Shown: one piece after another, positions 1 to 64,000 of the stretch
Position numbering within the stretch: the first letter of the stretch is position 1
How the letters are laid out: the number at the start of each line of letters is the position of its first letter
Origin: a virus
DNA: 64,000 nucleotides
Reading direction: 5' to 3' (one strand)
Virus record (IMG/VR): IMGVR_UViG_3300029858_000001
Location: 91,123-155,122 of that record
Position numbers and translations under genes: made by a program
Notes under the pieces: model-generated
What the model was told of the DNA's origin: nothing
Databases searched by the model: none
What the model saw: the letters and a program-made list of their open reading frames with translations, nothing else

Positions 1-944
1 TATATGAAGCTAAACCAAGACCCAATGGCACCTTTTACTTAAAAAAGAGATGGCCTATTCCGTACAAAGTAATCATTGTAGATGAAATATCAATGTTGCC
101 TAAAACAATGTGGGATTTACTTCTTTCACATCATAAATATGTAATTGCTTGCGGCGATCCATTTTAGCTTCCACCAGTAGATCCAAATGAAAATAATCAT
201 GTTTTGGATAAGCCACATATTTTTTTAGATGAAATCATGCGACAGGCCCAAGATAGTGAAATTATTAGATTATCTATGTGGGTACGAGAAGGCAAGCCTC
301 TGGGGCAATTTCCAGTTGCTAAAGAATAGGTTTAGATTTTAAGACCCTACGAATTAATTCCAGAAATGTACGATTGGGCAGATCAAACTTTATGTGCCTC
401 TAACAAAAGACGTATTGAAATTAATAATAAAGTTCGAGAGCGGCAAGGACGAGGAGCTACCCCAGAAATAGGAGATAAAATTATAGGATTAACTAATCAT
501 TGGGATTTTACATCTACTGATGGTTTATGGCCTTTAACTAATGGATGTATTGGAACTATTACTAATTATCAAATTGTTCCATACAATTATCCAAGTTTTA
601 TTTATAATAAACAACTTCAATATATGTTTACAGGAATGGATATACCTAATGGAAGATTTGAATCTATACCTATTGATTATGATGCTTTAATTACAGGTAC
701 TCCAGCCTTTGATAATAAACAAGCATTTAGAATGAATAGTTTTGCCAGAAATTCTGATGCATTAGAAGCTCCTTATTATTTTGCTTATGCTTATGCAATA
801 ACTGTTTGGAAAGCTCAAGGTAGTGAATGGGATAAAGTTTTATTGATTGAAGAAGCCCATCCTTTTGATACATTAGAACATTAGAAATATTTATATACTG
901 GTATTACAAGAGCCAGTGAAAAATTAGTAGTTATAAGGAAATAA
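1..944 (+). CDS. SF1 helicase, Pif1/Dda/RecD-like, 5' partial. In-frame TAG codons at 165, 327, 333 and 882 are read through; TAA stop at 942-944.
   Basis: Frame 3 reads IIVDEISMLP...ACGDPF(TAG)LPPVD, which is the helicase motif III GDxxQLPPV with TAG at the conserved Gln. The C-terminus has YTGITRA (motif VI). The track ORF 366..884 is an internal fragment. Confidence 0.8.
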
Positions 945-947
945 TAT

Positions 948-1547
948 ATGGATGTATTAAGCATAGATTTTGATATTATTATGGCCCCAAGTATTAATTT
1001 ATATAATAATATGGTTCCTGGGACTAATTGGGATGATTTATTAAAAAGTTTACCTAATCTTACAACAACTCCTGCTGATTTACATATTTATTCATCTATT
1101 TTAAGATACTTGTTAAAAGTAATTGATTAGGAATCTTCTATATATATTGCTTATGGGCATGATAAGATAAAAGAGTATTTACAATATGATAATGATTTAA
1201 ATATTACAAATATTGATCATCATCATGATATCTTTTATGATATTAAAGATAAGGATAAAAAATTGGAAGAATGTACTTGTGCTGATTGGGTTAAGTATTT
1301 TTATGATTAGGATAAATTAAAAGATTATACTTGGGTTCACAATGATAATTCTTGTGACCCTAACTTTGAAGTAAATTTTAAATATAATAAAATACCATTT
1401 AAGGAATTTAAATTTGCTAATTCTTATAATAAATATTTTATTTGTCTATCTCCAGAATGGGTTCCACCTTATTATCATAGTTTATTTTATACTCTTTTAG
1501 ATTGTTTAAATGAAAAAAATAATTATCATTTGGAGATTGTAGGATAA
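948..1547 (+). CDS. Hypothetical protein with two in-frame TAG codons (1128, 1308)
   Basis: ATG 948. The reading frame stays open through two TAG codons to TAA at 1545-1547. Composition is coding-like. Confidence 0.5.
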
Positions 1548-1738
1548 TGGAAATACAAAATTTACTTAATTAGTTAGGTCATGAGCTAGATAAACAACAA
1601 CAACAAAATCAAAACCAAATTAGTTATTTACGCAATGAAAATCAAAAATTGAAAAATAATTTATCAATTTATAAACAAAATTTAATTGAATTAGCCAGCT
1701 TTATAAATAAAATAGCTAATAACATAGATGATTTTTAA
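1547..1738 (+). CDS. Small Q/N-rich coiled-coil protein with one in-frame TAG
   Basis: ATG 1547 overlaps the upstream TAA. Sequence reads MEIQNLLN(TAG)LGHELDKQQQQNQNQ...; TAA at 1736-1738. Confidence 0.4.
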
Positions 1739-1807
1739 AATTGATTTTGATGAAATTTTATGATATAATATTTATAGAAAATAATAATAAATTAAGGAGG
1801 TAGGGAA

Positions 1808-4800
1808 TTGAATACTTATTTTGGTTGCCATAATCATACAATGTATTCGAACCTCCGTTTACTAGATTGTATAAATAAACCAGAAACTTTAATTGATAAA
1901 GCTATTGAATTAGGACTTTCGGGAATTGCTATCACAGATCACGAAAGTCTTTCTGCCCATATGACAGTAAATCAGTACGCTAAAAAAATCAAAGAAAAAT
2001 ATCCAAATTTTAAAATAGCATTAGGCAATGAAATTTATTTAACTAATGATAGAAGCACAGGACAAAAGTATTACCATTTTATTTTAATTGCTAAAGATGC
2101 TATAGGATATCGAGCATTAAAAGAATTAAGTTCAATTGCTTGGCAAAATTTATATGTTGATAGAAAAATGGAACGTGTTCCACTTTTAAAGAATGAATTA
2201 AAATCAGTAGTAGAGAAGTATAAGGGACATTTAATTGCTACTACTGCATGTATTGGTGGAGAATTAGGCACTTGTCTTTTAAAGGCTGTAGAATATAAAG
2301 AACAAGAGAATAATTACGAATTATATCAAATTTTAAAACAAATAGATACTTTTCTTACTTTCTGTCAAAATTTATTTGGTGAAGACTTCTATTTAGAGAT
2401 TGCTCCATCGACTGCGGCAGATCAAAAACTTGTAAACCATATGATTTATAAAATTGGTCGTAGTTATGGAATTAAGGTAGAAGTTGCCACCGATAGTCAT
2501 TATTTAACGAAAGAAGATAGACCAATTCATAAGGCTTATCTTAATTCAAAAGATGGAGAACGAGAAGTTGACAAGTTTTATGAATTTGCTCATTTAATGA
2601 CTTATGATGAAGTTTTTGATTTAATTACCCCTTGTTTTATATATTTAGATATTGAAGAGCAGCCAGAAAAAATAGCTAAAGAAATTTTAAATAATACTCT
2701 TGAAATTCAAAATAAAATTGAAGATTTTTCTCTTGAGAGAAAACAAATAATTCCAAAAGTAGAAGTATTAGATTATAAAAAAGGTTTTATTCCTTTAGAC
2801 TGGATTAATAAATATCCTATTATTTGTTCTTTAATTAATAGTGATAATATTCAAGAACGATATTGGATAAACGAATGTATTAAAGCCTTACAAGAAAAAA
2901 AACTTTATTATAGTGAAAATTATTTAGCTCGTCTTGAAATTGAAGCTGACATTATAAGAGATATTGGCGAAAAATTAGATGATTGCCTTTTTGCTTATTT
3001 CAATACTTTTAAACATTATATTGACTTGTTTTGGGATTGTGGTTCTATCGTAGGTCCTGGACGTGGTTCGGCCACAGGTTTCTTATCTAACTATTTATTG
3101 GGAATAACCCAATTGGATCCAATTCGATGGGGCCTACCATATTGGAGATTTTTAAATAAAGAGAGAGCCGAATTACCTGATATTGATATTGATTTGGCTC
3201 CTTCAAAACGTCCAGCGATTTTTGAAGCTATTCGCAAAGAACGTGGAGAGTTAGGTTTAATTCAGGTCGCTACATTTGGTACTGAAACTACTAAATCTGC
3301 TATCCTTACGGCTTGTAGAGGTTATAGGTCTGATAAATATCCAAATGGTATTGATGTAGATGAAGCTCAATATATGTCCTCTCTTATTCCACAAGAACGT
3401 GGATTTTTATGGGAAATTAATGATGTTATTTATGGTAATGAAGAAAAAGATAGAAAACCGGTTAAAACATTTATTAATAAAGTAAATGAATATCCAGGGC
3501 TTCTTGATATAATTATTTACATTGGTGGTATCGTTAATAAACGTTCTTCCCATGCTTCTGGTGTTATTCTTTATGGTGATGATCCATATGATACAGCAGC
3601 ATTTATGAGAACACCAAGTGGTAGTTTAATCACTTGTTGGGACTTACATCAGACCGAGGCAGCAGGTGATACGAAATATGATTTCCTTGTTACTGAAGCT
3701 TCTGATAAAATTATTACTTGTTATGAATTATTATTAAAGGCAAAAGAAATTCCTAACTTATCTTTGAGAGATTTCTATAATCAATATATTCATCCAGAAG
3801 TAATAGATACAACTGATCAAAAAATTTGGGATCATCTTGCAGCTGGAGATGTATTAGACTGTTTCCAGTTTTCTACTGGTGTAGGATTAGCTATTGCTAA
3901 AAAATTAAAACCACAAGACCCTATGGAAATGACTGCGGCTAATGCTATGATGCGTCTTATGTCTGAAAAAGGTAAAGAATCACAGCAAGATAGATTTTAT
4001 CGTATTCAACATCAAGGCATTCAAGCATTTGATAAAGAAATGAAACAACATCATTTGCCGCAAGAGCTTATTGATAAATTTCATAAGCATTGTGATAAAT
4101 ATTATGGTTGTTGTCCTTTGCAAGAGCAAATGATGGAAATCCTTATGGACATAGCCCATTTTACATTAGGTGAAGCCAATTCTGCCCGTAAAGTTGTCGC
4201 TAAAAAACAAATGGCTAAAATTCCTCAATTAAAAGAACAAGTATTTAGTCGTTTTGATAATAAAAATGATGCAGAATATTTTTGGGAAACAGCAGTAGCA
4301 CCGCAATTAGGATATGCATTTTCATTAAATCATAGTTTACCTTATAGTTTTGTAGCCATTCAAATGATTTATTTCGTTATTCATTATAATCCTATCTATT
4401 GGAATTGTGCTTGTTTGATTGTTAATAGTGGTTCTTTGGAAGATAATAGTGAAGAAGAGATCGTAGATATTTATGACCCTGAAGCAGATGATTTGGCTAA
4501 TGGAGTTACTTTTGAAGATTTGCCTGATAAAAAATCTAAAGTAAGAAAAACTAATTCTACTGACTATGGAAAGATTGCTAAAGCTATTGGAGACATTCGT
4601 AAAGCTGGTATTCAAGTAAGTCTTGCTGATATTAATAAATCAGAATTTAGTTTTATTCCTGATATTGAGAATAACCAGATTCTATTTGGCTTAAAAGGTA
4701 TGCTAAATGTTGGTGATGATGTAGTTAAAACTATTATTGAAAATAGACCTTATAAATCCCCCAGAGATTTTTTAAATAAGGTTAATCCTAATAAACAAGC

Positions 4801-5788
4801 AATGATTTCACTTATTAAAGGTGGAGCATTTGATCATATGATGGATAGAAAACTTTGTATGGTCTGGTATATTTGGGAAACTTGCGATAAAAAGAAAAAT
4901 CTTAATCTTCAAAATTTAGCTACTTTAATGAAATTCAATCTTCTTCCTGCGGACACTCTTGAACGGCAGCAAGCTTTACACATTTATGAATTTACTCGTT
5001 ATTTAAAACAAATTTGTAAATATGATAAAGTTTATTATAAATTGGATGATAGAGCTATTGATTTTTTACAAAAAATTGATAAAGATAGTTTAATTCAAAA
5101 TAAAGATTCTAATTTTTATTTAAATATTAAAGATTGGAATGATAAAGTTTATCAAGGCTGGATGGATATTTATCGTAAACAAATTGCTGATAATAAAGAA
5201 GAAATTTTAAATAAATTAAATGAAATTATATTTAAAGACGATTGGAAAAAATATTGTCCTAAAGTAAATTATTCAGCTTGGGAAATGGAAGTATTATGCT
5301 TCTATTATCATGAACATGAATTGGCTCAAGTAAATCAAAGCAAATATGGATTTGCTGATTTTTATAGTTTACCTGAAGATCCAGTAGTAGAAAGAAGTTT
5401 TGTTAAAGCTGGAAAAACAATAAATATTTATTATTTATCTAAATTATGCGGCACTTGTATTGCTAAGAATAAAAATAAAAGTATTGTAACAATTCTTACT
5501 CCAACAGGAGTAGTAAATGTAAAATTTAGAAAAGAATATTTTACATTATTCGATAAACAAATTTCTCAAAAACAACCTGATGGAACTAAAAAAATTATTG
5601 AAAAATCTTGGTTTAATCGCGGTAATATGATTGTGGTTCAGGGCATTCGTTCAGGTGATGATTTCATTGCTAAAAAATATGCCTCAACTGCGGGTCATCA
5701 ACTTTATCATATTGATACTATTCAATCAAATGGGGATTTAATTTTAAGAAGTGAACGATATCAAGGAGTAGCAGAAGATGAAGAATAA
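1808..5788 (+). CDS. dnaE: DNA polymerase III alpha subunit, DnaE-type, with N-terminal PHP domain. No TAG in 1326 codons.
   Basis: PHP motifs HNHTMYS and ITDHES. Polymerase core GPGRGSATGFLSNYLLGIT. TTG start 7 nt after AAGGAGG; TAA is in frame just upstream. Confidence 0.9.
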   Translation: MNTYFGCHNHTMYSNLRLLDCINKPETLIDKAIELGLSGIAITDHESLSAHMTVNQYAKKIKEKYPNFKIALGNEIYLTNDRSTGQKYYHFILIAKDAIGYRALKELSSIAWQNLYVDRKMERVPLLKNELKSVVEKYKGHLIATTACIGGELGTCLLKAVEYKEQENNYELYQILKQIDTFLTFCQNLFGEDFYLEIAPSTAADQKLVNHMIYKIGRSYGIKVEVATDSHYLTKEDRPIHKAYLNSKDGEREVDKFYEFAHLMTYDEVFDLITPCFIYLDIEEQPEKIAKEILNNTLEIQNKIEDFSLERKQIIPKVEVLDYKKGFIPLDWINKYPIICSLINSDNIQERYWINECIKALQEKKLYYSENYLARLEIEADIIRDIGEKLDDCLFAYFNTFKHYIDLFWDCGSIVGPGRGSATGFLSNYLLGITQLDPIRWGLPYWRFLNKERAELPDIDIDLAPSKRPAIFEAIRKERGELGLIQVATFGTETTKSAILTACRGYRSDKYPNGIDVDEAQYMSSLIPQERGFLWEINDVIYGNEEKDRKPVKTFINKVNEYPGLLDIIIYIGGIVNKRSSHASGVILYGDDPYDTAAFMRTPSGSLITCWDLHQTEAAGDTKYDFLVTEASDKIITCYELLLKAKEIPNLSLRDFYNQYIHPEVIDTTDQKIWDHLAAGDVLDCFQFSTGVGLAIAKKLKPQDPMEMTAANAMMRLMSEKGKESQQDRFYRIQHQGIQAFDKEMKQHHLPQELIDKFHKHCDKYYGCCPLQEQMMEILMDIAHFTLGEANSARKVVAKKQMAKIPQLKEQVFSRFDNKNDAEYFWETAVAPQLGYAFSLNHSLPYSFVAIQMIYFVIHYNPIYWNCACLIVNSGSLEDNSEEEIVDIYDPEADDLANGVTFEDLPDKKSKVRKTNSTDYGKIAKAIGDIRKAGIQVSLADINKSEFSFIPDIENNQILFGLKGMLNVGDDVVKTIIENRPYKSPRDFLNKVNPNKQAMISLIKGGAFDHMMDRKLCMVWYIWETCDKKKNLNLQNLATLMKFNLLPADTLERQQALHIYEFTRYLKQICKYDKVYYKLDDRAIDFLQKIDKDSLIQNKDSNFYLNIKDWNDKVYQGWMDIYRKQIADNKEEILNKLNEIIFKDDWKKYCPKVNYSAWEMEVLCFYYHEHELAQVNQSKYGFADFYSLPEDPVVERSFVKAGKTINIYYLSKLCGTCIAKNKNKSIVTILTPTGVVNVKFRKEYFTLFDKQISQKQPDGTKKIIEKSWFNRGNMIVVQGIRSGDDFIAKKYASTAGHQLYHIDTIQSNGDLILRSERYQGVAEDEE

Positions 5789-6040
5789 AATTGATTATGA
5801 TGAATTATAGGATTTATTAAAAACCCATCAATATATTGAAATTAGAGGAACAATTTTAATTAAATTTGAATAGACTCCTTATCTTAGAGTAATTACAAGA
5901 GACTTAAATGGAAATGATTATTGGATGGTATATACTTCAGATATCTTATGCCTTTTAACATAGTTTTTAGGATCGTGTTCTTATAATTGTTGTAATGGTA
6001 AATATTGTTTTTAGTCTTTTAATAGAAGGAATAATAAATG
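5778..6040 (+). CDS. Small hypothetical protein with four in-frame TAG codons
   Basis: ATG 5778, 8 nt after AAGGAG, overlapping the dnaE end. The frame is open through the TAGs to TGA, which overlaps the ATG of the next gene. Weak. Confidence 0.3.
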
Positions 6041-6607
6041 AATAATAAAAAATATCAATTAGTCGCACTCATAGGTAAAGCCGGTTCAGGCAAAGATACT
6101 ATTTTAAAAGATGTAGTAAAAGCTTATGAATTACCTATGAATATTGTTGTTTCTTATACAACTCGTCCAATGCGTGAAGGAGAGACAGAAGGAAAAGAAT
6201 ATCATTTTATATCTGAAGAAGATTTTAAGCAAATGATAAATAATAATCAAATGCTTGAATATGTTCAATTTAATAATTGGTGGTATGGAACTGGTATTAA
6301 ATGTTTAGCTGATGATAAAATTAATATAGGTATTTTTAATCCTTCTGGGATTAGATCATTAATCAATTTTTCAGAAATTGATTTACGAATATATTATATT
6401 CATGCTTCTGATAAACAACGTTTCCTTCGTCAACTAAATAGAGAAGAATACCCTGATGTCAAAGAAATTATTAGACGTTATTCTGCTGATGAAGAAGATT
6501 TTAAAAATATAAATTTTGATAATATGCAAATTTTATTTAATGAAACGGAAAGAGATAGATTAAAATGCTGTGATATAATTACAGATTATGATTGGTTTTG
6601 GTACTAA
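6038..6607 (+). CDS. Guanylate kinase-like dNMP kinase
   Basis: P-loop GKAGSGKDT and guanylate kinase signature YTTRPMREGETEGKEYHF. No TAG. Confidence 0.75.
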   Translation: MNNKKYQLVALIGKAGSGKDTILKDVVKAYELPMNIVVSYTTRPMREGETEGKEYHFISEEDFKQMINNNQMLEYVQFNNWWYGTGIKCLADDKINIGIFNPSGIRSLINFSEIDLRIYYIHASDKQRFLRQLNREEYPDVKEIIRRYSADEEDFKNINFDNMQILFNETERDRLKCCDIITDYDWFWY

Positions 6608-6643
6608 ATCTTAAGCCAAAATAGATAATTAACTAATAACAAA

Positions 6644-6687
6644 CACTAAATATAGTATAAGTTTAAAAATTCATACTATATTTAGTG
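6644..6687 (+). promoter_or_regulatory. Perfect 15-bp inverted repeat (cactaaatatagtat / atactatatttagtg) between gmk and nrdD. Operator or transcript-processing hairpin.
   Basis: Seen directly. The stem is followed by the nrdD RBS rather than a T-run, so it is unlikely to be a simple terminator. Confidence 0.4.
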
Positions 6688-6699
6688 CGGAGGTTAAAA

Positions 6700-7986
6700 A
6701 TGTATATAATTAAACGTGATGGTACAGTTGTATTATTTGATAAAAATAAAATAATTAATGCTATTAACAAAGCATTTATAGAAGTCGATGGATAGTTATA
6801 TGAAAATGATACAGCTACTGATATTGCTAATGATATTGAATCTTGGATAAATAAATGTCCAGATGGTAGTATTGAAGTAGAAGATATCCAAGATATAATT
6901 GAAGATTATCTAATGCAGTCAGAACGACGTGACGTTGCTCGGGCCTATATTAGATATAGATATAAAAAAGAAGTAGCTCGATAGAAAAAAGATGATTTTA
7001 TTCAAGCTATTAGAAAAAAATTAGATGGTAAAGATATTAAAAATCAAAATGCTAATGTAGATGAAGCATCATTCGGTGGCCGTATTGGTGAAGCCAGTAG
7101 TGTGGTAACTAAACAGTTAGCTTTAGATTATATTGTATCTCCCATGACTCGTAAAAATCATTTAGAAAATATAATTTATACTCATGATCTTGATGCTTAT
7201 TATGTTGGTTCTCATAATTGTTTAAGTATTCCTTTTGATGATTTACTTGCTAATGGATTTAATACACGCCAAACAGATGTACGTCCAGCAGGTTCAGTGA
7301 ATACAGCTTTTCAATTAGTGGCTGTTATTTTCCAAATTCAAAGTCTTTCTCAATTTGGTGGCGTTAGTGCGACCCATCTTGATTGGACTATGGTTCCTTA
7401 TGTCCGTAAATCTTTTTATAAGCATTATCGTGATGGTATGAAATACTTATGCAATTGTAATTGGAATTTAGATAACTATTTAGAAGATAGTGATACCTAT
7501 AAAAAAATCATAGATATTCCGATTAATGATTATTCAGCTTATCTAAATGAAGCAGATGATGCTGGAGATTTTGATAAAGTATATCAATACGCTAGGGATA
7601 TGACTTTAAGAGAAGTCCATCAAGCAGTAGAAGGTATGTATCATAACCTTAATACTTTACAATCTCGTTCAGGTAATTAGTTACCATTTACTTCTATTAA
7701 TTATGGTACTTGCACTCTTCCAGAAGGAAGAATGATTATTAAAGCTCTTTTGGATGTATCTATCGAAGGTATTGGTAAATTACATAAAACATCTATTTTC
7801 CCTTGCGGAATTTTTCAGTGCATGAAAGGTGTTAATCGTGAAGAAGGAGACCCAAATTACGATTTATTTAAACTCGCATTACGTTCAACCGCCACAAGAT
7901 TGTACCCAAATTATGCTAATGTCGATTGGTCTGGAAACGCAGGGTATGACATTAATGATCCTCGTACCTACTTTTCTACAATGGGT
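6700..7986 (+). CDS. nrdD: Anaerobic ribonucleotide reductase NrdD, exon 1 (ATP-cone plus catalytic N-terminal part). In-frame TAGs at 6793, 6979 and 7678.
   Basis: ATP-cone N-terminus MYIIKRDGTVVLFDKNKIINAINKAF. The frame ends at ...FSTMG; the conserved MGCR continues only when joined to exon 2. The last exon nucleotide is T, as expected for a group I 5' splice site. Confidence 0.8.
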
Positions 7987-8836
7987 AAGCGAAAACTCAG
8001 CCCATTTAAAATCTTTTGAACCGCGCCAGCGGGTGTCTCTATAAAGAGGCTAACGGTTAGGTCTTAATATAATTGGCTGTAATATTAAGATGAGACCGTG
8101 CTAAAATTCATTATAATATTCATATAAAGGAGGTGTCCTTAATGTGGATATATAAAATAACAAATATTCAAAATAATAAAGTATATATTGGTTAGTCTAT
8201 TAGACCAATTAATCAAAGATTTCAAAGACATATAAATGATGCTCTTAACAATATTCTTGATACTCATTTTGCCAGAGCAATAAGAAAATATGGTAAAGAA
8301 AATTTTATTATAGAAGAAATTGATATAGCAAATACGCAAGAAGAATTAAATGAAAAAGAGTAGTATTGGATTAAATATTATAATTCAGTAATAGATGGTT
8401 ATAATGAAACAGACGCTATTTCTAAATGCGGTGGAAATACTTATCAATCTAAAACTGACAAAGAAATAGAAGCTATTAAAGATAAAATTCGACAAACTAA
8501 AGTAGGAAGTAAAAATCCTATGGCTAAAAAAATAAAAAGAATAAATATTTTTACTAATGAAATAGATATTTTTGATACAATTATTAGTTGTGCTAAAGCT
8601 TGTGGAATTCAAAGTGGTAAAACTTCTATTACAAATAGATTAAATGGAAAAATTAAAAGTCCATTTAAAAATACTTGGAAATTTGAATATTATGATGAAT
8701 AAAGTGTATCGACTATCCCTGATGAATGTAAGGGAGTAGGCTTGGAGATAGGCACCAGGCCGAAGCGGAAGACAACTCTATCTTATAGATAGAATGATAA
8801 TATAGTCAGTACCAATGGTGACATTGGATAATTACG
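7987..8836 (+). mobile_element. Group I self-splicing intron in nrdD, carrying a GIY-YIG homing endonuclease ORF
   Basis: About 850 nt interrupt NrdD between ...STMG and CRTANGYDINGFGQLKDGRGN. GC-rich paired elements flank an internal ORF. An S-like element aatatagtca lies near 8796. The intron ends in G immediately before exon 2. Confidence 0.6.
8142..8702 (+). CDS. GIY-YIG homing endonuclease (intron-encoded) with two in-frame TAG codons
   Basis: MWIYKITNIQNNKVYIG(TAG)SIRPINQRFQRH is the GIY-YIG motif. The C-terminal half looks like a DNA-binding domain. RBS AAAGGAGG upstream. TAG at 8193 and 8361. Confidence 0.8.
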
Positions 8837-9835
8837 TGTAGAACAGCCAATGGATATGATATTAATGGTTTTGGTCAATTAAAAGATGGTAGAGGAAATA
8901 TTTGTCCTGTGACTATTATCCTTCCAACTATTGCTATGAATTGTAAAATTAATTTTGAAAAAGATGTAAAAGATCACCATTCTTTTGATGATAATTCTAT
9001 TTTAATTGATAGATTCCTTTATAATCTGGATCAAAAAATTAATGAAGCAAGAATCCAATTAATGGAACGTTTTGAATGGATTTGCTCACAAGATCCAAAA
9101 TCTGCAAAGTTTATGTATGAAAATAATCTAATGGCAGGATATATTCCAGAAGAAGGAATTAGAAGTGCCCTTAAGCATGGTACATTAGCTATGGGATAGA
9201 TTGGTTTGGCTGAAACTCTTCAAATCCTTATTGGCAAAGATCATACTACTAAAGAAGGTATGGAATTAGCTAAAAAGATTGAGGGATTATTTAAACAACG
9301 TTGTGCAGAATTTAAAGAACAATTTAAACTGAATTTTGGAGTTTATTATTCTCCTGCTGAAAATTTATGTTATACATCAATGCAGAAGTTTAAAGAGAAG
9401 TATGGCATTATTCCTAATGTGTCTGATAAAGAATTCTTTACTAATTCTATGCACGTTCCAGTTTGGAAGAAAATGTCTCCTTTTGATAAAATTGATATTG
9501 AAAGTCAATTAACAGGCTATTCTTCTGCTGGATGCATTACTTATGTAGAATTAGACTCTACTGTAAAACATAATATTGATGCTCTTGAACAAATTGTTAA
9601 TTATGCTATGGATAAGGATATTCCTTATTTTGCAGTAAATGTACCTAATGATACTTGCCTTGACTGTGGATATTGTGATGAATTTAATGATAAGTGCCCT
9701 GAATGCGGTAGCACTAATATTCAATAGTTACGTCGTGTAACCGGTTATTTAACTGGAAATTATAAAACTGCTTTTAATTATGGTAAACAGAAAGAAGTAG
9801 AAGCACGAGTAAAGCATACGGGGTAGATGGAATGA
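8837..9835 (+). CDS. nrdD: NrdD exon 2, containing the glycyl-radical C-terminus. TAG at 9197 and 9725; TGA stop.
   Basis: CRTANGYDINGFGQLKDGRGNICPVTIILPTIA aligns to E. coli NrdD MGCRSF...DGRGNLGVVSLNLPRIA. C-terminus reads CPECGSTNIQ(TAG)LRRVTGYL...NYGKQKEVEARVKH. Confidence 0.8.
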
Positions 9836-10179
9836 TACGTTCAATTTATGACTTAGCTAACTATTTTAATTAGGGAGAAGGAAAAAAATATCCTTGTTCT
9901 AATTAGATAGTGTGCTGTGCTTATATAACCAATAATTCACAAGAAGTTTATGATTATCTGAATAAAAATAATATCTCACCAATCAAAGTATCAAAAACTT
10001 GTATAGAATGGCAAGAAGATAATGAACAATGGATATGGATTCCAATAACCTATAACGTTAGAGGGTATAGATTTAATAAGGTAAAAATATCTAAAGATTA
10101 TGATGATAAAGAAATATTAGAACAAGTAATTATTCCTTGTTGTGATTTATATTGTTGCTCTTGGGAGGTTATGGAATGA
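9832..10179 (+). CDS. Cys-rich hypothetical protein, two TAG codons
   Basis: ATG 9832 overlaps the nrdD TGA (ATGA). The frame is open through TAGs at 9871 and 9904 and continues into the track ORF 9910..10179. Confidence 0.5.
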
Positions 10180-10853
10180 ATTATTCTAAAAGACCTTTAA
10201 AAAAGCATTATAAAATAAAAGATAAATTAGAAAAAGCTACTGAAGTATTAGATAAAAAAATTGACTTGGAATTAGAAGCAATTATAAAAATAATATTTTC
10301 TTGGATAGCTAATGATGAAAAAATTAATACAAAAGAGCATCGAGATACTCTAATAAATTTATTTTATAAGGCATTAGAAAATCTTTATTCTGAAATTAAT
10401 ATATAGTTAGGGAAGATTTATAAAACAGTAGCTCCTTTTAATTTAAAAGATATAACAGACTTAACTTTTCAAGAAGATGGAAAAACATTAGATGAACGAA
10501 TTACTAAATATTTAGATGATTTAGAAGAAAAAAGATTATCTGGCGATTTTCCAGATAATTTAAAAAACTTCGGTGCAAATATGTATTCTCGTCTATTAAA
10601 TAATGAAGGTAAATATTTATTTACTCATTTAATGGAAATGAAAATAAAACCTGTAGCTTCAATACTTGTAATTGAAACAGGAACTTGCGATGATCTATGC
10701 GGTGAATGGGCTGGAGAATACCCCGTAGGAGAAGACGTTCCTCTGCCTCCTTACCATACTAATTGTTAGTGTTCTGCTTATTATATTGAAACTGATGATG
10801 AAGATGATGTTAATGATTTAGATTTAGAAGTGGAGGAAATAAAGGATATATGA
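10176..10853 (+). CDS. Protein with a Mu gpF / SPP1 gp7-like C-terminal motif, two TAG codons
   Basis: CDDLCGEWAGEY...LPPYHTNC(TAG)CS resembles the Phage_Mu_F D-x-x-C...PP-H-x-N-C-R-C motif. ATGA overlaps on both sides. Confidence 0.45.
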
Positions 10854-11338
10854 AATATGCAGGAATTATAAAAAATGATATTGCCGCAGCTCCGGGAGTA
10901 TGTGTCTCTTTTTTCACCCAAGGTTGCCCACACCATTGTTTTGGATGCCATAATCCTGAAACTTGGGATTTTGAAAAAGGTAAAGAATTCACCAATGAGA
11001 CTTTTGGAGAAATATTTCAAGCACTTCAAGCCAATGGTATTCATAGAGATTTCTGCATAATGGGAGGCGAACCATTATGTGAACAAAATCAATTACTTAC
11101 TCTACTTCTTATTAATACAATTAAAGAAAAGCTTCCTGATACTAAAATTTATGTTTGGACTGGATATTATTATGATGATTTAATTAAGCAAACTACTAAT
11201 GGTAAACTTCAAGAAATTCTTAAAAAAGCTGATGTATTAATTGATGGTCCATATATTCAGTCTCAAAGAGATATTACCCTATCAATGAGAGGTAGTAAAA
11301 ATCAAAATATCATAAATTTAAAGGAGATTAATAAATGA
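10850..11338 (+). CDS. nrdG: Anaerobic RNR activating enzyme NrdG (radical SAM)
   Basis: GCPHHCFGCHN cluster with a glycine-rich SAM site. It lies immediately after nrdD and is translationally coupled (ATGA). No TAG. Confidence 0.85.
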   Translation: MKYAGIIKNDIAAAPGVCVSFFTQGCPHHCFGCHNPETWDFEKGKEFTNETFGEIFQALQANGIHRDFCIMGGEPLCEQNQLLTLLLINTIKEKLPDTKIYVWTGYYYDDLIKQTTNGKLQEILKKADVLIDGPYIQSQRDITLSMRGSKNQNIINLKEINK

Positions 11339-11850
11339 GATATAGAGGAAAAATTGCTACTTTAGAAGAAGCAATATAGAAAGAACCACGAGTAGGAGAT
11401 GTATTTTATAATACAATTGATACTCATAATTATGTTTGGTCTGGGACTGAATGGAATGTTCTGACTGATGGCGTTGATTTTAAAATGAGCAATTATGAAT
11501 TAAATAAATGTGTAATTGGTCAAATGAAAAAACTTACTCCAGAAGAAGTGGATAAAAAATTAGAAGTTATTGATAGCTATGTTCAAGAAAGTAATAATAA
11601 ATATTTTATGCTTTTATGTAATGAATTAAATTATTATACAGTATTTGAAACTAATAGTTTAAGTAATGATAATCCTTATCTTAATATGGCTTCAGCCGTT
11701 TATGATATTATTAAGAACTTAGGTCAAATTAAAGATATTAATGATAGTGGTTCTGGGGCAATTGAAATTTGGATTACAAATAATGATGAAACTCATTGCT
11801 ATCATTTATTTGATTATGATGCTGGCATTGTTCCAGTGATAGGGAGATAA
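11335..11850 (+). CDS. Hypothetical protein, one TAG
   Basis: ATG overlaps the nrdG stop. The frame is open through TAG 11377 into the track ORF 11485..11850. Confidence 0.5.
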
Positions 11851-11852
11851 TT

Positions 11853-12113
11853 ATGTTATTTACTTATTTTGATTTATTTAATACAACACAAATTATTTAT
11901 TACCAAGGCCCAAATGATAAAAAGCCTACTATGGTTTGCACTTGTCGTCTTGATAATCTTAGTGATACTTTAACTAAACTATCAGAACAATATAAAGATA
12001 GTGATATTCATCTTTATGGCAATTAGACTTATGGTGAGGGACTTAAGGAAACTATTGAAAATTCTTTAATTACTAAATATAGTAATAATAATATTAAAAT
12101 TTATGTAAATTAA
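11853..12113 (+). CDS. Small hypothetical protein, one TAG
   Basis: ATG 11853; TAG at 12024; TAA at 12111. Confidence 0.4.
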
Positions 12114-12124
12114 TAGGAGAAAAT

Positions 12125-12400
12125 ATGTTTGAATATTTAATTAATACTACTGAAGTATATAGAGTAGATACAGAAAAAGAAGCAGCTGAACTTATTAATA
12201 AGGCTAAGCAGGATAGAGAATATGATTTAGCTAAATATTCTTCTACAAAGAAAGAGCGTAAATAGAAGGGTGAGATTGTTGATGAATGGTATCAAGTAAC
12301 CCTTGTAAAAAAGTTTAATGATGAAAAAGAACCGACAGATCATATTTCACTTTGTTATACAACCAGAACTAATTTTGATGGGGAGACTACAATTAACTAA
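12125..12400 (+). CDS. Small hypothetical protein, one TAG
   Basis: ATG 12125; TAG at 12263; TAA overlaps the dut ATG. Confidence 0.4.
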
Positions 12401-12948
12401 TGAGTATTTATTTTGAAAAGGTAAGTAAATATAATGATTGGGATTTACCAATGCCAGAACGAAAAACGAAATATAGTGCAGGATATGATTTTGCATCTGC
12501 TGAAGATGTTGTAATTCCTTCATATACACATATTGTAGAAACTTTTAAAGATGGAGCGGCAACTAATAACATTATTTCATTAAATGACATGGCTAAAATT
12601 ACTAAAGGACTTAAGTTAAAACCTACACTTGTTCCTACTGGAATGAAATGCCATATGGAAGATGGTCAATTCCTTGAGCTATCTGTTCGTTCTTCTTTGC
12701 CTTTAAAACATTGGATTATTCTTGCTAATGGAGTTGGCATCATTGATGCTGATTATTATAATAATCCTGATAATGAAGGACATATCTATTTCCAGTTAAT
12801 TAATCTTTCTCCTTTTGATATTGAAATTGCCAAAGGAGATATTATCGGCCAGGGCGTTATTCGAAACTACCTTATTACAGATAATGATAAGGCGGAAGGT
12901 ACAAGAATTGGCGGATTTGGTTCAACAAGTAAGGACGTTAATAATTAA
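12400..12948 (+). CDS. dut: dUTP diphosphatase
   Basis: dUTPase motifs AGYDF, RSSL, GVGIIDADY and RIGGFGSTS. Confidence 0.85.
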   Translation: MSIYFEKVSKYNDWDLPMPERKTKYSAGYDFASAEDVVIPSYTHIVETFKDGAATNNIISLNDMAKITKGLKLKPTLVPTGMKCHMEDGQFLELSVRSSLPLKHWIILANGVGIIDADYYNNPDNEGHIYFQLINLSPFDIEIAKGDIIGQGVIRNYLITDNDKAEGTRIGGFGSTSKDVNN

Positions 12949-12990
12949 TCAATAAATAATAATCTCCTTCTATAATAGGAGGAGATTTAT

Positions 12991-13473
12991 ATGAATTTTT
13001 TATTTTTAGACTTATCCACTAAATCTACTGGATATGCTATATCAGATGATAAAGGTAAGTTAATTACTTATGGTTTACTTACTGCCTCTTCTTCTAATAA
13101 TATAAGTCGTATCCAAAAGATACAAAGTGGAATTATAGAATTAGTAAAACAATATAATATAGAAAAATTAATCGCTGAAGATGTTCATCCAGAAGCCTAT
13201 GGTTATTCAGATACTGCTCGATTACTTATGTGGCTTCAAGGATCTATAGTCCTCGGTGCTCATAGTGTAAATAATAGTATAAATTCCAAAAGTATAGAAT
13301 TTATGCAAGCTAGTGAATGGCGAAAAAATTTAGGAATTAAAACAGGCCGCGGTATTAAACGTGAAAACCTTAAACCTCTTGATATAAAATATGTGAAAGA
13401 TACATATGGCATTGATGCAAATGATGATGTTTGTGATGCTATATGTTTATATACTGCATATTTTAAAGTGTAG
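12991..13473 (+). CDS. RuvC-like Holliday junction resolvase
   Basis: N-terminal FLDLSTKSTGYAI, which is the RuvC catalytic Asp motif. Size ~160 aa. Confidence 0.7.
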   Translation: MNFLFLDLSTKSTGYAISDDKGKLITYGLLTASSSNNISRIQKIQSGIIELVKQYNIEKLIAEDVHPEAYGYSDTARLLMWLQGSIVLGAHSVNNSINSKSIEFMQASEWRKNLGIKTGRGIKRENLKPLDIKYVKDTYGIDANDDVCDAICLYTAYFKV

Positions 13474-13583
13474 TAGGATGAATTAAATTGGGAATGACGG
13501 GCAATTTTATACAATTATATAATTCTTTCTTTCATTTATAATATGAGAAAGAGCGACAAATTCATGTCGGGAGGATTATATAA

Positions 13584-14021
13584 ATGTTAGAATTTATTAC
13601 TACACATCTGCTTGAAATTATTTTTGGACTAATTTCTGCAGGCGCCTTAGCCTTCTGTAAATGTCTGTATGGCAAAATGAAAACTTATAAAAAGCTAGTT
13701 GAAGAAAAAGAAAACAATACTTTAGACACCACAATTGAAACTCATATTGAGCCAATTCGTCAAGAAATTGAAGAACTGCGAAAATATGTATTAGAAAGTA
13801 ACACTGTCGCTAATAAACATATGAATTTAATTTTAACTTCTTATCGTTTTAGATTAACTCAATTGTGTAAAGCCTATATTCAGCAAGGATATATGACAAA
13901 TACTGAATATGAACAATTAGTAGAATTTTATAAGGTTTATGCTGGTTTAGGCGGAAATGGTCAAGCAAAAACTTATTATGACCGAGCAGTCCAATTACCT
14001 GTTCATAACGCGCAAGAATAA
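13584..14021 (+). CDS. Membrane-anchored hypothetical protein
   Basis: N-terminal TM helix. Last plus-strand gene before the convergent terminator. Confidence 0.5.
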   Translation: MLEFITTHLLEIIFGLISAGALAFCKCLYGKMKTYKKLVEEKENNTLDTTIETHIEPIRQEIEELRKYVLESNTVANKHMNLILTSYRFRLTQLCKAYIQQGYMTNTEYEQLVEFYKVYAGLGGNGQAKTYYDRAVQLPVHNAQE

Positions 14022-14062
14022 AAAAAAATAAAGGGAAGCAATTGCTTCCCTTTATTTGTTAT
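14022..14062. terminator. Bidirectional rho-independent terminator where the early (+) and late (-) transcription units converge
   Basis: A-run, then the perfect hairpin gggaagcaattgcttccc, then a T-run. Confidence 0.8.
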
Positions 14063-14064
14063 TT

Positions 14065-14559
14065 TTATACAATTTTTGTAGCTAATGTGGCTATCTTTCT
14101 TTGTAATAATTGTTTTTCTTCAGGAGTAGCATCCTGAATCATTTCTAAAAGATCAGAAGTTAGAACTTGGGCATAATCTTCTAACTCTCTCATCTATTGG
14201 GCCTAGTCCATATGATGTTCCTTACTTTCAATGTAAGATTTACGTTTCATTGGGCTATGGCCCATTTTTTTACTATCATCGTTCATTCCGCCTGTGCCTG
14301 TATAATTATAACCGTTATATCCACCATCATAATCCTTAGTATAATGTTTATCTCCATAATAATCATTATTTACATAATAAGGATATGGATTTTTGCGTTT
14401 ACGAGGATCTTTCATCATACCGATGTCATAAATTTCTTCTTCCTTGTTCTCTAACATAGCATCTACGATTGATCCATAATAACAAGCTTCGGCCAAATCT
14501 TTAATCATATCAATAACTTCTCCCATTTCATGGGTATCTGCTTGTTGAGGATTAGCCAT
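14065..14559 (-). CDS. Hypothetical protein (Tyr/Asn/Gly-rich), last gene of the late operon. Three in-frame TAGs.
   Basis: ATG 14559. The frame is open through TAG at 14203, 14194 and 14092 to TAA 14065-67. Confidence 0.45.
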
Positions 14560-14618
14560 TTGCTATTCAACTAAAGTTATTAAACTATTTTTAATCTAAC
14601 ATAATTTTTCCATCATAA

Positions 14619-15038
14619 TCAAGCCACCCTTTCTATAATAAGACTGGCATTTTCAACACTGACAGCAGAAGCACTGGTATTCTCAACACTTATCTATTGG
14701 CAACATCCACGTGGAACATTTAAAAATAAAGCACGAGAAATACTATTAAACTATTCTACTGCAGTTGGGGTTGAAATCATTGTAGTTTCTGCAACAGGTT
14801 CCCCATTAATAGCTATTGCCAAAGAAATAGGAGCTACAGTTGCACCAGTTGGAAGAGCTACATTAGCTCCAAAAGTAACCTTAAATCTGGCTCTACATTG
14901 ATTAGTTATACCTCGTAAAGTTACTAATCCGCTACCTTCACGATGAACCATGGCGCAACTGCCTGGAACAGCGGTATTAGTAAACACTACATTACCATTG
15001 GCATTTACCGTTTGTAAAGCATTAGCTGTTATTTCCAT
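14619..15038 (-). CDS. Hypothetical Ala/Thr/Val-rich beta-type protein (possible BclA-C-terminal/C1q-like fold), TAG-containing
   Basis: ATG 15038 with RBS. Track ORF 14751..15038 continues through TAGs to TGA 14619-21. Confidence 0.4.
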
Positions 15039-15058
15039 TTTTTAACCTCTTTTCTTTA

Positions 15059-15424
15059 TTAAGCAGTATACTAGCATCCGCATCCAGTATAATTAGTTCC
15101 TGCATAAGGATTTTGAACAACATAAGCTGGGATAGGAGCTTTGCTGCTTAATTGGTCTATTAAATAAGCATTCTGTAAGTTTTGAGAAATCTAACCTTTA
15201 AGGGTAGCATTTTCAGCAGTAAGAGTTTCAATCTTATCTTGGACAAGGAAATCAAGGATAGAACGCATACTAGCATTAGTATTATCAATGATATCTCTTA
15301 CTCCTTCATTAACTACTTGACGGTTTTGGCAAGCTTGACTTGCTAAATTATAATTTAAATCAGCGAAGCTTGATGTAATAAGATTCTTATTCTCGCAGCA
15401 GCACTGAGCATTCGTCGCTGCCAT
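15059..15424 (-). CDS. Hypothetical Cys-containing protein (CCC...GCGC), TAG-containing
   Basis: ATG 15424 abuts the upstream TAA. Open through TAG 15191 and 15071 to TAA 15059-61. Confidence 0.4.
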
Positions 15425-15910
15425 ATTATTTAATTGCTGAGAAAGAGCGTTTGTATTCTACATATTAGCAATAGTATCAGCATTAATAGCTTGAGTAATA
15501 CCAAAAGTATTCTACATAGCATTCATACCTAAATTACTAATATCAGATTGTAAAGTACGAGCATTTCCGTTTAAAGTTTCAGTAACACCTGCAAAGCCAG
15601 TTAATAAATTATTATTAACGCCAGCAAAACCATTACATAAACCTGTCTGTAAAGAATTAATACCAGACTTAATGTCGCTTACATCAAAGCCATAAGTTAA
15701 TTCTTCTCTCGTTGTAGTTCCCTGATATCCAGAACCATTGGCGCCATTACCCCAGCCGTTTCCGCCCCAGCCATTGAAGCAGAAAAGGAAGAGAATAATT
15801 ATCCACCATGCACCGTTACCCCACATACCATCATCACCATTACGGTATCCATTACCGCCTGTGGCTGCGGCAATATCAGCTAAACTATAACCATTACTTG
15901 TGTTGAACAT
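15425..15910 (-). CDS. Gly/Asn-rich protein with one central TM helix (WWIIILFLFCF); possible lysis/holin-like function
   Basis: ATG 15910. Open through TAG 15512 and 15458 to TAA 15425-27. GNGWGNG repeats flank the TM segment. Confidence 0.4.
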
Positions 15911-16186
15911 ATAAATGTCCTCCTTTAATAAAAATATTATTTAATCCCAAGCTATTGCTTAAAGGAATTAAATTCTTTATCAAAGTCTAACCCTTTCTAT
16001 GCACATATATTACGTGCTATCTGTTCTATTCCACTGGTATTTCCATTCTATGCCATCTATAGTAAATTATTTGCCATTGGATTATTCTATTGCTATAAAA
16101 ATGACATTATTAACTATTGAGGATTAGACCCACCTTTTATCATTTGAATAATCTACATAGGATTTATTTGCATAATTTATTACTCC

Positions 16187-16618
16187 TTAAAAATTAATTT
16201 GCTATTTAGGCTATTCTTCTACTTTTGGCTATTGCTTCTATTGCTAAGTCTACTAAGCAATCATATTTAATGCACCTTTAATATCATTTAATGTTTCATC
16301 AAATTCCTAACGAGTAACAAAATTAGATGAATTAAAAGCTTCCGTAGGAACTTCTTTATACTCATACATATTCATAGATGCTGTTCCATCTAAATTAATT
16401 TGCTTAGTATAAATCCTTTTATTAGCCAAATCAGGAAAGAAAAATACAGAACCGTCAAAATCAATAGCGGCAGCTCTTGCTTCTTCCAATGAAGAAACTG
16501 GACGACCTTTTAATCCAATAAAAGCAGGCTATGGCTACTAACTTGGAGGTATTATTGTATTGGTCCTTTGTGGTTGATAATAACTTTGATTATTTCCAAA
16601 ACCTTGATATAAATTCAT
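16187..16618 (-). CDS. Gln/Pro-rich hypothetical protein in which most Gln codons are TAG
   Basis: ATG 16618. Runs such as S-TAG-TAG-P-TAG-P and A-TAG-TAG-T-TAG-CAA-TAG-K-CAA-TAG alternate TAG with CAA inside obvious poly-Q tracts. Confidence 0.5.
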
Positions 16619-16747
16619 AACTAAAATCCTTTCTTATTTATTCTTTCTATACTTATATAAAAAATATTGTCAAATAATTTCCCAATTTTATCAAAATTTT
16701 TGGGAAAAAATTTAGGGCATTTTAGTACAATAAATAAGCATAAAAAA

Positions 16748-16778
16748 AAATGGGAGAACCATATCGGTTCTCCCATTT
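16748..16778. terminator. Rho-independent terminator (bidirectional shape)
   Basis: A9, then the hairpin tgggagaacc atatc ggttctccca, then a T-run. Confidence 0.7.
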
Positions 16779-16780
16779 TA

Positions 16781-17188
16781 TTATTTTGTTTCTGTTGGAG
16801 TAATTTTATTTGTACTAACTTCTTTTTCAATTTTAGAAGAAATATACTCATTGAGATCTCCAACAGCAGAATTCAAATATTCAATAGCATCTTGACCTAA
16901 AATAGCAATTACTTTATTATAAACATCAGTAAATGCTTTTTTCTACGCTTCGCCATCAAATTTTCCTTGCTGTTTTAATGAATTAACATAAGTCTGATTC
17001 ATTGCAATAACACAATCGGTAATTGTATTATCAAGCATATCTAAATATTTTTTAGCTAATTCGCTATCTGTTTGTTGCTTTAAAGCATCTTTTTTAGATT
17101 TAATCCAAGCAACTAAGAATGTCGTTAAAATTCCAAGTAAAGGAATAATACAAATCTGAAATATTTGCGCAACTAATTGAGCATCCAT
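16781..17188 (-). CDS. Small membrane protein with one N-terminal TM and a charged C-terminus (holin-like candidate)
   Basis: ATG 17188 with GGAGG RBS. Track ORF 16943..17188 continues through TAG 16943 to TAA 16781-83, just before the terminator. Confidence 0.4.
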
Positions 17189-17201
17189 TTAAAATTCCTC
17201 C

Positions 17202-19850
17202 TTAATCCCAATCATGCCAAATTAAATGGCTATTTAAAAATTTTGTTTCTAAGTAATCAACTGAATATCCCTATTGTTTATGCTATTCAGTTAATTTATT
17301 AGGCTAATCATTTAAGAATGAAGATCCTCCACCAGAGAAAGACATTATATTCCAAGAATTATTAGTATAAATTCCCCAATAGCTCTCAGGTGTGGCATCT
17401 TCTGAAGCAAAATAATTTATTAGTAAAATTTCTCCATTATTAGTATTTACTAATAAATTAGGTAAAATTAATTCATTATTAGTTATTGAAATATTATTAC
17501 CATTAATTATATTTTGAATTATAGTCATTAATGTTGGAGTTGGGTTATCTGCTCCAGCATTAGGAGATTTATTTATCTTATAATTAAAAGTACTTGTATT
17601 ACTACTGCCTAAATAAGTTATTTTAAAATTATCACTTTGATTTGTTGTAGGAATTAAAGTAATATTTACAATTTTAGTAGGATTAGGAATGCCAGGAATA
17701 CCTTTTATATTTCCAACTAATTCCCAACTATTAGTCATTACGTCTTTTAAAATAGCTTTTTGTTCTTCAATCGTATTAGTAGGAAGTTTATTGTATTTAT
17801 AAATATCGCCACGGTTAGCATTATTATCTTCTAAACGTGTTATATTAAAGAATAAATCTCCTTTAGAGAACAATGGCCCATTATAATTAGTAGAATCCCA
17901 TATTACTTTATTGTTTAAAACACTTAATCCGCTGTCTCCAGGAGTAAATACATGAATAGGCATAGGAGCTTCTATGTTTACTAACTATTCATTTTCATTC
18001 TAAGGAATGGGTTCTCCAATTGTAAAATCTGCTTCATTTGCAACCTACTTTATTTTTGTTAAAGTAATAGGATCATTTACCAATTTAAATAAAAATTCTT
18101 CTTGATAAATATTTTCTCCCATACCTTCAGTTAAACTACTAATAACTTTATTTTGATTTTTTACATATTTTTGTTTTTCTTTATCAAAATAAAAGCTTGA
18201 AATCATTTGGGTTGTAGCAATAGGGGCAGGAGCTGTAATAGCTCCAATATATTTTCCTTCAATATATGATTCATTTACATCTGTTAAAATATAAAATTTA
18301 CCTGTAGGTTCATTAATATAAAAATCAGCTTTATAAGCTTTTGTTACATTATTATAATGTTCATTTAACCAAGAAGCTAAATCTAATACTCCAATTAAAT
18401 AATCTGCAATATTATAGGTTTCAAAAGAATAAAATATATCAGAAGCCTTGTAATTTTCTTGTATTGAAGGATTTCCATTTTTATCTTCTATAATGATACT
18501 AAATAATTTTTCTATTAAATCATTTATTATAGTTCCTAAAGGATATAGTGAATTAGGGAAAGATTTAAAAATAGAAGCTGATAATAAATAAGTATTAACT
18601 TTTTCAATTGCATCGCTATTAATCCACATATACTAAGGAATTAATTCTTTTGTTCCATCCTCTTTATAACGTTCATAAGGACGAACAGATAAATTATAAT
18701 TATTTTTTAATTCCGTATATAATTTTAAAATTTGTTTTTCCTTACTTTTTGTTATTTCATTATTTTTATTAGATAAAGGATTAAAAATGACACTTTGATC
18801 TTCTTCTTGAGTATATATAAATGAATTATTTAAATAACTACCTTCTTTAAAAAATTTACTATCCACTTTATAATAAAAATGTTTAGTATCATTAAACTAA
18901 AGATTAGTATAAAAACCTGTTTCTTCATTTTTAGAATTTTCATCTAAAGTGTAAGTCACTGTATCATCTGATAAAAAATGAAGTAAAAAATCACTAATGA
19001 TAGCAATTAATTGAACTTCTTTTTTATAAACTTTATAAGTATCATTATTTATATAATAATCGCTACTAGATAAGATACCAAAATTATGGTAAAAATTTAA
19101 TGGCCCTGTGCCAAATAGCATACCATAGTAAAAAGTAGGAGCTTTTGGTAAATCAAAAACTAACTAAGGTTTAGTTAAAGTAGCAATTTTTGTTTCACCA
19201 TTTTTATCTATGTAAGCTCTACCATCAGTATACAAATAAGCATTAGGTTCTTCCTAAGATCCTACAATATTTCTATAAACATCTTCAATACGCTATCCAC
19301 GCTATAAATAAAATTTAATTTTAGGAGTATCAGGATTAGTTAAATCTAAAGTAACATAAGGATCTCCATCTTCAATATCTATTGTCTAATGGAATACCTA
19401 AATTCGAGGAGTAACACCTGTGACACAAGCTATTAATCTATATCCAAAGCCAAAGCATTCTTCACTTTCAATATCTGATACTTCATGTAAAGAATTACCA
19501 TATTCTTCAGTATCACTTTCATCTAAATTTAGAAAAACATAAATATTATTATCATTTTCAGGAAATTCAGGAGAAACTGTTAAATTTCTATCTACATAGA
19601 TTTTTTGCCACAATGAATTAGTAAAAGATTTACCACTAGCTTTTAAATCTATCTATAAATTAGTATTATAATTAGAAGTTTCTTCATTCATAAATGAAGG
19701 ATCACCATAGTTAATAAAAATATAATCTCCTACATTTACTGGTGAAGTCCAACGCATTTGTAAGTCTCCAACCATATCTACAGCTCGGTTAGAGAATATT
19801 CTTGTTATTTTAAAATCTTGACCTTTTTGTCCGCCATAAAAACTATACAT
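17202..19850 (-). CDS. Large tail fibre / receptor-binding protein (~880 aa), TAG-rich
   Basis: Track fragments ending at 19853, 19613, 19121, 18866, 18629 and 17963 share one frame and join when TAG is read through. Asn/Thr-rich beta-rich sequence. Confidence 0.5.
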
Positions 19851-19853
19851 CAA

Positions 19854-20555
19854 TTATCCCTCCTCTTCTCCATAAGTAAAATCAATAATAATATTATATA
19901 AATCATCTTCAGAACCATCAACATAAACTCCAGCTTTGCCTTTTAAATATAAGCCTAAACCGCTTCTGTATTTAGTAACATATTGCTAATGGAGATTATT
20001 ATACTATATCCAATAGTCATTACCAGTTTCAGTCCGATCTGGAACTGTCCCTTGGCTTTTAGTTAATTCAGTTACTTTAGTTAAAAATTCATCTCTAGCC
20101 TATTTCATAATTGATGTTCCATTAGACTGTAATTCCTAGCTTAATTCTTTATTTAAGATATAATTTTTAGGATGTTGGAAACGCAATGATTTGATCACTA
20201 TATCATCATTTAATTCATAGATTCCAGTACGACCTATCATTAACCACTAACCTGCATTTGGGGTAGTCGATTCAGAAAAAGTGAACTTGGTTCCAGGAGG
20301 AGCCTAAATACCTATTTTTTTTACATTAGTATAATTAACTAAAATATTTTTATTAAAAATATCAATACGATTTTCCATATAGTCAGTTAATCCTAAATCT
20401 CCAACCAATGTAGCCTCCGTAGAATCGTTCTCTCTATTTTGATAAACCATACTGTATATTAATTCATTATGATTATTTTTATTAGTAGAAATTAATCCTC
20501 CAGATCCTCCATAATCTTCAAGATTATAAACAATCTATTTTAATTCAATACTCAT
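19854..20555 (-). CDS. Tail/baseplate protein (~233 aa), TAG-containing
   Basis: ATG 20555 with GGAGG RBS. The frame is consistent through to TAA 19854-56. Confidence 0.4.
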
Positions 20556-20565
20556 TGTTACCTCC

Positions 20566-23500
20566 TTATACTCTTGTTAAAGCTTCATTTGTTGTAATTG
20601 ACATATTCCCATTATAAGTTAAAGGAAGGGTATATTGAGTTATAACAAATTCCCCTTTAATATTACTTTTTTTATCATCTATATAAATTAAATTATTAGG
20701 CTCTAAATAATATCTAGGCGCGCAATTAATAGTGACAGTTAAATTATAAATTAAATACTAATATAGCATTTCTCTTATATAATCAAATGCCGTGCTACCT
20801 GTCCCACTAGAACTAAACAATTTCATTTGCCCAGGTTTTAACGCGCAATAGGCTTGTCCTTCTAGTGTATATTCTTCAATTTTCTAAATTAAATCTGCTT
20901 CGCCAGTATTCTCGAAGAAAATAATATCAGGTACATTTAATTTATATAATAGACTCATATTAGTTTTAGTTAATGCTTTAGTGCGTCGGCCTATCTTATT
21001 AACAGAATACTTTGATACTAACTAATCAACATCAATAAAATCTAACCAATAAGTTATTAAACTAGGATCAATGTAAATCGCCGGATTCCATCCATCCCAA
21101 GTATCTATTTTTTCTTTATCTGAGTTAGCTGAATCAATTTGATTATTCCATTCCTCATGCCAAGTTTCATTCTATGGGTCAAATAACTATTTGCGCCATA
21201 AATATTCATTATTAATTTTAGCTAATAATTCATCATCATAGTCTCCTTTTTGAGACCCATTTTCGTTATTTAATAAAGCCTATCTAAATAATTCTTCGCG
21301 CCATTCATGACAAGGAGTGCCAATTAACGTAAAATAAAAATTATCTTCATAATCAAATTCTGGCTCTTCTGGAGTATAAGTAATAATTTTTATTTTACTA
21401 TTTTCTGGTAAAATTGAAAAATCAATAATATTAGAATTATAAGCATTGGTAATTTCTTCAATTATTTCATTTAAAGTATAATTCCCATTATCTCGTAAAA
21501 TAAAAATCTTTTTTATTATATCTTCCTAATCTTTTAAAACTTTTAACTAATCTTTTTTTCCTTCTACTGGATCTAAAAATGGAAGAAGTAAGTCACTACC
21601 TTTTTTATTATCAGAACTAGATGAATTATTATCTTTTTTAGTATCTGAAGAAGTTTCTCCTTTAGAGCTTACTCCAAAGTAAGGGTCTAGCTAGCTCTAT
21701 GATTTAATAGGATTAGTATTTTTATGCCAAGAATCAGGAACACCAAACCCAGGATCTAAATCAGGAGTATTGGGTTTGTCAGGATAGCCTATTGGACCAT
21801 CGCCTGATGGATTATCGCTAGGAATATCATTTATGTCTGTATAGTTATAAATTAAAGTAATATCATCTATTAGGTCATCTTTATTCGTTTTATAATATTC
21901 TAATAAAACTTTAACTAATTCTTTATGTTCTTCTTCTGATATTAAAGTTTTATTTTCTGAATCTTTAATAGCAGAATAATTATCAAGAATGCTATAATTG
22001 TATTCTTGTTTATTGCCTTTAGAATCATAAGAATTTAATTTATAAATTAATAGACCAGTACTTGAAACTAATAAAACATTATTTTGATTAATAAAATTAA
22101 AATCATATTTTTTATTAGTTTCATCAAAATTTATATCTTTTATAATTTTTAGATAATAATTCTATTTTACTTTATTTATTAAATTATTTATATTAGTTAA
22201 ATTTAATTTTTCTGATAATTCAAAAATCTATATCCATTCGCCCTTTTTATTATAATATCCTAAAACATCAACATTATCTATAATTCTTTTCTATACTAAA
22301 TAAAATTCTTTGTTTTTTACTTTTGTAGTATCATCTTTTTTATCATCAGAATCATTAGGAGGTTTAGAAGATCCATCTGGATCTATACTAAAATCAGGAT
22401 CTAACTAATTTTGTTTGTCTCTCTAAGTACCTCTATGCCAAGAGTCAGGAATACCAAACCCAGGATCTAAATCAGGAGCATTGGGTCTATCAGGATAACC
22501 TATTGGTTCGTCATCAGAAGAACTGTTATCATCTGAAGTATCTTCTTCATCTTTTTTAGGATAAACTCCAAAAGCCAAATGGGTAAAATCAATAATATCA
22601 GTTAAATCTTCAAGATATATAAAATCAATAATCTCTCTATTTAATAATACTACTTTATAATATCTTATCTAGTCAGAAAAAATAACCTTATAATATAAGA
22701 TAAACTGATCACCATTGTAAAAAGAATAATTCTATAAAATATTATCTATTATATCTTTTTTAATGGCTGTTTCTATTGAACTATCAGTAATTTCACTATG
22801 ATTTTCAGTATAAATTATTTCAATAGCTTTTTGTTCAGGGGTCTAGTTATAATTATTTTTTTCATATTCAAATAAATAATAAGCATGATCTCCATTGCCT
22901 CTAGTGATATCCCACATATACTAATTAGCTAAATCAATTTGTGGTTTTTCATCAATAGCCAAATGATATTGAATAGTTTTGGTAACCCCATTAGCATTTG
23001 TTTTATCGCCCCAAACAATAAAATCATTTTTTATATTTTCATATTTAGGGCTATTATAATAAGATAAAGCATCTTTAGCATCAATAAAAGTATAATAATA
23101 CTTACTATCAGAAAAAGCTTTAATATAATAATTATCATTAATCTAAGTAATTGGAGTATAATAATAATTTAAATAATTCTTTTTCTGCTAAAATACAAAA
23201 TGACCATCTAAATCATAAAAATATTCATAATTACCTAAAGATTCAATAATTTTATCAAGAACAGAAGTTACTGTATCTCCTGCAGAAAAGACTAATTCTC
23301 CAGGATAAGTAAAATCTGTTTCTTGATATCCAACGTCTTGTCCATAAATAAATTTATGCTACAAAAAATTTTCATCTTCGGGCGCATTTTCACTAATTAC
23401 AAAACTTTTATAATCTTTTGAAAACCATATAGGGTTTTGACCTACATATTTTGTACTAAGTTTAGCTGTCATATCTACATCATTAATTATAACATTCTAT

Positions 23501-24069
23501 TCTGGCTCTTTGCCAAAATGTGTTACACATTCTTTAATAATAGTAAATATAGGTACTTGTTCTATAGAAATATCTCCATTATCATCTTCATACTATGTTT
23601 CATGAAAAGTAACTGCTGAAGGTAATGTACCTCCGCAAGTTCCATCAAGCATACACATTTTATCTTTGCCTGAAATAGAAATATTTGCTGAAGAAGCAGT
23701 AGTAGACGTGGTGGCTTGATTAATTACATAAGTACCAAGAGGGAACCAAATAATATCTCCATAATTTTTATAATCTTCAAATGGATTTTCAAGCCCCACT
23801 TCTATCTTTACTTTTTTATTTATTGAAATTATATTTTCAATGTTATTTATATCATTTTCATTTTCTATTCCACTTACTGTTAAACTTATTGTGCGACGTA
23901 ACGCTGCTTGTCCATTAACAGTAATAGATCCAGCCGTAGCTATTCCCTAAATTTCACGCAAAGGTTTTTCATCTACAAATGATAATACAGTAATTTTGGC
24001 GTAATGGTTTTTTATACGCATCTCATCTAACATAGATAAGAATTTTGAATCAGTCAAATATTCTCTCAT
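20566..24069 (-). CDS. Giant baseplate/tail protein (~1170 aa) with an internal duplicated module, TAG-rich
   Basis: ATG 24069 with GGAG RBS. Contains two copies of P-I-G-Y-P-D-[RK]-P-N-x-P-D-L-D-P-G-F-G-[IV]-P-D-S-W-H. Start and stop frames agree. Confidence 0.45.
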
Positions 24070-24074
24070 ATTAT

Positions 24075-27000
24075 TTACTCCTCATTTGTATTAATATATC
24101 CTTTTAGTTCTAAGGAAGAAACAGCTTTATAATTAATAATAGCATAAGAAGGACGAGCAAACTCTAATGATTTAATTGTGCTTTTTAAAGGATTTAATAC
24201 TATTTTATTTGTTGGTCCAACTCGAATATGGTTACCCTCATTGGCTGGAAAAACAGATCCAGTACTACTATCAATTTCATTGTTTTTACCAAATACAATA
24301 TCTGTATTGGCATCAGCTTCAATTTCAAGACTTTCAATACCATTAAAATTATAAACTACCAATTGATTTGAACCATTCATCCAAGCATCAGTCTAGTCAT
24401 TTAAAACTAATCCAGATAGCGGACGATATTCTTCTAATAATTCAGTTCCTTCAATCAACAAATCTTCAATAGAATTTGTGTCATCATCTATTTTATCTAA
24501 AAATTCATTTATTTTATTATATAAAATTTCAAAAGAAGAATCTATTTTTTCTTCGCTATAATCATTTAAAATAGAAGTATGTATTTTTTCTTTCAACACT
24601 TCCATAATATTTCGAGTAGAATACAAACTATAATTATAATTTTCATTAACTATATTACTATCATCATTTCTAAAAAACTAATGATTATCTAATATATCTT
24701 TAGTATCAGTAAATACTCCTCCTATTTGCCCCCATTGAACAAATTCTCGTGTCGCTACTGTTACCATTTGTAAATAATCTTCTTCTTCTATTTCAGCTAT
24801 ATAATTAATTAAAACAGGTCGAGTAAATTTTAAATACATAGATTGTAAATTCATGTCATCAATATGATATATACGACTAGGCATCATCGAAATTTCTTTA
24901 CCATTAATTATCATAGTTATTATATTAGTTTGATTTTTTTCATATTCTTTTAATAACTATTCACAGCGTAATAATTCAACAGCATTTTCTAGCTATTCAA
25001 TCATAGATAAACCATTTTGATGCTTTAAATATTCAATTCTATTTTTTAAACTTAACTTAGGATACTACTCAACCCAAATCGCACGAACTTTCATTAATGT
25101 ATATTTTTTTTCTTCACTAATTTCAACTTCTTCCTATAATTTAATAGCTTCATAAATATTATCATATTTTTCATTAAATTTAGGATTAGAAATAATTTTT
25201 AAAGAATTTCCATTTACTTCTTTATCTAATTGACCATTAAATGTTCTAGCTACCTAACCAATAACTACTTTATTCTTAGTACTAGCATCTTGTATAGCTA
25301 ATTTAGAATTATTAGATAAAGTTGTTAAAGGATTAATATTATATAATTTAATATTATCACAATTAAACTCTGCTACTTCATAAGCTGTAGAATTAAAATC
25401 ATAAATCATTCTGCCTAAAGAAGCTTGCGGAGTCCAAGAGACATTGGTTAAAGTAATAATATGATTGCCCTCTGTAGCTGATTTAAATAATTTATATCCA
25501 CCATCATTAAGGAATTCTTCTACCCAATGACGATAAATACGTTCCATATAAATATTATTATTAGTTGGTGAAGTATTAAATACAGAAGCATCAATACTTG
25601 TATATTGGCCTAATGTTAACTTATCATTATAAGGCGTTTGTAAATCTCGTGTAAAATTTTCTATATATTTATCTTTAGAAATAACTATATCACCATACCA
25701 ACTGTGATAATAGCCACCCTTAGTATCATTGCGCATTAAGAAAGAAGAATCTTCATCACTAAGTAAAGAAATTTTAGCACCTAACTAAAATTCAGCATAA
25801 TGCGCAAGACCGTTCCGTAATATAATAGGATATTTAGAATTTAGACTATCCTATTTCTAAAATAAAGTAGTATGTTTATAACTATTTATTTTACAGTCAA
25901 AATTTAAACGGACTTGAATACCATTATTATAAATATAACTATACTAAAAATTAGACCAGTGAGCTGGTGAAGTATCAATATCAGATGCTTCATATTTAGG
26001 AGCACTTCTAAGACCAGCTAAATTTTTCTTTTGTAAAGCATATTTATATTTAACTCCACTTTCAATGGTAAAATCTTCATATAATAATGTTAATTCATTA
26101 TCATAGTTAGATTCATTATACCAATCAAATTGAGCAATATCTTCCCATTGAGTGTAATTATCTTTTTCGCAAGCTCTAGATAGAATAAAAGTTCCATCAA
26201 GAGGTTGGTATTTTAAAGTTACTTTATCGTATTCTATTTTTTCACCAGTAATAGTAGTATCAGTAGTATGTTCTATTACTTTATAAGGATTATTTTTTAT
26301 ATAAATTTCTAAACTGGCATTTTCATCAGAACGAATATTATGACTAAAATTCTCAACAGCTTTTACTCTAGTATTACGAGATAAAATATGTTCTTCAGCA
26401 TTTATACCAACAATACCTGTTCTATAAACAATATCACCAGTCTGATAATTTATTCCATTCTCAACGCAGTTATCAAAATATCCTCTAAGGTAAGTAGGAT
26501 TCTCACCTTCAATATTAAAATAACTCTTATAAGTTTCAAAACTAACTTCATTTGTATTAAATAGTCTTTGCTAAATTGTAGTATCTCCACTATTATCTTT
26601 AATAATAAATACTAAAGATTCTAACTATTTTAAATAACTTTCAGTAATTGTAAAATTATAAAATTCAGAGGATTTCTAATAGCCATTAGCAGTTATTACA
26701 TCTAAAACGACAGAATAAGTTTTATGATCTAGATAATCTAACTATCTATTAAAACTATACTCAACCAATCCTGTATAATAATTTTGGCCGCCTCCATTAA
26801 ACTATAACCATCCACTAGATAAATAAGGATCAAGAGTCGGCTAATTTAAACTATTATAAGATCCCTCATATAGCCTAAAACGATATTTATCCATAGGTTC
26901 TTCGGCTACACAATGATAACCGCCCTGGAATTTAGGAAATCTAGTCGTTTCTACATTTTCACTTTTAGTTAGTATAAAACCAACATCAAGATTAGTTATT

Positions 27001-27494
27001 TCTTTATTATTTAAGATATTTACTATAGGTTCTTCTATTGCTTTAGTAATTATAACATTAGACCATTCTGAAAATCCATTTATTAATGTTTGTGTTTTTT
27101 TCCATTTAAAAAACGCAATTTTATTTTTTTCATAATCTAACTTACTATATCCAAATCGGATTTGAATTTTATAAAAAGTATTAGAAACCCAACCAATGGT
27201 ATCTCCTAATTTTATATCAGAATTTTTTACAGTAACTGTATATATTCCATTAGTAGAGGTAGTAGGCTTTTCCATATAAATAATTCCATCATAATAAATA
27301 TCTGTATTTACAACACTTTTATTATTTGACTATTGGCTAAATTTTATTGAAATATTTTTTACATCATCATAGTTCAACGATTTAGGCAAAGAAAAATTTA
27401 TATTTAAAGATTCCGCAGTAGCTAAATACGCAGGTATTGAACTATTTACAATTGGCGGATATACTTTATTTACATTTATTGTAGATGTTGCCAT
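24075..27494 (-). CDS. Giant tail protein (~1140 aa), Tal-like by position; TAG-rich
   Basis: ATG 27494. Track fragments 26841..27275, 25254..25736, 24678..24914, 24393..24626 and 24075..24380 are all in one frame. TAA stop at 24075. Confidence 0.5.
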
Positions 27495-27557
27495 TTATTG
27501 ACCTCCTTTAACTCTTATTTCTATTAATTTTTAAAAATTATATATTGTAAACATACT

Positions 27558-27597
27558 ATTTTGGTCCAAATAAAAAAAAAGAATGATGGATTTTTAT
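27558..27597 (-). terminator. Rho-independent terminator on the minus strand
   Basis: The minus strand reads aagaatgatggataaaaatccatcattctt followed by T9. Confidence 0.6.
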
Positions 27598-27657
27598 CCA
27601 TCATTCTTCAATATACCAATCACGTATTTTAATAGTTTTCTTAGGCGGAGGAACTAT

Positions 27658-30600
27658 ATTATTAGTTAATTCCTATCTAAAATCTATATTGGAGGTTAAT
27701 TCATTTAACAATCTTGCTATAGTTAAAATATTACTTGGAGTTTTTTCATTTAAAGTTAAATTACCATCAATATCAATTGTTAATTTATCTCCTCCTAATT
27801 TAACTAATCCATCTGCTCGTAAGATATTAGTAGGGATGTCATCATTATCATATTGATATAATCCAGACACATAACCGCTAGTATCTGTTTCATTTGTTAA
27901 AGATCGTACTTTTCGTATTGAAGGTTCTGTAGGCTCTACAGGATTAGTGATAGGAATTTTACGGCGTTTTTCCCAAGTATCTCCTATATAAGTTTTTCCA
28001 CCCAAATATTTTTTCTATTCATTTTCCTAAGATCTGGCTATCTAATCATATTTGCCGCCCTAATGAGAAAAACTAGGTTTCATAGGTTTAGTAAATTCTG
28101 GGTTTTCTTCGTCTATCACTGTAATATCAGTACCATCATCTTCTTCTTCTACATTGCTAACATTTCCATCTCGTTCTATTAGCATTACTATTGGATAAAC
28201 TAAATATCTTTTAGTACTGCTTTCCCATCTATTACCAGGGATAGCAATATAGATAGCACCCATTGGGGAGGTATTTACAGTGTCAGTTTCTTCAGCGAAA
28301 TAAGCTCCTCCAAAAGTAGAAGTAGGAACTAATTTATATTCTCCTGTTTTTTTCTTATTTTCTTCTAAAGGGTATAAAAATAGATTAGAAGTCATAGAAT
28401 AAGTCTAAGAATTAATAAGCTAAGTATCTCGTTTATTATAATAATATATAAATGAAATAGCTTTTAATGAATGATAACTCGCTGTACCAGAGCTATCATA
28501 AGTAATTCGATCAGGAATATTTATTTCTTTTATATTATTAATATCAATATTCTCACTAACCATTATAGGCTACCAATAATTTAATACTTTAGTTCCTTCA
28601 GTTTTTCCTTTAATACCAACAGTAAGACTAAACTTAATAAAATACTATCCTTGCTTGTCTTCAGTAAAATTATTTACTTTATATATAGTATCAGTTAATT
28701 TTTCACTGGAAACATGAATATCAGTACGTTTTAAATTTAAATTATAACTACCTAATACATTTCCTTCTTCATCTTTGTATTTAGTGTCAGAAGTAATAAT
28801 TTCCCCATCAAGCCGCAATTCAGCTTTAAAATAAATAGGACTATAATTATCTCCAATTTTATTTAATGGTCGTTTAGAAACTTCATTCCCATTTTCATCA
28901 CACTATTTAATTATAAATGTATAATCTCTACCATTTAAATCATATTCACCCTATTTACTAAAATAAATAGTTTTATTAAAATAATACTCTTTATCAGTTA
29001 ACGTAATAACTTTTAAAATTAATGTATTATTAGTATAATTAGCAATACGTTTTTGTCGAATATTAAAATGTACTGAATTATCTTTGGGATTAACCCATAA
29101 CCTAGAAATCATTGAATTAGTTATTTTAGTAGTAGCATATTCAAATAACTAACCTCCATCAGGTGAATACCAAGTAACCGTTTTAATACCTACATTATCT
29201 TTATTAACTGTAATAGTAGGAGTAATAATCATTTCTGATTCTGACTAATCTATAGTAATACTATTGTTTTTATCATACTAAAAAGTATCATTACCATTAA
29301 ATATTACTCGTACTGGAATATCAGACTGGTAATTAGTTAACTTATATTCACAAGGTACATATTTGCCGTCTTCTAACAAACTAACTGTATAAAACATTAC
29401 AGTACCATAATCTAAATATTTAGATACATCAATAGAGCTGACATTTTTATCTAAAGCAACGTATGAACCATCCATAAGATCAACATACCAATCTGCCATT
29501 TCAGTTTTTTCACGTCCATCAACTATTTCTAATTTAACTTCTGTATCACTTACATCATTACGAATTATTGTAAAACGTTCATTATAATATTTCACAACTC
29601 TTACATCTTTACTTAATGTAACTGAAGAGTTATAAATTACTACTAATTTATACCTCATCTATTGATAAACATCTTTTCCAGAAACAGTTAGTTCATTAAA
29701 ATTAACTTTTGTTTTATCATTAATTAATTCCCACCCTGGGCCGGCAATTTTATCATATTTTTCATCACCAGATAAAACAGCAGGATTTTGTTTATACCAA
29801 TAACAAACACAATTTTTTTTATCTAATATATCTTTATTAGCATAATAAAATACCCCTTTTAAAACAATAGAGTCTGTATCATATATTAATGATAAACCTT
29901 GAGGCGCACTTATACCTACATAATACAAATCTTTTGTTGTATCTTGTAAATCTACAAAACAAAGTTTTATATTTTTACAAAAAATATTTGGATCTTCGTT
30001 ATAAGTTTGAATTAATTCATTTTTACTATTATATACTTTATCATAATCAATAAACCGTTCTTGGAAAAATGTAATTTTCCTTACACCAAGTAAATTAATT
30101 CCTTGAAAATTATAAATAGCATACTAGGGTGAAAATACTTCATAATTATAAATACTACCTGAAAAATTAGTAATATCTAAACGGCGAGTAAAAATAACTC
30201 CAGTATCTTTTTCTTCAAATTCTATTTTTAAACCATAGTTACCAGCAACCATAGTACCATAAAACTAAGTCCTAAAATTTGCGGAAATCATAATATTTGG
30301 ATAGGTACTAATCAAGCTGGTAAAAATAGAATTATCCTCTAATTTTTCATTACTATAAATTACTTTTTCATAATAAGTATTGCCTTCTGGTGCATATGCT
30401 AAAATACCATATTCATTACCATCACTATGAATTTCATTTACTTCAATAACCTATTGAGATAAATCTTCATATTCTTCTTCTGTATAAGAAGAGGCTGAGA
30501 CTTTTCCTTCTATTGTTTTTTTCTATGTAAAATCTCCGCCTGGAATTTTTACATAAACATTAGTTCCTTTAGAATAAGTATAATTAATTCCAATAGGCGC

Positions 30601-30813
30601 ATAAGCTCTAAATTTACCTTTTTGGTATTCAACAAAATACTCACCAGTATCTGCATTATTAAGGCTTACAATTTCAGCAATTATAGTTTTATCAAAAGAC
30701 AACTCGGCATCACGTGCTCGCGCAATATAATCAATAGTCTCTAATAATTCATTAGTAATCTATTTAGGCTATTTTACAACAGCTAAATATTCTTCTTTTC
30801 TATTATAAGCCAT
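27658..30813 (-). CDS. Large distal-tail (Dit)-like / baseplate hub protein (~1050 aa), TAG-rich
   Basis: ATG 30813 with GAGAAAGGAG RBS, directly downstream of the TMP. Fragments 29659..29928, 29278..29658, 28060..28395 and 27673..28005 are in one frame. TAA at 27658. Confidence 0.45.
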
Positions 30814-30828
30814 GTTAACTCCTTTCTC

Positions 30829-30861
30829 TCCTCAAAATGAGGAGGAAATTAATCCTCCTCA
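30829..30861 (-). promoter_or_regulatory. Two overlapping alternative hairpins spanning the TMP stop codon and the Dit-like RBS
   Basis: Alternative stems are ctcctca/tgaggag and tgaggagg/cctcctca. The downstream RBS gaggag could also pair with the shared arm. Confidence 0.35.
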
Positions 30862-33800
30862 TTTAGATTTATTAGCACTTATGTATTGAGCAGCATTATT
30901 ACTAAGATTAGACAATGCTTCTTCAATTTCATAATGATCAGTCACTCCTGGGAAATCAGCTTGGATAGTAACTTCTTGCTTAATCGGTTGAGTTTCATAA
31001 ATAGGGGGAGTAGTTTTATCAATTAAACTACCTAATTTAGCCTATCCAAAGTCAACCATTGACTAAACTTGCTTATCAATCCAATCATTCATATTACGAA
31101 CAATATCAACAGCACGAAGTATATTAGAAGTATCTTTTTGGTTAAGAATTAATTCTTTAGGATGAACTTTAATAATTTTACCATTATCAGGGCCAAATCC
31201 TTGTCCCTTACCCCAATTACCTGTATATGCTCCAGAAGCCGCGCCACTACCATATTTTTTATAAATTTCATCTGCTATAGTAGGGTTCTGTCTATTATTT
31301 ACAGTATTAGCCTAATCTTCATCGCTAAATTTTTCTCCAGATCCTTCGTATTCAGCTTTAACTCCGTCTGCCATAGCATCTAATTTTTCTTGACGTTTAG
31401 CAAAAATTGCATCAATATCTGCTTTGGTATATTCATTGTCATATGCATCTTTTGCACTACCATTCGCAGCAATTTCAGCTAATACTCTATTCCAGTCAGT
31501 ACGCATATCAATAGAAGAACCGCTAAGGCCTCCACCGCCGCCGAAATTACCATCAATATACTATTCATTCTTAGCCAACTCTTCATCAGTTCGTTTAGAA
31601 TATTTCTATTCCCAATCAAGAACCATTCCAATAGACTAAGAAATATATTGCATCAATACATCAACAAGCTTTTCAATTTCATCACATAATTTTTGAATAT
31701 GTTCTTCAAGACTATCAAGAGTGCCACCCATATCAGTACCAAAGTTATCCCAAGAAGTACCAGCTACTCCCATTGCTGTTTCAACAACTTTTTGCCAATC
31801 CTTATAATTAGTTTGTAATTCACTAATTGTAGTATTAGAATTATTAACAAATTGCATATAAGCATCATTATAATCATACAAATCAGTCATTTGGCCATAA
31901 AGAGTATCATGGAATGTTAATCCACTATTTGTTACACCTTTATTTAATTCATCGAGTAAATATCTTTGTCTTTCAACATAGTATTCTTGTAATGATAATA
32001 ACTAATTTGAATAATCAGCAGAATTCTTATCGAGATCTTGCAATGCTTCTTTAAAATCAATTTGATTCTAAATTAACTATTCACTTACATCATTAATATA
32101 ATCTTTACTAAGTGATCCTAATTCATGAACAGCATCTTCATATTTCTATGTAGCATCTTCAATTTTTTCTTCATCTGCATCATAAGCATAAGTCCAGTTA
32201 CCGGCGGCATCACGTACTAAACGCATTGAAGTTTTTGAATTCTGCTGCTCCATAAGAGCGATCTCAGCAAGCTGTAGATCATATTTTTTCTATAAGTACT
32301 CAAGGTCATATTGGCTCATCTGGACGCCATCGGCCTGAAGATCGTGAATCTCTTGCTAAATGTCTCTAAGTTTTTGTTTAGCTAAAAGATCATTAGCATC
32401 AGCTAGCTATAAATTTAGCTAACGATTTAATTTATTCAACTCATATAAACGGTCAGCATCATCAAGGTATTGCTCATTAATAGTTTTTGCCTTTTCATAT
32501 TTATCTTGGAAATCTTCAAGAGTTTCAAATGGTGATAAAGCATTACTTAATATATTAACTGCCATTTCAACACGCATTTCAAATAAATCCTGAGCTGCTT
32601 CAAGAGTTTCTTCCCAAGAAGCTAAAAATTCATCAGAAGCTTTTTCAGTTTCTTGCTTTAATACTTCAACTTGATTTTCCCAGAATTTTACAGAAGATGT
32701 ATCTCCATCAGCCTAACGATCAGCGAGCGCCGCCTATGCTTCTTTAGTAGCTTTAGTTAAACCATCCATTTGACCTTTTAAAGATTTCATTTTACCTAAC
32801 ATTGTTTCTACTTTAGTAGCACCAATCTAAGTTTTTAATCCCATATCAAGCATTGAACGGCCAGACAAATCAATAATATTATTAAGATGGTCAAGCATTG
32901 ATGTATAAGTATCAAGACGCTCTATCTACTTATCAATTTCATCAAGTGCCAAATCTAAAACATTCTAGACCAAATCTTCAATATCATTACGTAAATCTAG
33001 AATAGCCTCATTAACATCAATCAAATCACTTTGATATTCAAGTATCTATTCATCAAACATTTGCTCATAACCTGGGTGTCTAGCTTTTGCGGCATTTAAC
33101 TCATCAATACCCTAACGTAATGTAGCACCTTTATCAAAAAGCTATAACATTTCTTGCTCTTGGTAAGCAAATCCTTCAAGCATCGCTTCAATAGTCTGTT
33201 TATTACCATGAGCCTATTTAAGAAGTTTTTCTTGATAATAGTTAAGACGTTTAATCTAGAAATCAATCTACTTGACTTTCCAGTCAATCTATTTTGTAAT
33301 AGCTTCAAGTTCAAGTTCAGCAGCTTCTTTTTCTTTCTGAGCGATAAGAGCGACATTTTCATCAATACGCTCTTGAATACCCATAGGACCATCAAGGCCA
33401 TCTTTGATTTTAGTAAACCATTCATTCAGATCTTCTTCGCTCATACCATCTTCAAGATTTTTTTGATATTGTGCCCAAACTTTACCCCATAATTCAGAAG
33501 CATTAGCAATTTCACCATCATCAGTAAGTTTTATTTCAAATTCTGGATGATCTTTATTAAATTCTTCTACTTTAAGTTTTAATAACTTTTTCCAAGATTT
33601 AATCTAATCTTCAAGAATATCTTGTTCTTCTTCTAATAATTTTATTTCTTCTTGAATATATTTAGCAGAGTCTTCTGGATTAGCTCCCTCACGTAAAGCT
33701 TCAAGACGGTCACGTTTCTTTTCTTTAGTTTTCAATAATTCATCTTGAATTTCTTTACCAATATCATTGGCAGATTTGGATTCAGAACCGCCGCCTCCGC

Positions 33801-36800
33801 CTCCACCTTTATCTTCTCCACTAACTGTAGTAGTATAATCTCCAGTTACATTTGGAACTTTTGAATTTTTTGCAGCTACGCTAACAATTTGGCCTATAGT
33901 TCTTTTAGCTCCTCTAATTTGATCTAAAGCTGCCGGGCTAGTTGGATTCTACATTGCAATAGCTATTGCTTCAAAAGCACTAAATAGCTATTGAAGCTAA
34001 GAAGTATCAAAATGAATTCCCGTTCTGCCCATAGCATTAAGCCATCCACACATATCATTAATATTTGTACTAAGAGGTAATAAATTCATAATTGCCTAAG
34101 TAGTATCTAAATTAACATTACCATTAATATTAAAATTACCATATTTATTAATGATTTCATCCATTTTAGAAGCAAATTGCTAAGTTTGAGTATTTATCTC
34201 ATCTTCATTAAAATTAAAAAGAGAAGACGTAGAATATTTTTCTTTCATCTATTCTATATAAGAAAAAATACCACCAAATTTATTTCTTATATTATCTAAA
34301 GCTTCACCTGCAGCTTGCTATTCTGTTTCATTACCATATAAAAATTTCTAAATTAATCCTTCATTATCAGCTTTCCGGTATTCTTCTTCAGTTAAATTAA
34401 ATAAATCTTTTATTTCATTTTTAATTTTTTTATTTTCTTCAGTTGTATCTTTTCCCTATTCTTCTAAATCTGCTACATTTTTTTTATATTCTTTTATATT
34501 TTCAATACCCTATTTTATTTCGGCTCCACGTAAATCTTTAAAAAATTTATTATAAATTTCTGATGCAGATTTACCTGTTTCTTCCATATGATCTAAATTA
34601 TAATTTAAATCATCAAGAGCTGTTGACACTCCTTCGATATCTTGATTATGAGTAGCCCAAGCTCGTAATCCCTTTTGACTGGCTTCATCATCTCTATAAT
34701 CAAAACCAGTCATTTCACTCATTTCTTTTACTGAATTAGCATCAGTATAAGCATTAGTTCTTAATAAATCAGATGTATATGCTCCATCAATATTAGCCAT
34801 ATATGCATCTATTATTCCTTGAATAATTTCTGCTTGGTCAGAAGAACTTAATTTTTTATAATAATCTAAATCATAATTATTTGTTTCATCAGTACCAACT
34901 AATTTTGCAATTTCTTCAGCATTACCGAAGATATCTAAAGCCTATTGTAATAGATAACCACCAGAATCATCTGTTAATCCTTTTTGCATTGCTTCTATCT
35001 AAGTATATTCTTTACCATTAAAAACATACCCGCCTTGTTTTATTCCTGTATCCCAAGCTTCTTGATGAGCTTCTGCAATGCTATGCTGTTCTTCAGCTCT
35101 ATCTATTCCAGCCTAAGTTAAAGCATTTTTGTCTTTAGTATCAAAATCCTTAACTTTTATATATTCATCTGGACCAGTCTAAACATAATAATCTTCAGGA
35201 TTTAATCCAGCCGCTTTAAATCCTTTAGTAATTTCATCATACTTTTCTTTGGTAATAGAACTACCAACATCTTGACCCATTAAATCAAAAATTTCAATTA
35301 ACAAATCTCTAAAAGTAGTAAAATCTTCTATAGGCAATTTATTAGCAGTTTCTTGCATCATATCATAGAAGCCTTTCCAAGCTCCTTCATCGTCTGATAC
35401 GACAATACCTAAATCTTCTAGAGTGTCAATAAATTCTTCCCAAGTTCCAGAAGACCAATCAAAATCAGCTATTTTATTTAACTAATCAAAAGTTAAATCT
35501 TTTCCTACCGTATTAATCGCTTCAGTAAACGCGGCAACTCCATTTTTGCCTGCCACTTTGAATATGTCTTCTGCAATCTAAGAAATACGAGATTTTAATG
35601 AAACACTATATCCTTCAAATTCGTCAATAGCTTTTGATATATCATCTTCATCTTTAAGCCCTAATATATACTTAAATGCTTTATTATTATTTATGTTTTC
35701 AATATTAGCGATCTAATGTGATGCTTCTTCTACTATAGCTTTACCCAATTCTTTACTACTAGTTACGCCTAACTCTTTCATCATATTAGACATATATGAT
35801 TTTACGGTTTCCTGCTATTCAGGCTCTAATATATTAAAATCTTTACCGAATAAACTCTATCCAATTAAATTCTATAAATCTTCATCTGTTAAATTCTATT
35901 CTAAAGCGTCTTTTAAATCCTTAAGCTAAGTTTCAGTAAAATTACTTAAATCACCATTATTACCAAAAAATTCTAAAATACCTTGACCAGTAATTCCTTG
36001 GTTATTCATACCAGTCTAAAATTTTTGAGCCATAGCATAAGTAGTTTGAAGTTCTTCTCCCATAGCTTCCATAACTGCTATAGACTAAGCGACTTCAGAA
36101 AAATTAATTGTAGAACCATCTTCTAATCTAAAACGTTTATTAGCTCCATCGCCTTCAACAGAATTCTTCTAATCTAATTTATAAGCTCTATCATTTTTAT
36201 CAACATTAATAGATTGTAAATAAGTATTCCACAAATCTTTTAATGCATTATCTCCGCCTTTAGAACCTCCAGCATTTCTTCGATAAGCTCCAATATCATA
36301 ATCTTCTCCATTATAATTCCAATTAAAATTTTCTCCGTTATAAAAACTATCTTTTATAGCCTTTATATTAGCGTCTACAGCCATTGTAGTCGTTTTAGCA
36401 TCTTCAGTAGACATAGTATCTAATCCAAGAGCCTATTGGATAGAAGCTTCTTTTGTTACCTATAAAGTTGCATCTGTATTTGCCTATATTACTTTTGAGA
36501 CATTAGATATAGCAGCTTGAACATCATCAGTATTAAATTTATCTGCAATTTTCTAGGCATAATCATTTAAAGTCGTACTATCATTGAGAGTTTCAAATCC
36601 ATTATTCTTTAATGCCTATTCGATAATACTAATTTGTTCTTCCTAACTTTTATTCTATAAATTTTCCTAATTATTTAAAATTAAATCTGCTATACCTGAT
36701 ATTACTGAAGTATATTGTCCATTTTTTGTTAATCCTCCAGTTTGGGTGCCACTCTAAATATTAAGAACATCCTAAAGATTACTTGTTAAGTCCTATTTAG

Positions 36801-39800
36801 CTTTTTCAATATTTAAGTTTTCTAAATTGCTTTGTTCATTAGCTAAAGCATATTGCTATTGAAGAATCTATTTATCATAGACAGACTATAATTTATCAAC
36901 AGCACTTTCATCTATCCAAATTTCGCCAGTGTCTTTTTTACCCCAAGCACCTTCCATATTCTTTAGCTCAGGATAAGTATTTAAAATATTAAGAGCTTCT
37001 TCATTAGCTTTAGTTAACTATGCACGCCATTCTTTAGTACCAACAGTACATTCATCTAAAGCAGATTTAACAGAGTTATAACTATCAAATACTGATTTTA
37101 ACTATTCAGCTTTATTCTTTGTTTCTTCTAACTAACTTTTAAAACTCTCAACAGCCTATTCAGAACGTTTAATTTGTTCTTCTATAGTAAAAGACTAAGC
37201 TGTATTATATACTTTAACCAATACAGCAATGGCAGCAACTACTGCTCCAATTATTAAAGCATATTTACCCAAAACAAGTAAAGATTTAGTAAACATTGCA
37301 TGAGTTGCCGCACCGCTAGCTGCTAATTGCTATTCAGCAGTTCCCGCAGAACCAGCAGCTACTCCCAATTCTTTAAGTTTGGCAGTATAAGCATCAAGAC
37401 CAGTTTGCATAATTTTAGTTCTAAACCCAGAACTATTCTCTATCTTTGTCTTTAAAGCTGCCTATAAATCAGACCCCTATAAAGACCCTCCTAAACCAGT
37501 CATTATTGATAAAATATTAGTACCTAGTCCCTTCCAATTAGTTCCAATTTCTTTTAATCCGCTAGCTAACTAATTTACTCCATTGATTAAAGAAGGAATA
37601 GCAAAACTCGCTGAAGTAATACTCTAAGTTAATTTTTCTCCAAAATCTAATTCACTGTTATTTAAAGCATTAAACATTCCTTTTAAACTATTGATTCCAA
37701 TAGCTAATTGAGAAATACCCTAAAAACTAGAAACTAATCCTTGAGAAAAACTGTATATAGATCCTTGACTAGCTTTTAATTCTGCGTTAAAAGCTTCAAT
37801 AGCACTCTCATATTTTTCAATAGCTCCTTTGTTCTACAAAAGAGCCTCTTTCTCATTTACGTAATCTGTAAGACACTATCTTAAGGCATTAGACTAAGCT
37901 TTTGTTAATTTTTCTGCTTTAATTTTCTAATTAACATAATTATCAATTTCAAGATTGACGTCTCTTAAATTATTAACTTCAGCTAATATATCTTTTCTAA
38001 GAGTACCTTTAGCACCATTACTTAGATTAGAATTGTTACCCTATTGAATTAACTAATTTAATTTACTATATCTTGGGTTATTCAAATTTAATTGACCAAA
38101 TTGAGAAATAAAATCTTTAAAAGAACCATTTGAATTAATTTTTAAAGACTTTAAATCTTGCATTGTTTTATCATTATAAAAATTATCGACAATCTTTTGG
38201 CCTTTTTTTAAGCTATTGTCAAAATAAATTACGCCTTTATCTCCACCAAATTTTTTATTATTATCTTCAAAAATTATATTGCGAGCATTACGTAAATTGT
38301 TATTACTCTAAGTTTGTTGAGCTTCTATGCTTTTTTTAGATTCTATAGCTATTTGTCCATAAGCCTAAGAAATTTTTAATAATGTCTATAATCTTAATTT
38401 ATCTGTTTCATTTAACTAATTATTTGCTAGCTATAAATCATAAGAAGCCTCTGCAGCTTTGACCATTGTAGTTGTTTCTAATTCAACTGAACCCTATTTT
38501 GTTAAATCAGGTTTTTCTTCATAAGTTGTAAAGGTTTTTAAAACATTTATCATCTACTGCTTCATAACCGCAGCCTAATTTTCAGCAGCTCCACTATCAA
38601 TGAATAAATTGGAAGCCATACGCTGCATATTATTTACAATATCAGGACCGAAACTCTTTAACATTAAAGTAGAAATGACACTTAATACGCCAGGTAATCC
38701 ACCTAATGAATCAATCAATTTGCTTGTAATATTTAATGTATCACTTAATGTATCATTTAATCCGATAAAAAATTTATCACTAACTAATTGCTTATAAATT
38801 TCTTCAAGAGAAGCTTGTACTCGCTTTTTAGAAGCTTCCCAACTTTCAGCATAAATATCAGCTTGTTCTTGTAAAGTACCTTCAGAATTTTTAGCCACTC
38901 CAACTAGCTCTTTAAAATAATCTTTATTCTCCATAAGATTAACTAATTGAGTGTATTGACGAACACCACCAACAGTCTATGCAAGAGCCACTTGTTCAGC
39001 ACGACTTAAACTATCCCACTTATTCATCATTTCATCAAGGATAGTATTCATATCTTTTAACTCACCCTATTGGTCTTTAATACTAATACCAACTTTTTCA
39101 AGGGCTTTAGAATATTTATTTAAATCAGTACCATCTTCAAGAGTTTCTCCGAGAGTCAAACCCTAAATACGAGCGAATAAAGTTTTAAGGCTATTACCTA
39201 CTGTGTTCGCACTTTCACGTGTTTTAGCAGTTAATGTAGCTAATGCAGATGTAGCATATTCATAACTAAGACCAATAGTATTAGCAACAGAAGCGAATTT
39301 CTATATACCTTCTGAGATTTCATCAGTACTAGAAGCAGTATATGCACCAAGCTTGGTCATTACATCGGCATAATATTCCAGAGATTTGCTGCCATCATAG
39401 AAGTTATTCCAAACAGCAGTTAACTAATCGGATATTTTAGAAGCACTTTCACCTGCGGCATTCGCCATTTTAATAGTAACTTCAGTACGGTCAACAACTT
39501 CTTTATCACTTAAACCCTATTGATAATAAATTAAAGAAGCATTAGTATAATTAGTAGTAGTTGTACTTAATGCTTGAGCAGCCTTATTTGCCTTTTCAGC
39601 AAACTCAGCCATTTGATCACTACTCTATCCAGTAACTATACGAATATCATTTAATGATCTATCTAAATCTTTTGCATAATAGTAAGCCTTCTATAAAGAA
39701 CCCTATACTCCATGCATTAAATTAGATGAAATTTGCCATTTGGCTGTATTAGCTAATGTCTTTTTAAAATTATCTAATAAAGCATTAGTTCTTTTTAAAG

Positions 39801-40182
39801 GAACTTCAGCATTAATAACAGACTATGCTAACGCAACAAATGCTTTATCACCTGTTGGACCCAGATTCTCTAAATGCGTAGCAAAATCCTAAAGAGTATA
39901 GCCACTCTAGCTCAAACTCTTTGAAAATTTTGATAAATCTAAACGTCCAGTATTAACATTAGTCGCCTAATCTAAAGCAATTTTTAACTCCTAAACTGCT
40001 GCCGAGGCTTCATCTATTTCTTTTTTAGTGGCATTAACATCAAAAAATTTAATATTTTTTGTTGCTATCTAATTCATTAAAGTATCTAATGAACTTTGTA
40101 AATCTCGTAATTGCTATTTAGCCTGACCTGTATCAGCTGTAAATCGCATATTAACATTATAATTAGCACTGTTATTAGCCAT
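30859..40182 (-). CDS. Tail tape measure protein, apparently a single ~3100-aa ORF once TAG is read as sense
   Basis: ATG 40182 with AAAGGAG RBS. Every track fragment over 9.3 kb (38575..38934, 36169..36414, 35179..35361, 34510..34800, 31636..31890, 31312..31506) is in the same frame as the start and the TGA stop. Ala/Gln/Leu-rich coiled-coil; LSRAEQVALAQTVGGVRQ region. Spot translation found no TAA/TGA, but this was not checked exhaustively. Confidence 0.5.
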
Positions 40183-40224
40183 AAAATAGCTCCTTTCTCT
40201 CATTATAATTTTCTATATATAAAG

Positions 40225-40257
40225 AAAAGGCGAGAGGAACAAAGCCTCTCGCCTTTT
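40225..40257. terminator. Hairpin plus T-run between the chaperone-like gene and the TMP (attenuator or terminator)
   Basis: aaaggcgagagg aacaaag cctctcgcctttt. Confidence 0.5.
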
Positions 40258-40294
40258 AATATTCCTATTTAAATTAGAAATTAATTATAATATT

Positions 40295-40822
40295 TTAACC
40301 CATCTTGGTTAAAATATCTTTTACTAAAGATAGACTCTCAGGATTAGAAATCTTATCTTGTAGCTCATTAACATCTAAATTTAAATTAGAATAATTCTGA
40401 TTCATAGCATCCATAATTCCATAAACACTATTATGATATTTATAATATCCATTAAGCGTTTCATAAGTATAGACTTCTAAATCATCAGTTTGATTACAAT
40501 TTACTTGTTTCTTTAACTTTTTCATAAATCCTGAACCAACAAGTAAATCATAAAGTTTATACAAATCTTCTTTCTGCTTATCTGTAAAAGATAAATTTGT
40601 ATAATTAAATACTATTGCTAAATCCATATATACATGGAAAGCAAATTCATTCAAAAATTCATTGTTAAAATCAATAACTTGTTGAATGACCGACTAAGCA
40701 ATATCCATTCTCTCTTTTATTGGAAGATACTATTTTACTTCAATAACCTGATCATTATATTGCCAACTTTTTATTTCCGAATTTTTCTGAAAGGAGAGTT
40801 TTGTAAAAGCTATTTTTGCCAC
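40295..40822 (-). CDS. Tail assembly chaperone-like protein (by position upstream of the TMP), TAG-containing
   Basis: GTG 40822 after AAAGGAAGTGAG. N-terminus MAKIAFTKL.... The frame runs through the track ORF 40295..40654. Confidence 0.4.
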
Positions 40823-40901
40823 TTTCTCACTTCCTTTACCTTTATATTTTAAAAATTTTGTCAGAAACAAATTTTTTAATTCTTATTTTTTTTACAAATA
40901 T

Positions 40902-40930
40902 ATTATAACAAAAAAATTTTTCAAAGTCAA
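40902..40930 (-). promoter_or_regulatory. Consensus sigma-70-type promoter on the minus strand (TTGACT, 17 nt, TATAAT), preceded by three A5T5 tracts
   Basis: Minus strand reads ttgact ttgaaaaatttttttgt tataat. The aaaaattttt element is repeated 3x on the upstream side. Confidence 0.55.
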
Positions 40931-40938
40931 AAAAATTT

Positions 40939-42258
40939 TTACTAATCCTCAAAAATTTTTTCAAAATTCATACTAATAGGACTATATAAAGCTTGTTCCA
41001 TAGACATTCTTCTTTTATCATTTTCTAAGATACTTTTAGATCCCTATTTTTTATTAAAGTATAAATTCATTTCTATATCTTTTGCCAATTTAGCTGTTGA
41101 TAAAACTTTTAAGAATCCTTCTTTTTTAGGATTATTAATGACTAAAAATTTAGTACGACCAATATCATTAATAAAATTTGCCATTACATTCTAATAAGCA
41201 TACTTAGTATCTCCAACTCTTTGTTTAGCCCCTGTTAATTCATAAATAGCTCTAATTCTAAAAAACATTTTAGGTACATCATTATGCTCGGCCATTTTAG
41301 AATGCCTTGCCATACAATTTAACATACGAGCATATCTATATAACTTATAACTTGTATCTCCATCAGCTACAGTTAAAAAAACACGATAAGGATTAGTATG
41401 ACCTAAACCTATAAAACTATTTGATAAATAGTTTTTATCACTAAAAGTAGCTAATGATAAAGCATTAACTACTCGTTCTAACATTGTTGCGGTCGCTGTT
41501 ATTGAAATATTATAATTTAATCCTGTATTATCAGCTTTTATCTACTTACTCTAAATAGCGCCGACTTTACCATTTTCTTTAATTTGAGTATAAATAGTAA
41601 CAGCTTTTAAATTATTTTTTTGACGTTCTGTTGTAGTATTACCTGAATCTTTTTTTTCCTACCCAATTTTATAAGCTAGCCTAGAGAAATAATTTATTGC
41701 AGTTTTTGTTGCACTATCTATAACTTCATCACCAGCATTAATAATTAAATTTTTCATATTAATACTATCAACTAATTGTCCAGAACGATGTGTTTGAGGT
41801 AAAGGACCATAAGGCATTTCCATATTCTAAAAAGCATAGTCAATAGTAGTAATAAATTCATTCATAAAATTTTCTAATAAAGCACCACGTTCAGAACTAT
41901 TAGCTCCTTTTTTCACCAATCCTCCATTAGTAAATAAATTAGGATTTACCATATATAACTAATTAAATAATTCGGCCAAAGCCTAATCCTAAACTATTTT
42001 TACTAAAGACTCGGTAGTGAAAGACATTTTTTTACTATAATTATTTTGTATCTATTTAATTCCATTTAAAACTTCTTCTAATAATTTAGCATCCTGAACT
42101 TCTTTATTAGTAATCATATCATTTGGTCGAGCTGCTGCTCTATATGTTTCCAAAAGACTATTTAAATAAGTAGGAGTATTTACTTCATTTTTATATGAAA
42201 CTCCCTTTTGTTTATAATAAACTAACTAATTTTTCTAGGCATTTGTTAATTTTGCCAT
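40939..42258 (-). CDS. Hypothetical structural protein (~440 aa), TAG-rich
   Basis: ATG 42258 after the RBS and terminator. Track ORF 41191..41484 is in frame. TAG TAA at the end. Confidence 0.45.
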
Positions 42259-42287
42259 ACCTTTTTTCTCTCCTTTTTCACAAAATA

Positions 42288-42320
42288 AAAAAAAGGAGAG
42301 GGATTAACCCTCTCCTTTAA
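42288..42320 (-). terminator. Rho-independent terminator downstream of the major tail protein
   Basis: The minus strand reads aaaggagagggttaatccctctcc followed by T9. Confidence 0.65.
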
Positions 42321-42468
42321 TAATCTTTTCAATAAGTTCATCCTCTGTGAGAGGAGCTTTATTTTCTTTTTGTTGAGAAATTTTATTTTCTTTCTTCTAC
42401 TTTTTAATTACGACTTTTTCTACTTCAGACGCTTTAATAGGCCGTGGAGCATTAGAGCTAATAATCAT
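42304..42468 (-). CDS. Possible 54-aa Lys-rich peptide
   Basis: ATG 42468. The frame is open to TAA inside the terminator stem. Weak. Confidence 0.2.
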
Positions 42469-42470
42469 AA

Positions 42471-43556
42471 TTAAATATCAAAATAGCTGTCATGCATTGG
42501 ATCATGGATAGTTTGAGTACGATAGACACTATCATTGTCAATATCTTCAATGATCTGAACTGCAGCAAGCACTTTCTTAGTAGGATTGAAACGAGTAGTT
42601 CCTGGGAAAGCATCAAGCGTGAAGGTAAAAGTCGCAGGATCACCAGTTGCGGCCATACTGAAAGTAAAGTTAGACTGGATCTTGCAGTTAGGAATTACGA
42701 ATTCTGCTGGAAGATCAACGCCGTCTTGAGTACGGAATAGAGTAGAAGCTTCAAGATAGAAGTTGCCACCAAAAGATTCAGCAGTAATTTCAATTTGACG
42801 AGCTTTGCTAGCTTTCTCAATATAATAATCAAGAAGAACGACAGAGCCTTCAAAAAGTGCTAATTTATGTTCTGCATCAGCTTCAGTTTCATCAACGATA
42901 GTATAAGTAGAAGTAATATCCTGAATTTGAAGCCCATAATAAATCTGAATACCAGCTTTAGCTTTAGTATCAGCTTCTTCATCAGTACAAGTCTTATACT
43001 TCATTTCAGTTTCATCAAAATAGAACTTTTGAGGTTTTGTCGGTGCATCTGCCTAACGAATAACTGTAGGAAGATAAGGTTCAGTTACTGGCTCATCATT
43101 GTCAACTCGCATAGCATAAATATAGAATTCACCCTTATGCGCACCAGTAGTAGTATCAATTTGTTCGTATGGTAAATTTTTAACAAAAATTTGAACACTC
43201 TTTTTATTTTCAGCAAGAGCGACAGCAGTTGTTTTTTCAGTTACATGCTGTTTAATTGTATTCTGTTTAGAAGCATCAATAAGACCTGCTCCAGCAAGAA
43301 TCATGAAACCTTCAGCAGAAATAAGAGCGTCTTCCATAGTGAATGTTAAAGTACGGTCGCCATCCCAAGCTACTAAACGAGCATTGCCGCGTCCGCCTTG
43401 TGCATATACGGTCGTAGAAGCACCTTCAAGGCTAGAAGTTTTTAATGTATCGAAATAAAGAACTGGTTCGTTCGCATAGAAAACTTTATTACCAACCTTC
43501 ATAGGAGCACGAGCTTTTAATACGACATCGCATATCTCACGAACACCAAATTTCAT
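42471..43556 (-). CDS. Major tail (tube) protein with a C-terminal Ig-like domain; one TAG
   Basis: N-terminus MKFGVREICDVVLKA... is typical of phi13-family major tail proteins. Strong RBS AAGGAGG. Track ORFs 43053..43556 and 42471..43004 are in one frame, joined through TAG 43053. Confidence 0.6.
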
Positions 43557-43635
43557 AGGTTATTTCCTCCTTAATAAAATTTAAATTTTATTTATATAAC
43601 TCGCTACAAAAATTAGTAAAGCGATTTATACAAAA

Positions 43636-44370
43636 TTAATGAATGTTTTTCATCCAATTGTCAGGTTTTTTATCTGACTTAGCTCCTGCTAATCTACTCT
43701 TTACATCAATATCCCAATTAGTGTAAAGAGAAAATCTTTCTATTAAATCGTATAACTAATACAATGTTAAATTCATACAATCTTCTAATGACATTGAATC
43801 TAATCCAATAGTCAATGTAGAAACGTATTGGCTCAAAATGCTTGAATCGGTAACCCCTTTAAGTTCAGCGACTCTTTGACGCCCTTTCATTAATTTATTA
43901 GCTATTTCTTGAGCTTTCTTATTAGCAGGATTATAATTATCTTGCCCATTTTTATTAGTATCAAAACAAAAAATTTGTCTTGCTACCGACTAAAATAATT
44001 CAAAGTTATCATCATCAATATTAATCTAAATATCACTTTCATTATACTAAATAACAATAGATCTAGGAGTAAATGTAGACTTTGAATTTGGGAATAGTAA
44101 TGATAGAACCTATTGCGCGGCTTTACGTCGTTTAATATTATCTTTCTATAGCATTACCATCATAAATATCTAAAAATTGGTAGTAGTATCCAAATCATTC
44201 TTGTCCTGATTTGTTATACTATTTTTATTAATACAAAGACACTGAGCACCAGTAAAAAATTCTTTTTCGCCAATTAATGCTATTTCCTTTATCTTAGGCT
44301 AATGAAGAGTCAATGGAATTTCTGGAACAGGTAAATCTGTTCCACACATTAAACTAAGTTTATAATCCAT
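43636..44370 (-). CDS. Hypothetical head-tail/tail protein, TAG-rich
   Basis: ATG 44370 overlaps the upstream TAA (TAATG). Frame consistent to TAA 43636. Confidence 0.4.
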
Positions 44371-44960
44371 TAGTTCATTTTAGGCATTTTAAAATAATCC
44401 TCGATAAACATTTGTTCATCAGCAGGATTTGGCATATATTTTTTATCTTCTCCTCCGTGTATTGTATCATATAATAAACAAAGTCCAGCAAATTCATCAG
44501 TTAATATAATTTGCTATGCTCCGACGAAATTAAGTTGCCCAATTCCAGTTAAATGTTTTTTATCTAACATACTATCAAGCTCAGCAGCAATTCTATAAGG
44601 TCTTAACTAAAATGAATCAGCTAACTGCCACTAATCATAATGACAAATAATATCAAATTCAATAGTATTATCTCTAAATTCAGGATTATCTCCATTAGGA
44701 GTAAAATTATCAAAACTAATAACGATATAATTTAAAACATCTTTATCTATATATAATTTTGGTAAATTCCTTATATTCTTGCCAAACATTTTTGCGAAAT
44801 TCTAATCACTTACTTCTGGTTTTTTTAACGCATCAGGAGTAGTATAATAAAGTAATTTACGCAAGCGTTGATTCGCGGCCATACGATCAACTATAATTCT
44901 CATATCTTTCTCTTGGGCCAAAAATGCTGACTCTGGATTTTTTACATTATCAATTTTCAT
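44370..44960 (-). CDS. Hypothetical head-tail protein, TAG-containing
   Basis: ATG 44960 after GAAGGAG. Frame consistent to TAA 44370-72. Confidence 0.4.
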
Positions 44961-44981
44961 TCTCCGATTTCTCCTTCATCT

Positions 44982-45977
44982 TTAAAATAAAGATTCAACT
45001 ACAATGGTTTTACATTCTGGCCCATAGAATAAATCAAACTAACCACAATATGTAGTTTCCCATCGTAATTTTAAAGTATTTGTTTCTTCATTTACTTTAA
45101 CTGTTAATGGTAATTTTTTATCCCAAGTCCATTCGCCAGAGTTAATTCCATCATATTTATATTCATATACTACTTTAGGCTTAATAAAAGTATCCCCTAT
45201 AATGCCATTTTCTTTACCCGAATTAGGATCTTGAACCGGCTATATTAAACCATTGACAATACCATTATCAATATCATCAGTGGTTTCATTAGAATAATAC
45301 TCGACAGCATTAATTTCAATTATTCCAGGAGTAGAATACAAATCAGTAGCTTCAATACGCCAACATGTTTTATTAGGATCATTCTATAAATAAAATTTAT
45401 TATAACGCTAACATAATTTTACATTATCATCATTATAAGGTAATAATATATTTAAAGAATGATTAGGGGTATCTATACTAATTTCATGCTTTTGAATATA
45501 ATTAATTTTAGTTTCAACAGGACCACGCAAAGCAACATAAGTTTTATGATAATTTTTATTTTCATCTTCCCAGGCGATTTCATAAGAACAACGTCTTATA
45601 TTACCACGAAAATAAGCTAATTCAGTTAAATCCTGTAAATAAATTAACCAATAAGTATTTGTACCTAACCACTAAAAAATATCCCCAGTTTTAAAATTAC
45701 TTTCAAAACCAATTGAAATAATTTTTTCATCATAATCCTATTTTATTTTATCAGGATTAATTAATGCACGACGTTCAATAGTATCTTTATCATCATATAA
45801 TTTTTTTACCAAGGCAGCTTGATAAGAATAAAGTAAAGCTCTACTTAATGTTTTACGTTTATCTCTTATCATTCGTTCTTGTTGTCCTGTTACTCCATCG
45901 CCATATAAATATCTTGTAAGCATATTGGCTTTTGGAATACGGTTATACATTGCATCTAAATATTCATTTTTATTCAA
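44982..45977 (-). CDS. Hypothetical structural protein (~330 aa), TAG-containing
   Basis: TTG 45977 after AAGGGGG. Track ORF 45738..45977 continues through TAGs to TAA 44982-84. Confidence 0.4.
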
Positions 45978-46263
45978 TGTGAAGCCCCCTTAATAAAGTA
46001 ATAGCTTCAAACACTGTCTTTCTATAAATAGGAAATTCAATTTCAATATTTTTTAGTCCTTCTAATTTACTTAAAAGAATTAAATACTAACTATCATTAA
46101 AAATTTCCCCAAGACCAGTTAATTCAATAATTACAGTATTTAACTAAGATAACCAATCTTCTTCATTTTCACGCATAGGAATTAATTTCCATATCTAATT
46201 AGTTAATCTATTAATATTAGTATTAATTAAATCATTATTTATATCAAAATTATATTTAGTCAT
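45970..46263 (-). CDS. Small hypothetical protein (~98 aa)
   Basis: ATG 46263. Open through three TAGs to TAA 45970-72. Confidence 0.35.
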
Positions 46264-46867
46264 CAAGGGCACTTACCTCCCTTAGAACAGACCAATTAGA
46301 TTTAATATATCCATCATCATCAGTTTTACGACGCTTATATAATCTCTACATATGAAAAGCCTAACGTCTTACTTCTGTTCTCAATGATAACAATTTCTAC
46401 ATATGATTTGCCTATGAAGTAAATTTAAAATCTGTACCAGAATATTTCATTCTTGTTACTTCAATAGATGCCAATTGACGTTCTACCCAAGCTTCAACCA
46501 TAATCAAAGCCAAAATATTAATTTCTTCATCATCCAAATCGGCATTAAAATAGGAGGTATTTTCTTCAGAAAATATCTCCTAAAAAGCATTATCTAAATC
46601 AATATTACTACCAGCTACTTCTTCAGATAAATCTCCACCTAATGGTATATCAATATCTCCGCCATCAATTTCTCCTTTTATAAAATCAGGAGTATCTTCA
46701 TCGACTAAAACATAATCTAATCGTTTACGCGGAAATTCAAATCCAGGGATACTATCAACAAGTAATTGACGTAAATCTAAAAATGTATCACGAGGAGTAA
46801 GTTCTAAATACATATCATCTGTTACTTTACCTAAAAAGCGTTCATAAATCTTATAAAAATATGTCAT
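46256..46867 (-). CDS. Hypothetical head-tail connector-region protein (~200 aa)
   Basis: Track ORF 46580..46867 continues through TAGs to TAA 46256-58. Confidence 0.45.
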
Positions 46868-46889
46868 ATAAAACCCTCCTTATTTATAA

Positions 46890-47456
46890 TTAACCTTCTT
46901 TTACAACGTTATAACGAGGAGTAGTTCTACGACCAGGAGGCGTTGTGGGCTTAGTTTCGGTCTTTACTCTACGTTCAGGAGCTTTTGGAGTAATTTGCTC
47001 ATCATCTGCAGCTTCAGCTTCCTTATTGGCTAATGCTCGATCAAGATCAAATCCAGTTTTATCCTTAAGAGCTTTACGCTTATTATAATCACTCATAGGA
47101 AGAGACACAGCATAACTCTTAATCATATCAATAACTCCAATAGGAGCAAAATCAAGACAGTCAAGGAATTCATCAAGAGTTCCTTCAGTAAGAAGCTTAA
47201 TAACTCCAGCGTCGTCTAAATAATATTCAGGTTCTGTATGAATACCTAATTCTTCTGTAGTTTCAGTATCCACAATCTTTAAGAAATTTTCCATTAAAGT
47301 GCGGCCTCCGCTAAGATAGGCAAGTTTCTCTAATTCCTCAAAAGGAATTTTCTTAGTTTCTCCAGGTGTAAATTCTCTGCGGATACCTTCTTCAGGAATA
47401 GTATAAACAACCATTCCAGCACTTCTATTAGTAACTATTAAAATTTTTTTACTCAT
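46890..47456 (-). CDS. Hypothetical protein with a basic Pro/Thr-rich tail, TAG-free
   Basis: Intact 188-aa ORF directly after the capsid-gene terminator. Confidence 0.55.
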   Translation of the reverse strand: MSKKILIVTNRSAGMVVYTIPEEGIRREFTPGETKKIPFEELEKLAYLSGGRTLMENFLKIVDTETTEELGIHTEPEYYLDDAGVIKLLTEGTLDEFLDCLDFAPIGVIDMIKSYAVSLPMSDYNKRKALKDKTGFDLDRALANKEAEAADDEQITPKAPERRVKTETKPTTPPGRRTTPRYNVVKEG

Positions 47457-47479
47457 TTTTTTATTCTCCTTTTACTCAT

Positions 47480-47521
47480 AAAACAAAATAGGGGAGAAGG
47501 GGATTTCCCCATTCTCCCCTA
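47480..47521 (-). terminator. Strong rho-independent terminator right after the major capsid gene
   Basis: The minus strand reads aggggagaatggggaaatccccttctcccct followed by attttgtttt. Confidence 0.8.
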
Positions 47522-47555
47522 AAAATATTATATATTAATTTTTAGTTAATATCAA

Positions 47556-48692
47556 TTACGGCTTATCTTCATTTCCGCCATCAATAGTATCATGAGAACC
47601 AGTAATCTGACCAGCATAGTCACGAACCTTACCAGTTACGCCATCAAGATGCCATGTCTTCATATCACCAAGAAGTTCAGTATCACAATAGCAGCAGATG
47701 TTATTAGCTAACATAGCAATAACGCCAACTTTCTTATAAACCTGAATTTCACGGCTACGATCATAATTGGTGTATTCATCAACAATGGTATTGCCTTCCA
47801 TAGCAACCTTTACAGGCTTACTATCAGCACCAGTAGGAATAATCCAAGCATAACCTGGGTCAATGACTTTCTTTTCATTAGTAGCATCTTCAAAGCCCTG
47901 CTCAAGAATAACAACTTTATAGCCCTTATAGGAAGCAAGACGACCAGTATTCCAAAGCTCATTTTTCATAGCTTCAGTATAACGCCAAGCATCCTTCGGA
48001 ATCATACGAACAGCAAATTCATAAGTGCAATAAATAGTAGGAGTACCATAAGCAGAAGCAATCATAAGTAACTTATCAAAGCCGGGTTCATCAAAACCAT
48101 TAGCAACTAAACGGTTAGCAGGAGGTAACTGGTTAACAGAAGCCTTTAAAGCACCGGCAATTTCTTTATAGATAAGTTCGTCCATACCTTCCATGACGAT
48201 CTGGGTAACAACACCAAAATCAACACGGCCATCAAGGAATTCCTCAAAGCCAATTTGAGCAGCTCCGCCGATAGCGCTTGTACGGACTTCAAAGCATTCT
48301 TCAGTCTTACCAAGCTTGAATACTTCATAGATACCAGCTAGGCCGACACGAGTGATGAATTGCTTTGCACGAGTATTGTTGCTGAACTTTCTACGGAAAA
48401 TAGGCTTGTCACCCTGTTTAAACGTCTTAACTTCAGCAAACTGATTGTATTGCTCTTCAACTTTCTTAGGAAGAACTTCATCAATAGTTTCCTCAATCAT
48501 TGAGAAAATAAGGTTCTTATTATCACGATATAAAGAATAAGTTCCAGCAAGTTCATTTAATTCTCTACGGAGAGTTTCATTAAGAGCATCATAAGAAAGG
48601 CTTTCGCCATTAAAGCTGTAAGCAGTAGGAGTAGAAGGATCAGCCTTAGCGACAGTCTTCATTAATTGAACAAGATTTTTTCTATCTAACAT
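47556..48692 (-). CDS. Major capsid protein (HK97-like by size and position), TAG-free 378 codons
   Basis: Intact ORF preceded by a strong RBS GAAAGGAGAG. Positioned after the scaffold-like genes, followed by a strong terminator. GC is higher than the surroundings. Confidence 0.65.
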   Translation of the reverse strand: MLDRKNLVQLMKTVAKADPSTPTAYSFNGESLSYDALNETLRRELNELAGTYSLYRDNKNLIFSMIEETIDEVLPKKVEEQYNQFAEVKTFKQGDKPIFRRKFSNNTRAKQFITRVGLAGIYEVFKLGKTEECFEVRTSAIGGAAQIGFEEFLDGRVDFGVVTQIVMEGMDELIYKEIAGALKASVNQLPPANRLVANGFDEPGFDKLLMIASAYGTPTIYCTYEFAVRMIPKDAWRYTEAMKNELWNTGRLASYKGYKVVILEQGFEDATNEKKVIDPGYAWIIPTGADSKPVKVAMEGNTIVDEYTNYDRSREIQVYKKVGVIAMLANNICCYCDTELLGDMKTWHLDGVTGKVRDYAGQITGSHDTIDGGNEDKP

Positions 48693-48709
48693 TTTTCTTC
48701 TCTCCTTTC

Positions 48710-49486
48710 TTACGCGATTCGCATAATCTTAACGCCCTTTTGATGATCAGGCATTTCATAAACCTTGACAACCTACCATTGGATAGAGCCATCACCAGAC
48801 TTAGAAAGCATACCATCAGTAGCACGAGGACTTAAAACATCGCCAACTGCAAGAGTAGCTTCGGCAATAGTATTAGTCGTAAAAATATCACCAACATTGG
48901 TCTTGAAAACACGAGGAACCATATTAGTACCAGCGGGCATTCTACGGGCCTCATAAGGACCATCAAAATGTAAAGGATCTTCTTCATAGAAGAGTTCACG
49001 AATATCAGGACCAGCAGTAACATCATCATACTCATAAGTATGTTGTACACCCTGACTATCTGTAATAGTCATAGAAGTATTACCTTCGGCGTCCTTACCA
49101 TTTAAATAACGAGCCTGACGTGTACCAATTTCCTGCTTACCATCATATGGGCTGTAGTAACGAGCCTGATAATCATCTTTGCGCATAGCAAATTCGCAAT
49201 CAGCTTGTTCCTCACGATAAAGTTTAATTTCATTATAAACTAACATCCATTCGCCCTTGCCAGTGAAATCAACTTCACCAAGGTCACCAGCAGCATAGTC
49301 ATACTTAACAAACTGGCCATTTTCAAGAAGCTGGATATTTTTGTTAGCAGGTAATTGAGCGTAAATCTGACCAGTGCGCTGAGCACTTAAATGATTAGGC
49401 TCAACCTGACCATAGCCATATTCAACGTAACCGCCCTTAACAGCAGATACGCCGCTTAGGTCTTTAAGCATATCTTTTAAAAGCAT
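48710..49486 (-). CDS. Hypothetical capsid-associated protein (~258 aa), one TAG
   Basis: Track ORF 48773..49486 continues through TAG 48773 for 20 codons to TAA 48710-12. Confidence 0.5.
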
Positions 49487-49510
49487 TAGGTTTTCCTCCT
49501 TAAAAATTTA

Positions 49511-51076
49511 TTATTCCATAGTTTTCGCAACATCCTATACTGCCTTAATCCAAGCAGGAATGCTATCGTCATTTACATCATTATTAATATTATATGTAAG
49601 TGGGTCATTTTCTTTCTTGTCATTAGTATCGAAATTGACCTTATTGCGAACACAGATAATAGAAAGCTTTGCTTCAATATCATCTAATGAATAAGTATCA
49701 ATATTAGCAACAACATCTTTCTTATCATCATCAGATAACATATAGAAACTATTAATCATTTCTTGCTTTTTGTCTCTTTCAGCTTCAGTTTTAAACTGAG
49801 TTAAAGAAGCAAGTTCTTGTTCGAGCTGTGTTTGCTTTTCAACTAATTCATTATACTTAGTTTCAAGCGCGGCATACTCATCTTTTAATAAACCATACTC
49901 AACTACATCTTCCAAAGAGTACTTAGCTTTCTTTTTCTTTTTTTTCTCTTCGTCATCCTCAGTTGGTTCTCCTTCTTCATCAGAAGTATCAGTTGGTTTA
50001 TTTTCGGGAGTGTCCTTCTTTTCACCATCTTTTGGCTGATCTTTAGAAGGATCTTCCTTATTATTATCATTATTCTCTTTATTGTCTTTATCTTTTTCGT
50101 CCTTTTTTTTCTTCGCAAATTCTGCGACTTTTTCAGGATCGAATTGAGGATTATCAGAAACAGAATAATCAGTTAATTCAGAAACTTCGCCAGGAGTGAA
50201 AGTATCGTTCTCCATAGAAAAATCTAAACGAACAAACTTATCATCTTCCTTGACAATAGCAAATAAATTACCATTGTCTTCGCAAACTTCTTCAATCATT
50301 GCATTACCTGCTCCGAAGCCCTTAATGTAAGAATAAAGAGAAGTCCAAATGGAATCACCAATCTCCACACTATATCTTGTGAACACTTTTGTTCCTCCTT
50401 TACCTTCTAATAATTCTTTTAAATCTTTCATCATAGAGAATAATTGCTCATTAAATTTATCACTAAATGAGAAATGCATCGTAGGAGCAGTAATATTAGC
50501 TCCTTCAAAGCAAGGTTCACAATCTTCTCCAAGAATACAAAGTTTCTTAATTATTGCTTCATTTATAATAAAAAATTCGGGCATTCCATTCTTATCTTTC
50601 GACCAATACGCATTAATTTTTTCATCATCTAATTCCATAGATTGATTATTACCTTTTTCAATAATGCGCTTACTTTCTGGATAGATATCTGTCCAGATAT
50701 AGCCTTCAGTCATTAAATATTCATGCTCGTTTTTTCCATCATCTAAGAATTTCTAAAACCAAACTTTTGCTCCTAAGTCTACAAAACCATAAGGAACAGT
50801 GGTATCTTTTACATCAAATTTACCATTAGAAATATCAATTACACGATTATGTTCTTCATAATCTCCATTAGCTTCATTGTAATAACCAACAATGGGGCTA
50901 CCTGGTAAACTCTACGCTAAATCTTTAGCAACTTCTTTTGTTATAATACTTCTATTGCGATTTGGTTTATCACTAACATAGCAGACTTTAATCTAACACT
51001 TAGAAATTAAAGGATTGATTTTAGTGATATTAATAAACTCAACAGGAGTATCTAACTTAACACTTGTATGTCTCAC
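49511..51076 (-). CDS. Scaffold-like protein with an acidic low-complexity linker and coiled coil
   Basis: GTG 51076, 8 nt after AGGAGG. In frame with track ORF 49535..50713. D/E/K-rich linker then a coiled-coil. TAG 49535, then TAA 49511. Confidence 0.4.
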
Positions 51077-51088
51077 TATAAATCCTCC

Positions 51089-52774
51089 TTATTTACCAGC
51101 AGCTTGACGATTAGCAATTGTTTTTTCGCTCTTTTCATCGTTAGCTTTTTCTGGTCGGCCACCCTCTTTAGTTTCTGTTTTTACAGTGGTATTTCCACTT
51201 GTTTTATTTTGAGAAGTGTTAGAACTATTCTAATCTTTTTTACCCAAAATATCTTCACCATTTAATGTAGAACTCATAAGAGGTGGTATCATAACTTCAC
51301 TTAAGTGTAAAACTTCGTTTTCAAAATGAGCTGTATTAAGAATAAAACTCTATGATTGTCCAAGAGCAATCTAAGGTAACATTTTAGAGAAACCAATCTA
51401 AGTTTGCTCTTTATACATTTTAGATAAATCTTTATAATTATACTATGTAGTTTCTAACATATAGAATTTATAATTATATTTTTTCTAAACATTCAGGACT
51501 GATAATATTCTATCAAAAAATATGTTGAATTGCAAAATTAAATTACGCATGGTAGATTCATCATCTAAGATAGACTTTTCTAGGGCGATATTACCATCTG
51601 TATTAAACAAATTGCGCGAAACACCAAATGCATTATATACAGTTCGTTCAACACGCTCTAATTCATCTGTAGTAGCAGAAGTATTTTTATCAGAAGTATC
51701 AATAGCATCTACATCAGCAAAAGTAGTTAATACATCAACACCTACTGCTCTACGAAGCATTTCAACAGCATTATTATGAATATCACGAGCTTCATCAATA
51801 TCAAAAATCAAATCACCATTTTTATCAAGCGGTAATTTCTAAACTAAAATTTTTAACAATTTCTGCATTTGTTTGCGGCGGTCCAAATCTTGTGCAGCAT
51901 CCAAATCTAAAATCGCAGGAATAGCATTTACAAATAATGGAATATCATTAGTACCATTTAAAGCAAATTTAATAGTGCTTTGTGGATCTAATAAATACCA
52001 GCTACCAGTATTATCCCCAGCTACATCAGGTAAAAGTTTACCAGCTTTATAAAGACGATAACCTATTGTAAATTCATCAGGGAATAATTTTAATACTCTA
52101 TTACGATAATTAGTATCTACAAAAGTATCAAAGTATCTCATATCAAATTCAATAGCAGGTAAATTACCTACTGAATACCTTGAACGGCAATACTCAATAG
52201 GAAGTTGCTATAAAATTAAGCCAGTGCTTGATGGAACAATATAAGCATAGTAGGCTCCGCATTTGATAACTTCAAGAGCCATATCGCCACAAATTTTCTT
52301 AATATAAGAATTATCTAAATAATTTAAAATTCGCCAGAAATCTTTTACTGCTTTTGTTTCATTAATGTCTTTAACAGTAGAGCCATCAGTATTATTAGAC
52401 TAAATAGCAATAGCCCAATCATAACGATACATATTCGCAAAATAATTACATACCCTTTGATAAATACCACTTACTCTAAAAAAGAAACGTGATATTCTTC
52501 GCAGTTCTTGAATATCATTACGAATTAAAGCATCCATAACCATAGGCTTTGTATAAATACGTTCACGGCTATATTTTTCACTACGACGACCGTAAGTGTC
52601 CCATCTGAAAGAACCAAGATTTAAGACAGCATCATCTAATGTCTTAACACCAACCTTAATCTTCTTATACTCACTAGGGCCAACTGCAGAATACTCGCGT
52701 GTTCCTCCAGTTATGTCAAAACCTTTTTTATGTATCTATTCATTTCTGGTTAATTCTTCCTTTTCTAATTCCAT
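51089..52774 (-). CDS. Portal protein (~560 aa), TAG-containing
   Basis: ATG 52774 after AGGTGA. Track ORFs 51839..52141 and 51485..51811 are in frame. Gene order is TerL, small gene, then this. Size fits a portal. Confidence 0.5.
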
Positions 52775-52791
52775 ACTTCACCTTCTTTCAA

Positions 52792-53148
52792 TTAATATCC
52801 AGCTTTTCGCATTATATAATCATAAGAAATTAAATTTTCTTCTGTATAAGGAATTTCTATTAAATGTAAATCATGTAAAGCACAGAATCTACGTTTTTGA
52901 TTATCATTATATTGCTATTGATATAATCCGCGTTTTCCACCAAATTTATTACTGGCTTCATAATGCTATTTCCCTTGATATTCAATTAAAAAATCAATAT
53001 TATTATCATCATCAAATATGACAAAATCAAAACGTAAAGGACGACCGTTATGTGTTTTTAAATCTGGAAATATATATTCCATCTTAAAATTCAGGCCGGC
53101 TTCTTCTAAGATTTCTCTAATCTTAATTTCCGCACGACTGGCATCCAT
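52792..53148 (-). CDS. Small PD-(D/E)xK / Vsr-DUF559-like endonuclease (possible free-standing homing endonuclease), one TAG
   Basis: DFVIFDDDNNIDFLIEYQGK(TAG)HY resembles the D...(I/L)E-x-(D/Q)G-x-x-H core of Vsr-like nucleases. It sits between terL and portal. Confidence 0.4.
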
Positions 53149-53184
53149 ATATTAAGTCTCCTTTCTTATCTACAAATAAATTCC

Positions 53185-53227
53185 TCTTATTATTCTTTTA
53201 AAAATTAATTTAAAAGAATAATAAGAG
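53185..53227. other. Perfect 19-bp AT-rich inverted repeat immediately downstream of terL
   Basis: ctcttattattcttttaaa / tttaaaagaataataagag with a 5-nt loop. Confidence 0.5.
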
Positions 53228-53236
53228 TTGCCCGGC

Positions 53237-54988
53237 TTAATTCATAAACATCCAATCAGCAGCCCGGAATTTTTTCTTCTTTTTATCTTCTTCTATTTTT
53301 TTTATATAATATAATCCATACTCTAATGCAGAGAATTTATCCTTTTTAATACTTTTATTAGCTTGTTTTAAAATTATATTTAAGCCTTCATTTTCTTCAC
53401 GCAAATTCATAATCTCTTCGCGCAATGAAGTAGTTAAACTAAATGGTCTTAAATAATCAGATCGCGCCTCTGTGGTCATATTCTAACCCACTTTAGTAGT
53501 TAATAATTTCTATTTAGCAGTTCGTTCATCAATTAAAAATTTGATCTTACCAGAATTTAACACTGACTAAGTAATACTATGTGCTTCAGTATTGATTGGT
53601 GCATTAGCTTTCATTAAATATAAAACGTCTAATTCTGTGCTATTGGTTTTATATTTTTTATATTCTTGAACTGCATCATCTTGAGTTCCACCATAAACTC
53701 CAAAATCAGGAATTACTTCAGAAGTTTCAGGATTAATCTAAGGCTTAACCATAAAATCTACTAAACCAACACCAAGTCCATTAGCATCTATTACAATTCT
53801 ACGAGCTTTATACTTATAATATAATTTTTTAAGTTTAATAGCCTAATCTTCAAAATGTGTATCATTCATAGTATAAATATTAACTAAACTTTTAATTGGC
53901 TCACCATGCGGTTGTGGTGTTACTTTAAATATACAGACAACAGTATCACACCCTTTACGGCCTACATCAACACTTAATATATAATAAGATAATTTACTTG
54001 AACGGCCAGAAGCTTCATATTCAGGCTAATTCAGTATTCTATTCCTATTAAATATTTCTGCATTAAAGAAAGCATCTTCAACAGTACCAGACCAGATTGA
54101 TTCATATTCACGTTCGAAAGAAGCTTCATTATAAGTTCCTTCATTTTTCTGGTCAGTAATAAATGTCTTCTACTGTAATCCAACAGCAACAGGAGTTCGC
54201 CAAGTTCCACCTAATACCATACATCTATCAGGCTATGTAATCATACGAACTAATAAACCAATTAATCTATCATAAGGATATGTATTTTTATAACCAGCAG
54301 TAGTAATATAAATCTATGATTTATTTACTGCTTCCTCTTCATGAGTTGTACCATCCTTAGCTCTACGAGGAATAGCCATAACTGGTATAATGACTTCGCG
54401 CAAAATCTAATCATCAATACCTACACATTCTTCCATTAGACCGCCATGACGACGCTGACCACGAGTACTTTCTCTCGCGGCTAAGTTATCAAGGACAGAC
54501 CCATTTTTAAATACATAACGTACTTTATCTTTACTCTCTTGGCTCTTGCCTCGACCCCAATCAATTTCGCGTTTAAAACTTGGTATTAAATCACAAATTT
54601 CATTAACTTTATCATGTAGAATACTTGCGCCTTGTTCCTTACCGCCAGAAGTAACAAATAAATGAACACCAGGATAAAGAATACATCTAACCATTAATGC
54701 CATGACTGATAAGAATGATTTAGAATAAGCACGAGGAAAAACTGCATAAACGTACTGATAACGCATTACACATCTTAAAAAAACACGCTGATAGAAGAAA
54801 AACTTAAATTCTCCTTCTTTCTATTCTGTACGGGTTCCTCGTACTAAAAAATCAACAAATAAATCTGGATATTCGCGCCAAAAGGCAGTATATTTACGAA
54901 TGACTGGCATTACAGCATTAATACGTTCTTCAGAAAGACCTATCTTTTTTCTACTGGTAGATAGGTCAAGTAAATCTTGTAACGCCAT
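53237..54988 (-). CDS. terL: Terminase large subunit, TAG-rich
   Basis: The N-terminal ATPase region spans YQYVYAVFPRAYSKSF. C-terminal nuclease motif IDANGLGVGLVD. Track ORFs 54407..54766 and 53237..53479 are in frame with ATG 54988. Confidence 0.7.
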
Positions 54989-56202
54989 TAATCTTCTCTA
55001 TCAGAGAAAGCATCTATATCTAACTCTGTTTCATTATCTAAAAATTCACTAAAGTCTTCAATGTCTTTATCTTCTAAAGTTTTTTCAATGTCTTCAATAG
55101 ACATATCAACATCATCAACAATTGTATCTTCGACGTTTTCTTTAGCCTATTCATCTTCTTTAGCGTTTTGTTTTAATGCCTAATCAATCATATTGCCAAG
55201 ATTAGTTTCTCGTTCAATTAAAGTGCGTGTATATTTTTGCATATCTTTAATTGTAAAATCTACTTTATCATTCGGAGTATCAATATAATATCTTTCGATA
55301 TAACCTTGTTTCTCACACATTTCTATTAATTCACCAACAGAATCAATAAAATCACCAGACTCTTCTTTATTCTGAGCCGCAGTAAATTTGCCCGATTTCA
55401 TTAAAGAATCATACATTTTAATCATCTTTTGGGCGCCGTCCACATCACCTATATCTAATAACTAATTAGATTTTAATGATGTCTTACAGGCAAGTTTTAA
55501 TGTATCAATATGGCCTGCGGACTAAATATCGTAAGACTACATCATTTCATTAAATAATTGCTCTAAACGCACCCATTCATCAGGACTATAACCTTTTCCC
55601 CATTTTAAATAAAGATACCGTTTATCTTCGTCTGTCAGTTCTGCGCCTAAATCAGGAACCTCAAAATCTAATTTATCTTTAAAATAATCTTCTGTAGAAT
55701 TCCCAAAATCTAGGGGAGGAGGCGCTGGAGGAGGCGGCTCTTTTAATTCTTCTGATGGCAAAGCAAATGAAGCACGTTGAATGGCTGTAGTGATATCTTG
55801 AATGTCATACCCCTATTGCTTCATTGTTTCTTCTATTTTTTTATTTTGTAAGTCTTGCAAGAATTGACTATCTTTCCATCTGTAATCTTTCCATTGATTT
55901 AATTTCATTGCAGAGAGATAGCGACCTAATATTGTCATTCCAGTGACTTTTGTTCTATCCTTCGCAAATTTACCCATTAACTAATTCCACTATTCAGGAA
56001 TGTAAGGAACATCACATTCTTGCAATATCCATAGATAAGTATCCGGATTCCAATTATCTACATGCATTGTTATACATTTTTTACATTTTGGTAATTTACC
56101 ATCATTAGGATATTTATCTAAATTATTAGATGTATAAAACTAAGTTCCATCCATAGTTTTATTACATTTTTCACAGTAATATTGTTTACCTTCGCTGGAC
56201 AA
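54988..56202 (-). CDS. Zn-ribbon protein with a Pro-rich linker and acidic C-terminus; terminase small subunit candidate by position
   Basis: TTG 56202 after AAAGGAG. CEKC...CKKC at the N-terminus. Track ORFs 55537..55761 and 55180..55443 are in frame. TAA overlaps the terL ATG. Confidence 0.4.
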
Positions 56203-56220
56203 TCAATATTTCTCCTTTCT

Positions 56221-57285
56221 TTAGGATTTCATTTTTTCTTTACGAGAACTATTTCGGCATTTTTTGCATATACTATAAAATCCATCTTTACTTGTTTTAT
56301 TATAGGAAAAATATTTATTGTGAGCCAATTTAATTTGCCCACATCTACTGCATTTTTTATACTTACCTTTTTCTTGAGTCGTATAATACCATTCTAAATA
56401 TTTATCAACGGCTTTATCAGCAATAAGTTTTGGTATTTTATTGCGGAATAAACTTGATATATATTCTAAGCTGTGAGTAATATTAAATTCTTCTTGTAAA
56501 ATTTTTTGAATCTCTATATTTTGTAATCCATCAATTTTACATTCTACAATGCGCATTAACATAGGATAGTCAGCTAAGGCTTCATCGCAAATATTTTCAA
56601 AATCATAAATAAGATACCAAGTATCATCTTCAAAACGATCCCAACTGTCTTCTTTTAATCGAGAATAGTTACATAAGACACAAGAGCAAATTTCAGGATT
56701 CATTAATGAAATTCCTTCGGGAATTGGATATCCATCATCATCGAACATTTTTACATCTTCATCTAATTTAATTTTATATTTAGATCGTGTAAGTTTTACT
56801 GGTACTATTGGTTTTCGATAAGCATTTTTAATAACATATTGATCTTTGCGCATTTCTATTAATGCCTTTTTTATAGTGAAAGCATCTTTACCACTTACTA
56901 CTTTCATTTTTGCTTCCCAAGTTGTAATAGCGTCTTTTAATTGTTTTAAGCTAGGAATTTCTTCTAAATCTTTTTTTGTAATTGTAACTTTTGGCTAAAA
57001 TATCATATTCTTATCACTATTAATTAAATTATATATACCATCTTCACCATTCTCTAACTGGGAAACAAGTCCTTCGAAAGAAGTTTCACGTTTATTAACT
57101 GTCATTAATCTATTATCAGTTAATATTTTCTTTTCTTTTTTTTCTTGTTTCTCCATACATAGAATTAGATAATCTGCGAGGATTTCTAAATACTTTTCAT
57201 TAGGATTTGGATTTTCCTCTAAAATTTTTTTTACTAATTCATTTCGTTCTTCAGGAGTTTCAAGAGTATAATCTAATTTTATCAA
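56221..57285 (-). CDS. First late-operon protein (~354 aa) with a C-terminal CxxC...CxxC zinc ribbon; possible DNA-binding or regulatory protein
   Basis: TTG 57285 after AGGATTGGAGG. Track ORFs 56995..57342 and 56221..56907 are in frame, joined through TAG 56995. The ATG at 57342 lies inside the -35 box. Confidence 0.45.
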
Positions 57286-57313
57286 GATTAATACCTCCAA
57301 TCCTTCTAAAAAA

Positions 57314-57342
57314 ATTATAACACAAAAAATTTGCAAAGTCAA
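57314..57342 (-). promoter_or_regulatory. Consensus promoter for the 43-kb late operon (TTGACT, 17 nt, TATAAT on the minus strand)
   Basis: Revcomp of 57337-42 is ttgact. Revcomp of 57314-19 is tataat. The spacer is exactly 17 nt. Confidence 0.6.
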
Positions 57343-57396
57343 CCATGGCCAAAAATTTTTATAGTATTTAATAAAAAAATTATGTAAAATGTAAAA

Positions 57397-57425
57397 TTGA
57401 CAATTATAAAAATTTTTTATATAAT
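57397..57425 (+). promoter_or_regulatory. Divergent consensus promoter (TTGACA, 17 nt, TATAAT) for the plus-strand early genes
   Basis: ttgaca attataaaaatttttta tataat. Confidence 0.6.
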
Positions 57426-57454
57426 AATTATATAAAATTAAAGGAGATAATTTT

Positions 57455-57610
57455 ATGAGAAAACCTCGTGGTATTTTAGGTAGTATGGCTTCTAAAGCTA
57501 AGCGTAGAGCAACTAATAGCGCAACTAGAGCTGTTTATCAACTTATGTGGGGTGAAAATCCTAAACAGCAAGGAGCTTATAATCCTGTTAAGGAACGTAA
57601 GAAAAAGTAA
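57455..57610 (+). CDS. Small basic protein (51 aa)
   Basis: AAAGGAG RBS. Sequence MRKPRGILGSMASKAKRRATNS... Confidence 0.4.
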   Translation: MRKPRGILGSMASKAKRRATNSATRAVYQLMWGENPKQQGAYNPVKERKKK

Positions 57611-57645
57611 ATATATTATATTTAAAAATTGAGGGAAGTGATTTA

Positions 57646-58083
57646 ATGAAGTTTGTCCATGGGCTTCTTTTAGGTACTGGGGCGGCGTTTGGTTTAGGAT
57701 GTGCGGCCAGATTTATTTACGGTAAAATTATTGAAGCAAAAATTTATAAAGATTATACTAAAGCGCTTGAAGATTTTATGAATTTCAAAAGCGATAAAAA
57801 ATATATTGAATATAATAAAGGGCTAGAAGAAAAATATATTGGGCCTGGAATAGTTCATGTCATTAAAAATAAAAAAGATTTAATGGCTATTGACTTATCT
57901 AAATATGAAGAAGAGGGAGATCCAATCGGCATTACTCTTGGTTCTAAAATTGTAGATAAAGAAGATCAATATATTATACCTGAAGTAGAAGTTTATAAAT
58001 TTAAAAATGGATATACAAATTATCGGTTCCATCAAGAACGAGGAGTAATTGACCCTAATGAAGGTATTATTCCTTTTGATTAA
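57646..58083 (+). CDS. Membrane-anchored hypothetical protein
   Basis: N-terminal TM. GAGGGAAG RBS. Confidence 0.5.
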   Translation: MKFVHGLLLGTGAAFGLGCAARFIYGKIIEAKIYKDYTKALEDFMNFKSDKKYIEYNKGLEEKYIGPGIVHVIKNKKDLMAIDLSKYEEEGDPIGITLGSKIVDKEDQYIIPEVEVYKFKNGYTNYRFHQERGVIDPNEGIIPFD

Positions 58084-58112
58084 TTTATGTTAAGATCTTG
58101 TTAAGAAAAATT

Positions 58113-58141
58113 TTGACAAAAAACAAAAAATTTTGTAAAAT
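58113..58141 (+). promoter_or_regulatory. Promoter-like element (TTGACA, 17 nt, TAAAAT)
   Basis: ttgaca aaaaacaaaaaattttg taaaat. Confidence 0.45.
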
Positions 58142-58202
58142 AAGTTATAAAATTTGTGGGATGGTTCACACTCTCCCAATTAAAAAGAAAGGAGTGAGTT
58201 TA

Positions 58203-58403
58203 ATGCTGAAAACAGCTTATACAAGAAAACTCGATACAGTTGGACGTTTAATGATTCCTTCTAAACTTCGTGAAGAATTGCATATGGTAAATGGTCATAA
58301 TTATGAATTTTATATTGACGAAGTAGATGGTAAGACTTTTTTATGTATTGAATGTCCTGAAGCCAGTGACGCCGTAGCTCTTGCAAAAGAAACGTTGGAA
58401 TAG
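58203..58403 (+). CDS. AbrB/SpoVT/MazE-family swapped-hairpin DNA-binding protein
   Basis: KLDTVGRLMIPSKLREEL matches the AbrB-N GRvviP..iR motif. RBS AAAGGAG. ATG 58203. Confidence 0.6.
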   Translation: MLKTAYTRKLDTVGRLMIPSKLREELHMVNGHNYEFYIDEVDGKTFLCIECPEASDAVALAKETLE

Positions 58404-58439
58404 AATGGGTATCGAGTAATTAAAGAATAATTAGATTAA

Positions 58440-58475
58440 AGCGGGAAAATATTTTCCCGCTTATTTTTTTTTATA
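58440..58475 (+). terminator. Rho-independent terminator
   Basis: aagcgggaaaatattttcccgctt followed by T10. Confidence 0.8.
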
Positions 58476-58595
58476 AAAATCGTTTTTTAAAATTGAAATA
58501 ATTATCGTTTTCTGAAATTAAAATTATTATCGTTTTTTGAAATTGAAAATGAGTTTAGAAATTATTATCGTTATCTGAAATTGGAATTGAGTTTA
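58469..58595. repeat. Four iteron-like direct repeats (core tatcgtttt[ct]tgaaatt), spaced 25, 25 and 38 bp
   Basis: Units start at 58469, 58494, 58519 and 58557. The last two carry an extra gagtttagaaattatt module. Confidence 0.6.
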
Positions 58596-58654
58596 GAAAT
58601 TATTTTGCCAGGCAGGAAGATTTATCCATTTTTTCCATTTTTTTTACACGAAAC

Positions 58655-58725
58655 CCTGCCCCCCACTTCACTTGACTAAAGTGTTAAAGTCTATTGTCTT
58701 ACTTTACTTGAGTGAAGTGAGTTAG
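58655..58725. repeat. Long imperfect palindrome (cacttcacttgactaaag ... ctttacttgagtgaagtg)
   Basis: 14 of 18 positions match between the arms. Flanked by C-runs. Confidence 0.4.
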
Positions 58726-58774
58726 ATACGACTAACCCCCGAAAAAAATATTTCGTTTTTTTTGAAAAAAGTTC

Positions 58775-58802
58775 TTGACTTTTTGGAAATAGCCGCTATA
58801 AT
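58775..58802 (+). promoter_or_regulatory. Near-consensus promoter P1 (TTGACT, 16 nt, TATAAT)
   Basis: aaaaagttcttgact ttttggaaatagccgc tataat. Confidence 0.6.
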
Positions 58803-58885
58803 GATAATCAGAAATCAACCACAAGGCAATGCAAAACAAGCCGCAAGGCAAGCGAAAAAAATTCAAGAAATTTTGAAAAAAGTTC

Positions 58886-58914
58886 TTGACAAACAGAGCG
58901 CCATGTGGTACAAT
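58886..58914 (+). promoter_or_regulatory. Consensus promoter P2 (TTGACA, 17 nt, TACAAT), a tandem duplicate of the P1 upstream context
   Basis: The shared upstream motif ttgaaaaaagttcttgac occurs at both P1 and P2. Confidence 0.6.
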
Positions 58915-58921
58915 TCAAAAT

Positions 58922-59173
58922 GTCAAGAGGACAGAGACAGACCACAGCAAGTTCTCTTGTGTGACGTAAAATGACCGGCAGACGCGGACAGCACCGAACC
59001 GCTTGCACCTTGTAAAGTGAATTTAAGCCAAACGCCTGCACCGCACAGCGGGCGCAATGGTAGAACATGGAAAGTGCGGTGCAAGCTGTAGGGCAGTCCA
59101 ACGCCTACGGCAGACAGCATCACGGACAGGTGACACCTAACAGTCAAATAATATGTAAAGGATTGGTAAAATC
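58922..59173 (+). ncRNA. GC-rich, highly structured ~250-nt leader (or small RNA) between P2 and the first ORF, with mutually exclusive helices
   Basis: gcttgcacc (58996) and tgcaccgcac (59037) can each pair with the overlapping gtgcggtgcaagc (59074-86). GC here is ~55 % against ~30 % elsewhere. Confidence 0.3.
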
Positions 59174-59578
59174 ATGGTTATAAACATATTCACAAGTAAG
59201 GAAGATAAGGAAAAAGCTATCAAGACAGAGCTTGCTGAGCAGGCACAGGACTTGGTAGGATATGTCAAGCAGTACCATATGTTGGGGGACGAGTTCGACT
59301 ATGAACGCACCCTTGAGACATATCATTGTTATGCGGCAAGTAACATTGACGCATGGGATAGCTTAACATGGGCTATTGATAGCGCAGAATATGACCTTGA
59401 GCATACGCCATATAATATGGATATGGAAACCGGCTGTCCATGTGCTGAATATGATGCAATTTACCAGAAGCTGGCAGATATGCGCGAAGAAGCCGAGGAA
59501 TGGGCAAACACCTTTGAGCATATGTTCGAGGACTTCTTTAATAAGCTGTATGACCTGTTATATGGTGAAGAAGCATAA
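59174..59578 (+). CDS. Acidic hypothetical early protein
   Basis: Intact ORF with RBS. TAA stop. Confidence 0.5.
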   Translation: MVINIFTSKEDKEKAIKTELAEQAQDLVGYVKQYHMLGDEFDYERTLETYHCYAASNIDAWDSLTWAIDSAEYDLEHTPYNMDMETGCPCAEYDAIYQKLADMREEAEEWANTFEHMFEDFFNKLYDLLYGEEA

Positions 59579-59631
59579 GCTTCTTCACCCATTCACCTAA
59601 CAACACTTTGACATTATATGGAGGTAAAACT

Positions 59632-59967
59632 ATGAACCGTATCAATAGAAGAGCCATTCGCAAGGAAGCGCTGATGAACACCATCGAGCGCGTTAATACT
59701 GCCATCAGCAAGGTTAACTTCTCTGACCCTAATGGCAAGGACACCTTCCACAAGCTGTTGGACAAGAAGGACTATATTGCTCAGCAGATCGCCGAAGCCA
59801 GCTACACCGAGTATTCGATGAAAGCTAACTATAATGAGGTCAAACGCATTCTCTCTCATATGGATGAAGGCGGCTGTGCTGAGTGGGTCAAGTGGGACAT
59901 TAAGCAGCTGGCAGCAAGTCGGCGTCGCTGGGCTATCGCCACAAGCAAGCAGATTTGGTTGGGCTAA
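59632..59967 (+). CDS. Hypothetical early protein
   Basis: ATG 59632 after GGAGGT. Confidence 0.5.
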   Translation: MNRINRRAIRKEALMNTIERVNTAISKVNFSDPNGKDTFHKLLDKKDYIAQQIAEASYTEYSMKANYNEVKRILSHMDEGGCAEWVKWDIKQLAASRRRWAIATSKQIWLG

Positions 59968-60000
59968 TTGCCCAACCAACCACAGAAAGGGGACAACATT

Positions 60001-60189
60001 ATGTACGCTATCTATAATCACACCACAGGCAAGTATGGCATTATCTACCGCAGTCTGACCGTAGCACGGTCTATGGCTCACGCTTACAGCATATGGGCAA
60101 AGAATGACAGAGATGTCATTGATATGCAGACTGGCGAAGTAATGAGTCAGTTTAGCAAAGGACACGAAACTTATAGGGCTATGGCTTAA
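60001..60189 (+). CDS. Hypothetical early protein (62 aa)
   Basis: ATG 60001 after AGAAAGGGGA. Confidence 0.45.
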   Translation: MYAIYNHTTGKYGIIYRSLTVARSMAHAYSIWAKNDRDVIDMQTGEVMSQFSKGHETYRAMA

Positions 60190-60224
60190 TTGCCATAGCC
60201 TACCAATAGAAAGGAGATAACATT

Positions 60225-60530
60225 ATGTTCTCTACAAAAATCGCATTCGTTAATTCGACTGGCAGCACCTATGACTGCGCCGAGTTCTTTACAAAATGCC
60301 CTTGGTGCGATAGCACCGAAGAAGCCACCAAGAGAAAGAAAGAATGGCTGGGGCGGCTTGAGGAAGTGCTGTACATTATGCAAGAGCTGGAACCTTGTGA
60401 CAGCCGCAACTGGGCACATAACTTGTGGGACAAAGAATCTGTGGAATTCAATTTCCATAATCTGACAAAACATCTGGTCATTCTGATCAAAGGTCCATTC
60501 AGTTTTCAGGTAATGGTGAGGGACATTTAA
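60225..60530 (+). CDS. Hypothetical Cys-containing early protein
   Basis: AAAGGAG RBS. CPWCD motif. Confidence 0.5.
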   Translation: MFSTKIAFVNSTGSTYDCAEFFTKCPWCDSTEEATKRKKEWLGRLEEVLYIMQELEPCDSRNWAHNLWDKESVEFNFHNLTKHLVILIKGPFSFQVMVRDI

Positions 60531-60598
60531 GTCCCTCTACCGCTTACCAACCGCACAATCGAGCGCATGAATTGAATTTTCGGAAAGGAATTTTTGAA

Positions 60599-60751
60599 AT
60601 GAAAAATTTCAAACTCGCTATTTACCTTACCTCAGTCATAGTCTTACTCTGGATTAGCATTTCATTTTGCAATGTAGTTGCGCATAATAATCCGGCTGAT
60701 GGGGCTTATGAATATCCCTCTTGGAACTTTTTCGTGATGATGGAGGATTGA
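60599..60751 (+). CDS. Possible 50-aa single-TM peptide
   Basis: RBS GGAAAGGAA. Hydrophobic core LAIYLTSVIVLLWISISF. Confidence 0.3.
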   Translation: MKNFKLAIYLTSVIVLLWISISFCNVVAHNNPADGAYEYPSWNFFVMMED

Positions 60752-60752
60752 A

Positions 60753-60998
60753 ATGAAAAATCAACATAGATGGTCAGGCGAATGGACACAGAGGGGAGCG
60801 CTTGGAGCGCATGACCTCTTTACTCTCAATGGCGAATGGGATGATATTCTCTATATCCCAGTTGGCGCAGAGGGCTGGGCGGATGGGGCTAATGCTTTCA
60901 ACCTCTCAACTCAGGAATTTGAAATCATTCCTCAACATTGGGAAGTCTTTAAGGTAGACCTTGATAGGTCTAGGGCAAATTGGAGTGAAGAGGGTTAA
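60753..60998 (+). CDS. Trp/acidic-rich hypothetical early protein
   Basis: Intact ORF with GGAGGA RBS. Confidence 0.5.
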   Translation: MKNQHRWSGEWTQRGALGAHDLFTLNGEWDDILYIPVGAEGWADGANAFNLSTQEFEIIPQHWEVFKVDLDRSRANWSEEG

Positions 60999-61013
60999 GA
61001 CCCTCTTCACTTA

Positions 61014-61205
61014 ATGAAAGGAATAATTGAAATGGAAATGGTCAGAACCTTGCTCGATGGCTGGCTGCCCGTGAAGCCATTCTCTTATGTATATGGCATT
61101 TATTGGGATTATCTCTACACTGATTCCTATAAAGGAATTGAATTCAATGTCTATAAACATATAACTAACGAAATGTGTGTTGTTCTCACAAGTGAAATAA
61201 TTTGA
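61014..61205 (+). CDS. Hypothetical small protein
   Basis: ORF only. Weak RBS. Confidence 0.3.
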   Translation: MKGIIEMEMVRTLLDGWLPVKPFSYVYGIYWDYLYTDSYKGIEFNVYKHITNEMCVVLTSEII

Positions 61206-61219
61206 AAGGAAAAACGAAA

Positions 61220-61531
61220 ATGATAAACATTCGCACAATCAAGAAACTGACTGATGGCGATGGTCTGACCCTTAAGAATGGAAAAATCAAGAGGTACAAG
61301 AGTGGCTATCAGGTAGCTACTAATGGCGTCGAAGTCATCAGTCCTGAAATGGCAATACAGGCGGTTCGAGAGTTCAAAGGCACTTGCGGCATTTGGCTTG
61401 AAAATGGCAGATACTACATTGACATTTCTAAACGAGTCAGCACCAAACGCGAAGCAGTTGAAATTGGCAAGAAATGTAATCAGCTTTCAATTTACAGATG
61501 GCGCGGCAATCCTGCCTGCCTTTATATTTAA
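61220..61531 (+). CDS. Small early protein, paralog A of a tandem pair
   Basis: MINIRTIKKLTDGDGLTLKNGKIKRYKSGYQV. Confidence 0.5.
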   Translation: MINIRTIKKLTDGDGLTLKNGKIKRYKSGYQVATNGVEVISPEMAIQAVREFKGTCGIWLENGRYYIDISKRVSTKREAVEIGKKCNQLSIYRWRGNPACLYI

Positions 61532-61554
61532 GATTTGAAAAGGAGAAATAAAAA

Positions 61555-61872
61555 ATGATTAACGTTAGAACTATCAAGAAAATGCTGGACGGCGATACCC
61601 TGAATATCAAGAACGGGAAAATCAAGAAGTACAAGGGCGGTTTTCAGGTGAATGTGCAGACCTATGAACATGACAGTCCTGAATCTGCTATCTTCTGGGC
61701 GAAACTGCTTAACACTCTGGATGGCGGTTGCAGTATTCAATTCAAAAATGGAAAATATTACGTCAGCACCACGAAGCACGCCTATACCAGACGACAGGCA
61801 AGGGAAATGGCAAATGATGCAGGTCAGGGCGCTATTTATGAATGGCAGAATCTGGCTCATATGGCAGTTTGA
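61555..61872 (+). CDS. Small early protein, paralog B
   Basis: MINVRTIKKMLDGDTLNIKNGKIKKYKGGFQV. It is followed by a hairpin plus T-run at 61880-61915. Confidence 0.5.
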   Translation: MINVRTIKKMLDGDTLNIKNGKIKKYKGGFQVNVQTYEHDSPESAIFWAKLLNTLDGGCSIQFKNGKYYVSTTKHAYTRRQAREMANDAGQGAIYEWQNLAHMAV

Positions 61873-61879
61873 TCCTGAA

Positions 61880-61915
61880 ATTCCAAGGGCTGGAAATTGG
61901 AAACAGTTTCCAGCC
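61880..61915 (+). terminator. Rho-independent terminator
   Basis: gggctggaaattggaaacagtttccagccc followed by attttt. Confidence 0.6.
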
Positions 61916-62185
61916 CATTTTTCAAATCCTCTTCTTTAATTCATTATCACTTTAATCAAATGAATTGCCTCGCCGGGGCGTGGCGAAATTGATATATCCA
62001 CAGCAAGCTCGCCACGCCCCGCATTTTCCATTTAATACCAATTCCGAATATTTCCAGCCAAATTCTACCATATCTGGTATTACATTCCATTTCCCATATC
62101 CTACCAGCTTATGGTATATAATTCCATACCAAATATTTCCAGAATCTTTGTGCATATTGACGAATAAAAAAATTTAACTTTCCTA

Positions 62186-62214
62186 TTGACATTTGCCCTA
62201 GGGTGTGCTAATAT
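62186..62214 (+). promoter_or_regulatory. Consensus-like promoter (TTGACA, 17 nt, TAATAT)
   Basis: ttgaca tttgccctagggtgtgc taatat. Confidence 0.5.
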
Positions 62215-62242
62215 ATAATTGTTCCAAGGGAACAGATAAAAA

Positions 62243-62428
62243 ATGAAATGGAGATACAAAAAAATGACTACTGAAAAAATCGCTGAACTGCTGAACGAAT
62301 GGATTGATAATGACCATGATTTTAGTGCGGAATCCATGAATGACTTCTGCAATACATATGCCCGCAATTATGACGAGTATATGGGTCTGTGGTACACAGT
62401 CTGCGGTTGCATCGAGGAGGAGGACTAA
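62243..62428 (+). CDS. Hypothetical small acidic protein
   Basis: Intact ORF. Confidence 0.45.
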   Translation: MKWRYKKMTTEKIAELLNEWIDNDHDFSAESMNDFCNTYARNYDEYMGLWYTVCGCIEEED

Positions 62429-62432
62429 CATC

Positions 62433-62573
62433 ATGTATGAGTTTGAAATGTATAATGTCAACACAAAAGAAACTGAAACTGCATATGGCTACTCCCTAGC
62501 AGACGCTAGGGAGAGAAGCCCAAAGTATAACAGCCGTGAATGGGTTTGTCTAATGTCTACTTATATTGATTAA
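62433..62573 (+). CDS. Hypothetical small protein
   Basis: ATG 62433 after GAGGAGGAGG. Confidence 0.4.
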   Translation: MYEFEMYNVNTKETETAYGYSLADARERSPKYNSREWVCLMSTYID

Positions 62574-62586
62574 GGGGGAAATAAAA

Positions 62587-62775
62587 ATGAAAATGTCTGA
62601 ATTTGTATTGAACGTTCTTGATAAAGATATGCTGATTGATATTATCAGCCACGTTGCCGATTGTGGGGTCTGCCCATTCAAAATGGCTTGTAAAGATGCA
62701 ACACAAGATCTTCCAGAAGAAACTTGTGAACAGTTCCTTAACCGTTGGATTGAAGATGATAGGAACGAGGGCTGA
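62587..62775 (+). CDS. Hypothetical small Cys-containing protein
   Basis: ATG 62587 after AAGGGGGAA. TGA sits inside the hairpin gagggctgaaaagccctc. Confidence 0.45.
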   Translation: MKMSEFVLNVLDKDMLIDIISHVADCGVCPFKMACKDATQDLPEETCEQFLNRWIEDDRNEG

Positions 62776-62805
62776 AAAGCCCTCTTCCAAAAGGAGGAAA
62801 TTAAA

Positions 62806-63129
62806 ATGGATATTACAAAATTGCAAGTCAGTAAACATTTCAGAGATGACCGCCTAGACAGATATATTGAAATTCAAATGAACACCGGACTAGGCGAACC
62901 TGTGGCAAAATTCAAATATGAGGACAAATGGCAGATTATTACAAATACAGGAGTGATTTTGATTACAGATAGCCGGATGGAATTTCTAATCACTTTGTAT
63001 TATGTCAACATGGATAAAGCAACTGCAATTTTCAGACGAAACGGGCAGATGAAAATGCCGAAAGTAGTATATGACGCAATTCAAAAGAACATGGCGAAAA
63101 AGCTAATCAAACATAGAAAGGAAAAATAA
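62806..63129 (+). CDS. Hypothetical protein
   Basis: Intact ORF with AAAGGAGGAA RBS. Confidence 0.5.
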   Translation: MDITKLQVSKHFRDDRLDRYIEIQMNTGLGEPVAKFKYEDKWQIITNTGVILITDSRMEFLITLYYVNMDKATAIFRRNGQMKMPKVVYDAIQKNMAKKLIKHRKEK

Positions 63130-63131
63130 AA

Positions 63132-63359
63132 ATGAAAATCGAATATGAAAAGCCAAAACAGATTATCCACTTTGCAGCTCTGGAGGTTGGAACCGTATTC
63201 CGCGACCCGTCTGATGATGCGATTTATATGAAAACTGAATATATCGATAATGATGGTGATGAAATCAATTCAATTAACTTGGCTACCGGAGAACTTGATT
63301 GTCTTCGCGATGACGCAAAAGTTTATCCTGTAGACGCTACATTATATATTAAGGAGTGA
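63132..63359 (+). CDS. Hypothetical protein
   Basis: Intact ORF. Confidence 0.45.
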   Translation: MKIEYEKPKQIIHFAALEVGTVFRDPSDDAIYMKTEYIDNDGDEINSINLATGELDCLRDDAKVYPVDATLYIKE

Positions 63360-63365
63360 TAAAAA

Positions 63366-63578
63366 ATGGAAGGATATAAGACCTGGAAATATCTGGTAAT
63401 TAACTTCCTCCCTACAAAAGACTGGCCGCGATTGTTTTTTGTAGAAGCTTCGTGTCGTTCGGAAGCTGAACATTATATTCAAAAACACTGTGGAAAAGAC
63501 TATATGCTGGTGGATAAATACGATGAATTTGTCGCAAAAATTCTTGATTATCCCGAAATTCCGCATGATAAATTCTAA
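63366..63578 (+). CDS. Hypothetical protein
   Basis: Intact ORF. Confidence 0.45.
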   Translation: MEGYKTWKYLVINFLPTKDWPRLFFVEASCRSEAEHYIQKHCGKDYMLVDKYDEFVAKILDYPEIPHDKF

Positions 63579-63589
63579 TTTCCATTTGA

Positions 63590-63632
63590 ATTTCCTCCCA
63601 AGATATGGGAGGAAATTCTATTTTGAAATTTT
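63590..63632 (+). terminator. Rho-independent terminator
   Basis: gaatttcctcccaagatatgggaggaaattc followed by tattttgaaatttt. Confidence 0.6.
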
Positions 63633-63675
63633 GTATAAAATATGATATAATAAAATAAAAAAAGGATTGATATTT

Positions 63676-64000
63676 AATGAATAAAAATGAATTGGCTAAA
63701 TATTGCAATACTACTATCGGATAGGTAGAAAGAAATTTTCCAAAACTTAAAAATAAATTTCTAAAATAGGGTATTCTTATTACGAAAGAGGGACAAGGAG
63801 AACAAGCCGTTTATACAATATCAGAAACTATTCCTATAAATATTCCATTTGTTCCTAAATATACGAAAGAAAAAAAATGGGATAAAGATTTAGAAAATGA
63901 ATAGTGGATTGACATTTATGGAATAGATGGATTTGAAATTTCTAATTATGGTAGAGTAAGAAATAAAAATACATTACAATTACATAAATCTTCTACTCAT
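63676..64000 (+). CDS. NUMOD4/HNH-type homing endonuclease, 3' partial; AT-rich with four or more in-frame TAG codons
   Basis: W-x-D-I-x-G-x-x-G-F-E-I-S-N-x-G-R-V-R-N is the NUMOD4 motif that precedes HNH. ATG 63676 after AAAGGA. TAGs at 63724, 63775, 63895 and 63916. Confidence 0.55.

What the first reader, a model, noticed from the sequence alone, without database searches (positions are those of the whole stretch)
1..64000. Genome-wide reassignment of TAG (amber) to a sense codon, most likely Gln; TAA and TGA still terminate
Every recognisable late gene is one continuous frame only if TAG is read through, and all TAG-bounded fragments of each gene share one frame. The motif-level cases are these:
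(a) The helicase motif GDxxQLPPV has TAG exactly at the invariant Gln (165-167).
(b) The GIY-YIG core reads YIG-TAG-S.
(c) The poly-Q tracts of the 16187-16618 protein alternate TAG with CAA.
(d) The NrdD glycyl-radical tail, the TerL ATPase and the HNH enzyme all read sensibly through TAG.
Genes terminate with TAA or TGA, and many show ATGA start/stop overlaps. This is the amber-recoded phage code already described for crAss-like and Lak-type phages. I cannot identify the host, but strong AGGAGG RBSs and ~30 % GC point to a Firmicutes-type host, which would make this an unusual siphovirus-like example. No suppressor tRNA-CUA or release-factor gene was seen in this window.
Basis: partly seen in the sequence, partly recalled or inferred. 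Interest (0 to 1): 0.9.

Follow-up and report, generated by a model that had tools for sequence, protein, structure and literature searches.

The report
Amber-recoded (TAG=Gln) SPbeta-like gut phage
This window is about one third of a ~187-kb gut phage that reads the stop codon TAG as glutamine, a real and very clear case of a phenomenon already described, including for relatives of this phage.

Summary
Treating TAG as sense raises ORF coverage (ORFs of 100 aa or more) from 49% to 95%. It also joins fragments into full-length helicase, NrdD, TerL, portal and a 3,107-aa tape-measure gene carrying 107 in-frame TAGs.

TAG means glutamine:
- All four strongly conserved TAG columns are Gln in 37-69 diverged relatives each.
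- Gln beats the next residue (Lys) by 17.8 ln-likelihood units.
- Between close strains, TAG exchanges mainly with CAA/CAG (20 of 24 changes).
- TAA and TGA terminators are conserved in all 40 genes checked and are never replaced by TAG.

The phage is an SPbeta/EF1-like siphovirus and a distant relative of phAss-1 (MCP 49% identical), whose TAG-to-Gln code was published in 2023. It is common in public metagenomes, where gene callers already apply code 15.

TAG use is graded. It makes up about 5% of Gln codons in early genes, about 20% in replication genes and about 45% in late genes. It is absent from DNA pol III alpha and nearly absent from the major capsid and tail-tube genes.

No tRNA lies in the window. 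The phage's first tRNA cluster, about 45-50 kb away, has no canonical tRNA-CUA. A related phage carries one in a second cluster. That region of this phage could not be reached, so the suppressor is inferred and not shown.

The parts
3..944 (+). RecD-like SF1 helicase, cut by the window start, 4 in-frame TAGs
   Evidence: Pfam UvrD_C_2, Viral_helicase1 and AAA_30. PDB RecD2 3E1S.
165..167 (+). TAG codon at the invariant Gln of helicase motif III (GDxxQLPPV)
   Evidence: Sequence read directly. Gln in 71 and TAG in 8 of 79 relatives. Q in 3E1S and 9KWF.
1808..5788 (+). DNA polymerase III alpha, 1,326 aa, no TAG among 56 Gln codons; AAGGAGG RBS and TTG start read directly, and an upstream -35/-10-like pair (TTGATG ... 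TATAAT) judged by eye, not scanned
   Evidence: Pfam PHP, DNA_pol3_alpha, finger and HHH_6. 0 of 56, binomial p = 4e-12. Upstream sequence.
6700..8019 (+). NrdD (anaerobic ribonucleotide reductase) N-terminal part, 3 TAGs; the TAG at codon 327 is Gln in relatives
   Evidence: Pfam ATP-cone and NRDD positions 2-265. Column Q 48, TAG 4.
8142..8702 (+). GIY-YIG homing endonuclease between the two nrdD parts; TAG at 8193-8195 in YIG-TAG-S
   Evidence: Sequence. Relatives Q 7, K 6, TAG 4. No Rfam intron hit.
8909..9835 (+). NrdD C-terminal part with the glycyl-radical motif RVTGY, 3 TAGs, TGA terminator
   Evidence: Pfam NRDD 282-562 and Gly_radical. Columns 97 and 273 mostly Gln. PDB 8P23 and 1H78 end within 2-5 residues of this TGA.
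10850..11338 (+). NrdG activase, TAG-free
   Evidence: phrog_626. Codon counts.
14065..56202 (-). Late (virion) gene block g20-g48: 301 TAG against 365 CAA+CAG (45% of Gln codons)
   Evidence: Gene calls. Counts summed. SPbeta-type Pfam families on record for the same genes in near-identical contigs.
16187..16618 (-). Small Q-rich protein, 11 TAGs interleaved with CAA
   Evidence: Codon listing.
27601..30813 (-). 1,070-aa tail-fibre-like protein, 21 TAGs
   Evidence: Same length as the tail fibre of phAss-1 relatives (PMC10607447). tblastn to phAss-1.
30859..40182 (-). Tape-measure protein, 3,107 aa, 107 in-frame TAGs, no TAA or TGA over 9.3 kb, TGA terminator
   Evidence: Aligns end to end with the tape-measure genes of EF1 and phAss-1.
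42471..43556 (-). Tail tube protein (YomU_Tube type), only 1 TAG
   Evidence: phrog_2729. Pfam YomU_Tube on record. Counts.
47556..48692 (-). Major capsid protein (YonB type), no TAG, prefers CAG
   Evidence: phrog_4088. tblastn to annotated major capsid proteins. Pfam YonB. 0 of 11.
51089..52774 (-). Portal protein, 10 TAGs
   Evidence: phrog_2739. Three TAGs are CAA/CAG in sister strains.
53237..54988 (-). Large terminase, 583 aa, 11 TAGs
   Evidence: phrog_2, plus two fragment families. More than 100 full-length database entries 96-98% identical, already translated with Q at TAG.
56221..57285 (-). Sigma-factor-like protein with an HNH-like zinc tail; first gene of the leftward block, 1 TAG
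   Evidence: phrog_5767 and phrog_2255.
57468..62000 (+). Start of the rightward early block of small genes (some on the minus strand), almost TAG-free; it continues for tens of kb beyond the window
   Evidence: Flanking loci.

Best explanation
**What it is.** The window is part of a ~187-kb SPbeta/EF1-like siphophage from gut metagenomes that uses genetic code 15. UAG is translated as glutamine, and UAA and UGA still terminate.

**Shown**
- TAG is an in-frame sense codon in 49 of 66 genes.
- It sits at Gln positions of homologues.
- It is interchangeable with CAA/CAG between strains.
- It never replaces a terminator.
- Its use rises from early genes to late genes.

**Inferred**
- During infection a phage-encoded tRNA with anticodon CUA, charged with Gln, out-competes host release factor 1. 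A canonical one exists in a related phage.
- Early genes and some replication genes (Pol III alpha here; GyrA, GyrB and ligase just outside the window) carry no TAG, so they can be made in the naive host.
- TAG-rich tail, packaging and lysis genes can only be completed once suppression is on. This gives a translational timer, as proposed by Borges et al.
- The most abundant virion proteins (capsid, decoration protein, tail tube) avoid TAG and prefer CAG. This suggests that suppression is slower or leakier than ordinary decoding.
For: **Coding density.** 49% rises to 95%, and the longest ORF from 1,331 to 3,142 codons. There are 66 genes at 95% density.

**Amino-acid identity**
- Against the standard-code Enterococcus phage EF1, 129 TAG sites align most often to Q (24, or 19%). 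The background Q frequency is 4.3% and true CAA/CAG sites match Q 20% of the time, with the same K/E/T neighbours.
- In 80 IMG/VR relatives, helicase codon 55 is Gln in 71 and TAG in 8. NrdD codons 327, 97 and 273 are Gln in 48, 39 and 40 relatives.
- Likelihood from majority residues: Q -35.8, K -53.6.
- RecD2 and 9KWF structures have Q at the motif III site.
- Gln content goes from 2.9% to 4.6% when TAG counts as Gln.

**Synonymy between strains**
- At 89 TAG sites covered by relatives at least 85% identical, 20 of 24 alternative codons are CAA/CAG.
- Reciprocally, 22 of 29 sites where a close relative has TAG are CAA/CAG in the window.

**Terminators.** TAA or TGA is conserved at all 40 gene ends checked, and TAG never appears there. 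The TGA and TAA ends of NrdD, TerL and the tape measure coincide with the ends of their homologues.

**Gradient of use**
- Pol III alpha 0 of 56 (p = 4e-12); tape measure 107 of 215.
- GyrA, GyrB and ligase have 0 TAG and the early block has a share of 0.02-0.15.

**Suppressor in a relative.** A related TAG-recoded phage has a canonical tRNA-CUA: loop CTCTAAA, unpaired 1-72, G73, encoded CCA (Rfam tRNA 48.9 bits).

**Published precedent.** phAss-1 has TAG = Gln and three tRNA-Sup-CTA genes (PMC10607447). Metaproteomic proof of code 15 exists for crAss-like phages (PMC9523058, abstract).
Against: - No tRNA-CUA was found in this phage. There is none in the window.
- There is none in the 143 kb (76%) of the matching 188-kb IMG/VR contig that I could read (c32,584-175,270), including its first tRNA cluster.
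- The suppressor is therefore extrapolated from a relative only 76-96% identical in the shared DNA.
- No release factor or aminoacyl-tRNA synthetase gene was seen among the window proteins scanned. Not every ORF was scanned.
- There is no protein-level evidence.
- The timer model is not clean. Helicase, NrdD and the RecJ-like gene carry TAGs while the capsid and tube genes do not.
Confidence: 0.93

Rival explanations
1. TAG is sense but encodes another amino acid (Lys, Glu, Tyr, Ser, Leu or pyrrolysine).
For: - At variable sites TAG also aligns with K, T, S and E.
- NrdD codon 97 is Tyr in 10 relatives and F/Y in solved structures.
- ARAGORN labels CUA tRNAs 'Pyl' by default.
Against: - The substitution profile equals that of true Gln codons.
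- All four conserved columns are Gln.
- Gln is favoured by 17.8 lnL over Lys and more over the other residues.
- Strain-level swaps are with CAA/CAG.
- No pyl genes were seen.
Confidence: 0.02
2. The host itself reads TAG as Gln, so the phage simply mirrors its host and there is no switch during infection.
For: - The host is unknown.
- No suppressor has been found in this phage so far.
- Contigs of this phage were binned into low-GC 'Mollicutes' MAGs.
Against: - TAG is nearly absent from tens of kb of early genes and from Pol III alpha, GyrA, GyrB and ligase. A code switch explains that pattern; a uniform code does not.
- A related phage carries its own tRNA-CUA.
- Close relatives with cultured hosts use the standard code (PMC10607447).
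- To my knowledge no bacterium with TAG = Gln is known.
- The MAG labels contradict each other, which points to binning noise.
Confidence: 0.03
3. TAG remains mainly a stop. The genes are pseudogenes, or are expressed by rare read-through, or the TAGs are sequencing or assembly artefacts.
For: Standard-code callers fragment these genes. PHROGs even holds separate families for the two TerL halves.
Against: - Only TAG interrupts the frames, and always in frame. The tape measure has 107 TAGs and no TAA or TGA in 3,107 codons.
- The same TAGs recur in more than 100 independent assemblies.
- Amino-acid sequence is conserved across TAGs.
- Rare read-through of 107 stops would yield essentially no full-length product.
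Confidence: 0.01

Closest known systems
Phage phAss-1 / proposed Phassvirus and its wider group (Babkin et al. 2023, PMC10607447; GenBank OQ749652, 'Caudoviricetes code 15 clade')
   Same: - TAG = Gln in TerL, portal, tape measure and tail fibre.
- Human-gut origin.
- Tape measure of about 3,100-3,200 aa and a 1,070-aa tail fibre in relatives.
- Pol III alpha, NrdD and NrdG present.
- 25 window proteins align to phAss-1.
- The paper already notes divergent relatives with TAG suppression, some without a detectable suppressor tRNA.
   Different: - Only 49% MCP and 40% TerL identity.
- Genome of about 187 kb against 136 kb.
- Different gene order.
- phAss-1 has two tRNA-CUA genes next to nrdD, and this phage has none there.
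- nrdD is split by a GIY-YIG gene here.
[quoted passage not shown] 2022, PMC9523058)
   Same: - TAG = Gln.
- Recoding is concentrated in structural and lysis genes and variable in replication genes.
- Early genes are compatible with the standard code.
- Clades mix codes 11, 15 and 4.
- Suppressor tRNAs are detectable in only about 40% of TAG-recoded genomes.
   Different: - This is a different lineage from crAss and Lak, which infect Bacteroidetes.
- I could not test whether this phage falls in the large Firmicutes-associated clades (Agate, Jade or Sapphire).
SPbeta-like and Enterococcus phage EF1-like siphoviruses (standard code)
   Same: - Structural module with YonG/YonD/YonB/YomW/YomV/YomU-type proteins.
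- 27 window proteins align to EF1, in syntenic order through the virion module.
- nrdD is also split by a homing endonuclease in EF1.
   Different: These relatives use the standard code. EF1 genes are not interrupted by TAG.
Amber suppressor tRNA-Gln (supE type) and phage tRNA-Sup(CUA)
   Same: The relative's tRNA (L232 16803-16880) has anticodon CUA, U35, G73 and an unpaired 1-72. From general knowledge these are GlnRS identity features in E. coli.
   Different: - It was not found in this phage.
- Its charging has not been tested.
- Many Firmicutes lack GlnRS and make Gln-tRNA through GluRS and GatCAB.

Membership tests
Code-15 (TAG to Gln) recoded bacteriophage | In-frame TAGs break conserved genes, and treating TAG as sense restores full-length genes and normal coding density | tested here: met
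   Coverage rises from 49% to 95%. TerL, portal, tape measure, NrdD and helicase are restored.
Code-15 (TAG to Gln) recoded bacteriophage | TAG positions align with glutamine in homologues | tested here: met
   Gln is best by 17.8 lnL, and 4 of 4 conserved columns are Gln.
Code-15 (TAG to Gln) recoded bacteriophage | TAA and TGA remain terminators | tested here: met
   No gain from TGA-as-sense. Stops are conserved as TAA or TGA at 40 of 40 gene ends. Gene ends match homologue ends.
Code-15 (TAG to Gln) recoded bacteriophage | Phage-encoded suppressor tRNA with anticodon CUA | tested here: inconclusive
   None in the window or in 76% of the matching contig. Present in a related phage.
Code-15 (TAG to Gln) recoded bacteriophage | A subset of genes (early genes) free of TAG, so expressible in a standard-code host | tested here: met
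   Pol III alpha has 0 of 56, and genes at 57.6-62 kb are almost TAG-free. The early block beyond the window has a TAG share of 0.02-0.15.
Code-15 (TAG to Gln) recoded bacteriophage | Gln at TAG shown at the protein level | not testable with these tools
   Needs metaproteomics, as was done for crAss-like phages (PMC9523058).
Code-15 (TAG to Gln) recoded bacteriophage | Accessory code-change genes (RF2, aaRS); optional, seen in a minority of such phages | tested here: not met
   No such Pfam or PHROG hit among the 37 window proteins scanned. Smaller ORFs and the rest of the genome were not scanned.
phAss-1-related / SPbeta-EF1-like siphovirus group | Shared virion module (MCP, portal, TerL, tube, giant tape measure) and Pol III alpha / NrdD replication genes | tested here: met
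   tblastn to phAss-1 (25 proteins) and EF1 (27 proteins). Pfam Yon/Yom families.
Proposed genus Phassvirus | About 80% or more nucleotide identity and the same synteny as phAss-1 | tested here: not met
   No megablast hit in the phage collection for window 40000-60000. MCP is 49% identical. Gene order differs.

The most novel reading that the evidence does not exclude
In this lineage UAG decoding may not depend only on a canonical tRNA-CUA. The phage's first tRNA cluster (outside the window) contains several non-canonical tRNA genes:
- A type-I tRNA with U1-A72, G73 and a 6-nt anticodon loop. Its central bases differ between related TAG-recoded phages (GTTAAT here, ATCTAA and ATTCAA in relatives).
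- An Ala-type (G3-U70) tRNA whose short anticodon arm can expose UUA.
- tRNAs interrupted in the anticodon loop by inserts of about 64-73 nt that end in CCA.

One of these, or a modification of a host tRNA, could be the real decoder or the switch. The avoidance of TAG in the most abundant virion proteins would then reflect a costly, partial suppression system.
Probability: 0.08. Interest if true: 0.65.

Novelty: new member of a known kind. Interest (0 to 1): 0.3.

Why it matters
- **Annotation.** Standard-code annotation of this abundant gut phage is wrong for about three quarters of its genes. PHROGs already contains fragment 'families' that come from such errors, and several MAGs contain its contigs under contradictory bacterial names.
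- **Biology.** It adds a large SPbeta-like, probably Firmicutes-infecting lineage with many sequenced relatives using codes 11, 15 and possibly 4. That makes it good material for asking how recoding arises and what it costs.
- **Testable pattern.** The graded TAG use, with avoidance in Pol III alpha, gyrase, ligase, capsid and tube genes, is a clean pattern for the 'code switch as lysis timer' idea.
- **Limit.** It does not change what is known about genetic codes.

Tried and rejected
- **TGA or TAA as sense.** TGA gives no gain. TAA only fuses everything in an AT-rich genome without lengthening the longest ORF.
- **Near-identical published phage.** None found by megablast.
- **Exact-protein look-up of Pol III alpha.** Not on record, with either L or M as first residue.
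- **Host from GTDB genomes.** Eight hits in MAGs labelled Mollicutes, Acutalibacteraceae, Bacteroidales, Treponema, Clostridium and Muribaculaceae, on phage-sized contigs. I rejected these as binning noise.
- **Walking the 188-kb IMG/VR contig.** This used all 8 viral scans. I reached the first tRNA cluster but found no CUA.
- **The one metagenome scan.** It found only a 58% relative with no tRNA.
- **Look-up of P0246.** The contig ended 2 kb short of the expected suppressor site.
- **The odd 6-nt-loop tRNA as universal suppressor.** Rejected, because its loop differs among three TAG-recoded phages.
- **An 11-mer of the relative's suppressor.** It matches L194 1824-1834, but inside an ORF, and about two chance hits are expected.
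- **Group I intron between the nrdD halves.** No Rfam hit even at E of 1 or less.
- **Anchor error.** The anchor for the right flank was off by about 12 kb because a 15-mer recurs. The 'RIGHT' table there starts about 12 kb past the window end, and I did not rerun it.

Full report

Yes. The window is 30.6% GC.
- With the three standard stops, ORFs of 100 aa or more cover 49% of it. Removing TAG from the stop set raises this to 95%.
- For ORFs of 200 aa or more, coverage goes from 16% to 77%. The longest ORF grows from 1,331 to 3,142 codons.
- Removing TGA does nothing comparable (56%, same longest ORF).
- My own gene calls with TAA/TGA stops give 66 genes at 95% coding density. They contain 355 in-frame TAGs in 49 genes.
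- The extreme case is the tape-measure gene (30859-40182, minus strand). It has 3,107 codons, 107 TAGs and no TAA or TGA.

All the motif-level claims check out:
- 165-167 is TAG in GDPF-TAG-LPPVD.
- The GIY-YIG gene reads YIG-TAG-S, and gene 16187-16618 alternates TAG with CAA.
- Terminators are TAA (49) and TGA (17). There are five ATGA overlaps, and 51 of 66 genes have an AGGA-type RBS.

**2. What does TAG encode?**

*Standard-code outgroup.* I masked TAG as X and aligned all window proteins to Enterococcus phage EF1.
- 129 TAG sites aligned. The commonest partner was Q (24, or 19%), against a background Q frequency of 4.3%.
- Genuine CAA/CAG sites match Q at 20%, with the same K/E/T neighbours.

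*Diverged relatives.* Eighty IMG/VR relatives around the helicase gave deep columns.
- Helicase codon 55 is Gln in 71 and TAG in 8 of 79.
- NrdD codon 327 is Q in 48 and TAG in 4.
- NrdD C-terminal part, codon 97, is Q 39, Y 10, TAG 6. Codon 273 is Q 40, TAG 4.
- Using the majority residue per column, Gln has lnL -35.8 and the runner-up Lys -53.6. All four strongly conserved columns are Gln.

*Solved structures.* RecD2 (3E1S) and 9KWF have Q opposite the helicase TAG. In distant NrdD structures the TAG sites fall on variable residues, so they say nothing about identity.

*Close strains (85% identity or more).*
- Of 24 alternative codons seen at 89 TAG sites, 20 are CAA or CAG.
- Of 29 sites where a relative has TAG and the window does not, 22 are CAA/CAG. 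Many of these need two base changes, which is the signature of synonymous drift.

*Composition and terminators.*
- Counting TAG as Gln brings Gln content from 2.9% to 4.6%.
- TAA and TGA terminators are conserved at all 40 gene ends that could be compared, and TAG never appears there.
- The ends of NrdD, TerL and the tape measure coincide with homologue ends.

**3. What is the genome?**

- Pfam and PHROGs identify the following:
  - replication and nucleotide metabolism: helicase, DNA pol III alpha, a split NrdD, NrdG, a nucleotide kinase and dUTPase;
  - virion and packaging: portal, TerL and a virion structural protein;
  - regulation: a sigma-like factor.
- The capsid protein is 59% identical to an unannotated faecal fragment, 49% to phage phAss-1 and 40% to Enterococcus phage EF1. 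It is about 25% identical to SPbeta-like and Bacillus phages.
- TerL has more than 100 full-length database entries at 96-98% identity (100% apart from the masked sites). They come from contigs of 185-196 kb and are already translated with Q at TAG.
- The same genes carry the SPbeta-derived Pfam families YonG_N, YonD_N, YonB, YomW, YomV_2nd and YomU_Tube.
- IMG/VR contig IMGVR_UViG_3300045988_152007 (188,474 bp) is the same phage.
- The window is therefore about a third of a common ~187-kb SPbeta/EF1-like siphophage.
- GTDB hits are phage-sized contigs in MAGs with mutually incompatible names, so the host stays unknown. A Firmicutes-type host is likely by kinship.

**4. How TAG is distributed**

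Overall, TAG makes up 38% of Gln codons, but unevenly.

| Gene set | TAG | CAA+CAG | TAG share |
|---|---|---|---|
| Late block 14-56 kb | 301 | 365 | 0.45 |
| Plus-strand replication block 0-14 kb | 32 | 157 | 0.17 |
| Small genes at 57.5-62 kb | few | - | almost none |

- Pol III alpha contributes 0 of 56 Gln codons (p = 4e-12).
- Outside the window:
  - GyrB, GyrA, ligase and RNase H have no TAG;
  - a RecJ-like gene has 14 TAGs, the holin 5 and the CHAP endolysin 2;
  - the early block to the right has a TAG share of 0.02-0.15, apart from homing-endonuclease genes.
- Against the simple 'late genes are recoded' rule, the capsid (0 of 11), the neighbouring head gene g43 (1 of 15) and the tail tube (1 of 15) avoid TAG and prefer CAG.
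- I read this as selection against a less efficient codon in the most highly expressed genes. That is an inference.

**5. Mechanism and the search for the suppressor**

- There is no tRNA in the window. ARAGORN was validated on phAss-1, where it found 26 tRNAs including 3 with anticodon CUA.
- I walked the matching contig with protein-anchored fetches. It has no tRNA from c42,584 to c175,270.
- A tRNA cluster begins about 45-50 kb beyond the right end of the window. It holds Phe, Leu, Lys, Glu, Asp, Met and others, but no canonical CUA.
- Using homing-endonuclease and tail-fibre-like proteins as stepping stones, I reached a related TAG-recoded phage (76-96% DNA identity in the shared parts). 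About 15 kb further on it has a second tRNA cluster with a canonical tRNA-CUA: loop CTCTAAA, unpaired 1-72, G73, encoded CCA.
- A phage-encoded Gln-type amber suppressor is therefore the most likely decoder, but it is inferred.
- Borges et al. report detectable suppressors in only 40% of TAG-recoded genomes, so an apparent absence would not be unusual.

**6. Comparison with what is known**

- TAG = Gln in gut phages is established:
  - the Borges et al. survey;
  - metaproteomic validation (PMC9523058);
  - theta ribozymes next to suppressor tRNAs (PMC10879173).
- For this very group, Babkin et al. 2023 described phAss-1 and noted divergent relatives with TAG suppression.
- The window's phage is not a Phassvirus: there is no nucleotide match, MCP identity is 49% and the synteny differs. 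It does belong to the same broad SPbeta/EF1-like assemblage.
- It is a new member of a known kind.

**7. Verdict**

The finding is ordinary by today's knowledge, so I give it an interest of 0.3. The residual interest lies in three things: the graded TAG use, the avoidance of TAG in the most abundant virion proteins, and the unusual tRNA genes outside the window.

Noticed in passing
window 6700-9835: nrdD is split into two ORFs (Pfam NRDD positions 2-265 and 282-562), with a GIY-YIG homing endonuclease (8142-8702) between them. This looks like an intron with a homing gene, as annotated in Enterococcus phage EF1. Rfam finds no group I intron there, even at E of 1 or less.
   Followed up: partly
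window 42471-43556, 46890-49486 and 1808-5788: The tail tube, major capsid and two neighbouring head genes, and Pol III alpha, almost or entirely lack TAG. The head and tube genes also use CAG more than CAA, unlike the rest of the window. This suggests translational selection against TAG.
   Followed up: partly
window 62458-63156 (also 60152-60481 and 62080-64000): Some of my ORF calls at the right end are probably not genes. At 62458-63156, sister strains have TAA or TGA where the window has TAG. Gene content at 62-64 kb is uncertain.
   Followed up: partly
L056, L057, L066, L072, L075, L088 (IMG/VR relatives of the helicase region): In these relatives ORF coverage rises with TGA as sense (e.g. 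0.83 to 0.93) and not with TAG. Others (L060, L061, L071, L089) look standard. The family therefore seems to mix codes 11, 15 and 4.
   Followed up: no
L220 15736-15810 (same phage, about 45 kb right of the window); L227 3987-4057; L228 5817-5887: A cloverleaf tRNA gene with U1-A72, G73, encoded CCA and a 6-nt anticodon loop. The central bases of the loop differ between related TAG-recoded phages (GTTAAT, ATCTAA, ATTCAA). ARAGORN calls them 'Stop|Leu', 'Arg|Pyl' and unassigned.
   Followed up: partly
L220 15902-16046; L232 15029-15166; L228 5982-6121: Rfam finds tRNAs (42-50 bits) interrupted in the anticodon loop by inserts of about 64-73 nt. The inserts end in CCA and contain a T-arm-like GTTCAAA hairpin. 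By my hand parsing, removing the insert leaves loops CUUAUAA (UAU) in L220 and L228 and CUUUGAC (Gln UUG) in L232. ARAGORN missed them.
   Followed up: partly
L220 19619-19737: A tRNA-like gene with an Ala-type acceptor (G3-U70, A73) and a 15-nt anticodon arm (TTGAA TTTAA TTCAA) that could expose UUA. It is followed by a weak match to permuted tmRNA (E = 0.0085).
   Followed up: no
L223 19635-19720; L228 11267-11354: A tRNA with a long variable arm (type II body) but anticodon CCA (Trp), at the end of the first tRNA cluster.
   Followed up: no
L232 15356-15943: A full-length ROOL RNA (Rfam RF03087, 328 bits) lies inside the second tRNA cluster of the related phage, about 0.9 kb upstream of its tRNA-CUA.
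   Followed up: no
window 53237-54988 (TerL): PHROGs has separate 'unknown function' families matching TerL residues 11-226 (phrog_15503) and 354-573 (phrog_24618). These are probably fragments created by standard-code annotation of recoded relatives.
   Followed up: no
L106-L113 (GTDB genome contigs): Phage-sized contigs of this lineage sit in MAGs named Mollicutes, Acutalibacteraceae, Bacteroidales, Treponema, Clostridium and Muribaculaceae. This is likely contamination of those bins.
   Followed up: no
L194 8169-9943 (about 20 kb left of the window start): The lysis genes lie in the rightward replication-side block, far from the virion module. They are a CHAP-type endolysin with 2 TAGs and a holin-like gene with 5 TAGs.
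   Followed up: no
L227 and L228 11900-20651: After the first tRNA cluster, relatives encode several Mtd_N-domain and tail-fibre-like proteins, plus an LRR protein, all with TAGs. This may be a second receptor-binding module.
   Followed up: no
window 63638 and the contig about 12 kb beyond the window end: A 15-mer from window position 63638 recurs about 12 kb further along the related contig. This threw off my anchor. It may be a repeated regulatory element or chance.
   Followed up: no

What the first reader, a model, noticed from the sequence alone, without database searches (positions are those of the whole stretch)
1808..48692. Very uneven TAG usage: absent from DnaE, several early enzymes and the major capsid protein, dense in tail and assembly genes
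None of these carries an in-frame TAG: dnaE (1326 codons), gmk, nrdG, dut, ruvC, the capsid protein (378 codons) and the 46890-47456 gene. Many other early-region genes do carry TAGs: the helicase (4), nrdD (5), the GIY-YIG endonuclease (2) and the small genes at 948-1547, 5778-6040, 9832-11850 and 11853-12400 (1-4 each). The tape measure, Dit-like, fibre, portal and TerL genes carry TAG every few dozen codons; the tape measure alone probably has more than 100. This fits the published idea that amber recoding gates late-gene translation until a phage suppressor tRNA accumulates. It also fits selection against TAG in the most highly expressed structural gene.
Basis: partly seen in the sequence, partly recalled or inferred. 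Interest (0 to 1): 0.7.

Follow-up and report, generated by a model that had tools for sequence, protein, structure and literature searches.

The report
Uneven amber-codon use in recoded phage
This gut phage reads the stop codon TAG as glutamine, uses it freely in most late genes, but keeps it out of its DNA polymerase and its most abundant virion proteins. The pattern is real and conserved in relatives, and it belongs to a phenomenon already described for other recoded phages.

Summary
With TAG read as sense, 45 genes carry 322 TAG among 838 glutamine-type codons (TAG+CAA+CAG), very unevenly (chi-square P=1e-12). DnaE has 0/56 and the HK97-fold capsid protein 0/11. The tape measure has 107/215, and portal, TerL and tail genes are at 43-62%. 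TAG means Gln: standard-code orthologues carry Q opposite 44% of window TAGs. The pattern is conserved in other recoded lineages: capsid 1/164, tail tube 2/121, DnaE 1/227, against portal 119/339.

Corrections:
- ruvC is not TAG-free. Its tandem TAG-TAG is read through to a conserved C-terminus.
- nrdD has 6 TAG, not 5.
- gmk and nrdG are not TAG-free in relatives.

About 50% TAG in tail genes is roughly what AT mutation pressure alone predicts. What needs explaining is depletion, not enrichment. Depletion falls on two classes: abundant virion proteins, which also show strong codon bias, and core replication enzymes plus a block of small, presumably early genes. The published gating model is only partly supported. 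Helicases, NrdD and RuvC carry TAG, the holin has only one, and no suppressor tRNA was found. This is a further example of a known phenomenon, with moderate interest.

The parts
1808..5788 (+). dnaE (Pol III alpha). TAG-free: 0 of 56 Gln-type codons.
   Evidence: Pfam DNA_pol3_alpha, PHP, finger and HHH_6 domains. P=1.6e-12. Orthologues in 5 other recoded lineages: 1/227. Codon bias is ordinary, NNC index 0.11.
93..944 (+). C-terminal part of an SF1 helicase. 4 TAG of 14.
   Evidence: Pfam UvrD_C_2 and AAA_30. Counts.
6038..6607 (+). Guanylate kinase. 0/7 here, but 1-2 TAG in more distant recoded relatives.
   Evidence: Pfam Guanylate_kin..
6700..9835 (+). nrdD in two exons (6700-7985 and 8837-9835), 6 TAG of 32. 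It is interrupted by an 851-bp insertion that carries the GIY-YIG ORF 8142-8702 (2 TAG of 9).
   Evidence: Pfam NRDD, ATP-cone, Gly_radical and GIY-YIG. The insertion is absent from 95%-identical relatives. Spliced count. No Rfam intron hit.
10850..11338 (+). nrdG-like activase. 0/10 here, 1-2 TAG in most relatives.
   Evidence: Pfam Fer4_12 and Radical_SAM..
12400..12948 (+). dUTPase. 0/3 here, 0/21 in four other lineages.
   Evidence: Pfam dUTPase..
12991..13497 (+). RuvC-like resolvase with tandem TAG-TAG at 13471-13476 that is read through. 2 TAG of 7.
   Evidence: Sequence. Conserved ..NWE C-terminus in 16 orthologues. Weak TIGR00228 match, E=6e-4.
16781..17188 (-). Holin. 1 TAG of 10 Gln codons.
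   Evidence: phrog_13712 holin, E=6e-29. Relatives 0/8 and 0/5.
17202..30813 (-). Five tail, baseplate or fibre genes (882, 233, 1167, 1139 and 1070 aa). 86 TAG of 164 Gln-type codons.
   Evidence: phrog tail protein match for 20566-24069.
30859..40203 (-). Tape measure protein, 3114 aa. 107 TAG of 215 Gln-type codons (share 0.50).
   Evidence: Ten PHROG tape-measure families. Counts.
42471..43556 (-). Major tail (tube) protein. 1 TAG of 15.
   Evidence: Homologues are annotated tail tube or major tail protein in Bacillus phages Kirov and Thrax. phrog_2729. 2/121 in 12 other lineages. NNC index 0.28.
46890..47456 (-). Capsid-adjacent protein of unknown role. 0/1 here, 2/89 in 13 lineages.
   Evidence: phrog_30998.
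47556..48692 (-). Major capsid protein (HK97 fold). 0 TAG of 11, with 7 CAG and 4 CAA.
   Evidence: AlphaFold model with pLDDT 84.8. It matches phage capsids and encapsulins, 365 hits at E<=0.001. 1/164 in 13 other recoded lineages.
48710..49486 (-). Protein encoded next to the capsid gene, possibly scaffold or decoration. 1 TAG of 15.
   Evidence: 6/142 in 12 lineages. NNC index 0.22.
51089..52774 (-). Portal. 10 TAG of 22.
   Evidence: phrog_2739 portal, E=1e-76. Relatives 119/339.
53237..54988 (-). Terminase large subunit. 11 TAG of 23.
   Evidence: PHROG TerL families. Relatives 101/274.
57455..63578 (+). Block of about 17 small ORFs with GC 0.30-0.48 (most 0.35-0.48). 0 TAG among 41 Gln-type codons, and CAG is preferred. 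Presumed early genes, outside the finding's span.
   Evidence: The block continues TAG-free for at least 14 kb in close relatives.

Best explanation
The window comes from a large siphophage with about 29% GC, found in human gut samples. It is a distant relative of phAss-1 and of SPbeta-like Enterococcus phages, and it decodes TAG as glutamine (genetic code 15).

In such an AT-rich genome, CAG decays by transition either to CAA or to TAG. TAG cannot decay further, because TAA is a stop. Without selection, TAG and CAA should therefore each take roughly half of the Gln codons. That is the state of the tape measure, fibre, baseplate, portal, TerL and connector genes. Their high TAG density is a neutral background, not an adaptive enrichment.

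The unevenness comes from purifying selection that removes TAG from two gene classes.

(a) The proteins made in hundreds of copies per virion: the capsid protein, the tail tube and two capsid-adjacent proteins. Codon bias shows translational selection on the first three of these genes. TAG is avoided there far more strongly than the equally 'non-preferred' CAA. This implies that amber decoding is slower or leakier than ordinary decoding, so its cost scales with expression.

(b) Core replication enzymes, together with a block of small, presumably immediate-early genes. In the window this class is DnaE. Just upstream in close relatives it also includes the two topoisomerase subunits and mostly the primase. 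These genes presumably must be translated while host RF1 still terminates at UAG, before suppression is established.

Shown here:
- the codon counts;
- that TAG means Gln;
- conservation of the pattern across lineages;
- the link with codon bias.

Inferred:
- the expression levels;
- the timing;
- the existence and kinetics of a suppressor.
For: - TAG means Gln. Standard-code orthologues have Q opposite 176 of 400 window TAGs (44%). The figure is 51% opposite CAA/CAG, against a background Q frequency of 4.4%.
- Heterogeneity is strong, P=1e-12.
- TAG share by class in the window: DnaE 0/56; other + strand genes 27/117 (0.23); four abundant late genes 2/42 (0.05); 24 other late genes 293/623 (0.47).
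- A neutral expectation built from Lys/Glu third-position A:G (about 6) and Leu first-position T:C (about 10) gives a TAG share of about 0.5-0.6 and a CAG share of about 0.06. The other late genes show 0.47 and 0.08.
- At 72 conserved Gln columns of portal, TerL and similar genes, TAG interchanges with CAA/CAG in nearly every column.
- The pattern is conserved in 12-13 other recoded lineages. As TAG:CAA:CAG, the capsid protein is 1:38:125, the tail tube 2:49:70, the 48710 gene 6:35:101 and the 46890 gene 2:57:30. Portal is 119:180:40 and TerL 101:142:31. DnaE is 1:166:60 in 5 lineages.
- Among late genes, TAG share falls as the NNC codon-bias index rises (rho=-0.51, P=0.013). The same bias is seen in standard-code relatives.
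- In close relatives, GyrA-like is 0/152 across 7 lineages, GyrB-like 0/52 and orf402 1/59. The neighbouring orf332 is about 30% TAG and RecJ-like 14/24.
- The small ORFs at 57.4-63.6 kb have 0/41.
- The tape measure has 107 TAG. Late read-through must therefore be close to complete, since 0.99^107=0.34 and 0.95^107=0.004.
Against: - No expression, timing or suppression data exist. 'Abundant' and 'early' are inferred from protein identity, codon bias and gene position.
- The 46890-47456 gene does not show the NNC codon bias in standard-code relatives (0.10-0.24, no higher than portal or TerL). Its place in the abundant class rests on TAG depletion, CAG preference and position next to the capsid gene.
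- No suppressor tRNA, release factor or aaRS gene was found in the window or in about 120 kb of the closest relatives. How TAG is decoded is therefore unknown.
- The replication module mixes TAG-free genes with TAG-bearing ones (DnaB-like, helicase, NrdD, RuvC, RecJ-like). No strong internal terminators were detected. A simple 'before suppression' class is therefore not cleanly defined.
- DnaE has ordinary codon bias, so class (b) needs a different cause from class (a), and that cause is not identified.
- The small-ORF block has a different GC content. It may be TAG-free partly because of foreign origin.
- The neutral expectation rests on small Leu codon counts.
Confidence: 0.6

Rival explanations
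1. Adaptive gating. TAG codons are positively selected into late structural and lysis genes so that these genes cannot be translated until a phage suppressor tRNA accumulates. In this view TAG density is a timing device.
For: - The TAG share rises from presumed early ORFs (0/41), to the replication module (0.23), to late genes (0.47).
- The model is published for other recoded phages (bioRxiv 10.1101/2021.08.26.457843).
- In phAss-1, two tRNA(CUA) genes sit inside the replication module, next to nrdD.
Against: - The late-gene TAG share does not exceed the mutational expectation.
- TAG positions drift freely.
- The holin has 1/10, and 0 in relatives.
- The capsid and tail-tube genes are late yet TAG-free.
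- There is no positional bias of TAG within genes (KS P=0.65).
- Several replication genes carry TAG.
Confidence: 0.2
2. Truncation toxicity. TAG is removed from genes whose prematurely terminated products are harmful, rather than from genes that are early or abundant. Examples would be capsid or tube subunits that poison assembly, or polymerase and topoisomerase fragments that bind DNA unproductively.
For: The TAG-free set consists of self-assembling polymers (capsid, tube) and large multi-domain DNA enzymes (DnaE, GyrA/B-like). DnaE shows no codon bias that would suggest high expression.
Against: Portal, tape measure and connector proteins also assemble, yet they carry TAG at the neutral share. 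The tight link with codon bias in class (a) points to expression level. The idea cannot be separated from the main explanation using sequence alone.
Confidence: 0.1
3. Recent acquisition. The TAG-free genes were imported recently from standard-code phages or hosts and have not yet accumulated TAG.
For: - Standard-code and recoded lineages are interleaved. The window's capsid protein is 81-82% identical to standard-code relatives.
- The TAG-free small-ORF block has a deviant GC of 0.30-0.48 (most ORFs 0.35-0.48).
Against: - The same genes are TAG-free in 5-13 recoded lineages that differ by 25-60% at the protein level. Synonymous sites are saturated there, and CAA/CAG do turn over.
- DnaE has the genome's typical GC and codon usage.
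- Genes flanking the capsid gene carry TAG at the normal share.
Confidence: 0.05
4. Chance or composition. The differences reflect only gene length, Gln content or local base composition.
For: The tape measure's high per-codon density (34 per 1000) is partly due to its 6.9% Gln content. The zeros for dut (0/3) and the 46890 gene (0/1) are uninformative on their own in the window.
Against: Normalising to Gln-type codons still gives P=1e-12. DnaE alone gives P=1.6e-12. The pattern replicates in independent lineages.
Confidence: 0.01

Closest known systems
Alternatively coded (TAG- or TGA-recoded) gut phages with gene-class-specific use of the recoded codon (Borges et al., bioRxiv 10.1101/2021.08.26.457843)
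   Same: TAG is read as Gln in a low-GC gut phage. Only some genes carry in-frame TAG. Structural genes are heavily recoded, and use in the replication machinery is variable. Close standard-code relatives exist.
   Different: - That paper reports preferential recoding of lysis genes, and of a tail tube gene in crAss-like phages. Here the holin has 1/10 and the tail tube is among the most TAG-depleted genes.
- No code-change module (suppressor tRNA, RF or aaRS) was found.
- The main text of the preprint never mentions capsid genes (0 occurrences).
Phage phAss-1 and the proposed Phassvirus group (Babkin et al. 2023, PMC10607447; OQ749652)
   Same: - Homologous capsid protein (49% identity).
- Giant tape measure (3149 aa there, 3114 aa here).
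- Code 15, with TAG in virion genes and several DNA enzymes.
- phAss-1 dnaE (0/59) and capsid gene (0/15) are also TAG-free.
   Different: - No nucleotide-level similarity (megablast found nothing).
- Different gene order and a lower GC (0.29, against 0.42 in the phAss-1 stretch fetched).
- phAss-1 has 36 tRNAs, three of them tRNA(CUA). None was found for this lineage.
- That paper lists which ORFs carry TAG but does not analyse the unevenness.
Amber-reassigned crAss-like phage with a TAG-free capsid gene (bioRxiv 10.64898/2026.08.21.746148)
   Same: The authors note, as a surprise, that the major capsid protein gene shows no alternative codon use. They suggest pressure for efficient translation. 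Replication genes are in standard code.
   Different: That is a single-genome remark in an unrelated phage order (Crassvirales, Bacteroidota host). Here the avoidance is quantified against CAA, extends to the tail tube and two further genes, and is conserved over 13 lineages.
Translational selection on codon usage in highly expressed phage and bacterial genes
   Same: The TAG-poor late genes prefer CAG over CAA, and three of the four (capsid, tail tube, 48710-49486) are the ones with most C-ending two-fold codons. Their orthologues in standard-code relatives show the same.
   Different: The disfavoured codon is a reassigned stop that competes with a release factor. Its avoidance (TAG:CAA = 11:179 in the four genes across lineages) is much stronger than ordinary synonymous bias.

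Membership tests
Genetic code 15 phage (TAG read as Gln) | Genes fragmented under the standard code become full-length when TAG is sense | tested here: met
   Long-ORF coverage is 19.4 kb under table 11 and 55.3 kb with TAG as sense. Making TGA sense gives no comparable gain (22.0 kb). Portal, TerL and tape measure are restored.
Genetic code 15 phage (TAG read as Gln) | In-frame TAG aligns with glutamine in standard-code homologues | tested here: met
   Q stands opposite 176 of 400 TAGs (44%). The substitution spectrum matches that of CAA/CAG (51% Q). Background Q frequency is 4.4%.
Genetic code 15 phage (TAG read as Gln) | TAA and TGA are retained as stops | tested here: met
   All 45 genes end in TAA (34) or TGA (11).
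Genetic code 15 phage (TAG read as Gln) | Phage-encoded suppressor tRNA with anticodon CUA | tested here: inconclusive
   ARAGORN finds no tRNA at all in the window. It also finds none in loci covering about 120 kb of the roughly 190-kb genomes of the closest relatives. About 70 kb could not be reached. phAss-1 has three.
Code-switch regulation model (early genes in standard code, late and lysis genes recoded) | Early and replication genes are compatible with the standard code | tested here: inconclusive
   Compatible: DnaE, gmk, nrdG-like, dut and the small ORFs at 57.4-63.6 kb. In relatives, also GyrA/B-like and mostly the primase. Not compatible: helicase (4 TAG), NrdD (6), RuvC-like (2) and several small ORFs. 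In relatives, also DnaB-like (3-4) and RecJ-like (14).
Code-switch regulation model (early genes in standard code, late and lysis genes recoded) | Lysis genes use the recoded codon preferentially over CAA/CAG | tested here: not met
   The holin has 1 TAG of 10, and 0/8 and 0/5 in relatives. No endolysin was identified in the window.
Code-switch regulation model (early genes in standard code, late and lysis genes recoded) | Code-change genes (suppressor tRNA, RF, aaRS) lie near the lysis or late module | tested here: not met
   None lies in the 64-kb window, which contains the whole late module.
Code-switch regulation model (early genes in standard code, late and lysis genes recoded) | Temporal change of TAG decoding during infection | not testable with these tools
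   This needs time-resolved proteomics or ribosome profiling in an infected host. The host is unknown.
Proposed genus Phassvirus (phAss-1, BK046881, BK025033) | Nucleotide identity of about 80% or more and shared synteny with phAss-1 | tested here: not met
   Megablast of 17 kb of the late module found nothing in the phage collection that contains phAss-1. Protein identities are 29-49%. Gene order differs. The window is a distant relative, not a member.
Translational selection against a costly codon in highly expressed genes | Avoidance coincides with independent codon-bias signals and is conserved in orthologues | tested here: met
   rho=-0.51, P=0.013 among late genes. TAG:CAA is 11:179 in the four genes across lineages, against roughly 1:1 elsewhere. 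The same bias appears in the capsid, tail-tube and 48710-49486 orthologues of standard-code relatives; the 46890-47456 orthologues show CAG preference only.
Translational selection against a costly codon in highly expressed genes | The genes concerned are in fact the most highly expressed | not testable with these tools
   Inferred from identity only: HK97-fold capsid protein and homologues annotated as tail tube.

The most novel reading that the evidence does not exclude
This lineage may encode no suppressor tRNA at all. No tRNA was seen in about 120 kb of roughly 190 kb. It may instead reprogram UAG decoding by another route, for example by inactivating host RF1 or by altering a host tRNA-Gln. 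In that case the per-gene TAG load would act as a built-in rheostat. Within single long operons it would set both the timing and the stoichiometry of proteins: zero TAG for polymerase, topoisomerase, capsid and tube, and about 50% of Gln codons for low-copy parts.
Probability: 0.12. Interest if true: 0.75.

Novelty: new member of a known kind. Interest (0 to 1): 0.4.

Why it matters
Stop-codon recoding in gut phages is common, but its purpose is debated. This lineage offers three things.

- **A natural comparison set.** At least 14 recoded and 4 standard-code lineages share the same gene order. The data show that most of the in-frame TAG load looks like neutral drift under AT pressure. Selection is visible mainly as removal of TAG from a small, reproducible set of genes.
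- **A sharper question.** The question shifts from 'why are late genes recoded?' to 'why can these few genes not tolerate TAG?'.
- **Concrete targets for experiment.** These are dnaE, the topoisomerase subunits, the capsid protein and the tail tube.

There is also a practical point. Annotation pipelines that use table 11 shatter these genomes, while the TAG-free genes remain intact. This biases marker-gene surveys.

Tried and rejected
- **Rfam.** Gathering thresholds on the whole window gave no hit, so there is no tRNA-like or intron RNA. An E-value scan of 7800-9100 for a group I intron around the GIY-YIG ORF also gave nothing.
- **Family searches for the capsid-region proteins.** Pfam and NCBIfam returned nothing. 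Sequence and profile searches of PDB returned nothing meaningful.
- **Structure prediction.** The first AlphaFold model, from 20 close homologues, was too poor to use (pLDDT 44.8). A 78-sequence alignment fixed this.
- **Source contig.** An exact-match search for the window's own contig in IMG/VR found no match.
- **Suppressor tRNA hunt.** I walked along relatives' contigs in 10-kb steps, using all 8 viral-contig scans, and found none. About 70 kb of the roughly 190-kb genome was not reached, so absence is not shown. A generic tRNA(CUA) pattern scan was rejected because it would match thousands of unrelated phages.
- **Promoter scan.** It is uninformative in this AT-rich DNA: 104 sites found, 112 expected.
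- **Position of TAG within genes.** No bias (KS P=0.65).
- **Base after TAG (+4).** It differs only slightly from CAA and resembles CAG. It was not pursued.
- **Host identification.** MAG bins holding related contigs are labelled Mollicutes, Clostridium and Muribaculaceae. This is probably binning by composition and not host evidence.

Full report
**What the window is**

The window has about 29% GC and contains no tRNA gene and no Rfam match. Stop-to-stop ORFs of at least 150 aa cover 19.4 kb under the standard code. They cover 55.3 kb when TAG is treated as sense. Making TGA sense gives no comparable gain.

A code-15 reading yields 45 genes in two convergent modules.

- **+ strand, 93-14021: replication and nucleotide metabolism.** It holds an SF1 helicase fragment, DnaE, guanylate kinase, a split NrdD with a GIY-YIG ORF, an NrdG-like activase and dUTPase (Pfam). 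It also holds a weakly supported RuvC-like gene.
- **- strand, 57156-14065: late genes.** The order is a sigma-like gene, TerL, a homing-endonuclease-like ORF, portal, capsid-region genes, connectors, major tail protein, a 3114-aa tape measure, large tail genes and a holin.

The capsid assignment was checked by structure. An AlphaFold model built on 78 diverse homologues (pLDDT 84.8) matches HK97-fold phage capsids and encapsulins, with 365 PDB hits at E<=0.001. Homologues of the 42471-43556 gene are annotated as tail tube or major tail protein in Bacillus phages.

The closest annotated relative is phage phAss-1, with 49% capsid identity. It belongs to a group described as using code 15 (PMC10607447). 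There is no nucleotide-level match, so the window is a distant relative and not a Phassvirus.

**TAG means glutamine**

I masked every window TAG as X and aligned 17 late proteins to orthologues from four standard-code lineages. The residue opposite TAG is Q in 176 of 400 cases (44%). For the window's CAA/CAG codons the figure is 320 of 628 (51%). The background Q frequency is 4.4%. The minor substitutions (E, K, N, A, S) are the same for both sets.

**The observation**

The 45 genes hold 322 TAG among 838 Gln-type codons (TAG+CAA+CAG). Heterogeneity is extreme: chi-square 145 on 44 degrees of freedom, P=1e-12.

| Gene | TAG / Gln-type codons | Note |
|---|---|---|
| DnaE | 0/56 | P=1.6e-12 |
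| Capsid protein | 0/11 | P=0.005 |
| Major tail protein | 1/15 | |
| 48710-49486 | 1/15 | |
| gmk | 0/7 | |
| nrdG-like | 0/10 | |
| dut | 0/3 | uninformative alone |
| 46890-47456 | 0/1 | uninformative alone |
| Tape measure | 107/215 | |
| Portal | 10/22 | |
| TerL | 11/23 | |
| Five tail genes | 86/164 | |

1. ruvC does not stop at the TAG at 13471. The sequence reads ...AAA GTG TAG TAG GAT GAA TTA AAT TGG GAA TGA. The terminal ..NWE motif is conserved in all 16 orthologues, several of which have ordinary sense codons at the two TAG positions. ruvC therefore has two TAGs that are read through.
2. nrdD is interrupted by an 851-bp insertion (7986-8836) that carries the GIY-YIG ORF. The insertion is absent from 95%-identical relatives. 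The spliced gene has 6 TAG.

**Conservation in relatives**

IMG/VR holds many relatives. I clustered them at 90% portal identity. This gives 14 TAG-recoded and 4 standard-code lineages around the capsid gene, and 6 recoded lineages around dnaE.

In the recoded lineages other than the window's own, the counts as TAG:CAA:CAG are as follows.

| Gene | TAG:CAA:CAG |
|---|---|
| Capsid protein | 1:38:125 |
| Tail tube | 2:49:70 |
| 48710 gene | 6:35:101 |
| 46890 gene | 2:57:30 |
| DnaE | 1:166:60 |
| Portal | 119:180:40 |
| TerL | 101:142:31 |
| 43636 gene | 113:74:9 |

The depletion is therefore maintained over divergences where synonymous sites are saturated. By contrast gmk, nrdG and the 13584 gene carry TAG in more distant relatives. 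Their zeros in the window are not conserved.

Just upstream of the window in close relatives, some genes are TAG-free and interleaved genes are not.

- TAG-free across lineages: the two topoisomerase subunits (GyrA-like 0/152 over seven lineages, GyrB-like 0/52), orf402 (1/59) and orf242 (0/56). The primase is nearly TAG-free (0-2 TAG per lineage).
- Not TAG-free: RecJ-like (14/24), orf332 (about 30%) and DnaB-like (3-4/19).

**'Dense' is the neutral state**

With TAG synonymous to CAA/CAG, and TAA lethal, CAG can decay by transition to CAA or to TAG, and TAG cannot decay further. I estimated the neutral share from the window's own ratios: third-position A:G in Lys/Glu codons (about 6) and first-position T:C in Leu codons (about 10). 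The expected TAG share is about 0.5-0.6 and the expected CAG share about 0.06. The 24 ordinary late genes show 0.47 and 0.08.

At 72 alignment columns where Gln is conserved in portal, TerL and three other genes, TAG alternates with CAA/CAG in nearly every column. TAG shows no positional bias within genes (KS P=0.65).

The tape measure's very high per-codon density reflects its 6.9% Gln content at the same 0.50 share. What needs explaining is depletion, not enrichment.

**Two depleted classes**

*(a) Abundant virion proteins.* Among late genes the TAG share falls as an independent codon-bias index rises. The index is C versus T at two-fold NNY codons (rho=-0.51, P=0.013). The four depleted genes prefer CAG, whereas the rest of the genome prefers CAA. 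The capsid, tail-tube and 48710-49486 orthologues in standard-code relatives show the same NNC bias and CAG preference. The 46890 orthologues show the CAG preference but no elevated NNC index (0.10-0.24). For the first three genes the bias reflects translational selection that predates recoding. Yet TAG is avoided far more than CAA, 11:179 in the four genes across lineages. TAG therefore carries a specific cost.

The tape measure needs 107 read-throughs, and 0.99^107=0.34 while 0.95^107=0.004. Late suppression must therefore be nearly complete. Even a cost of about 1% per codon would matter most for proteins made in hundreds of copies. This last step is inference.

*(b) Core replication enzymes and presumed early genes.* DnaE has ordinary codon bias (NNC index 0.11), so class (a) reasoning does not apply to it. 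The TAG share is graded:

- 0/41 in a block of about 17 small + strand ORFs at 57.4-63.6 kb. Most have GC 0.35-0.48, and the block continues TAG-free for at least 14 kb in relatives.
- 0.23 in the replication module apart from DnaE.
- 0.47 in late genes.

This fits translation of some genes while host RF1 still terminates at UAG. It is what the published model proposes.

**Limits of the gating model here**

- Several replication-module genes need read-through: helicase, NrdD and RuvC, plus DnaB-like and RecJ-like in relatives.
- No strong terminator separates them from TAG-free neighbours.
- The holin has one TAG of ten Gln codons, and none in relatives. The published model emphasises preferential recoding of lysis genes, and of a crAss tail tube gene.
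- No suppressor tRNA was found in the window. None was found in loci covering about 120 kb of the roughly 190-kb genomes of the closest relatives. About 70 kb could not be reached, so absence is not shown.
- For comparison, phAss-1 has three tRNA(CUA) genes, two of them next to nrdD, plus a tRNA-Gln(CUG).

**Novelty**

Uneven use of a recoded stop codon is published, including variable use in replication genes (10.1101/2021.08.26.457843). A TAG-free capsid gene was noted for one crAss-like phage (10.64898/2026.08.21.746148). The phage group itself is described (PMC10607447).

What this analysis adds:

- The neutral-equilibrium reading of the 'dense' genes.
- Quantified, lineage-replicated avoidance of TAG relative to CAA in the capsid, tail tube and two neighbouring genes.
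- A conserved TAG-free set of replication enzymes interleaved with TAG-bearing genes.
- The contrast with the lysis and tail-tube enrichment reported for crAss-like phages.

I rate it a new member of a known kind, of moderate interest.

Noticed in passing
window 7986-8836: nrdD carries an 851-bp insertion with a GIY-YIG homing-endonuclease ORF (8142-8702). The insertion is precisely absent from 95%-identical relatives (L002, L003, L011) and present in L004, L010, L014 and L019. No Rfam group I or II intron model matches it.
   Followed up: partly
window 57455-63578, continuing in L105, L108 and L113: A block of about 17 small + strand ORFs has GC 0.30-0.48 (most 0.35-0.48), against 0.26-0.33 in most of the rest of the window. 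It has no TAG, prefers CAG and has a high NNC index (0.34). It extends at least 14 kb beyond the window in close relatives. It is probably an early or host-takeover region, possibly of foreign origin.
   Followed up: partly
window 58098-58403: An AbrB/SpoVT-like small ORF ends in TAG, with 8 more codons before the next TAA. This is the only candidate for TAG acting as a real stop in a presumed early gene. Conservation of the extension was not checked.
   Followed up: no
window 63677-64000: A partial HNH/NUMOD-type endonuclease ORF with 3 TAG. Homology with all close relatives stops at 63651, so it looks like a mobile insertion.
   Followed up: partly
window 52792-53148: A homing-endonuclease-like ORF (phrog_9084 and phrog_559) sits between the portal and TerL genes. 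It is conserved in nearly all relatives, including standard-code ones.
   Followed up: no
L027-L043 and L090-L094, compared with the other L021-L100 loci: Standard-code and TAG-recoded lineages are interleaved. The window's capsid protein is 81-82% identical to standard-code relatives but only 71-78% identical to many recoded ones. This implies repeated gain or loss of recoding, or recombination of the capsid gene.
   Followed up: no
L002-L004, L102-L113, L173-L178, L195, L213-L221, L293-L298: Relatives' contigs are 137-201 kb, and overlaps suggest a circularly permuted genome of about 190 kb. No tRNA of any kind was found in about 120 kb of it, whereas phAss-1 carries 36 tRNAs.
   Followed up: partly
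L008, L011, L014 (dnaE match 4.3-5.1 kb instead of 3.9 kb): The dnaE match in some relatives is 0.3-1.2 kb longer than in the window. This suggests an insertion (intron, intein or endonuclease) in the polymerase gene of those lineages.
   Followed up: no
L004 6805-7533 (orf242, upstream of the window in close relatives): A protein with a signal-peptide-like N-terminus and a lysozyme-like motif lies in the replication module and is TAG-free in five lineages (0/56). If it is the endolysin, a lysis gene would be in standard code. The function was not verified.
   Followed up: no
window 14026-14057 and 16747-16779: Two strong bidirectional terminator-like hairpins. One is at the convergence of the replication and late modules. 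The other is immediately after the holin gene, ahead of four further - strand genes.
   Followed up: no
L101 44286-44359 (phAss-1): phAss-1 encodes a tRNA-Gln(CUG) in addition to three tRNA(CUA). Its capsid gene uses CAG for all 15 Gln codons. This fits phage-supplied decoding of the codon preferred in highly expressed genes.
   Followed up: no
L208-L212 (GTDB MAG contigs): Related phage contigs are binned into MAGs labelled uncultured Mollicutes, Clostridium sp. and Muribaculaceae. One Mollicutes bin holds two different relatives. This is probably binning by composition, and the host remains unknown.
   Followed up: no

What the first reader, a model, noticed from the sequence alone, without database searches (positions are those of the whole stretch)
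6700..9835. nrdD interrupted by a group I intron carrying a GIY-YIG homing endonuclease that itself uses the recoded TAG
NrdD exon 1 ends at ...FSTMG, on a U, as expected for a group I 5' splice site. 850 nt later the frame resumes at CRTANGYDINGFGQLKDGRGN. This restores the conserved MGCR...DGRGN block seen in E. coli and T4 NrdD. The intervening segment has GC-rich paired regions, an S-like element, a terminal G, and an internal RBS-led GIY-YIG ORF. This is the same architecture as the T4 nrdD (sunY) intron with I-TevII. Because the endonuclease contains in-frame TAGs, the intron is adapted to the recoded lineage rather than freshly acquired.
Basis: partly seen in the sequence, partly recalled or inferred. 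Interest (0 to 1): 0.65.

Follow-up and report, generated by a model that had tools for sequence, protein, structure and literature searches.

The report
Mobile group I intron in nrdD

Summary
Joining window 6700-7986 to 8837-9835 gives one in-frame 761-aa NrdD that aligns without a gap across the junction (TMG|CRT) to solved NrdD structures. The 850 nt between them (7987-8836) is a group I intron. It has a P1 helix with a U.G pair at the 5' splice site, a terminal G, a P3/P7 pseudoknot, and P4-P6, P7.1/P7.2, P8, P9 and P10. Across 37 distinct relatives, 97.7% of the proposed pair cells form pairs and 28 of 68 pairs show compensatory changes. Close relatives carry intron-less alleles (ATGGGA|TGTAGA). 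A sequence profile of the family hits the proven T4 nrdD (sunY) ribozyme core at E=3.5e-19. The non-coding nrdD intron of Lactococcus phage 949 sits at the same site. Rfam's group I model does not detect this intron, probably because of two extra hairpins between P3 and P4. The endonuclease ORF (8142-8702, in the P6a loop) resembles I-TevI, not I-TevII. It has two in-frame TAGs where standard-code homologues have CAA or CAG. The insertion site, ORF position and endonuclease lineage all differ from T4 sunY. Verdict: a new member of a known kind, of modest interest. Splicing itself is inferred, not shown.

The parts
6700..7986 (+). nrdD exon 1 (aa 1-429, ATP-cone plus the N-terminal part of the NRDD barrel). 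It ends ...FSTMG on U7986. In-frame TAGs at 6793, 6982 and 7678.
7980..7986 (+). P1 5' strand (last 7 exon nt, AAUGGGU). U7986 forms the U.G wobble with G8000 at the 5' splice site.
   Evidence: U.G in 37/37. The -7 exon position pairs with the guide sequence as GC in 18, CG in 12 and AU in 6.
7987..8836 (+). Group I intron, 850 nt, subgroup IA2-like with a sunY-type core.
7996..8006 (+). Internal guide sequence. 8000-8006 (GCCCAUU) is the P1 3' strand. 7996-7999 pairs with exon 2 (8837-8841) as P10, with one bulged exon nt in this copy.
   Evidence: P10 90% of cells paired, with GC compensation in 2 sequences
8012..8018 (+). P3 5' strand UCUUUUG. It pairs with 8766-8772 (CGGAAGA).
   Evidence: 100% paired, with two compensatory positions (UA/CG 24:13 and 33:4). 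It is in the same position as T4 sunY P3 (UCUGCC/GGCAGA) in the Rfam alignment.
8021..8050 (+). Two extra hairpins between P3 and J3/4, here called P3.1 (8021-8024/8029-8032) and P3.2 (8035-8040/8045-8050). They are absent from T4 sunY and present in the phage 949 intron.
   Evidence: 3 and 4 compensatory pairs. P3.1 is listed as an optional group I pairing in PMC3873408.
8053..8099 (+). P4 (8053-8058/8094-8099) and P5 (8062-8070/8082-8090), with the J4/5-J5/4 internal loop.
   Evidence: P4 UA/CG/AU; P5 3 compensatory pairs
8100..8122 (+). P6 5' strand (8100-8102) and P6a 5' strand (8106-8122).
   Evidence: P6: CG/GC/UA and UA/GC/CG/AU. One search shows a 17-bp P6a duplex with 8684-8700, conserved with covariation in all ORF-bearing relatives.
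8129..8133 (+). Shine-Dalgarno GGAGG of the endonuclease ORF, 8 nt before the ATG. It lies partly within a possible AAGGA/UCCUU hairpin.
   Evidence: The hairpin is seen only in the window and L061.
8142..8702 (+). GIY-YIG homing endonuclease ORF (186 aa, I-TevI-like) in the L6a loop. In-frame TAG (read as Gln) at 8193-8195 and 8361-8363. Its last codons form the 3' strand of P6a (8684-8700).
8703..8705 (+). P6 3' strand (AGU), immediately after the ORF stop codon.
8709..8715 (+). P7 5' strand U-c-GACUA, with bulged C8710. G8711-C8807 is the presumed guanosine-binding pair. It pairs with 8803-8808.
   Evidence: U-A to A-U compensation at the pair next to the bulge. The sequence is identical to T4 sunY.
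8716..8761 (+). P7.1 (8716-8720/8731-8735) and P7.2 (8739-8745/8755-8761), the subgroup IA2 peripheral helices lying between P7 and P3'.
   Evidence: P7.2: 4 compensatory pairs; P7.1 is invariant because it was part of the search pattern
8766..8772 (+). P3 3' strand CGGAAGA.
8773..8796 (+). P8 hairpin (closing pairs C8773-G8796 and A8774-U8795; inner stem 8777-8783/8787-8793).
8797..8808 (+). J8/7 (AUAAUA; the family consensus and T4 read AAGAUA) followed by the P7 3' strand UAGUCA. Together they make up the 'S' element.
8812..8827 (+). P9 hairpin CCAAUG-GUGA-CAUUGG with a GNRA loop.
   Evidence: 5 compensatory pairs
8836..8836 (+). Terminal (omega) G, the last intron nucleotide.
   Evidence: invariant G273 in the alignment
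8837..9835 (+). nrdD exon 2 (aa 430-761). It starts with the catalytic Cys codon (CRTANG...) and contains the Zn-ribbon cysteines and the glycyl-radical motif RRVTGYL. In-frame TAGs at 9197, 9725 and 9824. No start codon before GTG 8909.
10850..11338 (+). nrdG-like activase (Fer4_12 / radical SAM). It is context showing that the class III RNR system is complete.

Best explanation
Window 7987-8836 is a mobile group I intron of the IA2 type whose catalytic core is homologous to the T4 nrdD/sunY ribozyme. It is inserted in the phage nrdD gene between the Gly429 and Cys430 codons, immediately 5' of the catalytic thiyl-radical cysteine.

Inferred mechanism:
- The nrdD pre-mRNA folds so that the guide sequence (8000-8006) pairs with the last 7 exon nt (P1, with a U7986.G8000 wobble).
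- Free guanosine bound at the G8711-C8807 pair of P7 attacks after U7986.
- The terminal G8836 then replaces the bound guanosine. P10 (7996-7999 with 8837-8841) aligns exon 2, and the exons are ligated to give an mRNA for a 761-aa NrdD.
- The I-TevI-like GIY-YIG endonuclease ORF is looped out of P6a, which a 17-bp helix closes. The protein is made only when TAG is decoded as Gln.
- The endonuclease presumably cleaves intron-less nrdD alleles (…ACAATGGGA|TGTAGAAC…) in co-infecting relatives. Repair then copies the intron in, together with flanking exon sequence.

What is shown: the exon junction, the RNA structure and its covariation, homology to a proven ribozyme, the presence/absence polymorphism, endonuclease family membership, and TAG recoding. 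What is inferred: splicing, endonuclease activity and its target, and homing.
For: - Junction: the spliced ORF is one uninterrupted NrdD that aligns across the junction to 8p23, 9d3x and T4 NrdD.
- Presence/absence: intron-less alleles in close relatives (L011, L014, L003, L002) read ATGGGA|TGTAGA exactly where the intron sits. L014 is 98-100% identical in long blocks but only 89-94% identical within about 250 nt of the site, which looks like co-conversion.
- Family size: the exact 31-nt P7-P7.1 core occurs in 75 IMG/VR contigs. Boundaries at this nrdD site could be defined in 58 loci, including natural ORF-less versions of 238-287 nt.
- Covariation: on 37 distinct cores, 97.7% of pair cells form pairs, against 38-46% when partners are slid. 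28 of 68 pairs have compensatory changes. The covariation score is 0.372 against 0.120, reached by 0 of 500 shuffles. The synonymous third position of the Thr codon covaries with the guide sequence (GC 18, CG 12, AU 6). P3 and P7, which form the pseudoknot, each show compensatory changes.
- Folding: unconstrained MFE folding recovers P1, P3, P3.1, P3.2, P4, P5, P6a, P7.1, P7.2, P8 and P9, z = -7.0.
- Link to a proven ribozyme: 31 of 31 nt are identical to the T4 sunY core. The family profile hits the T4 sunY core at E=3.5e-19 and the phage 949 nrdD intron at E=4e-38. T4 sunY scores 105 bits on Rfam RF00028.
- Endonuclease: Pfam GIY-YIG, TIGR01453 above its cut-off, and the I-TevI catalytic domain 1MK0 at 2.8e-9 with the GIY, YIG, Arg, Glu and Asn positions aligned.
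- Literature: phage nrdD genes are frequently split by group I introns, and splicing has been confirmed by metatranscriptomes in Jug phages (PMC12880540). A non-coding nrdD intron is reported in phage 949 (PMC3653736).
Against: - Rfam RF00028 gives no hit in the window at E<=10, and none on ORF-less relatives at E<=1.
- No RNA data exist for this genome, so splicing is inferred.
- In this copy and in L061, J8/7 reads AUAAUA, where at least 90% of the family and T4 read AAGAUA. This is a catalytically sensitive segment.
- P10 in this copy needs a bulged exon nucleotide.
- P7.1 is invariant in the alignment only because it was part of the search pattern, so it carries no covariation evidence.
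- The relatives were collected with a pattern taken from this intron, so the sample is biased toward close core relatives.
Confidence: 0.93

Rival explanations
1. Genes in pieces: a free-standing GIY-YIG endonuclease gene has split nrdD into two genes, and their products assemble into an active enzyme without RNA splicing, as in Aeromonas phage Aeh1 nrdA split by mobE.
For: Public annotations of relatives list two nrdD CDSs plus an endonuclease (Thomasclavelia phage TR-TP2; Lactococcus phage 949). A precedent for a functional split RNR is cited in PMC3653736.
Against: Exon 2 has no start codon before GTG 8909, so the catalytic Cys430 and the DGRGN block would be lost. About 290 nt of non-coding flanks are conserved as an RNA structure with compensatory changes, including exon-to-intron pairing in P1. 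The core is homologous to the T4 sunY ribozyme. ORF-less versions of 238-287 nt sit at the same site.
Confidence: 0.02
2. A decaying, splicing-defective intron copy: the element is a group I intron by descent, but in this lineage it no longer splices efficiently, so nrdD is a recent pseudogene or depends on a helper.
For: There are two substitutions in the otherwise at least 90% conserved J8/7 (AAGAUA to AUAAUA), shared with L061. A one-nucleotide deletion in the guide region weakens P10. Rfam gives no hit.
Against: All 68 modelled pairs are standard pairs in the window copy. Both exons and the 186-aa endonuclease ORF are intact, and every stop-like interruption is a TAG. nrdG is intact downstream. 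The same J8/7 variant is kept in a second, independently assembled genome with an intact ORF (L061).
Confidence: 0.05
3. An intein or another protein-level insertion, or a group II intron.
For: Inteins are common in RNR genes, often at catalytic residues (PMC3653736).
Against: The nrdD frame hits TGA 11 codons into the insert. The internal ORF is in a different frame with its own Shine-Dalgarno sequence and ATG. Pfam finds no Hint or intein domain and no reverse transcriptase. The RNA topology is group I: a P3/P7 pseudoknot, a U.G pair at the 5' splice site, and a terminal G.
Confidence: 0

Closest known systems
Phage T4 nrdD (sunY) group I intron with I-TevII
   Same: Same host gene (class III RNR large subunit) and a homologous ribozyme core. 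P7-P7.1 is identical over 31 nt. P1 guide sequence, P3, J3/4, P4, J6/7, P7.2, P3', P8, J8/7 and P9 align, with a profile hit at E=3.5e-19. Both have IA2 features (P7.1/P7.2 between P7 and P3') and no P2. Both carry a GIY-YIG-class endonuclease.
   Different: The T4 intron is inserted about 130 codons upstream (T4 aa ~172, corresponding to about aa 300 here), and T4's MGCRS is uninterrupted. The I-TevII ORF lies 3' of the core, not in P6a. The endonuclease here shows no detectable similarity to I-TevII. This intron has two extra hairpins between P3 and J3/4. Rfam RF00028 scores T4 at 105 bits but does not score this intron.
Phage T4 td intron with I-TevI
   Same: The endonuclease is I-TevI-like: the GIY-YIG catalytic domain matches 1MK0/1LN0 at 2.8e-9, and TIGR01453 is above its cut-off. 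The ORF is looped out of P6a, with its 3' end running into the core pairing. The td comparison for ORF position rests on my knowledge of the td structure.
   Different: The host gene is different (thymidylate synthase). The ribozyme core here is closer to sunY. The endonuclease is only 186 aa, against 245 aa for I-TevI, and its C-terminal DNA-binding region was not matched to a solved structure.
Lactococcus phage 949 (and AM-series) nrdD non-coding intron
   Same: Same insertion site (CCAATGGGT|...G|TGCAGAAGC, that is PMG|CRS) and the same intron family, including the two extra hairpins. Profile hit at E=4e-38. It is reported in the literature as a non-coding intron splitting nrdD (PMC3653736).
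   Different: It has no endonuclease ORF (about 315 nt). Its host phage uses the standard code and infects Lactococcus. Its P7.1 sequence has diverged (UCCGUG...).
Group I introns fragmenting nrdD in Jug (jumbo gut) phages
   Same: Gut phages whose nrdD is split by group I introns and endonucleases, with splicing confirmed by metatranscriptome reads (PMC12880540). Several loci carrying this core come from 345-396 kb contigs (L086, L090, L099).
   Different: Those are different phage lineages predicted to infect Bacteroides or Phocaeicola. I did not test whether their nrdD introns belong to this family.
Recoded group I intron endonuclease of Agate phages (Borges et al.)
   Same: An intron-encoded homing endonuclease that carries in-frame reassigned stop codons. 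It was proposed to delay endonuclease production until the alternative code is active (10.1101/2021.08.26.457843).
   Different: In that case the codon is TGA read as Trp; here it is TAG read as Gln. Here the host gene nrdD also carries six TAGs, so the endonuclease is not selectively recoded relative to its host gene.
HNH-encoding group I intron in nrdD of Thomasclavelia phages TR-TP1/TP2 (and L015, L021, L024)
   Same: It interrupts the same conserved TMGCR block of closely related nrdD genes. It gives a weak Rfam Intron_gpI hit (27.9 bits, E=7.6e-5) and has an S element and a GNRA-capped P9.
   Different: It is an unrelated intron family with a different 5' half. It is inserted 4 nt upstream (AU|G of the Met codon) and carries an HNH endonuclease or no ORF.

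Membership tests
Group I intron | P1 helix between the internal guide sequence and the 5' exon end, with a U.G wobble at the splice site | tested here: met
   AAUGGGU (7980-7986) pairs with GCCCAUU (8000-8006). U.G is present in 37/37 relatives. The exon -7 position covaries with the guide sequence as GC 18, CG 12, AU 6.
Group I intron | Terminal guanosine (omega G) as the last intron nucleotide | tested here: met
   G8836 is invariant in the family alignment. The position is fixed by comparison with intron-less alleles.
Group I intron | Conserved core topology: P3-P7 pseudoknot enclosing P4-P5-P6, with P8 between P3' and P7' | tested here: met
   All helices are supported: 97.7% of cells paired against 38-46% when slid, and 28 compensatory pairs including pairs in P3, P4, P5, P6, P7, P8 and P9. 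MFE folding recovers the nested helices.
Group I intron | Guanosine-binding site: a G-C pair in P7 next to a bulged nucleotide, with conserved J6/7 and J8/7 | tested here: inconclusive
   U8709-[C8710 bulge]-G8711:C8807 is present, and the neighbouring pair shows UA/AU compensation. However, J8/7 in this copy carries two substitutions relative to the family and T4 (AUAAUA against AAGAUA). Guanosine binding cannot be tested computationally.
Group I intron | Match to the curated covariance model Rfam RF00028 at its gathering score (50 bits) | tested here: not met
   No hit in the window even at E<=10, and none in ORF-less relatives at E<=1. As a control, T4 sunY scores 105.3 bits.
Group I intron | Homology to an experimentally proven self-splicing group I intron | tested here: met
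   The family profile hits the T4 nrdD/sunY core at E=3.5e-19 over profile positions 6-236 of 257. A 31-nt stretch is exactly identical.
Group I intron | GTP-dependent self-splicing or ligated exons in RNA | not testable with these tools
   No transcript data are available. This needs RT-PCR, RNA-seq or in vitro splicing.
Subgroup IA2 (T4-type phage introns) | Extra helices P7.1 and P7.2 between the P7 5' strand and P3' | tested here: met
   P7.1 is at 8716-8735 and P7.2 at 8739-8761. P7.2 has four compensatory pairs. The arrangement is the same as in T4 sunY, where Rfam treats this stretch as an insertion.
GIY-YIG homing endonuclease (I-TevI-like) | GIY-YIG catalytic domain with the conserved Tyr, Tyr, Arg, Glu and Asn positions | tested here: met
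   Pfam PF01541 at 3.4e-10 (40.5 bits against a 22.6 cut-off). TIGR01453 at 73.9 bits against 56.05. The alignment to I-TevI 1MK0 shows IYKI, VYIGQS, RFQRH, E..YWI and GYN. This requires TAG read as Gln at codons 18 and 74.
GIY-YIG homing endonuclease (I-TevI-like) | Site-specific cleavage of the intron-less allele, leading to intron homing | not testable with these tools
   Only indirect evidence exists: intron-plus and intron-minus alleles in near-identical genomes, and reduced exon identity around the site.
Class III (anaerobic) ribonucleotide reductase NrdD | NRDD barrel, catalytic Cys on the finger loop, C-terminal Zn-ribbon and glycyl-radical motif | tested here: met
   This holds after splicing only. 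Pfam NRDD at 5.3e-143 and Gly_radical. TMGCRT aligns with the T4 SPMGCRS (Cys290 by my calculation). CxxC...CxxC and RRVTGYL are present.

The most novel reading that the evidence does not exclude
The two in-frame TAGs, the first at codon 18, may act as a translational gate. The endonuclease would then be made only in the phase of infection when TAG is decoded as Gln, which would separate homing from early nrdD expression. Separately, this sunY-like subfamily has extra P3.1/P3.2 hairpins, specialises on the catalytic-Cys codon of NrdD, and is invisible to Rfam's group I model. It could be a distinct, widespread and under-annotated intron lineage. It may compete for the same 10-bp target with an unrelated HNH intron inserted 4 nt away.
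Probability: 0.2. Interest if true: 0.45.

Novelty: new member of a known kind. Interest (0 to 1): 0.25.

Why it matters
It matters mainly for annotation. nrdD in this phage, and in Thomasclavelia phages TR-TP1/TP2 and Lactococcus phage 949-like phages, should be annotated as one spliced gene rather than as two fragments plus an endonuclease.

It also shows that a large, covariation-supported family of sunY-like introns escapes Rfam RF00028. The family is present in at least 75 IMG/VR contigs and 9 MAG contigs. Intron surveys based on that model will therefore under-count phage introns.

The TAG-containing endonuclease is a further example of a selfish element evolving inside an alternative-code phage lineage. 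A TGA example is already published. It offers a simple test of the idea that recoding times the expression of particular genes.

None of this changes current understanding of group I introns or of stop-codon recoding.

Tried and rejected
- Rfam at gathering threshold on the whole window and on 11 related loci found nothing.
- Rfam at E<=10 on 7900-8900 gave only chance-level hits: EBv-sisRNA-1 at 13.8 bits and HOLDH at 13.2 bits against a 319-bit cut-off. I rejected both.
- Rfam on natural ORF-less relatives gave no intron hit, so the ORF insertion is not the reason for the miss.
- My first labels for the two hairpins after the guide region were P2 and P2.1. I rejected these because the covariation-supported P3 5' strand lies upstream of them, so they sit between P3 and J3/4.
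- A weak family-profile hit at window 20275-20198 on the minus strand (E=2.9) is ordinary TAG-rich coding sequence, not a second intron. No other S-like element exists in the window.
- I tested whether the endonuclease is an I-TevII relative. It is not (BLASTP E=0.76).
- No tRNA, and so no suppressor tRNA, lies in the window.
- I rejected intein, group II intron and split-gene readings on reading frames and RNA structure.
- I did not build a custom covariance model, because the nhmmer profile already linked the family to T4 sunY.
Full report
**1. The observation**

Reading the window and translating it confirms every coordinate in the finding.
- The nrdD frame runs from 6700 to 7986 and ends ...YFSTMG on T7986.
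- It continues for only 11 codons into the insert before TGA.
- It resumes at 8837 with CRTANGYDINGFGQLKDGRGN.
- The insert is 850 nt and ends in G8836.
- Joining the two parts gives a 761-aa protein with Pfam NRDD at 5.3e-143, an ATP-cone and a Gly_radical domain.
- This protein aligns without a gap across the junction to Prevotella copri NrdD 8p23 (ATMGCRT) and to T4 NrdD (SPMGCRS).

The junction falls immediately before the Cys that corresponds to the T4 finger-loop cysteine. By my arithmetic this is residue 290. Its role as the thiyl-radical site is from my own knowledge of class III RNRs.

Exon 2 has no start codon before GTG 8909. A two-polypeptide enzyme would therefore lack this Cys.

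A radical-SAM activase (nrdG-like) follows at 10850-11338.

**2. TAG is a sense codon**
- nrdD has six in-frame TAGs and the internal ORF has two.
- With TAG read as sense, stop-free frames of at least 100 codons cover 95% of the window, against 49% under the standard code.
- TAG in the intron-less relative L011 aligns with CAA in the window (GFG*LKDG against GFGQLKDG).
- TAG327 aligns with a conserved Gln in 8p23.
- No tRNA gene lies in the window.

**3. The insert is a group I intron**

*Rfam result.* Rfam's model RF00028 does not detect it, at the gathering score or at E<=10. I therefore tested the RNA directly using relatives.

*Intron-less alleles.* A protein-guided scan of IMG/VR found 25 related nrdD loci. 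Four of them are 84-95% identical in protein (L011, L014, L003, L002). These are uninterrupted and read ...ACAATGGGA|TGTAGAAC... at exactly the point where the window has its insert.

*Family size.* A 31-nt core pattern from the insert occurs in 75 IMG/VR contigs and 9 MAG contigs. In 58 loci I could define the same boundaries, ATGGGU|...G|UGU. These include natural ORF-less versions of 238-287 nt and a near-identical 850-nt copy, L061.

*Covariation test.* I aligned 37 distinct ORF-deleted cores (A1) and scored a hand-derived structure.
- 97.7% of pair cells are standard pairs, against 38-46% when partners are slid by 1-3 columns.
- 28 of 68 pairs have compensatory changes.
- The covariation score is 0.372 against 0.120 for shuffles, reached by 0 of 500 shuffles.

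Individual helices:
- P1 has an invariant U.G pair at the splice site. The synonymous third base of the Thr codon covaries with the guide sequence (G-C 18, C-G 12, A-U 6).
- P3 (8012-8018 with 8766-8772) has two compensatory positions.
- P6 shows four pair types at one position (U-A, G-C, C-G, A-U) and three at the other.
- P7 has a bulged C next to a G-C pair, and the adjacent pair shows U-A to A-U compensation.
- P7.2, P8, P9 (GNRA loop) and P10 are also supported.

*Other structural support.*
- A 17-bp P6a helix (8106-8122 with 8684-8700) closes the ORF-containing loop. Helices of 8-17 bp with different sequences do the same in every ORF-bearing relative.
- Unconstrained folding of the ORF-replaced RNA recovers all the nested helices, including the long-range P3. 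The energy is -100.2 kcal/mol against -65.3 +/- 5.0 for shuffles (z = -7.0).

**4. Relation to known introns**

*T4 sunY.* The 31-nt P7-P7.1 stretch is 100% identical to the core of the T4 nrdD (sunY) intron. A sequence profile of A1 hits that core over nearly its full length at E=3.5e-19. T4 sunY itself scores 105 bits on RF00028. In that Rfam alignment P3, the P7.1/P7.2 insertion, P3', P8 and P9 lie where I placed them here.

The window intron differs from T4 in having two extra hairpins, at 8021-8032 and 8035-8050, between the P3 5' strand and J3/4. P3.1 is a recognised optional pairing (PMC3873408). These hairpins probably explain the Rfam miss, because ORF-less relatives are missed as well.

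*Lactococcus phage 949.* The same profile hits the nrdD intron of Lactococcus phage 949 at E=4e-38. That intron is at the identical site (PMG|CRS) and has the same extra hairpins. It is described in the literature as a non-coding intron (PMC3653736).

*How the T4 comparison fails in detail.*
- T4's intron sits about 130 codons upstream, and its MGCRS block is uninterrupted.
- The I-TevII ORF lies 3' of the core, whereas here the ORF is in L6a.
- The endonuclease shows no BLASTP similarity to I-TevII (E=0.76).
- Instead it matches the I-TevI catalytic domain (1MK0, 2.8e-9), TIGR01453 above its cut-off, and PHROG homing-endonuclease families.

The element therefore combines a sunY-type ribozyme with an I-TevI-type endonuclease in a td-like position.

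**5. The recoded endonuclease**

The 186-aa ORF belongs to a conserved endonuclease family that travels with this intron family, with up to 85% identity in L029, L039 and L050.
- At the two TAG positions in the window (codons 18 and 74), standard-code homologues have CAA or CAG.
- L061, which is 96% identical, shares TAG18 but has CAA at codon 74 and a different TAG at codon 157.
- Other copies in recoded hosts carry 1-5 TAGs at other Gln positions.

This shows ongoing CAA/CAG-to-TAG turnover inside TAG-recoded genomes. It supports residence in such a lineage, although transfer between recoded phages is equally compatible.

The idea itself is not new. A TGA-recoded group I intron endonuclease in Agate phages, with the proposal that recoding delays its synthesis, is already published (10.1101/2021.08.26.457843). 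Here the host gene is recoded too, so there is no selective recoding of the endonuclease.

**6. Mobility signatures**

The intron-less L014 allele is 98-100% identical to the window nrdD in long blocks. It drops to 89-94% for about 250 nt on either side of the insertion site. This is the pattern expected from co-conversion of flanking exons during homing.

Intron-bearing alleles always have GGU for Gly429, as the U.G pair requires. The four intron-less alleles have GGA.

**7. Caveats**
- Splicing and endonuclease activity are inferred. No RNA data exist for this genome.
- This copy and L061 carry two substitutions in J8/7 (AUAAUA against AAGAUA in at least 90% of the family and in T4).
- This copy also has a one-nucleotide deletion that leaves P10 with a bulge. 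I give about 5% to a splicing-impaired copy.
- The relatives were collected with a pattern from this intron. P7 and P7.1 are therefore invariant by construction and carry little covariation information.

**8. Verdict**

This is a real mobile group I intron of a known kind in a gene that is well known for such introns. Published examples are T4, phage 949, and Jug phages, where splicing was confirmed by metatranscriptomes (PMC12880540).

The points of modest interest are:
- the chimeric make-up of the element;
- the extra P3.1/P3.2 hairpins that hide the family from Rfam;
- the TAG-dependent endonuclease;
- an unrelated HNH intron family inserted only 4 nt upstream in the closest genomes.

Noticed in passing
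L001 4017-4895 (Thomasclavelia phage TR-TP2, PQ571310); also L015, L021, L024: A second, unrelated group I intron family interrupts the same TMGCR block 4 nt upstream, at AU|G of the Met codon. It carries an HNH endonuclease ORF, or is ORF-less (~400 nt) in L021. It occurs in the closest relatives of this phage. In the GenBank records nrdD is annotated as two CDSs plus an HNH endonuclease. Rfam Intron_gpI scores 27.9 bits (E=7.6e-5), below the gathering score.
   Followed up: partly
L085 (aa ~220, GG|VSATHLDW); L018 and L023 (aa ~318-329); L021 and L025 (aa ~603-606); T4 site (about aa 300 in window numbering): Related nrdD genes carry insertions at four or more further positions. L085 has the same P7-P7.1 core sequence at a different site. 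nrdD is therefore a multi-site intron target in these gut and rumen phages.
   Followed up: partly
window 6700-9835 against L014 3001-5268: The intron-less L014 allele is 98-100% identical to the window in long blocks. Identity falls to 89-94% within about 250 nt of the intron site, which looks like a co-conversion tract. Identity is 50-74% in a hypervariable stretch at spliced nt 1351-1480 (NCKINFEKDVKDHHSFDD...).
   Followed up: partly
window 1808-5788 against 6700-9835: The 1326-codon PHP/DnaE-like polymerase ORF contains no TAG at all, while the adjacent nrdD has six and the intron ORF has two. Recoded-codon density is very uneven between neighbouring replication and nucleotide-metabolism genes.
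   Followed up: no
window 8797-8802: J8/7 reads AUAAUA in the window and in L061, whereas at least 90% of family members and T4 sunY read AAGAUA. This is a lineage-specific change in a catalytically important joiner.
   Followed up: partly
window 8127-8141: The endonuclease Shine-Dalgarno sequence lies in a possible small hairpin (AAGGA-GGUG-UCCUU) just before the ATG. This is reminiscent of translational control of T4 intron ORFs. It is conserved only in the near-identical L061 copy.
   Followed up: partly
L065, L070, L086, L053 (ORF-less family members): Rfam RF00028 fails to detect even compact 238-287-nt members of this covariation-supported family at E<=1, although it scores the homologous T4 sunY core at 105 bits. 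Surveys that rely on that model will miss this lineage.
   Followed up: yes
L104-L112 (GTDB MAG contigs): The exact 31-nt core occurs in nine contigs binned as Clostridia, Bacilli, Erysipelotrichales or Treponema MAGs from rabbit, deer, goat and human samples. These are probably phage or prophage DNA. I did not examine them.
   Followed up: no
window 18500-22500, minus strand: The structural-gene region is broken into many short code-11 ORFs by frequent TAGs. A weak profile hit at 20275-20198 (E=2.9) is coding sequence, not an intron.
   Followed up: yes

What the first reader, a model, noticed from the sequence alone, without database searches (positions are those of the whole stretch)
16187..16618. 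Gln/Pro-rich protein whose glutamines are written mostly as TAG
S-Q-Q-P-Q-P and A-Q-Q-T-Q-Q-Q-K-Q-Q-P-K-V-E-E-Q-P-K-Q-Q are encoded as runs of TAG interleaved with CAA. This is almost a built-in control for the amino-acid identity of TAG. It also makes this protein an extreme sensor of suppressor availability. Its function is unknown; it sits between the holin-like gene and the Gly-rich membrane protein.
Basis: seen in the sequence. Interest (0 to 1): 0.6.

Follow-up and report, generated by a model that had tools for sequence, protein, structure and literature searches.

The report
Gln-rich phage protein written with TAG
This is a real late gene of a gut phage that reads the stop codon TAG as glutamine; its many TAGs follow from a glutamine-rich protein in a genome already known to be of this recoded kind, so the coding is ordinary, although the protein and its conserved neighbours have no known function.

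Summary
A minus-strand ORF (ATG 16618, TAA 16189-16187) has 143 codons: 11 TAG, 8 CAA, no CAG.

**The window is TAG-recoded.** ORF coverage rises from 38% to 92% when TAG is read as sense. None of 44 genes ends in TAG.

**TAG = Gln is supported, mainly not by the Q/P tracts.**
- The tracts are disordered and do not align by position.
- The near-invariant Gln73 (IYTKQI) is TAG in two recoded lineages and CAA/CAG elsewhere.
- In close relatives, TAG swaps mostly with CAA/CAG.

**The gene is not specially TAG-biased.** Its TAG share of Gln codons is 58%, against 44% for all late (minus-strand) genes (p=0.25). Its high TAG density (7.7%) comes from 13% Gln content.
- A missed 78-codon ORF just downstream (16173-15937) is denser, at 10.3%.
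- A 3127-aa protein carries 108 TAGs.

**The protein belongs to a large uncharacterised family** (965 clusters at 50% identity). It has a conserved ~85-residue core, disordered Q/N/Y/P-rich arms and a near-invariant C-terminal Phe.

**It opens a terminator-bounded cassette after the holin.** The first three genes also occur together in cultured, standard-code Clostridium perfringens phages.

Function is unknown. No suppressor tRNA was found.

The parts
16187..16618 (-). CDS 'gQ143': 143 codons plus TAA; 11 TAG, 8 CAA, 0 CAG. Residues 1-34 form a disordered Q/N/Y/P arm, 35-120 the conserved core (short helix, three strands, long helix), and 121-143 a disordered Q/P/K tail ending in Phe.
   Evidence: (the exact Gln translation is in the protein database, seen on 682 contigs)
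16529..16540 (-). First TAG cluster: codons 27, 28 and 30 (S-q-q-P-q-P).
16202..16255 (-). Second TAG cluster: seven TAG (codons 122, 123, 125, 127, 130, 136, 139) interleaved with CAA (codons 126, 129; codon 140 follows).
16307..16309 (-). Isolated TAG, codon 104 (VTRqEF). The position is variable in the family, mostly Glu.
16400..16402 (-). CAA codon 73, the near-invariant Gln of IYTKQI. The same position is TAG in related recoded loci L007 and L016-L023.
16627..16632 (-). Shine-Dalgarno-like AAAGGA, 8 nt upstream of the ATG.
   Evidence: read directly from the sequence
16747..16779 (-). Intrinsic-terminator-like hairpin (15 pairs, then a T run) between the holin gene and gQ143.
16781..17188 (-). 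Upstream neighbour: 135-aa holin-like protein with an N-terminal TM segment; 1 TAG in 10 Gln codons.
   Evidence: (phrog_13712 holin, E=5.6e-29)
15937..16173 (-). It accompanies gQ143 in nearly every fetched locus that extends downstream, whichever code is used.
15059..15910 (-). 'gGly283': Gly/Trp-rich region with one TM helix, one predicted helix of about 180 residues, and a Cys-rich C-terminal tail. TAG-poor (4 of 19 Gln codons). Third member of the conserved triad.
14619..15038 (-). 'g139': phrog_20016, function unknown. Fourth gene of the cassette.
14065..14622 (-). 'g185': Tyr/Gly/Asn-rich middle and helical ends. Fifth gene of the cassette. The start codon is uncertain.
14026..14057 (.). 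Bidirectional terminator-like hairpin that closes the cassette where the two strands' genes converge.

Best explanation
**Shown**
- 16187-16618 (minus strand) is a genuine late gene of a large (about 186-188 kb) phage whose late genes use TAG as a Gln codon (genetic code 15).
- Its 11 TAGs are ordinary Gln codons. Their density is the product of a Gln-rich protein (13% Gln against 4.8% on average) and the late genes' general TAG share of Gln codons (about 44%).
- The protein belongs to a large uncharacterised phage family. It has a disordered Q/N/Y/P-rich N-terminal arm, a conserved core (LKGRPVSSxEEARAxxIDFDGSxFxFPDxANKxIYTKQINxDGT, then a VTREEF helix), and a disordered P/Q-rich tail ending in a near-invariant Phe.
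- It is the first gene of a cassette bounded by terminator-like hairpins downstream of the holin: gQ143, g78, gGly283, g139, g185.

**Inferred**
- The host is probably a member of the Bacillota (Clostridia).
- A full-length product can appear only once TAG is being decoded, presumably by a suppressor tRNA encoded outside the window. Without decoding, the product is a 26-residue peptide.
- From strict co-occurrence, gQ143 acts with g78 and the membrane-anchored coiled-coil protein gGly283. It is probably a soluble partner that docks through its flexible arms and C-terminal Phe, in a late membrane or envelope step.
- Which step this is (lysis accessory, exclusion, other) is not known. I give the membrane-partner idea about 0.3.
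For: **Coding and code**
- ORF coverage is 37.5% under code 11 and 91.6% with TAG as sense.
- 0 of 44 genes end in TAG.
- TAG share of Gln codons is 14% on the plus-strand replication genes and 44% on the minus-strand structural genes.
- Terminase, portal and a virion structural protein are identified in the minus-strand block.
- The exact Gln translation is in the protein database on 682 contigs; the lookup returned contigs of about 185-188 kb.

**TAG = Gln**
- See: Gln73, TAG-to-CAA/CAG swaps in close relatives, g78 columns aligned with Gln in standard-code phages, and 109 of 254 substitutions being Gln codons.

**Family and fold**
- 965 cluster representatives at E<=1e-3.
- Conserved columns include Q73 and F143.
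- AF2 core pLDDT is roughly 75-92, and both arms are disordered.

**Cassette**
- The five-gene order recurs in L003-L023 and in MAG loci, including standard-code L009, L012 and L013.
- The triad recurs in L001, L002 and L024-L029.
- Terminator-like hairpins flank the cassette.

**Host**
- Genome-collection hits are mostly MAGs labelled Bacillota (Acutalibacteraceae, Clostridia, Christensenella, Ruminococcus); a few bins carry other labels.
- There are homologues in C. perfringens phages.

**No special TAG bias**
- Fisher p=0.25 against the other late genes.
Against: - No suppressor tRNA was found in the window or in 70.1-183.8 kb of the 188.5-kb relative contig IMGVR_UViG_3300045988_152007. 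The decoding agent is therefore assumed, not shown.
- In C. perfringens phages the triad lies among small early or moron-like genes, about 3.5 kb downstream of the annotated amidase and holin genes. A role in lysis is therefore not implied by position everywhere.
- Within the cassette, gQ143 and g78 use TAG far more than gGly283 across 16 recoded lineages (34% against 8%, CMH p=2.6e-13). A purely neutral account has to explain this as TAG avoidance in gGly283.
Confidence: 0.8

Rival explanations
1. The TAG load is an adaptive gate. Selection has packed TAG into gQ143 (and g78) so that these proteins appear only, and steeply, once suppressor activity is high. This would time a lysis-related step, as Borges et al. 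proposed for lysis cassettes of recoded phages.
For: - It has the highest TAG density among ORFs of 80 codons or more, and its neighbour g78 is denser still.
- In 16 recoded lineages gQ143+g78 use TAG for 34% of Gln codons, against 8% in the co-transcribed gGly283 (CMH p=2.6e-13). The adjacent holin has 1 of 10.
- Yield scales as p^11.
- Preferential recoding of lysis-neighbourhood genes has been reported in two other phage lineages (bioRxiv 10.1101/2021.08.26.457843).
Against: - Its TAG share (58%) equals that of the tail genes next door (47-58%) and does not differ from the late-gene mean (p=0.25).
- The genes that stand out are the TAG-poor ones: gGly283, the holin, and several virion-module genes at 0-9% (47556-48692, 48710-49486, 42471-43556, 56221-57342). 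This looks like TAG avoidance where efficient translation matters.
- The 3127-aa protein (108 TAG) sets a far stricter demand on suppression.
- TAG share does not differ between the core and the arms (p=0.58).
- The lineages compared are related, so the CMH p-value overstates independence.
Confidence: 0.2
2. TAG here is not Gln: it encodes another amino acid, or is read through at low level or by chance.
For: - No suppressor tRNA or dedicated decoding factor was found in the sequence examined.
- At many TAG columns in the disordered arms, distant homologues carry E, K, N, P, A or gaps.
Against: - The near-invariant Gln73 is TAG in two lineages.
- g78 columns 9, 22, 23, 58 and 82 pair TAG with a majority of Gln in standard-code homologues.
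- CAA/CAG make up 43% of all TAG replacements. The one-step neighbours are rare: AAG 5, GAG 3, TAT 5, TTG 2, TGG 0.
- TAG-to-Gln has been shown by metaproteomics in other gut phages (PMC9523058).
Confidence: 0.03
3. It is a decaying pseudogene or non-coding spacer whose 'ORF' is an artefact of ignoring TAG.
For: Under the standard code the region holds only a 60-aa ORF.
Against: - There is no TAA or TGA in 143 codons of AT-rich DNA (about 1e-4 by chance, from the composition).
- It has a ribosome-binding site.
- There are thousands of homologues with the same length and architecture, including in standard-code phages where the gene is an ordinary ORF.
- AF2 predicts the core confidently.
Confidence: 0.01

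Closest known systems
TAG-to-Gln (genetic code 15) recoded gut phages: crAss-like, Lak and the 'gemstone' clades of Borges et al. (bioRxiv 10.1101/2021.08.26.457843; metaproteomic proof in PMC9523058)
   Same: - In-frame TAG is concentrated in the structural and lysis genes, and replication genes are TAG-poor.
- TAG is never used as a terminator here.
- TAG aligns with Gln in homologues.
- The predicted host uses the standard code.
- Genome size is in the range reported for the large clades.
   Different: - Clade membership was not determined.
- No suppressor tRNA, release factor or aminoacyl-tRNA synthetase was located in the window or in about 60% of a relative's genome.
- The holin itself is TAG-poor, unlike the lysis-gene bias described for crAss-like and Agate phages.
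Uncharacterised phage proteins WPH56259.1 (Clostridium phage XP41-N3), XCD05038.1 (Dulem virus 36) and phrog_21718
   Same: - Same architecture: a Q/N/Y-rich N-terminal arm, an RPV(S/T)SxEE...DGS...IYTK core and a following helix.
- Followed by homologues of g78 and the Gly-rich membrane protein.
   Different: - These are standard-code genomes of 39-54 kb, with Gln written CAA/CAG.
- They are 32-52% identical over the core only.
- The C-terminal tail differs (GGN(K/V).. instead of ...NF).
- In C. perfringens phages the triad sits among small early or moron-like genes, not after the tail genes.
- The phrog_21718 match is weak (E=2e-6).
Two-component spanins (Rz/Rz1) and other holin-adjacent lysis accessories (analogy from general knowledge only)
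   Same: - A holin-adjacent gene set.
- It contains a protein with an N-terminal TM anchor, a long helical stalk and conserved cysteines (gGly283).
- It also contains a small Pro/Gln-rich partner.
   Different: - gQ143 has no signal peptide or lipobox (sequence).
- The likely hosts are monoderm Bacillota.
- There is no sequence or fold match.
- The cassette has its own terminator-bounded unit.

Membership tests
Genetic code 15 (TAG = Gln) phage | Reading TAG as sense restores long ORFs and normal coding density | tested here: met
   Coverage by ORFs of 100 aa or more is 37.5% under code 11 and 91.6% with TAG as sense. TGA as sense gives only 42%.
Genetic code 15 (TAG = Gln) phage | TAG is not used as a terminator | tested here: met
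   44 curated genes end in TAA (35) or TGA (9), and none ends in TAG.
Genetic code 15 (TAG = Gln) phage | In-frame TAG aligns with Gln in homologues | tested here: met
   Gln73 of gQ143, several g78 columns, and 109 of 254 TAG replacements being CAA/CAG.
Genetic code 15 (TAG = Gln) phage | A phage-encoded amber suppressor tRNA (anticodon CUA) or other code-change machinery | tested here: not met
   - ARAGORN found no tRNA in the window.
- It found none in 70.1-183.8 kb of the 188.5-kb relative contig.
- Rfam gave 0 hits in the window.
- The remaining roughly 75 kb could not be fetched.
- Borges et al. detected such tRNAs in only 40% of TAG-recoded genomes, so this feature is common but not obligatory for detection.
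Genetic code 15 (TAG = Gln) phage | Recoding concentrated in late (structural/lysis) genes | tested here: met
   TAG share of Gln codons is 44% on the minus-strand structural block and 14% on the plus-strand replication block. The DNA polymerase III alpha-like gene has 0 of 56.
phrog_21718 / gQ143 family | Significant profile match and a shared core motif | tested here: inconclusive
   The phrog_21718 match is E=2e-6 over residues 11-138. The family itself is robust: 965 representatives, with an invariant V41, E46, D55-G56, T71, D77-G78 core.
Spanin (Rz/Rz1-type) pair | An outer-membrane lipoprotein partner with signal peptide and lipobox, in a diderm host | tested here: not met
   The N-terminus MNLYQGFGNNQSYYQPQR has no hydrophobic signal or Cys lipobox. 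Related loci come mostly from Bacillota MAGs and Clostridium phages.
   phrog_13712 'holin' at E=5.6e-29, with an N-terminal hydrophobic segment. No Pfam holin family matched.
Known anti-phage defence proteins (PADLOC) | A match to any PADLOC model for the five cassette proteins | tested here: not met
   No hits at E<=0.01.

The most novel reading that the evidence does not exclude
The conserved triad gQ143-g78-gGly283 is a so far undescribed late membrane module of Clostridia phages. Its parts are a soluble protein with disordered arms, a small Met/Gln-rich partner, and a membrane-anchored coiled-coil protein about 26 nm long with a Cys-rich tip. In recoded lineages the two soluble partners would be gated by TAG decoding, while the membrane anchor and the holin are kept TAG-poor. 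The module would then be armed only after the code switch.
Probability: 0.12. Interest if true: 0.6.

Novelty: new member of a known kind. Interest (0 to 1): 0.3.

Why it matters
**For the genetic code question it adds little.**
- TAG-to-Gln recoding of late phage genes is established.
- This gene behaves like any other late gene of such a genome.
- It does offer convenient test peptides and a clean positional control (Gln73, plus several columns of g78) against cultured standard-code Clostridium perfringens phages.

**The more useful by-product is the gene neighbourhood.**
- The first three genes of the cassette form a triad of unknown function, with very unusual composition.
- The triad is present in thousands of gut-phage contigs.
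- It also occurs in isolated C. perfringens phages, where it could be knocked out.
- Within the same cassette, TAG use differs reproducibly between genes, which bears on how recoded phages distribute TAG.

Tried and rejected
**Searches on gQ143 that found nothing significant**
- Pfam: only BMFP at E=0.11.
- NCBIfam and PADLOC.
- PDB sequence search with the single sequence and with the family profile.
- Foldseek against PDB: no E<=0.001.
- Foldseek against BFVD: the significant hits are almost all unnamed phage proteins; one is labelled 'Membrane fusogenic activity protein'.
- afdb50 was not available.
- Source names in the big protein database were only 'hypothetical protein'.
- Megablast of 14-20 kb of the window against the GenBank phage collection: no match.

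**Ideas tested and dropped**
- TAG concentrates in the fast-evolving disordered arms rather than the core: not supported (6/11 against 24/28, p=0.58).
- TAG is avoided near the 5' end. In this gene the first 26 codons have 0 TAG / 4 CAA (p=0.018). There is no such trend over all late genes (p=1.0), and relatives have TAG at codon 15.
- g78 is an STI1/DP-like Met/Gln-rich chaperone domain: only one insignificant hit at E=0.5. This stays a lead from memory.
- A spanin analogy: no lipobox, and the hosts are monoderm.
- g139 as a capsid cement protein: PDB 7dn2 at E=0.06 only.

**Suppressor tRNA walk**
- I walked a relative's genome in 10-kb steps using the 7 remaining IMG/VR scans (8 used in all).
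- No tRNA was found in 113.7 kb of the 188.5 kb.
- An exact-sequence lookup of the DNA polymerase failed.

Full report
**1. Observation**

The finding lies on the minus strand. The reverse complement of 16187-16618 is a single frame beginning with ATG (16618) and ending with TAA (16189-16187).
- It holds 143 sense codons: 11 TAG, 8 CAA, no CAG.
- AAAGGA lies 8 nt upstream of the ATG.
- From the base composition, about 2.9 TAG would be expected in 143 random codons. The chance of meeting no TAA or TGA is about 1e-4.
- Under the standard code only a 60-aa piece is open.

**2. The genome is recoded**

- Reading TAG as sense raises the fraction of the window covered by ORFs of 100 aa or more from 37.5% to 91.6%.
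- None of 44 curated genes ends in TAG: 35 end in TAA and 9 in TGA.
- TAG supplies 14% of Gln codons in the plus-strand block. That block holds a DNA polymerase III alpha-like gene with 0 of 56, NrdD, NrdG, guanylate kinase and dUTPase (Pfam marks).
- TAG supplies 44% of Gln codons in the minus-strand block. That block holds terminase, portal, a virion structural protein, giant tail-region proteins and a holin.
- This is the pattern described for TAG-to-Gln phages (bioRxiv 10.1101/2021.08.26.457843; proteomic proof in PMC9523058).
- The exact Gln translation of the gene is already in the protein database, seen on 682 contigs. The lookup returned contigs of 185-188 kb.

**3. Is TAG really Gln here?**

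- Those tracts lie in arms that AlphaFold2 leaves disordered (pLDDT below 50 for residues 4-34, and 53-56 for the tail).
- The arms do not align by position. At most tract columns, distant homologues show gaps or other residues.
- What is conserved is composition. Standard-code homologues have N-terminal arms of 14-26% Gln written CAA/CAG. Clostridium phage XP41-N3 has QQFNQQQQPQPIQQVQQPQ as 12 CAA and 1 CAG.

Three stronger tests all point to Gln.
- *Gln73.* Gln73 in IYTKQI is Q in 134 of 146 cluster representatives and nearly invariant in two alignments. At that column the recoded loci L007 and L016-L023 carry TAG. The window and the other recoded loci carry CAA/CAG. Ten of eleven standard-code loci carry Gln.
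- *Close relatives.* Among the window and six close relatives, 10 of the 15 columns that hold a TAG vary, and 9 of those 10 include CAA or CAG.
- *Ten late genes.* Compared with nine related loci, 254 distinct differences have TAG on one side. Of these, 109 are Gln codons (CAA 82, CAG 27), followed by Lys 34, Glu 28 and Asn 17. The one-step neighbours AAG, GAG, TAT, TTG and TGG count 5, 3, 5, 2 and 0, and TAA never occurs. CAA is two mutations from TAG, so this spectrum reflects amino-acid identity and not mutational proximity. One caveat: these alignments were made with TAG scored as Q.

**4. Is this gene special in its TAG use?**

- Its TAG share of Gln codons (58%) does not differ from the other late genes (Fisher p=0.25) and matches the tail genes next to it at 47-58%.
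- Its record TAG density among ORFs of 80 codons or more (7.7% of codons; the next is 3.5%) comes from its Gln content of 13.3% against 4.8%.
It has 8 TAG, 5 CAA and 1 CAG, so 10.3% of its codons are TAG. Other annotators call this ORF. It has standard-code homologues in Dulem virus 36 and in C. perfringens phages.
- Several of its TAGs fall in columns where most standard-code homologues have Gln: columns 9, 22, 23, 58 and 82. It is a better positional control than gQ143.
- As a 'sensor', yield scales as p^11. The 3127-aa protein carries 108 TAGs, so a per-codon decoding efficiency high enough to yield it (about 0.99 gives 34%) gives about 90% of gQ143.

**5. The protein**

- A HMMER scan of 1.84 billion representatives finds 965 clusters at E<=1e-3.
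- Members are 115-180 aa long and share four features:
  - an N-terminal arm rich in Q, N, Y, P and M (mean 18% Gln);
  - the core LKGRPVSSxEEARAxxIDFDGSxFxFPDxANKxIYTKQINxDGT;
  - a VTREEF helix;
  - a P/Q/A/T-rich tail ending in Phe in 101 of 148 representatives.
- AlphaFold2 with 72 sequences gives a short helix (44-49), a three-stranded meander (58-86) and a long helix (103-126), with pLDDT roughly 75-92 through the strands and the start of the helix.
- Pfam, NCBIfam and PADLOC are silent. phrog_21718 (unknown function) matches weakly.
- There is no signal peptide or TM segment.

**6. Neighbourhood**

- A strong terminator-like hairpin (16779-16747) follows the holin gene. A bidirectional one (14026-14057) closes the block.
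- Between them lie five genes: gQ143, g78, gGly283, g139 (phrog_20016) and g185.
- The same order recurs in IMG/VR loci L003-L023 and in several MAG loci. This includes standard-code genomes L009, L012 and L013.
- The first three genes recur in more distant standard-code phages. In Dulem virus 36 they come after the receptor-binding protein. They also occur in the 50-kb group L024-L029 and in C. perfringens phages XP41-N3, CPD1, CPQ4 and others. In the C. perfringens phages they sit among small early or moron-like genes.
- gGly283 is predicted as one TM helix flanked by Gly/Trp-rich segments, a single helix of about 180 residues with a conserved CCC motif, and a Cys-rich tail.
- Some cluster representatives fuse the gQ143 core to the C-terminal ends of gGly283, g139 or g185 (P0137, P0181, P0233, P0261, P0263, P0170). 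These are most simply deletions within the same cassette.
- Related loci come mostly from MAGs labelled Bacillota, though a few bins carry other labels.

**7. Mechanism and rivals**

- Best supported: an ordinary late gene whose TAGs are Gln codons, translated in full only when TAG is decoded.
- The functional proposal is inference from co-occurrence only, and I put it at about 0.3. It says gQ143 is a soluble partner of g78 and the membrane-anchored gGly283, using its flexible arms and C-terminal Phe.
- The adaptive-gate rival has one real point in its favour. Across 16 recoded lineages, gQ143+g78 use TAG for 34% of Gln codons and gGly283 for 8% (CMH p=2.6e-13; the lineages are not independent).
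- However, gQ143 sits at the late-gene average. It is gGly283, the holin and several virion-module genes (0-9% TAG) that deviate. TAG avoidance in genes that need efficient translation is the simpler reading.

**8. What is missing**

- No tRNA is present in the window and there are no Rfam hits.
No tRNA appears in 70.1-183.8 kb of its 188.5 kb.
- The agent that decodes TAG is therefore not identified.

**9. Verdict**

- The phenomenon is a known one.
- The unexplained part worth following is the conserved cassette, not the codon usage.

Noticed in passing
window 15937-16173 (-): An unlisted 78-codon ORF lies between gQ143 and the Gly-rich gene. It has 8 TAG in 78 codons (10.3%), the densest in the window. 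It is Met/Gln-rich with NPxQ repeats, and has homologues in standard-code phages where several of its TAG columns are Gln.
   Followed up: yes
window 14026-16779; loci L003-L023, L001, L002, L024-L029: A terminator-bounded five-gene cassette of unknown function follows the holin. Its first three genes travel together in phages of 30-190 kb, including cultured Clostridium perfringens phages.
   Followed up: partly
window 15059-15910 and 16781-17188, compared with 15937-16618: TAG use differs reproducibly within one cassette. gGly283 (8% of Gln codons over 16 lineages) and the holin (1 of 10) avoid TAG, while gQ143 and g78 do not (34%).
   Followed up: partly
L031 10709-12321; also L006 and L007 (about 6683-7797): In some relatives the gGly283 gene is split by an insert carrying an HNH_3 endonuclease gene. 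This suggests a mobile intron or similar element inside a cassette gene.
   Followed up: no
proteins P0137, P0181, P0233, P0261, P0263, P0170: Cluster representatives join the gQ143 core to the C-terminal ends of gGly283, g139 or g185. These are probably deletion variants or assembly chimeras within the same cassette.
   Followed up: no
window 1808-5788 (+), 47556-48692 (-), 46890-47456 (-): Some genes are TAG-free: the DNA polymerase III alpha-like gene (0 of 56 Gln codons) and two virion-module genes. The 378-aa one sits where a major capsid gene would be expected (by position only).
   Followed up: partly
window about 58000-64000: The right end has higher G+C (0.38 against about 0.29). It carries only short, mostly plus-strand ORFs with few TAG, including an AbrB-like one at 58098-58430. 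One ORF tested (59174-59578) has no relative in IMG/VR, so this looks like a variable region.
   Followed up: partly
IMGVR_UViG_3300045988_152007, 70.1-183.8 kb (loci L004, L053, L115, L125, L204, L216, L218): No tRNA gene of any kind was found in 60% of the closest long relative genome, although TAG is heavily used as a sense codon.
   Followed up: partly
window 16640-16700 (-): Upstream of gQ143 there is an inverted repeat TTTCCCAA...TTGGGAAA, next to a TTGACA hexamer. It could be a promoter or operator for the cassette.
   Followed up: no
window 14619-15038 (-): g139 has a weak sequence match to a phage capsid 'cement protein gp15' (PDB 7dn2, E=0.06), which is not significant. g185 has a Tyr/Gly/Asn-rich middle segment.
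   Followed up: no
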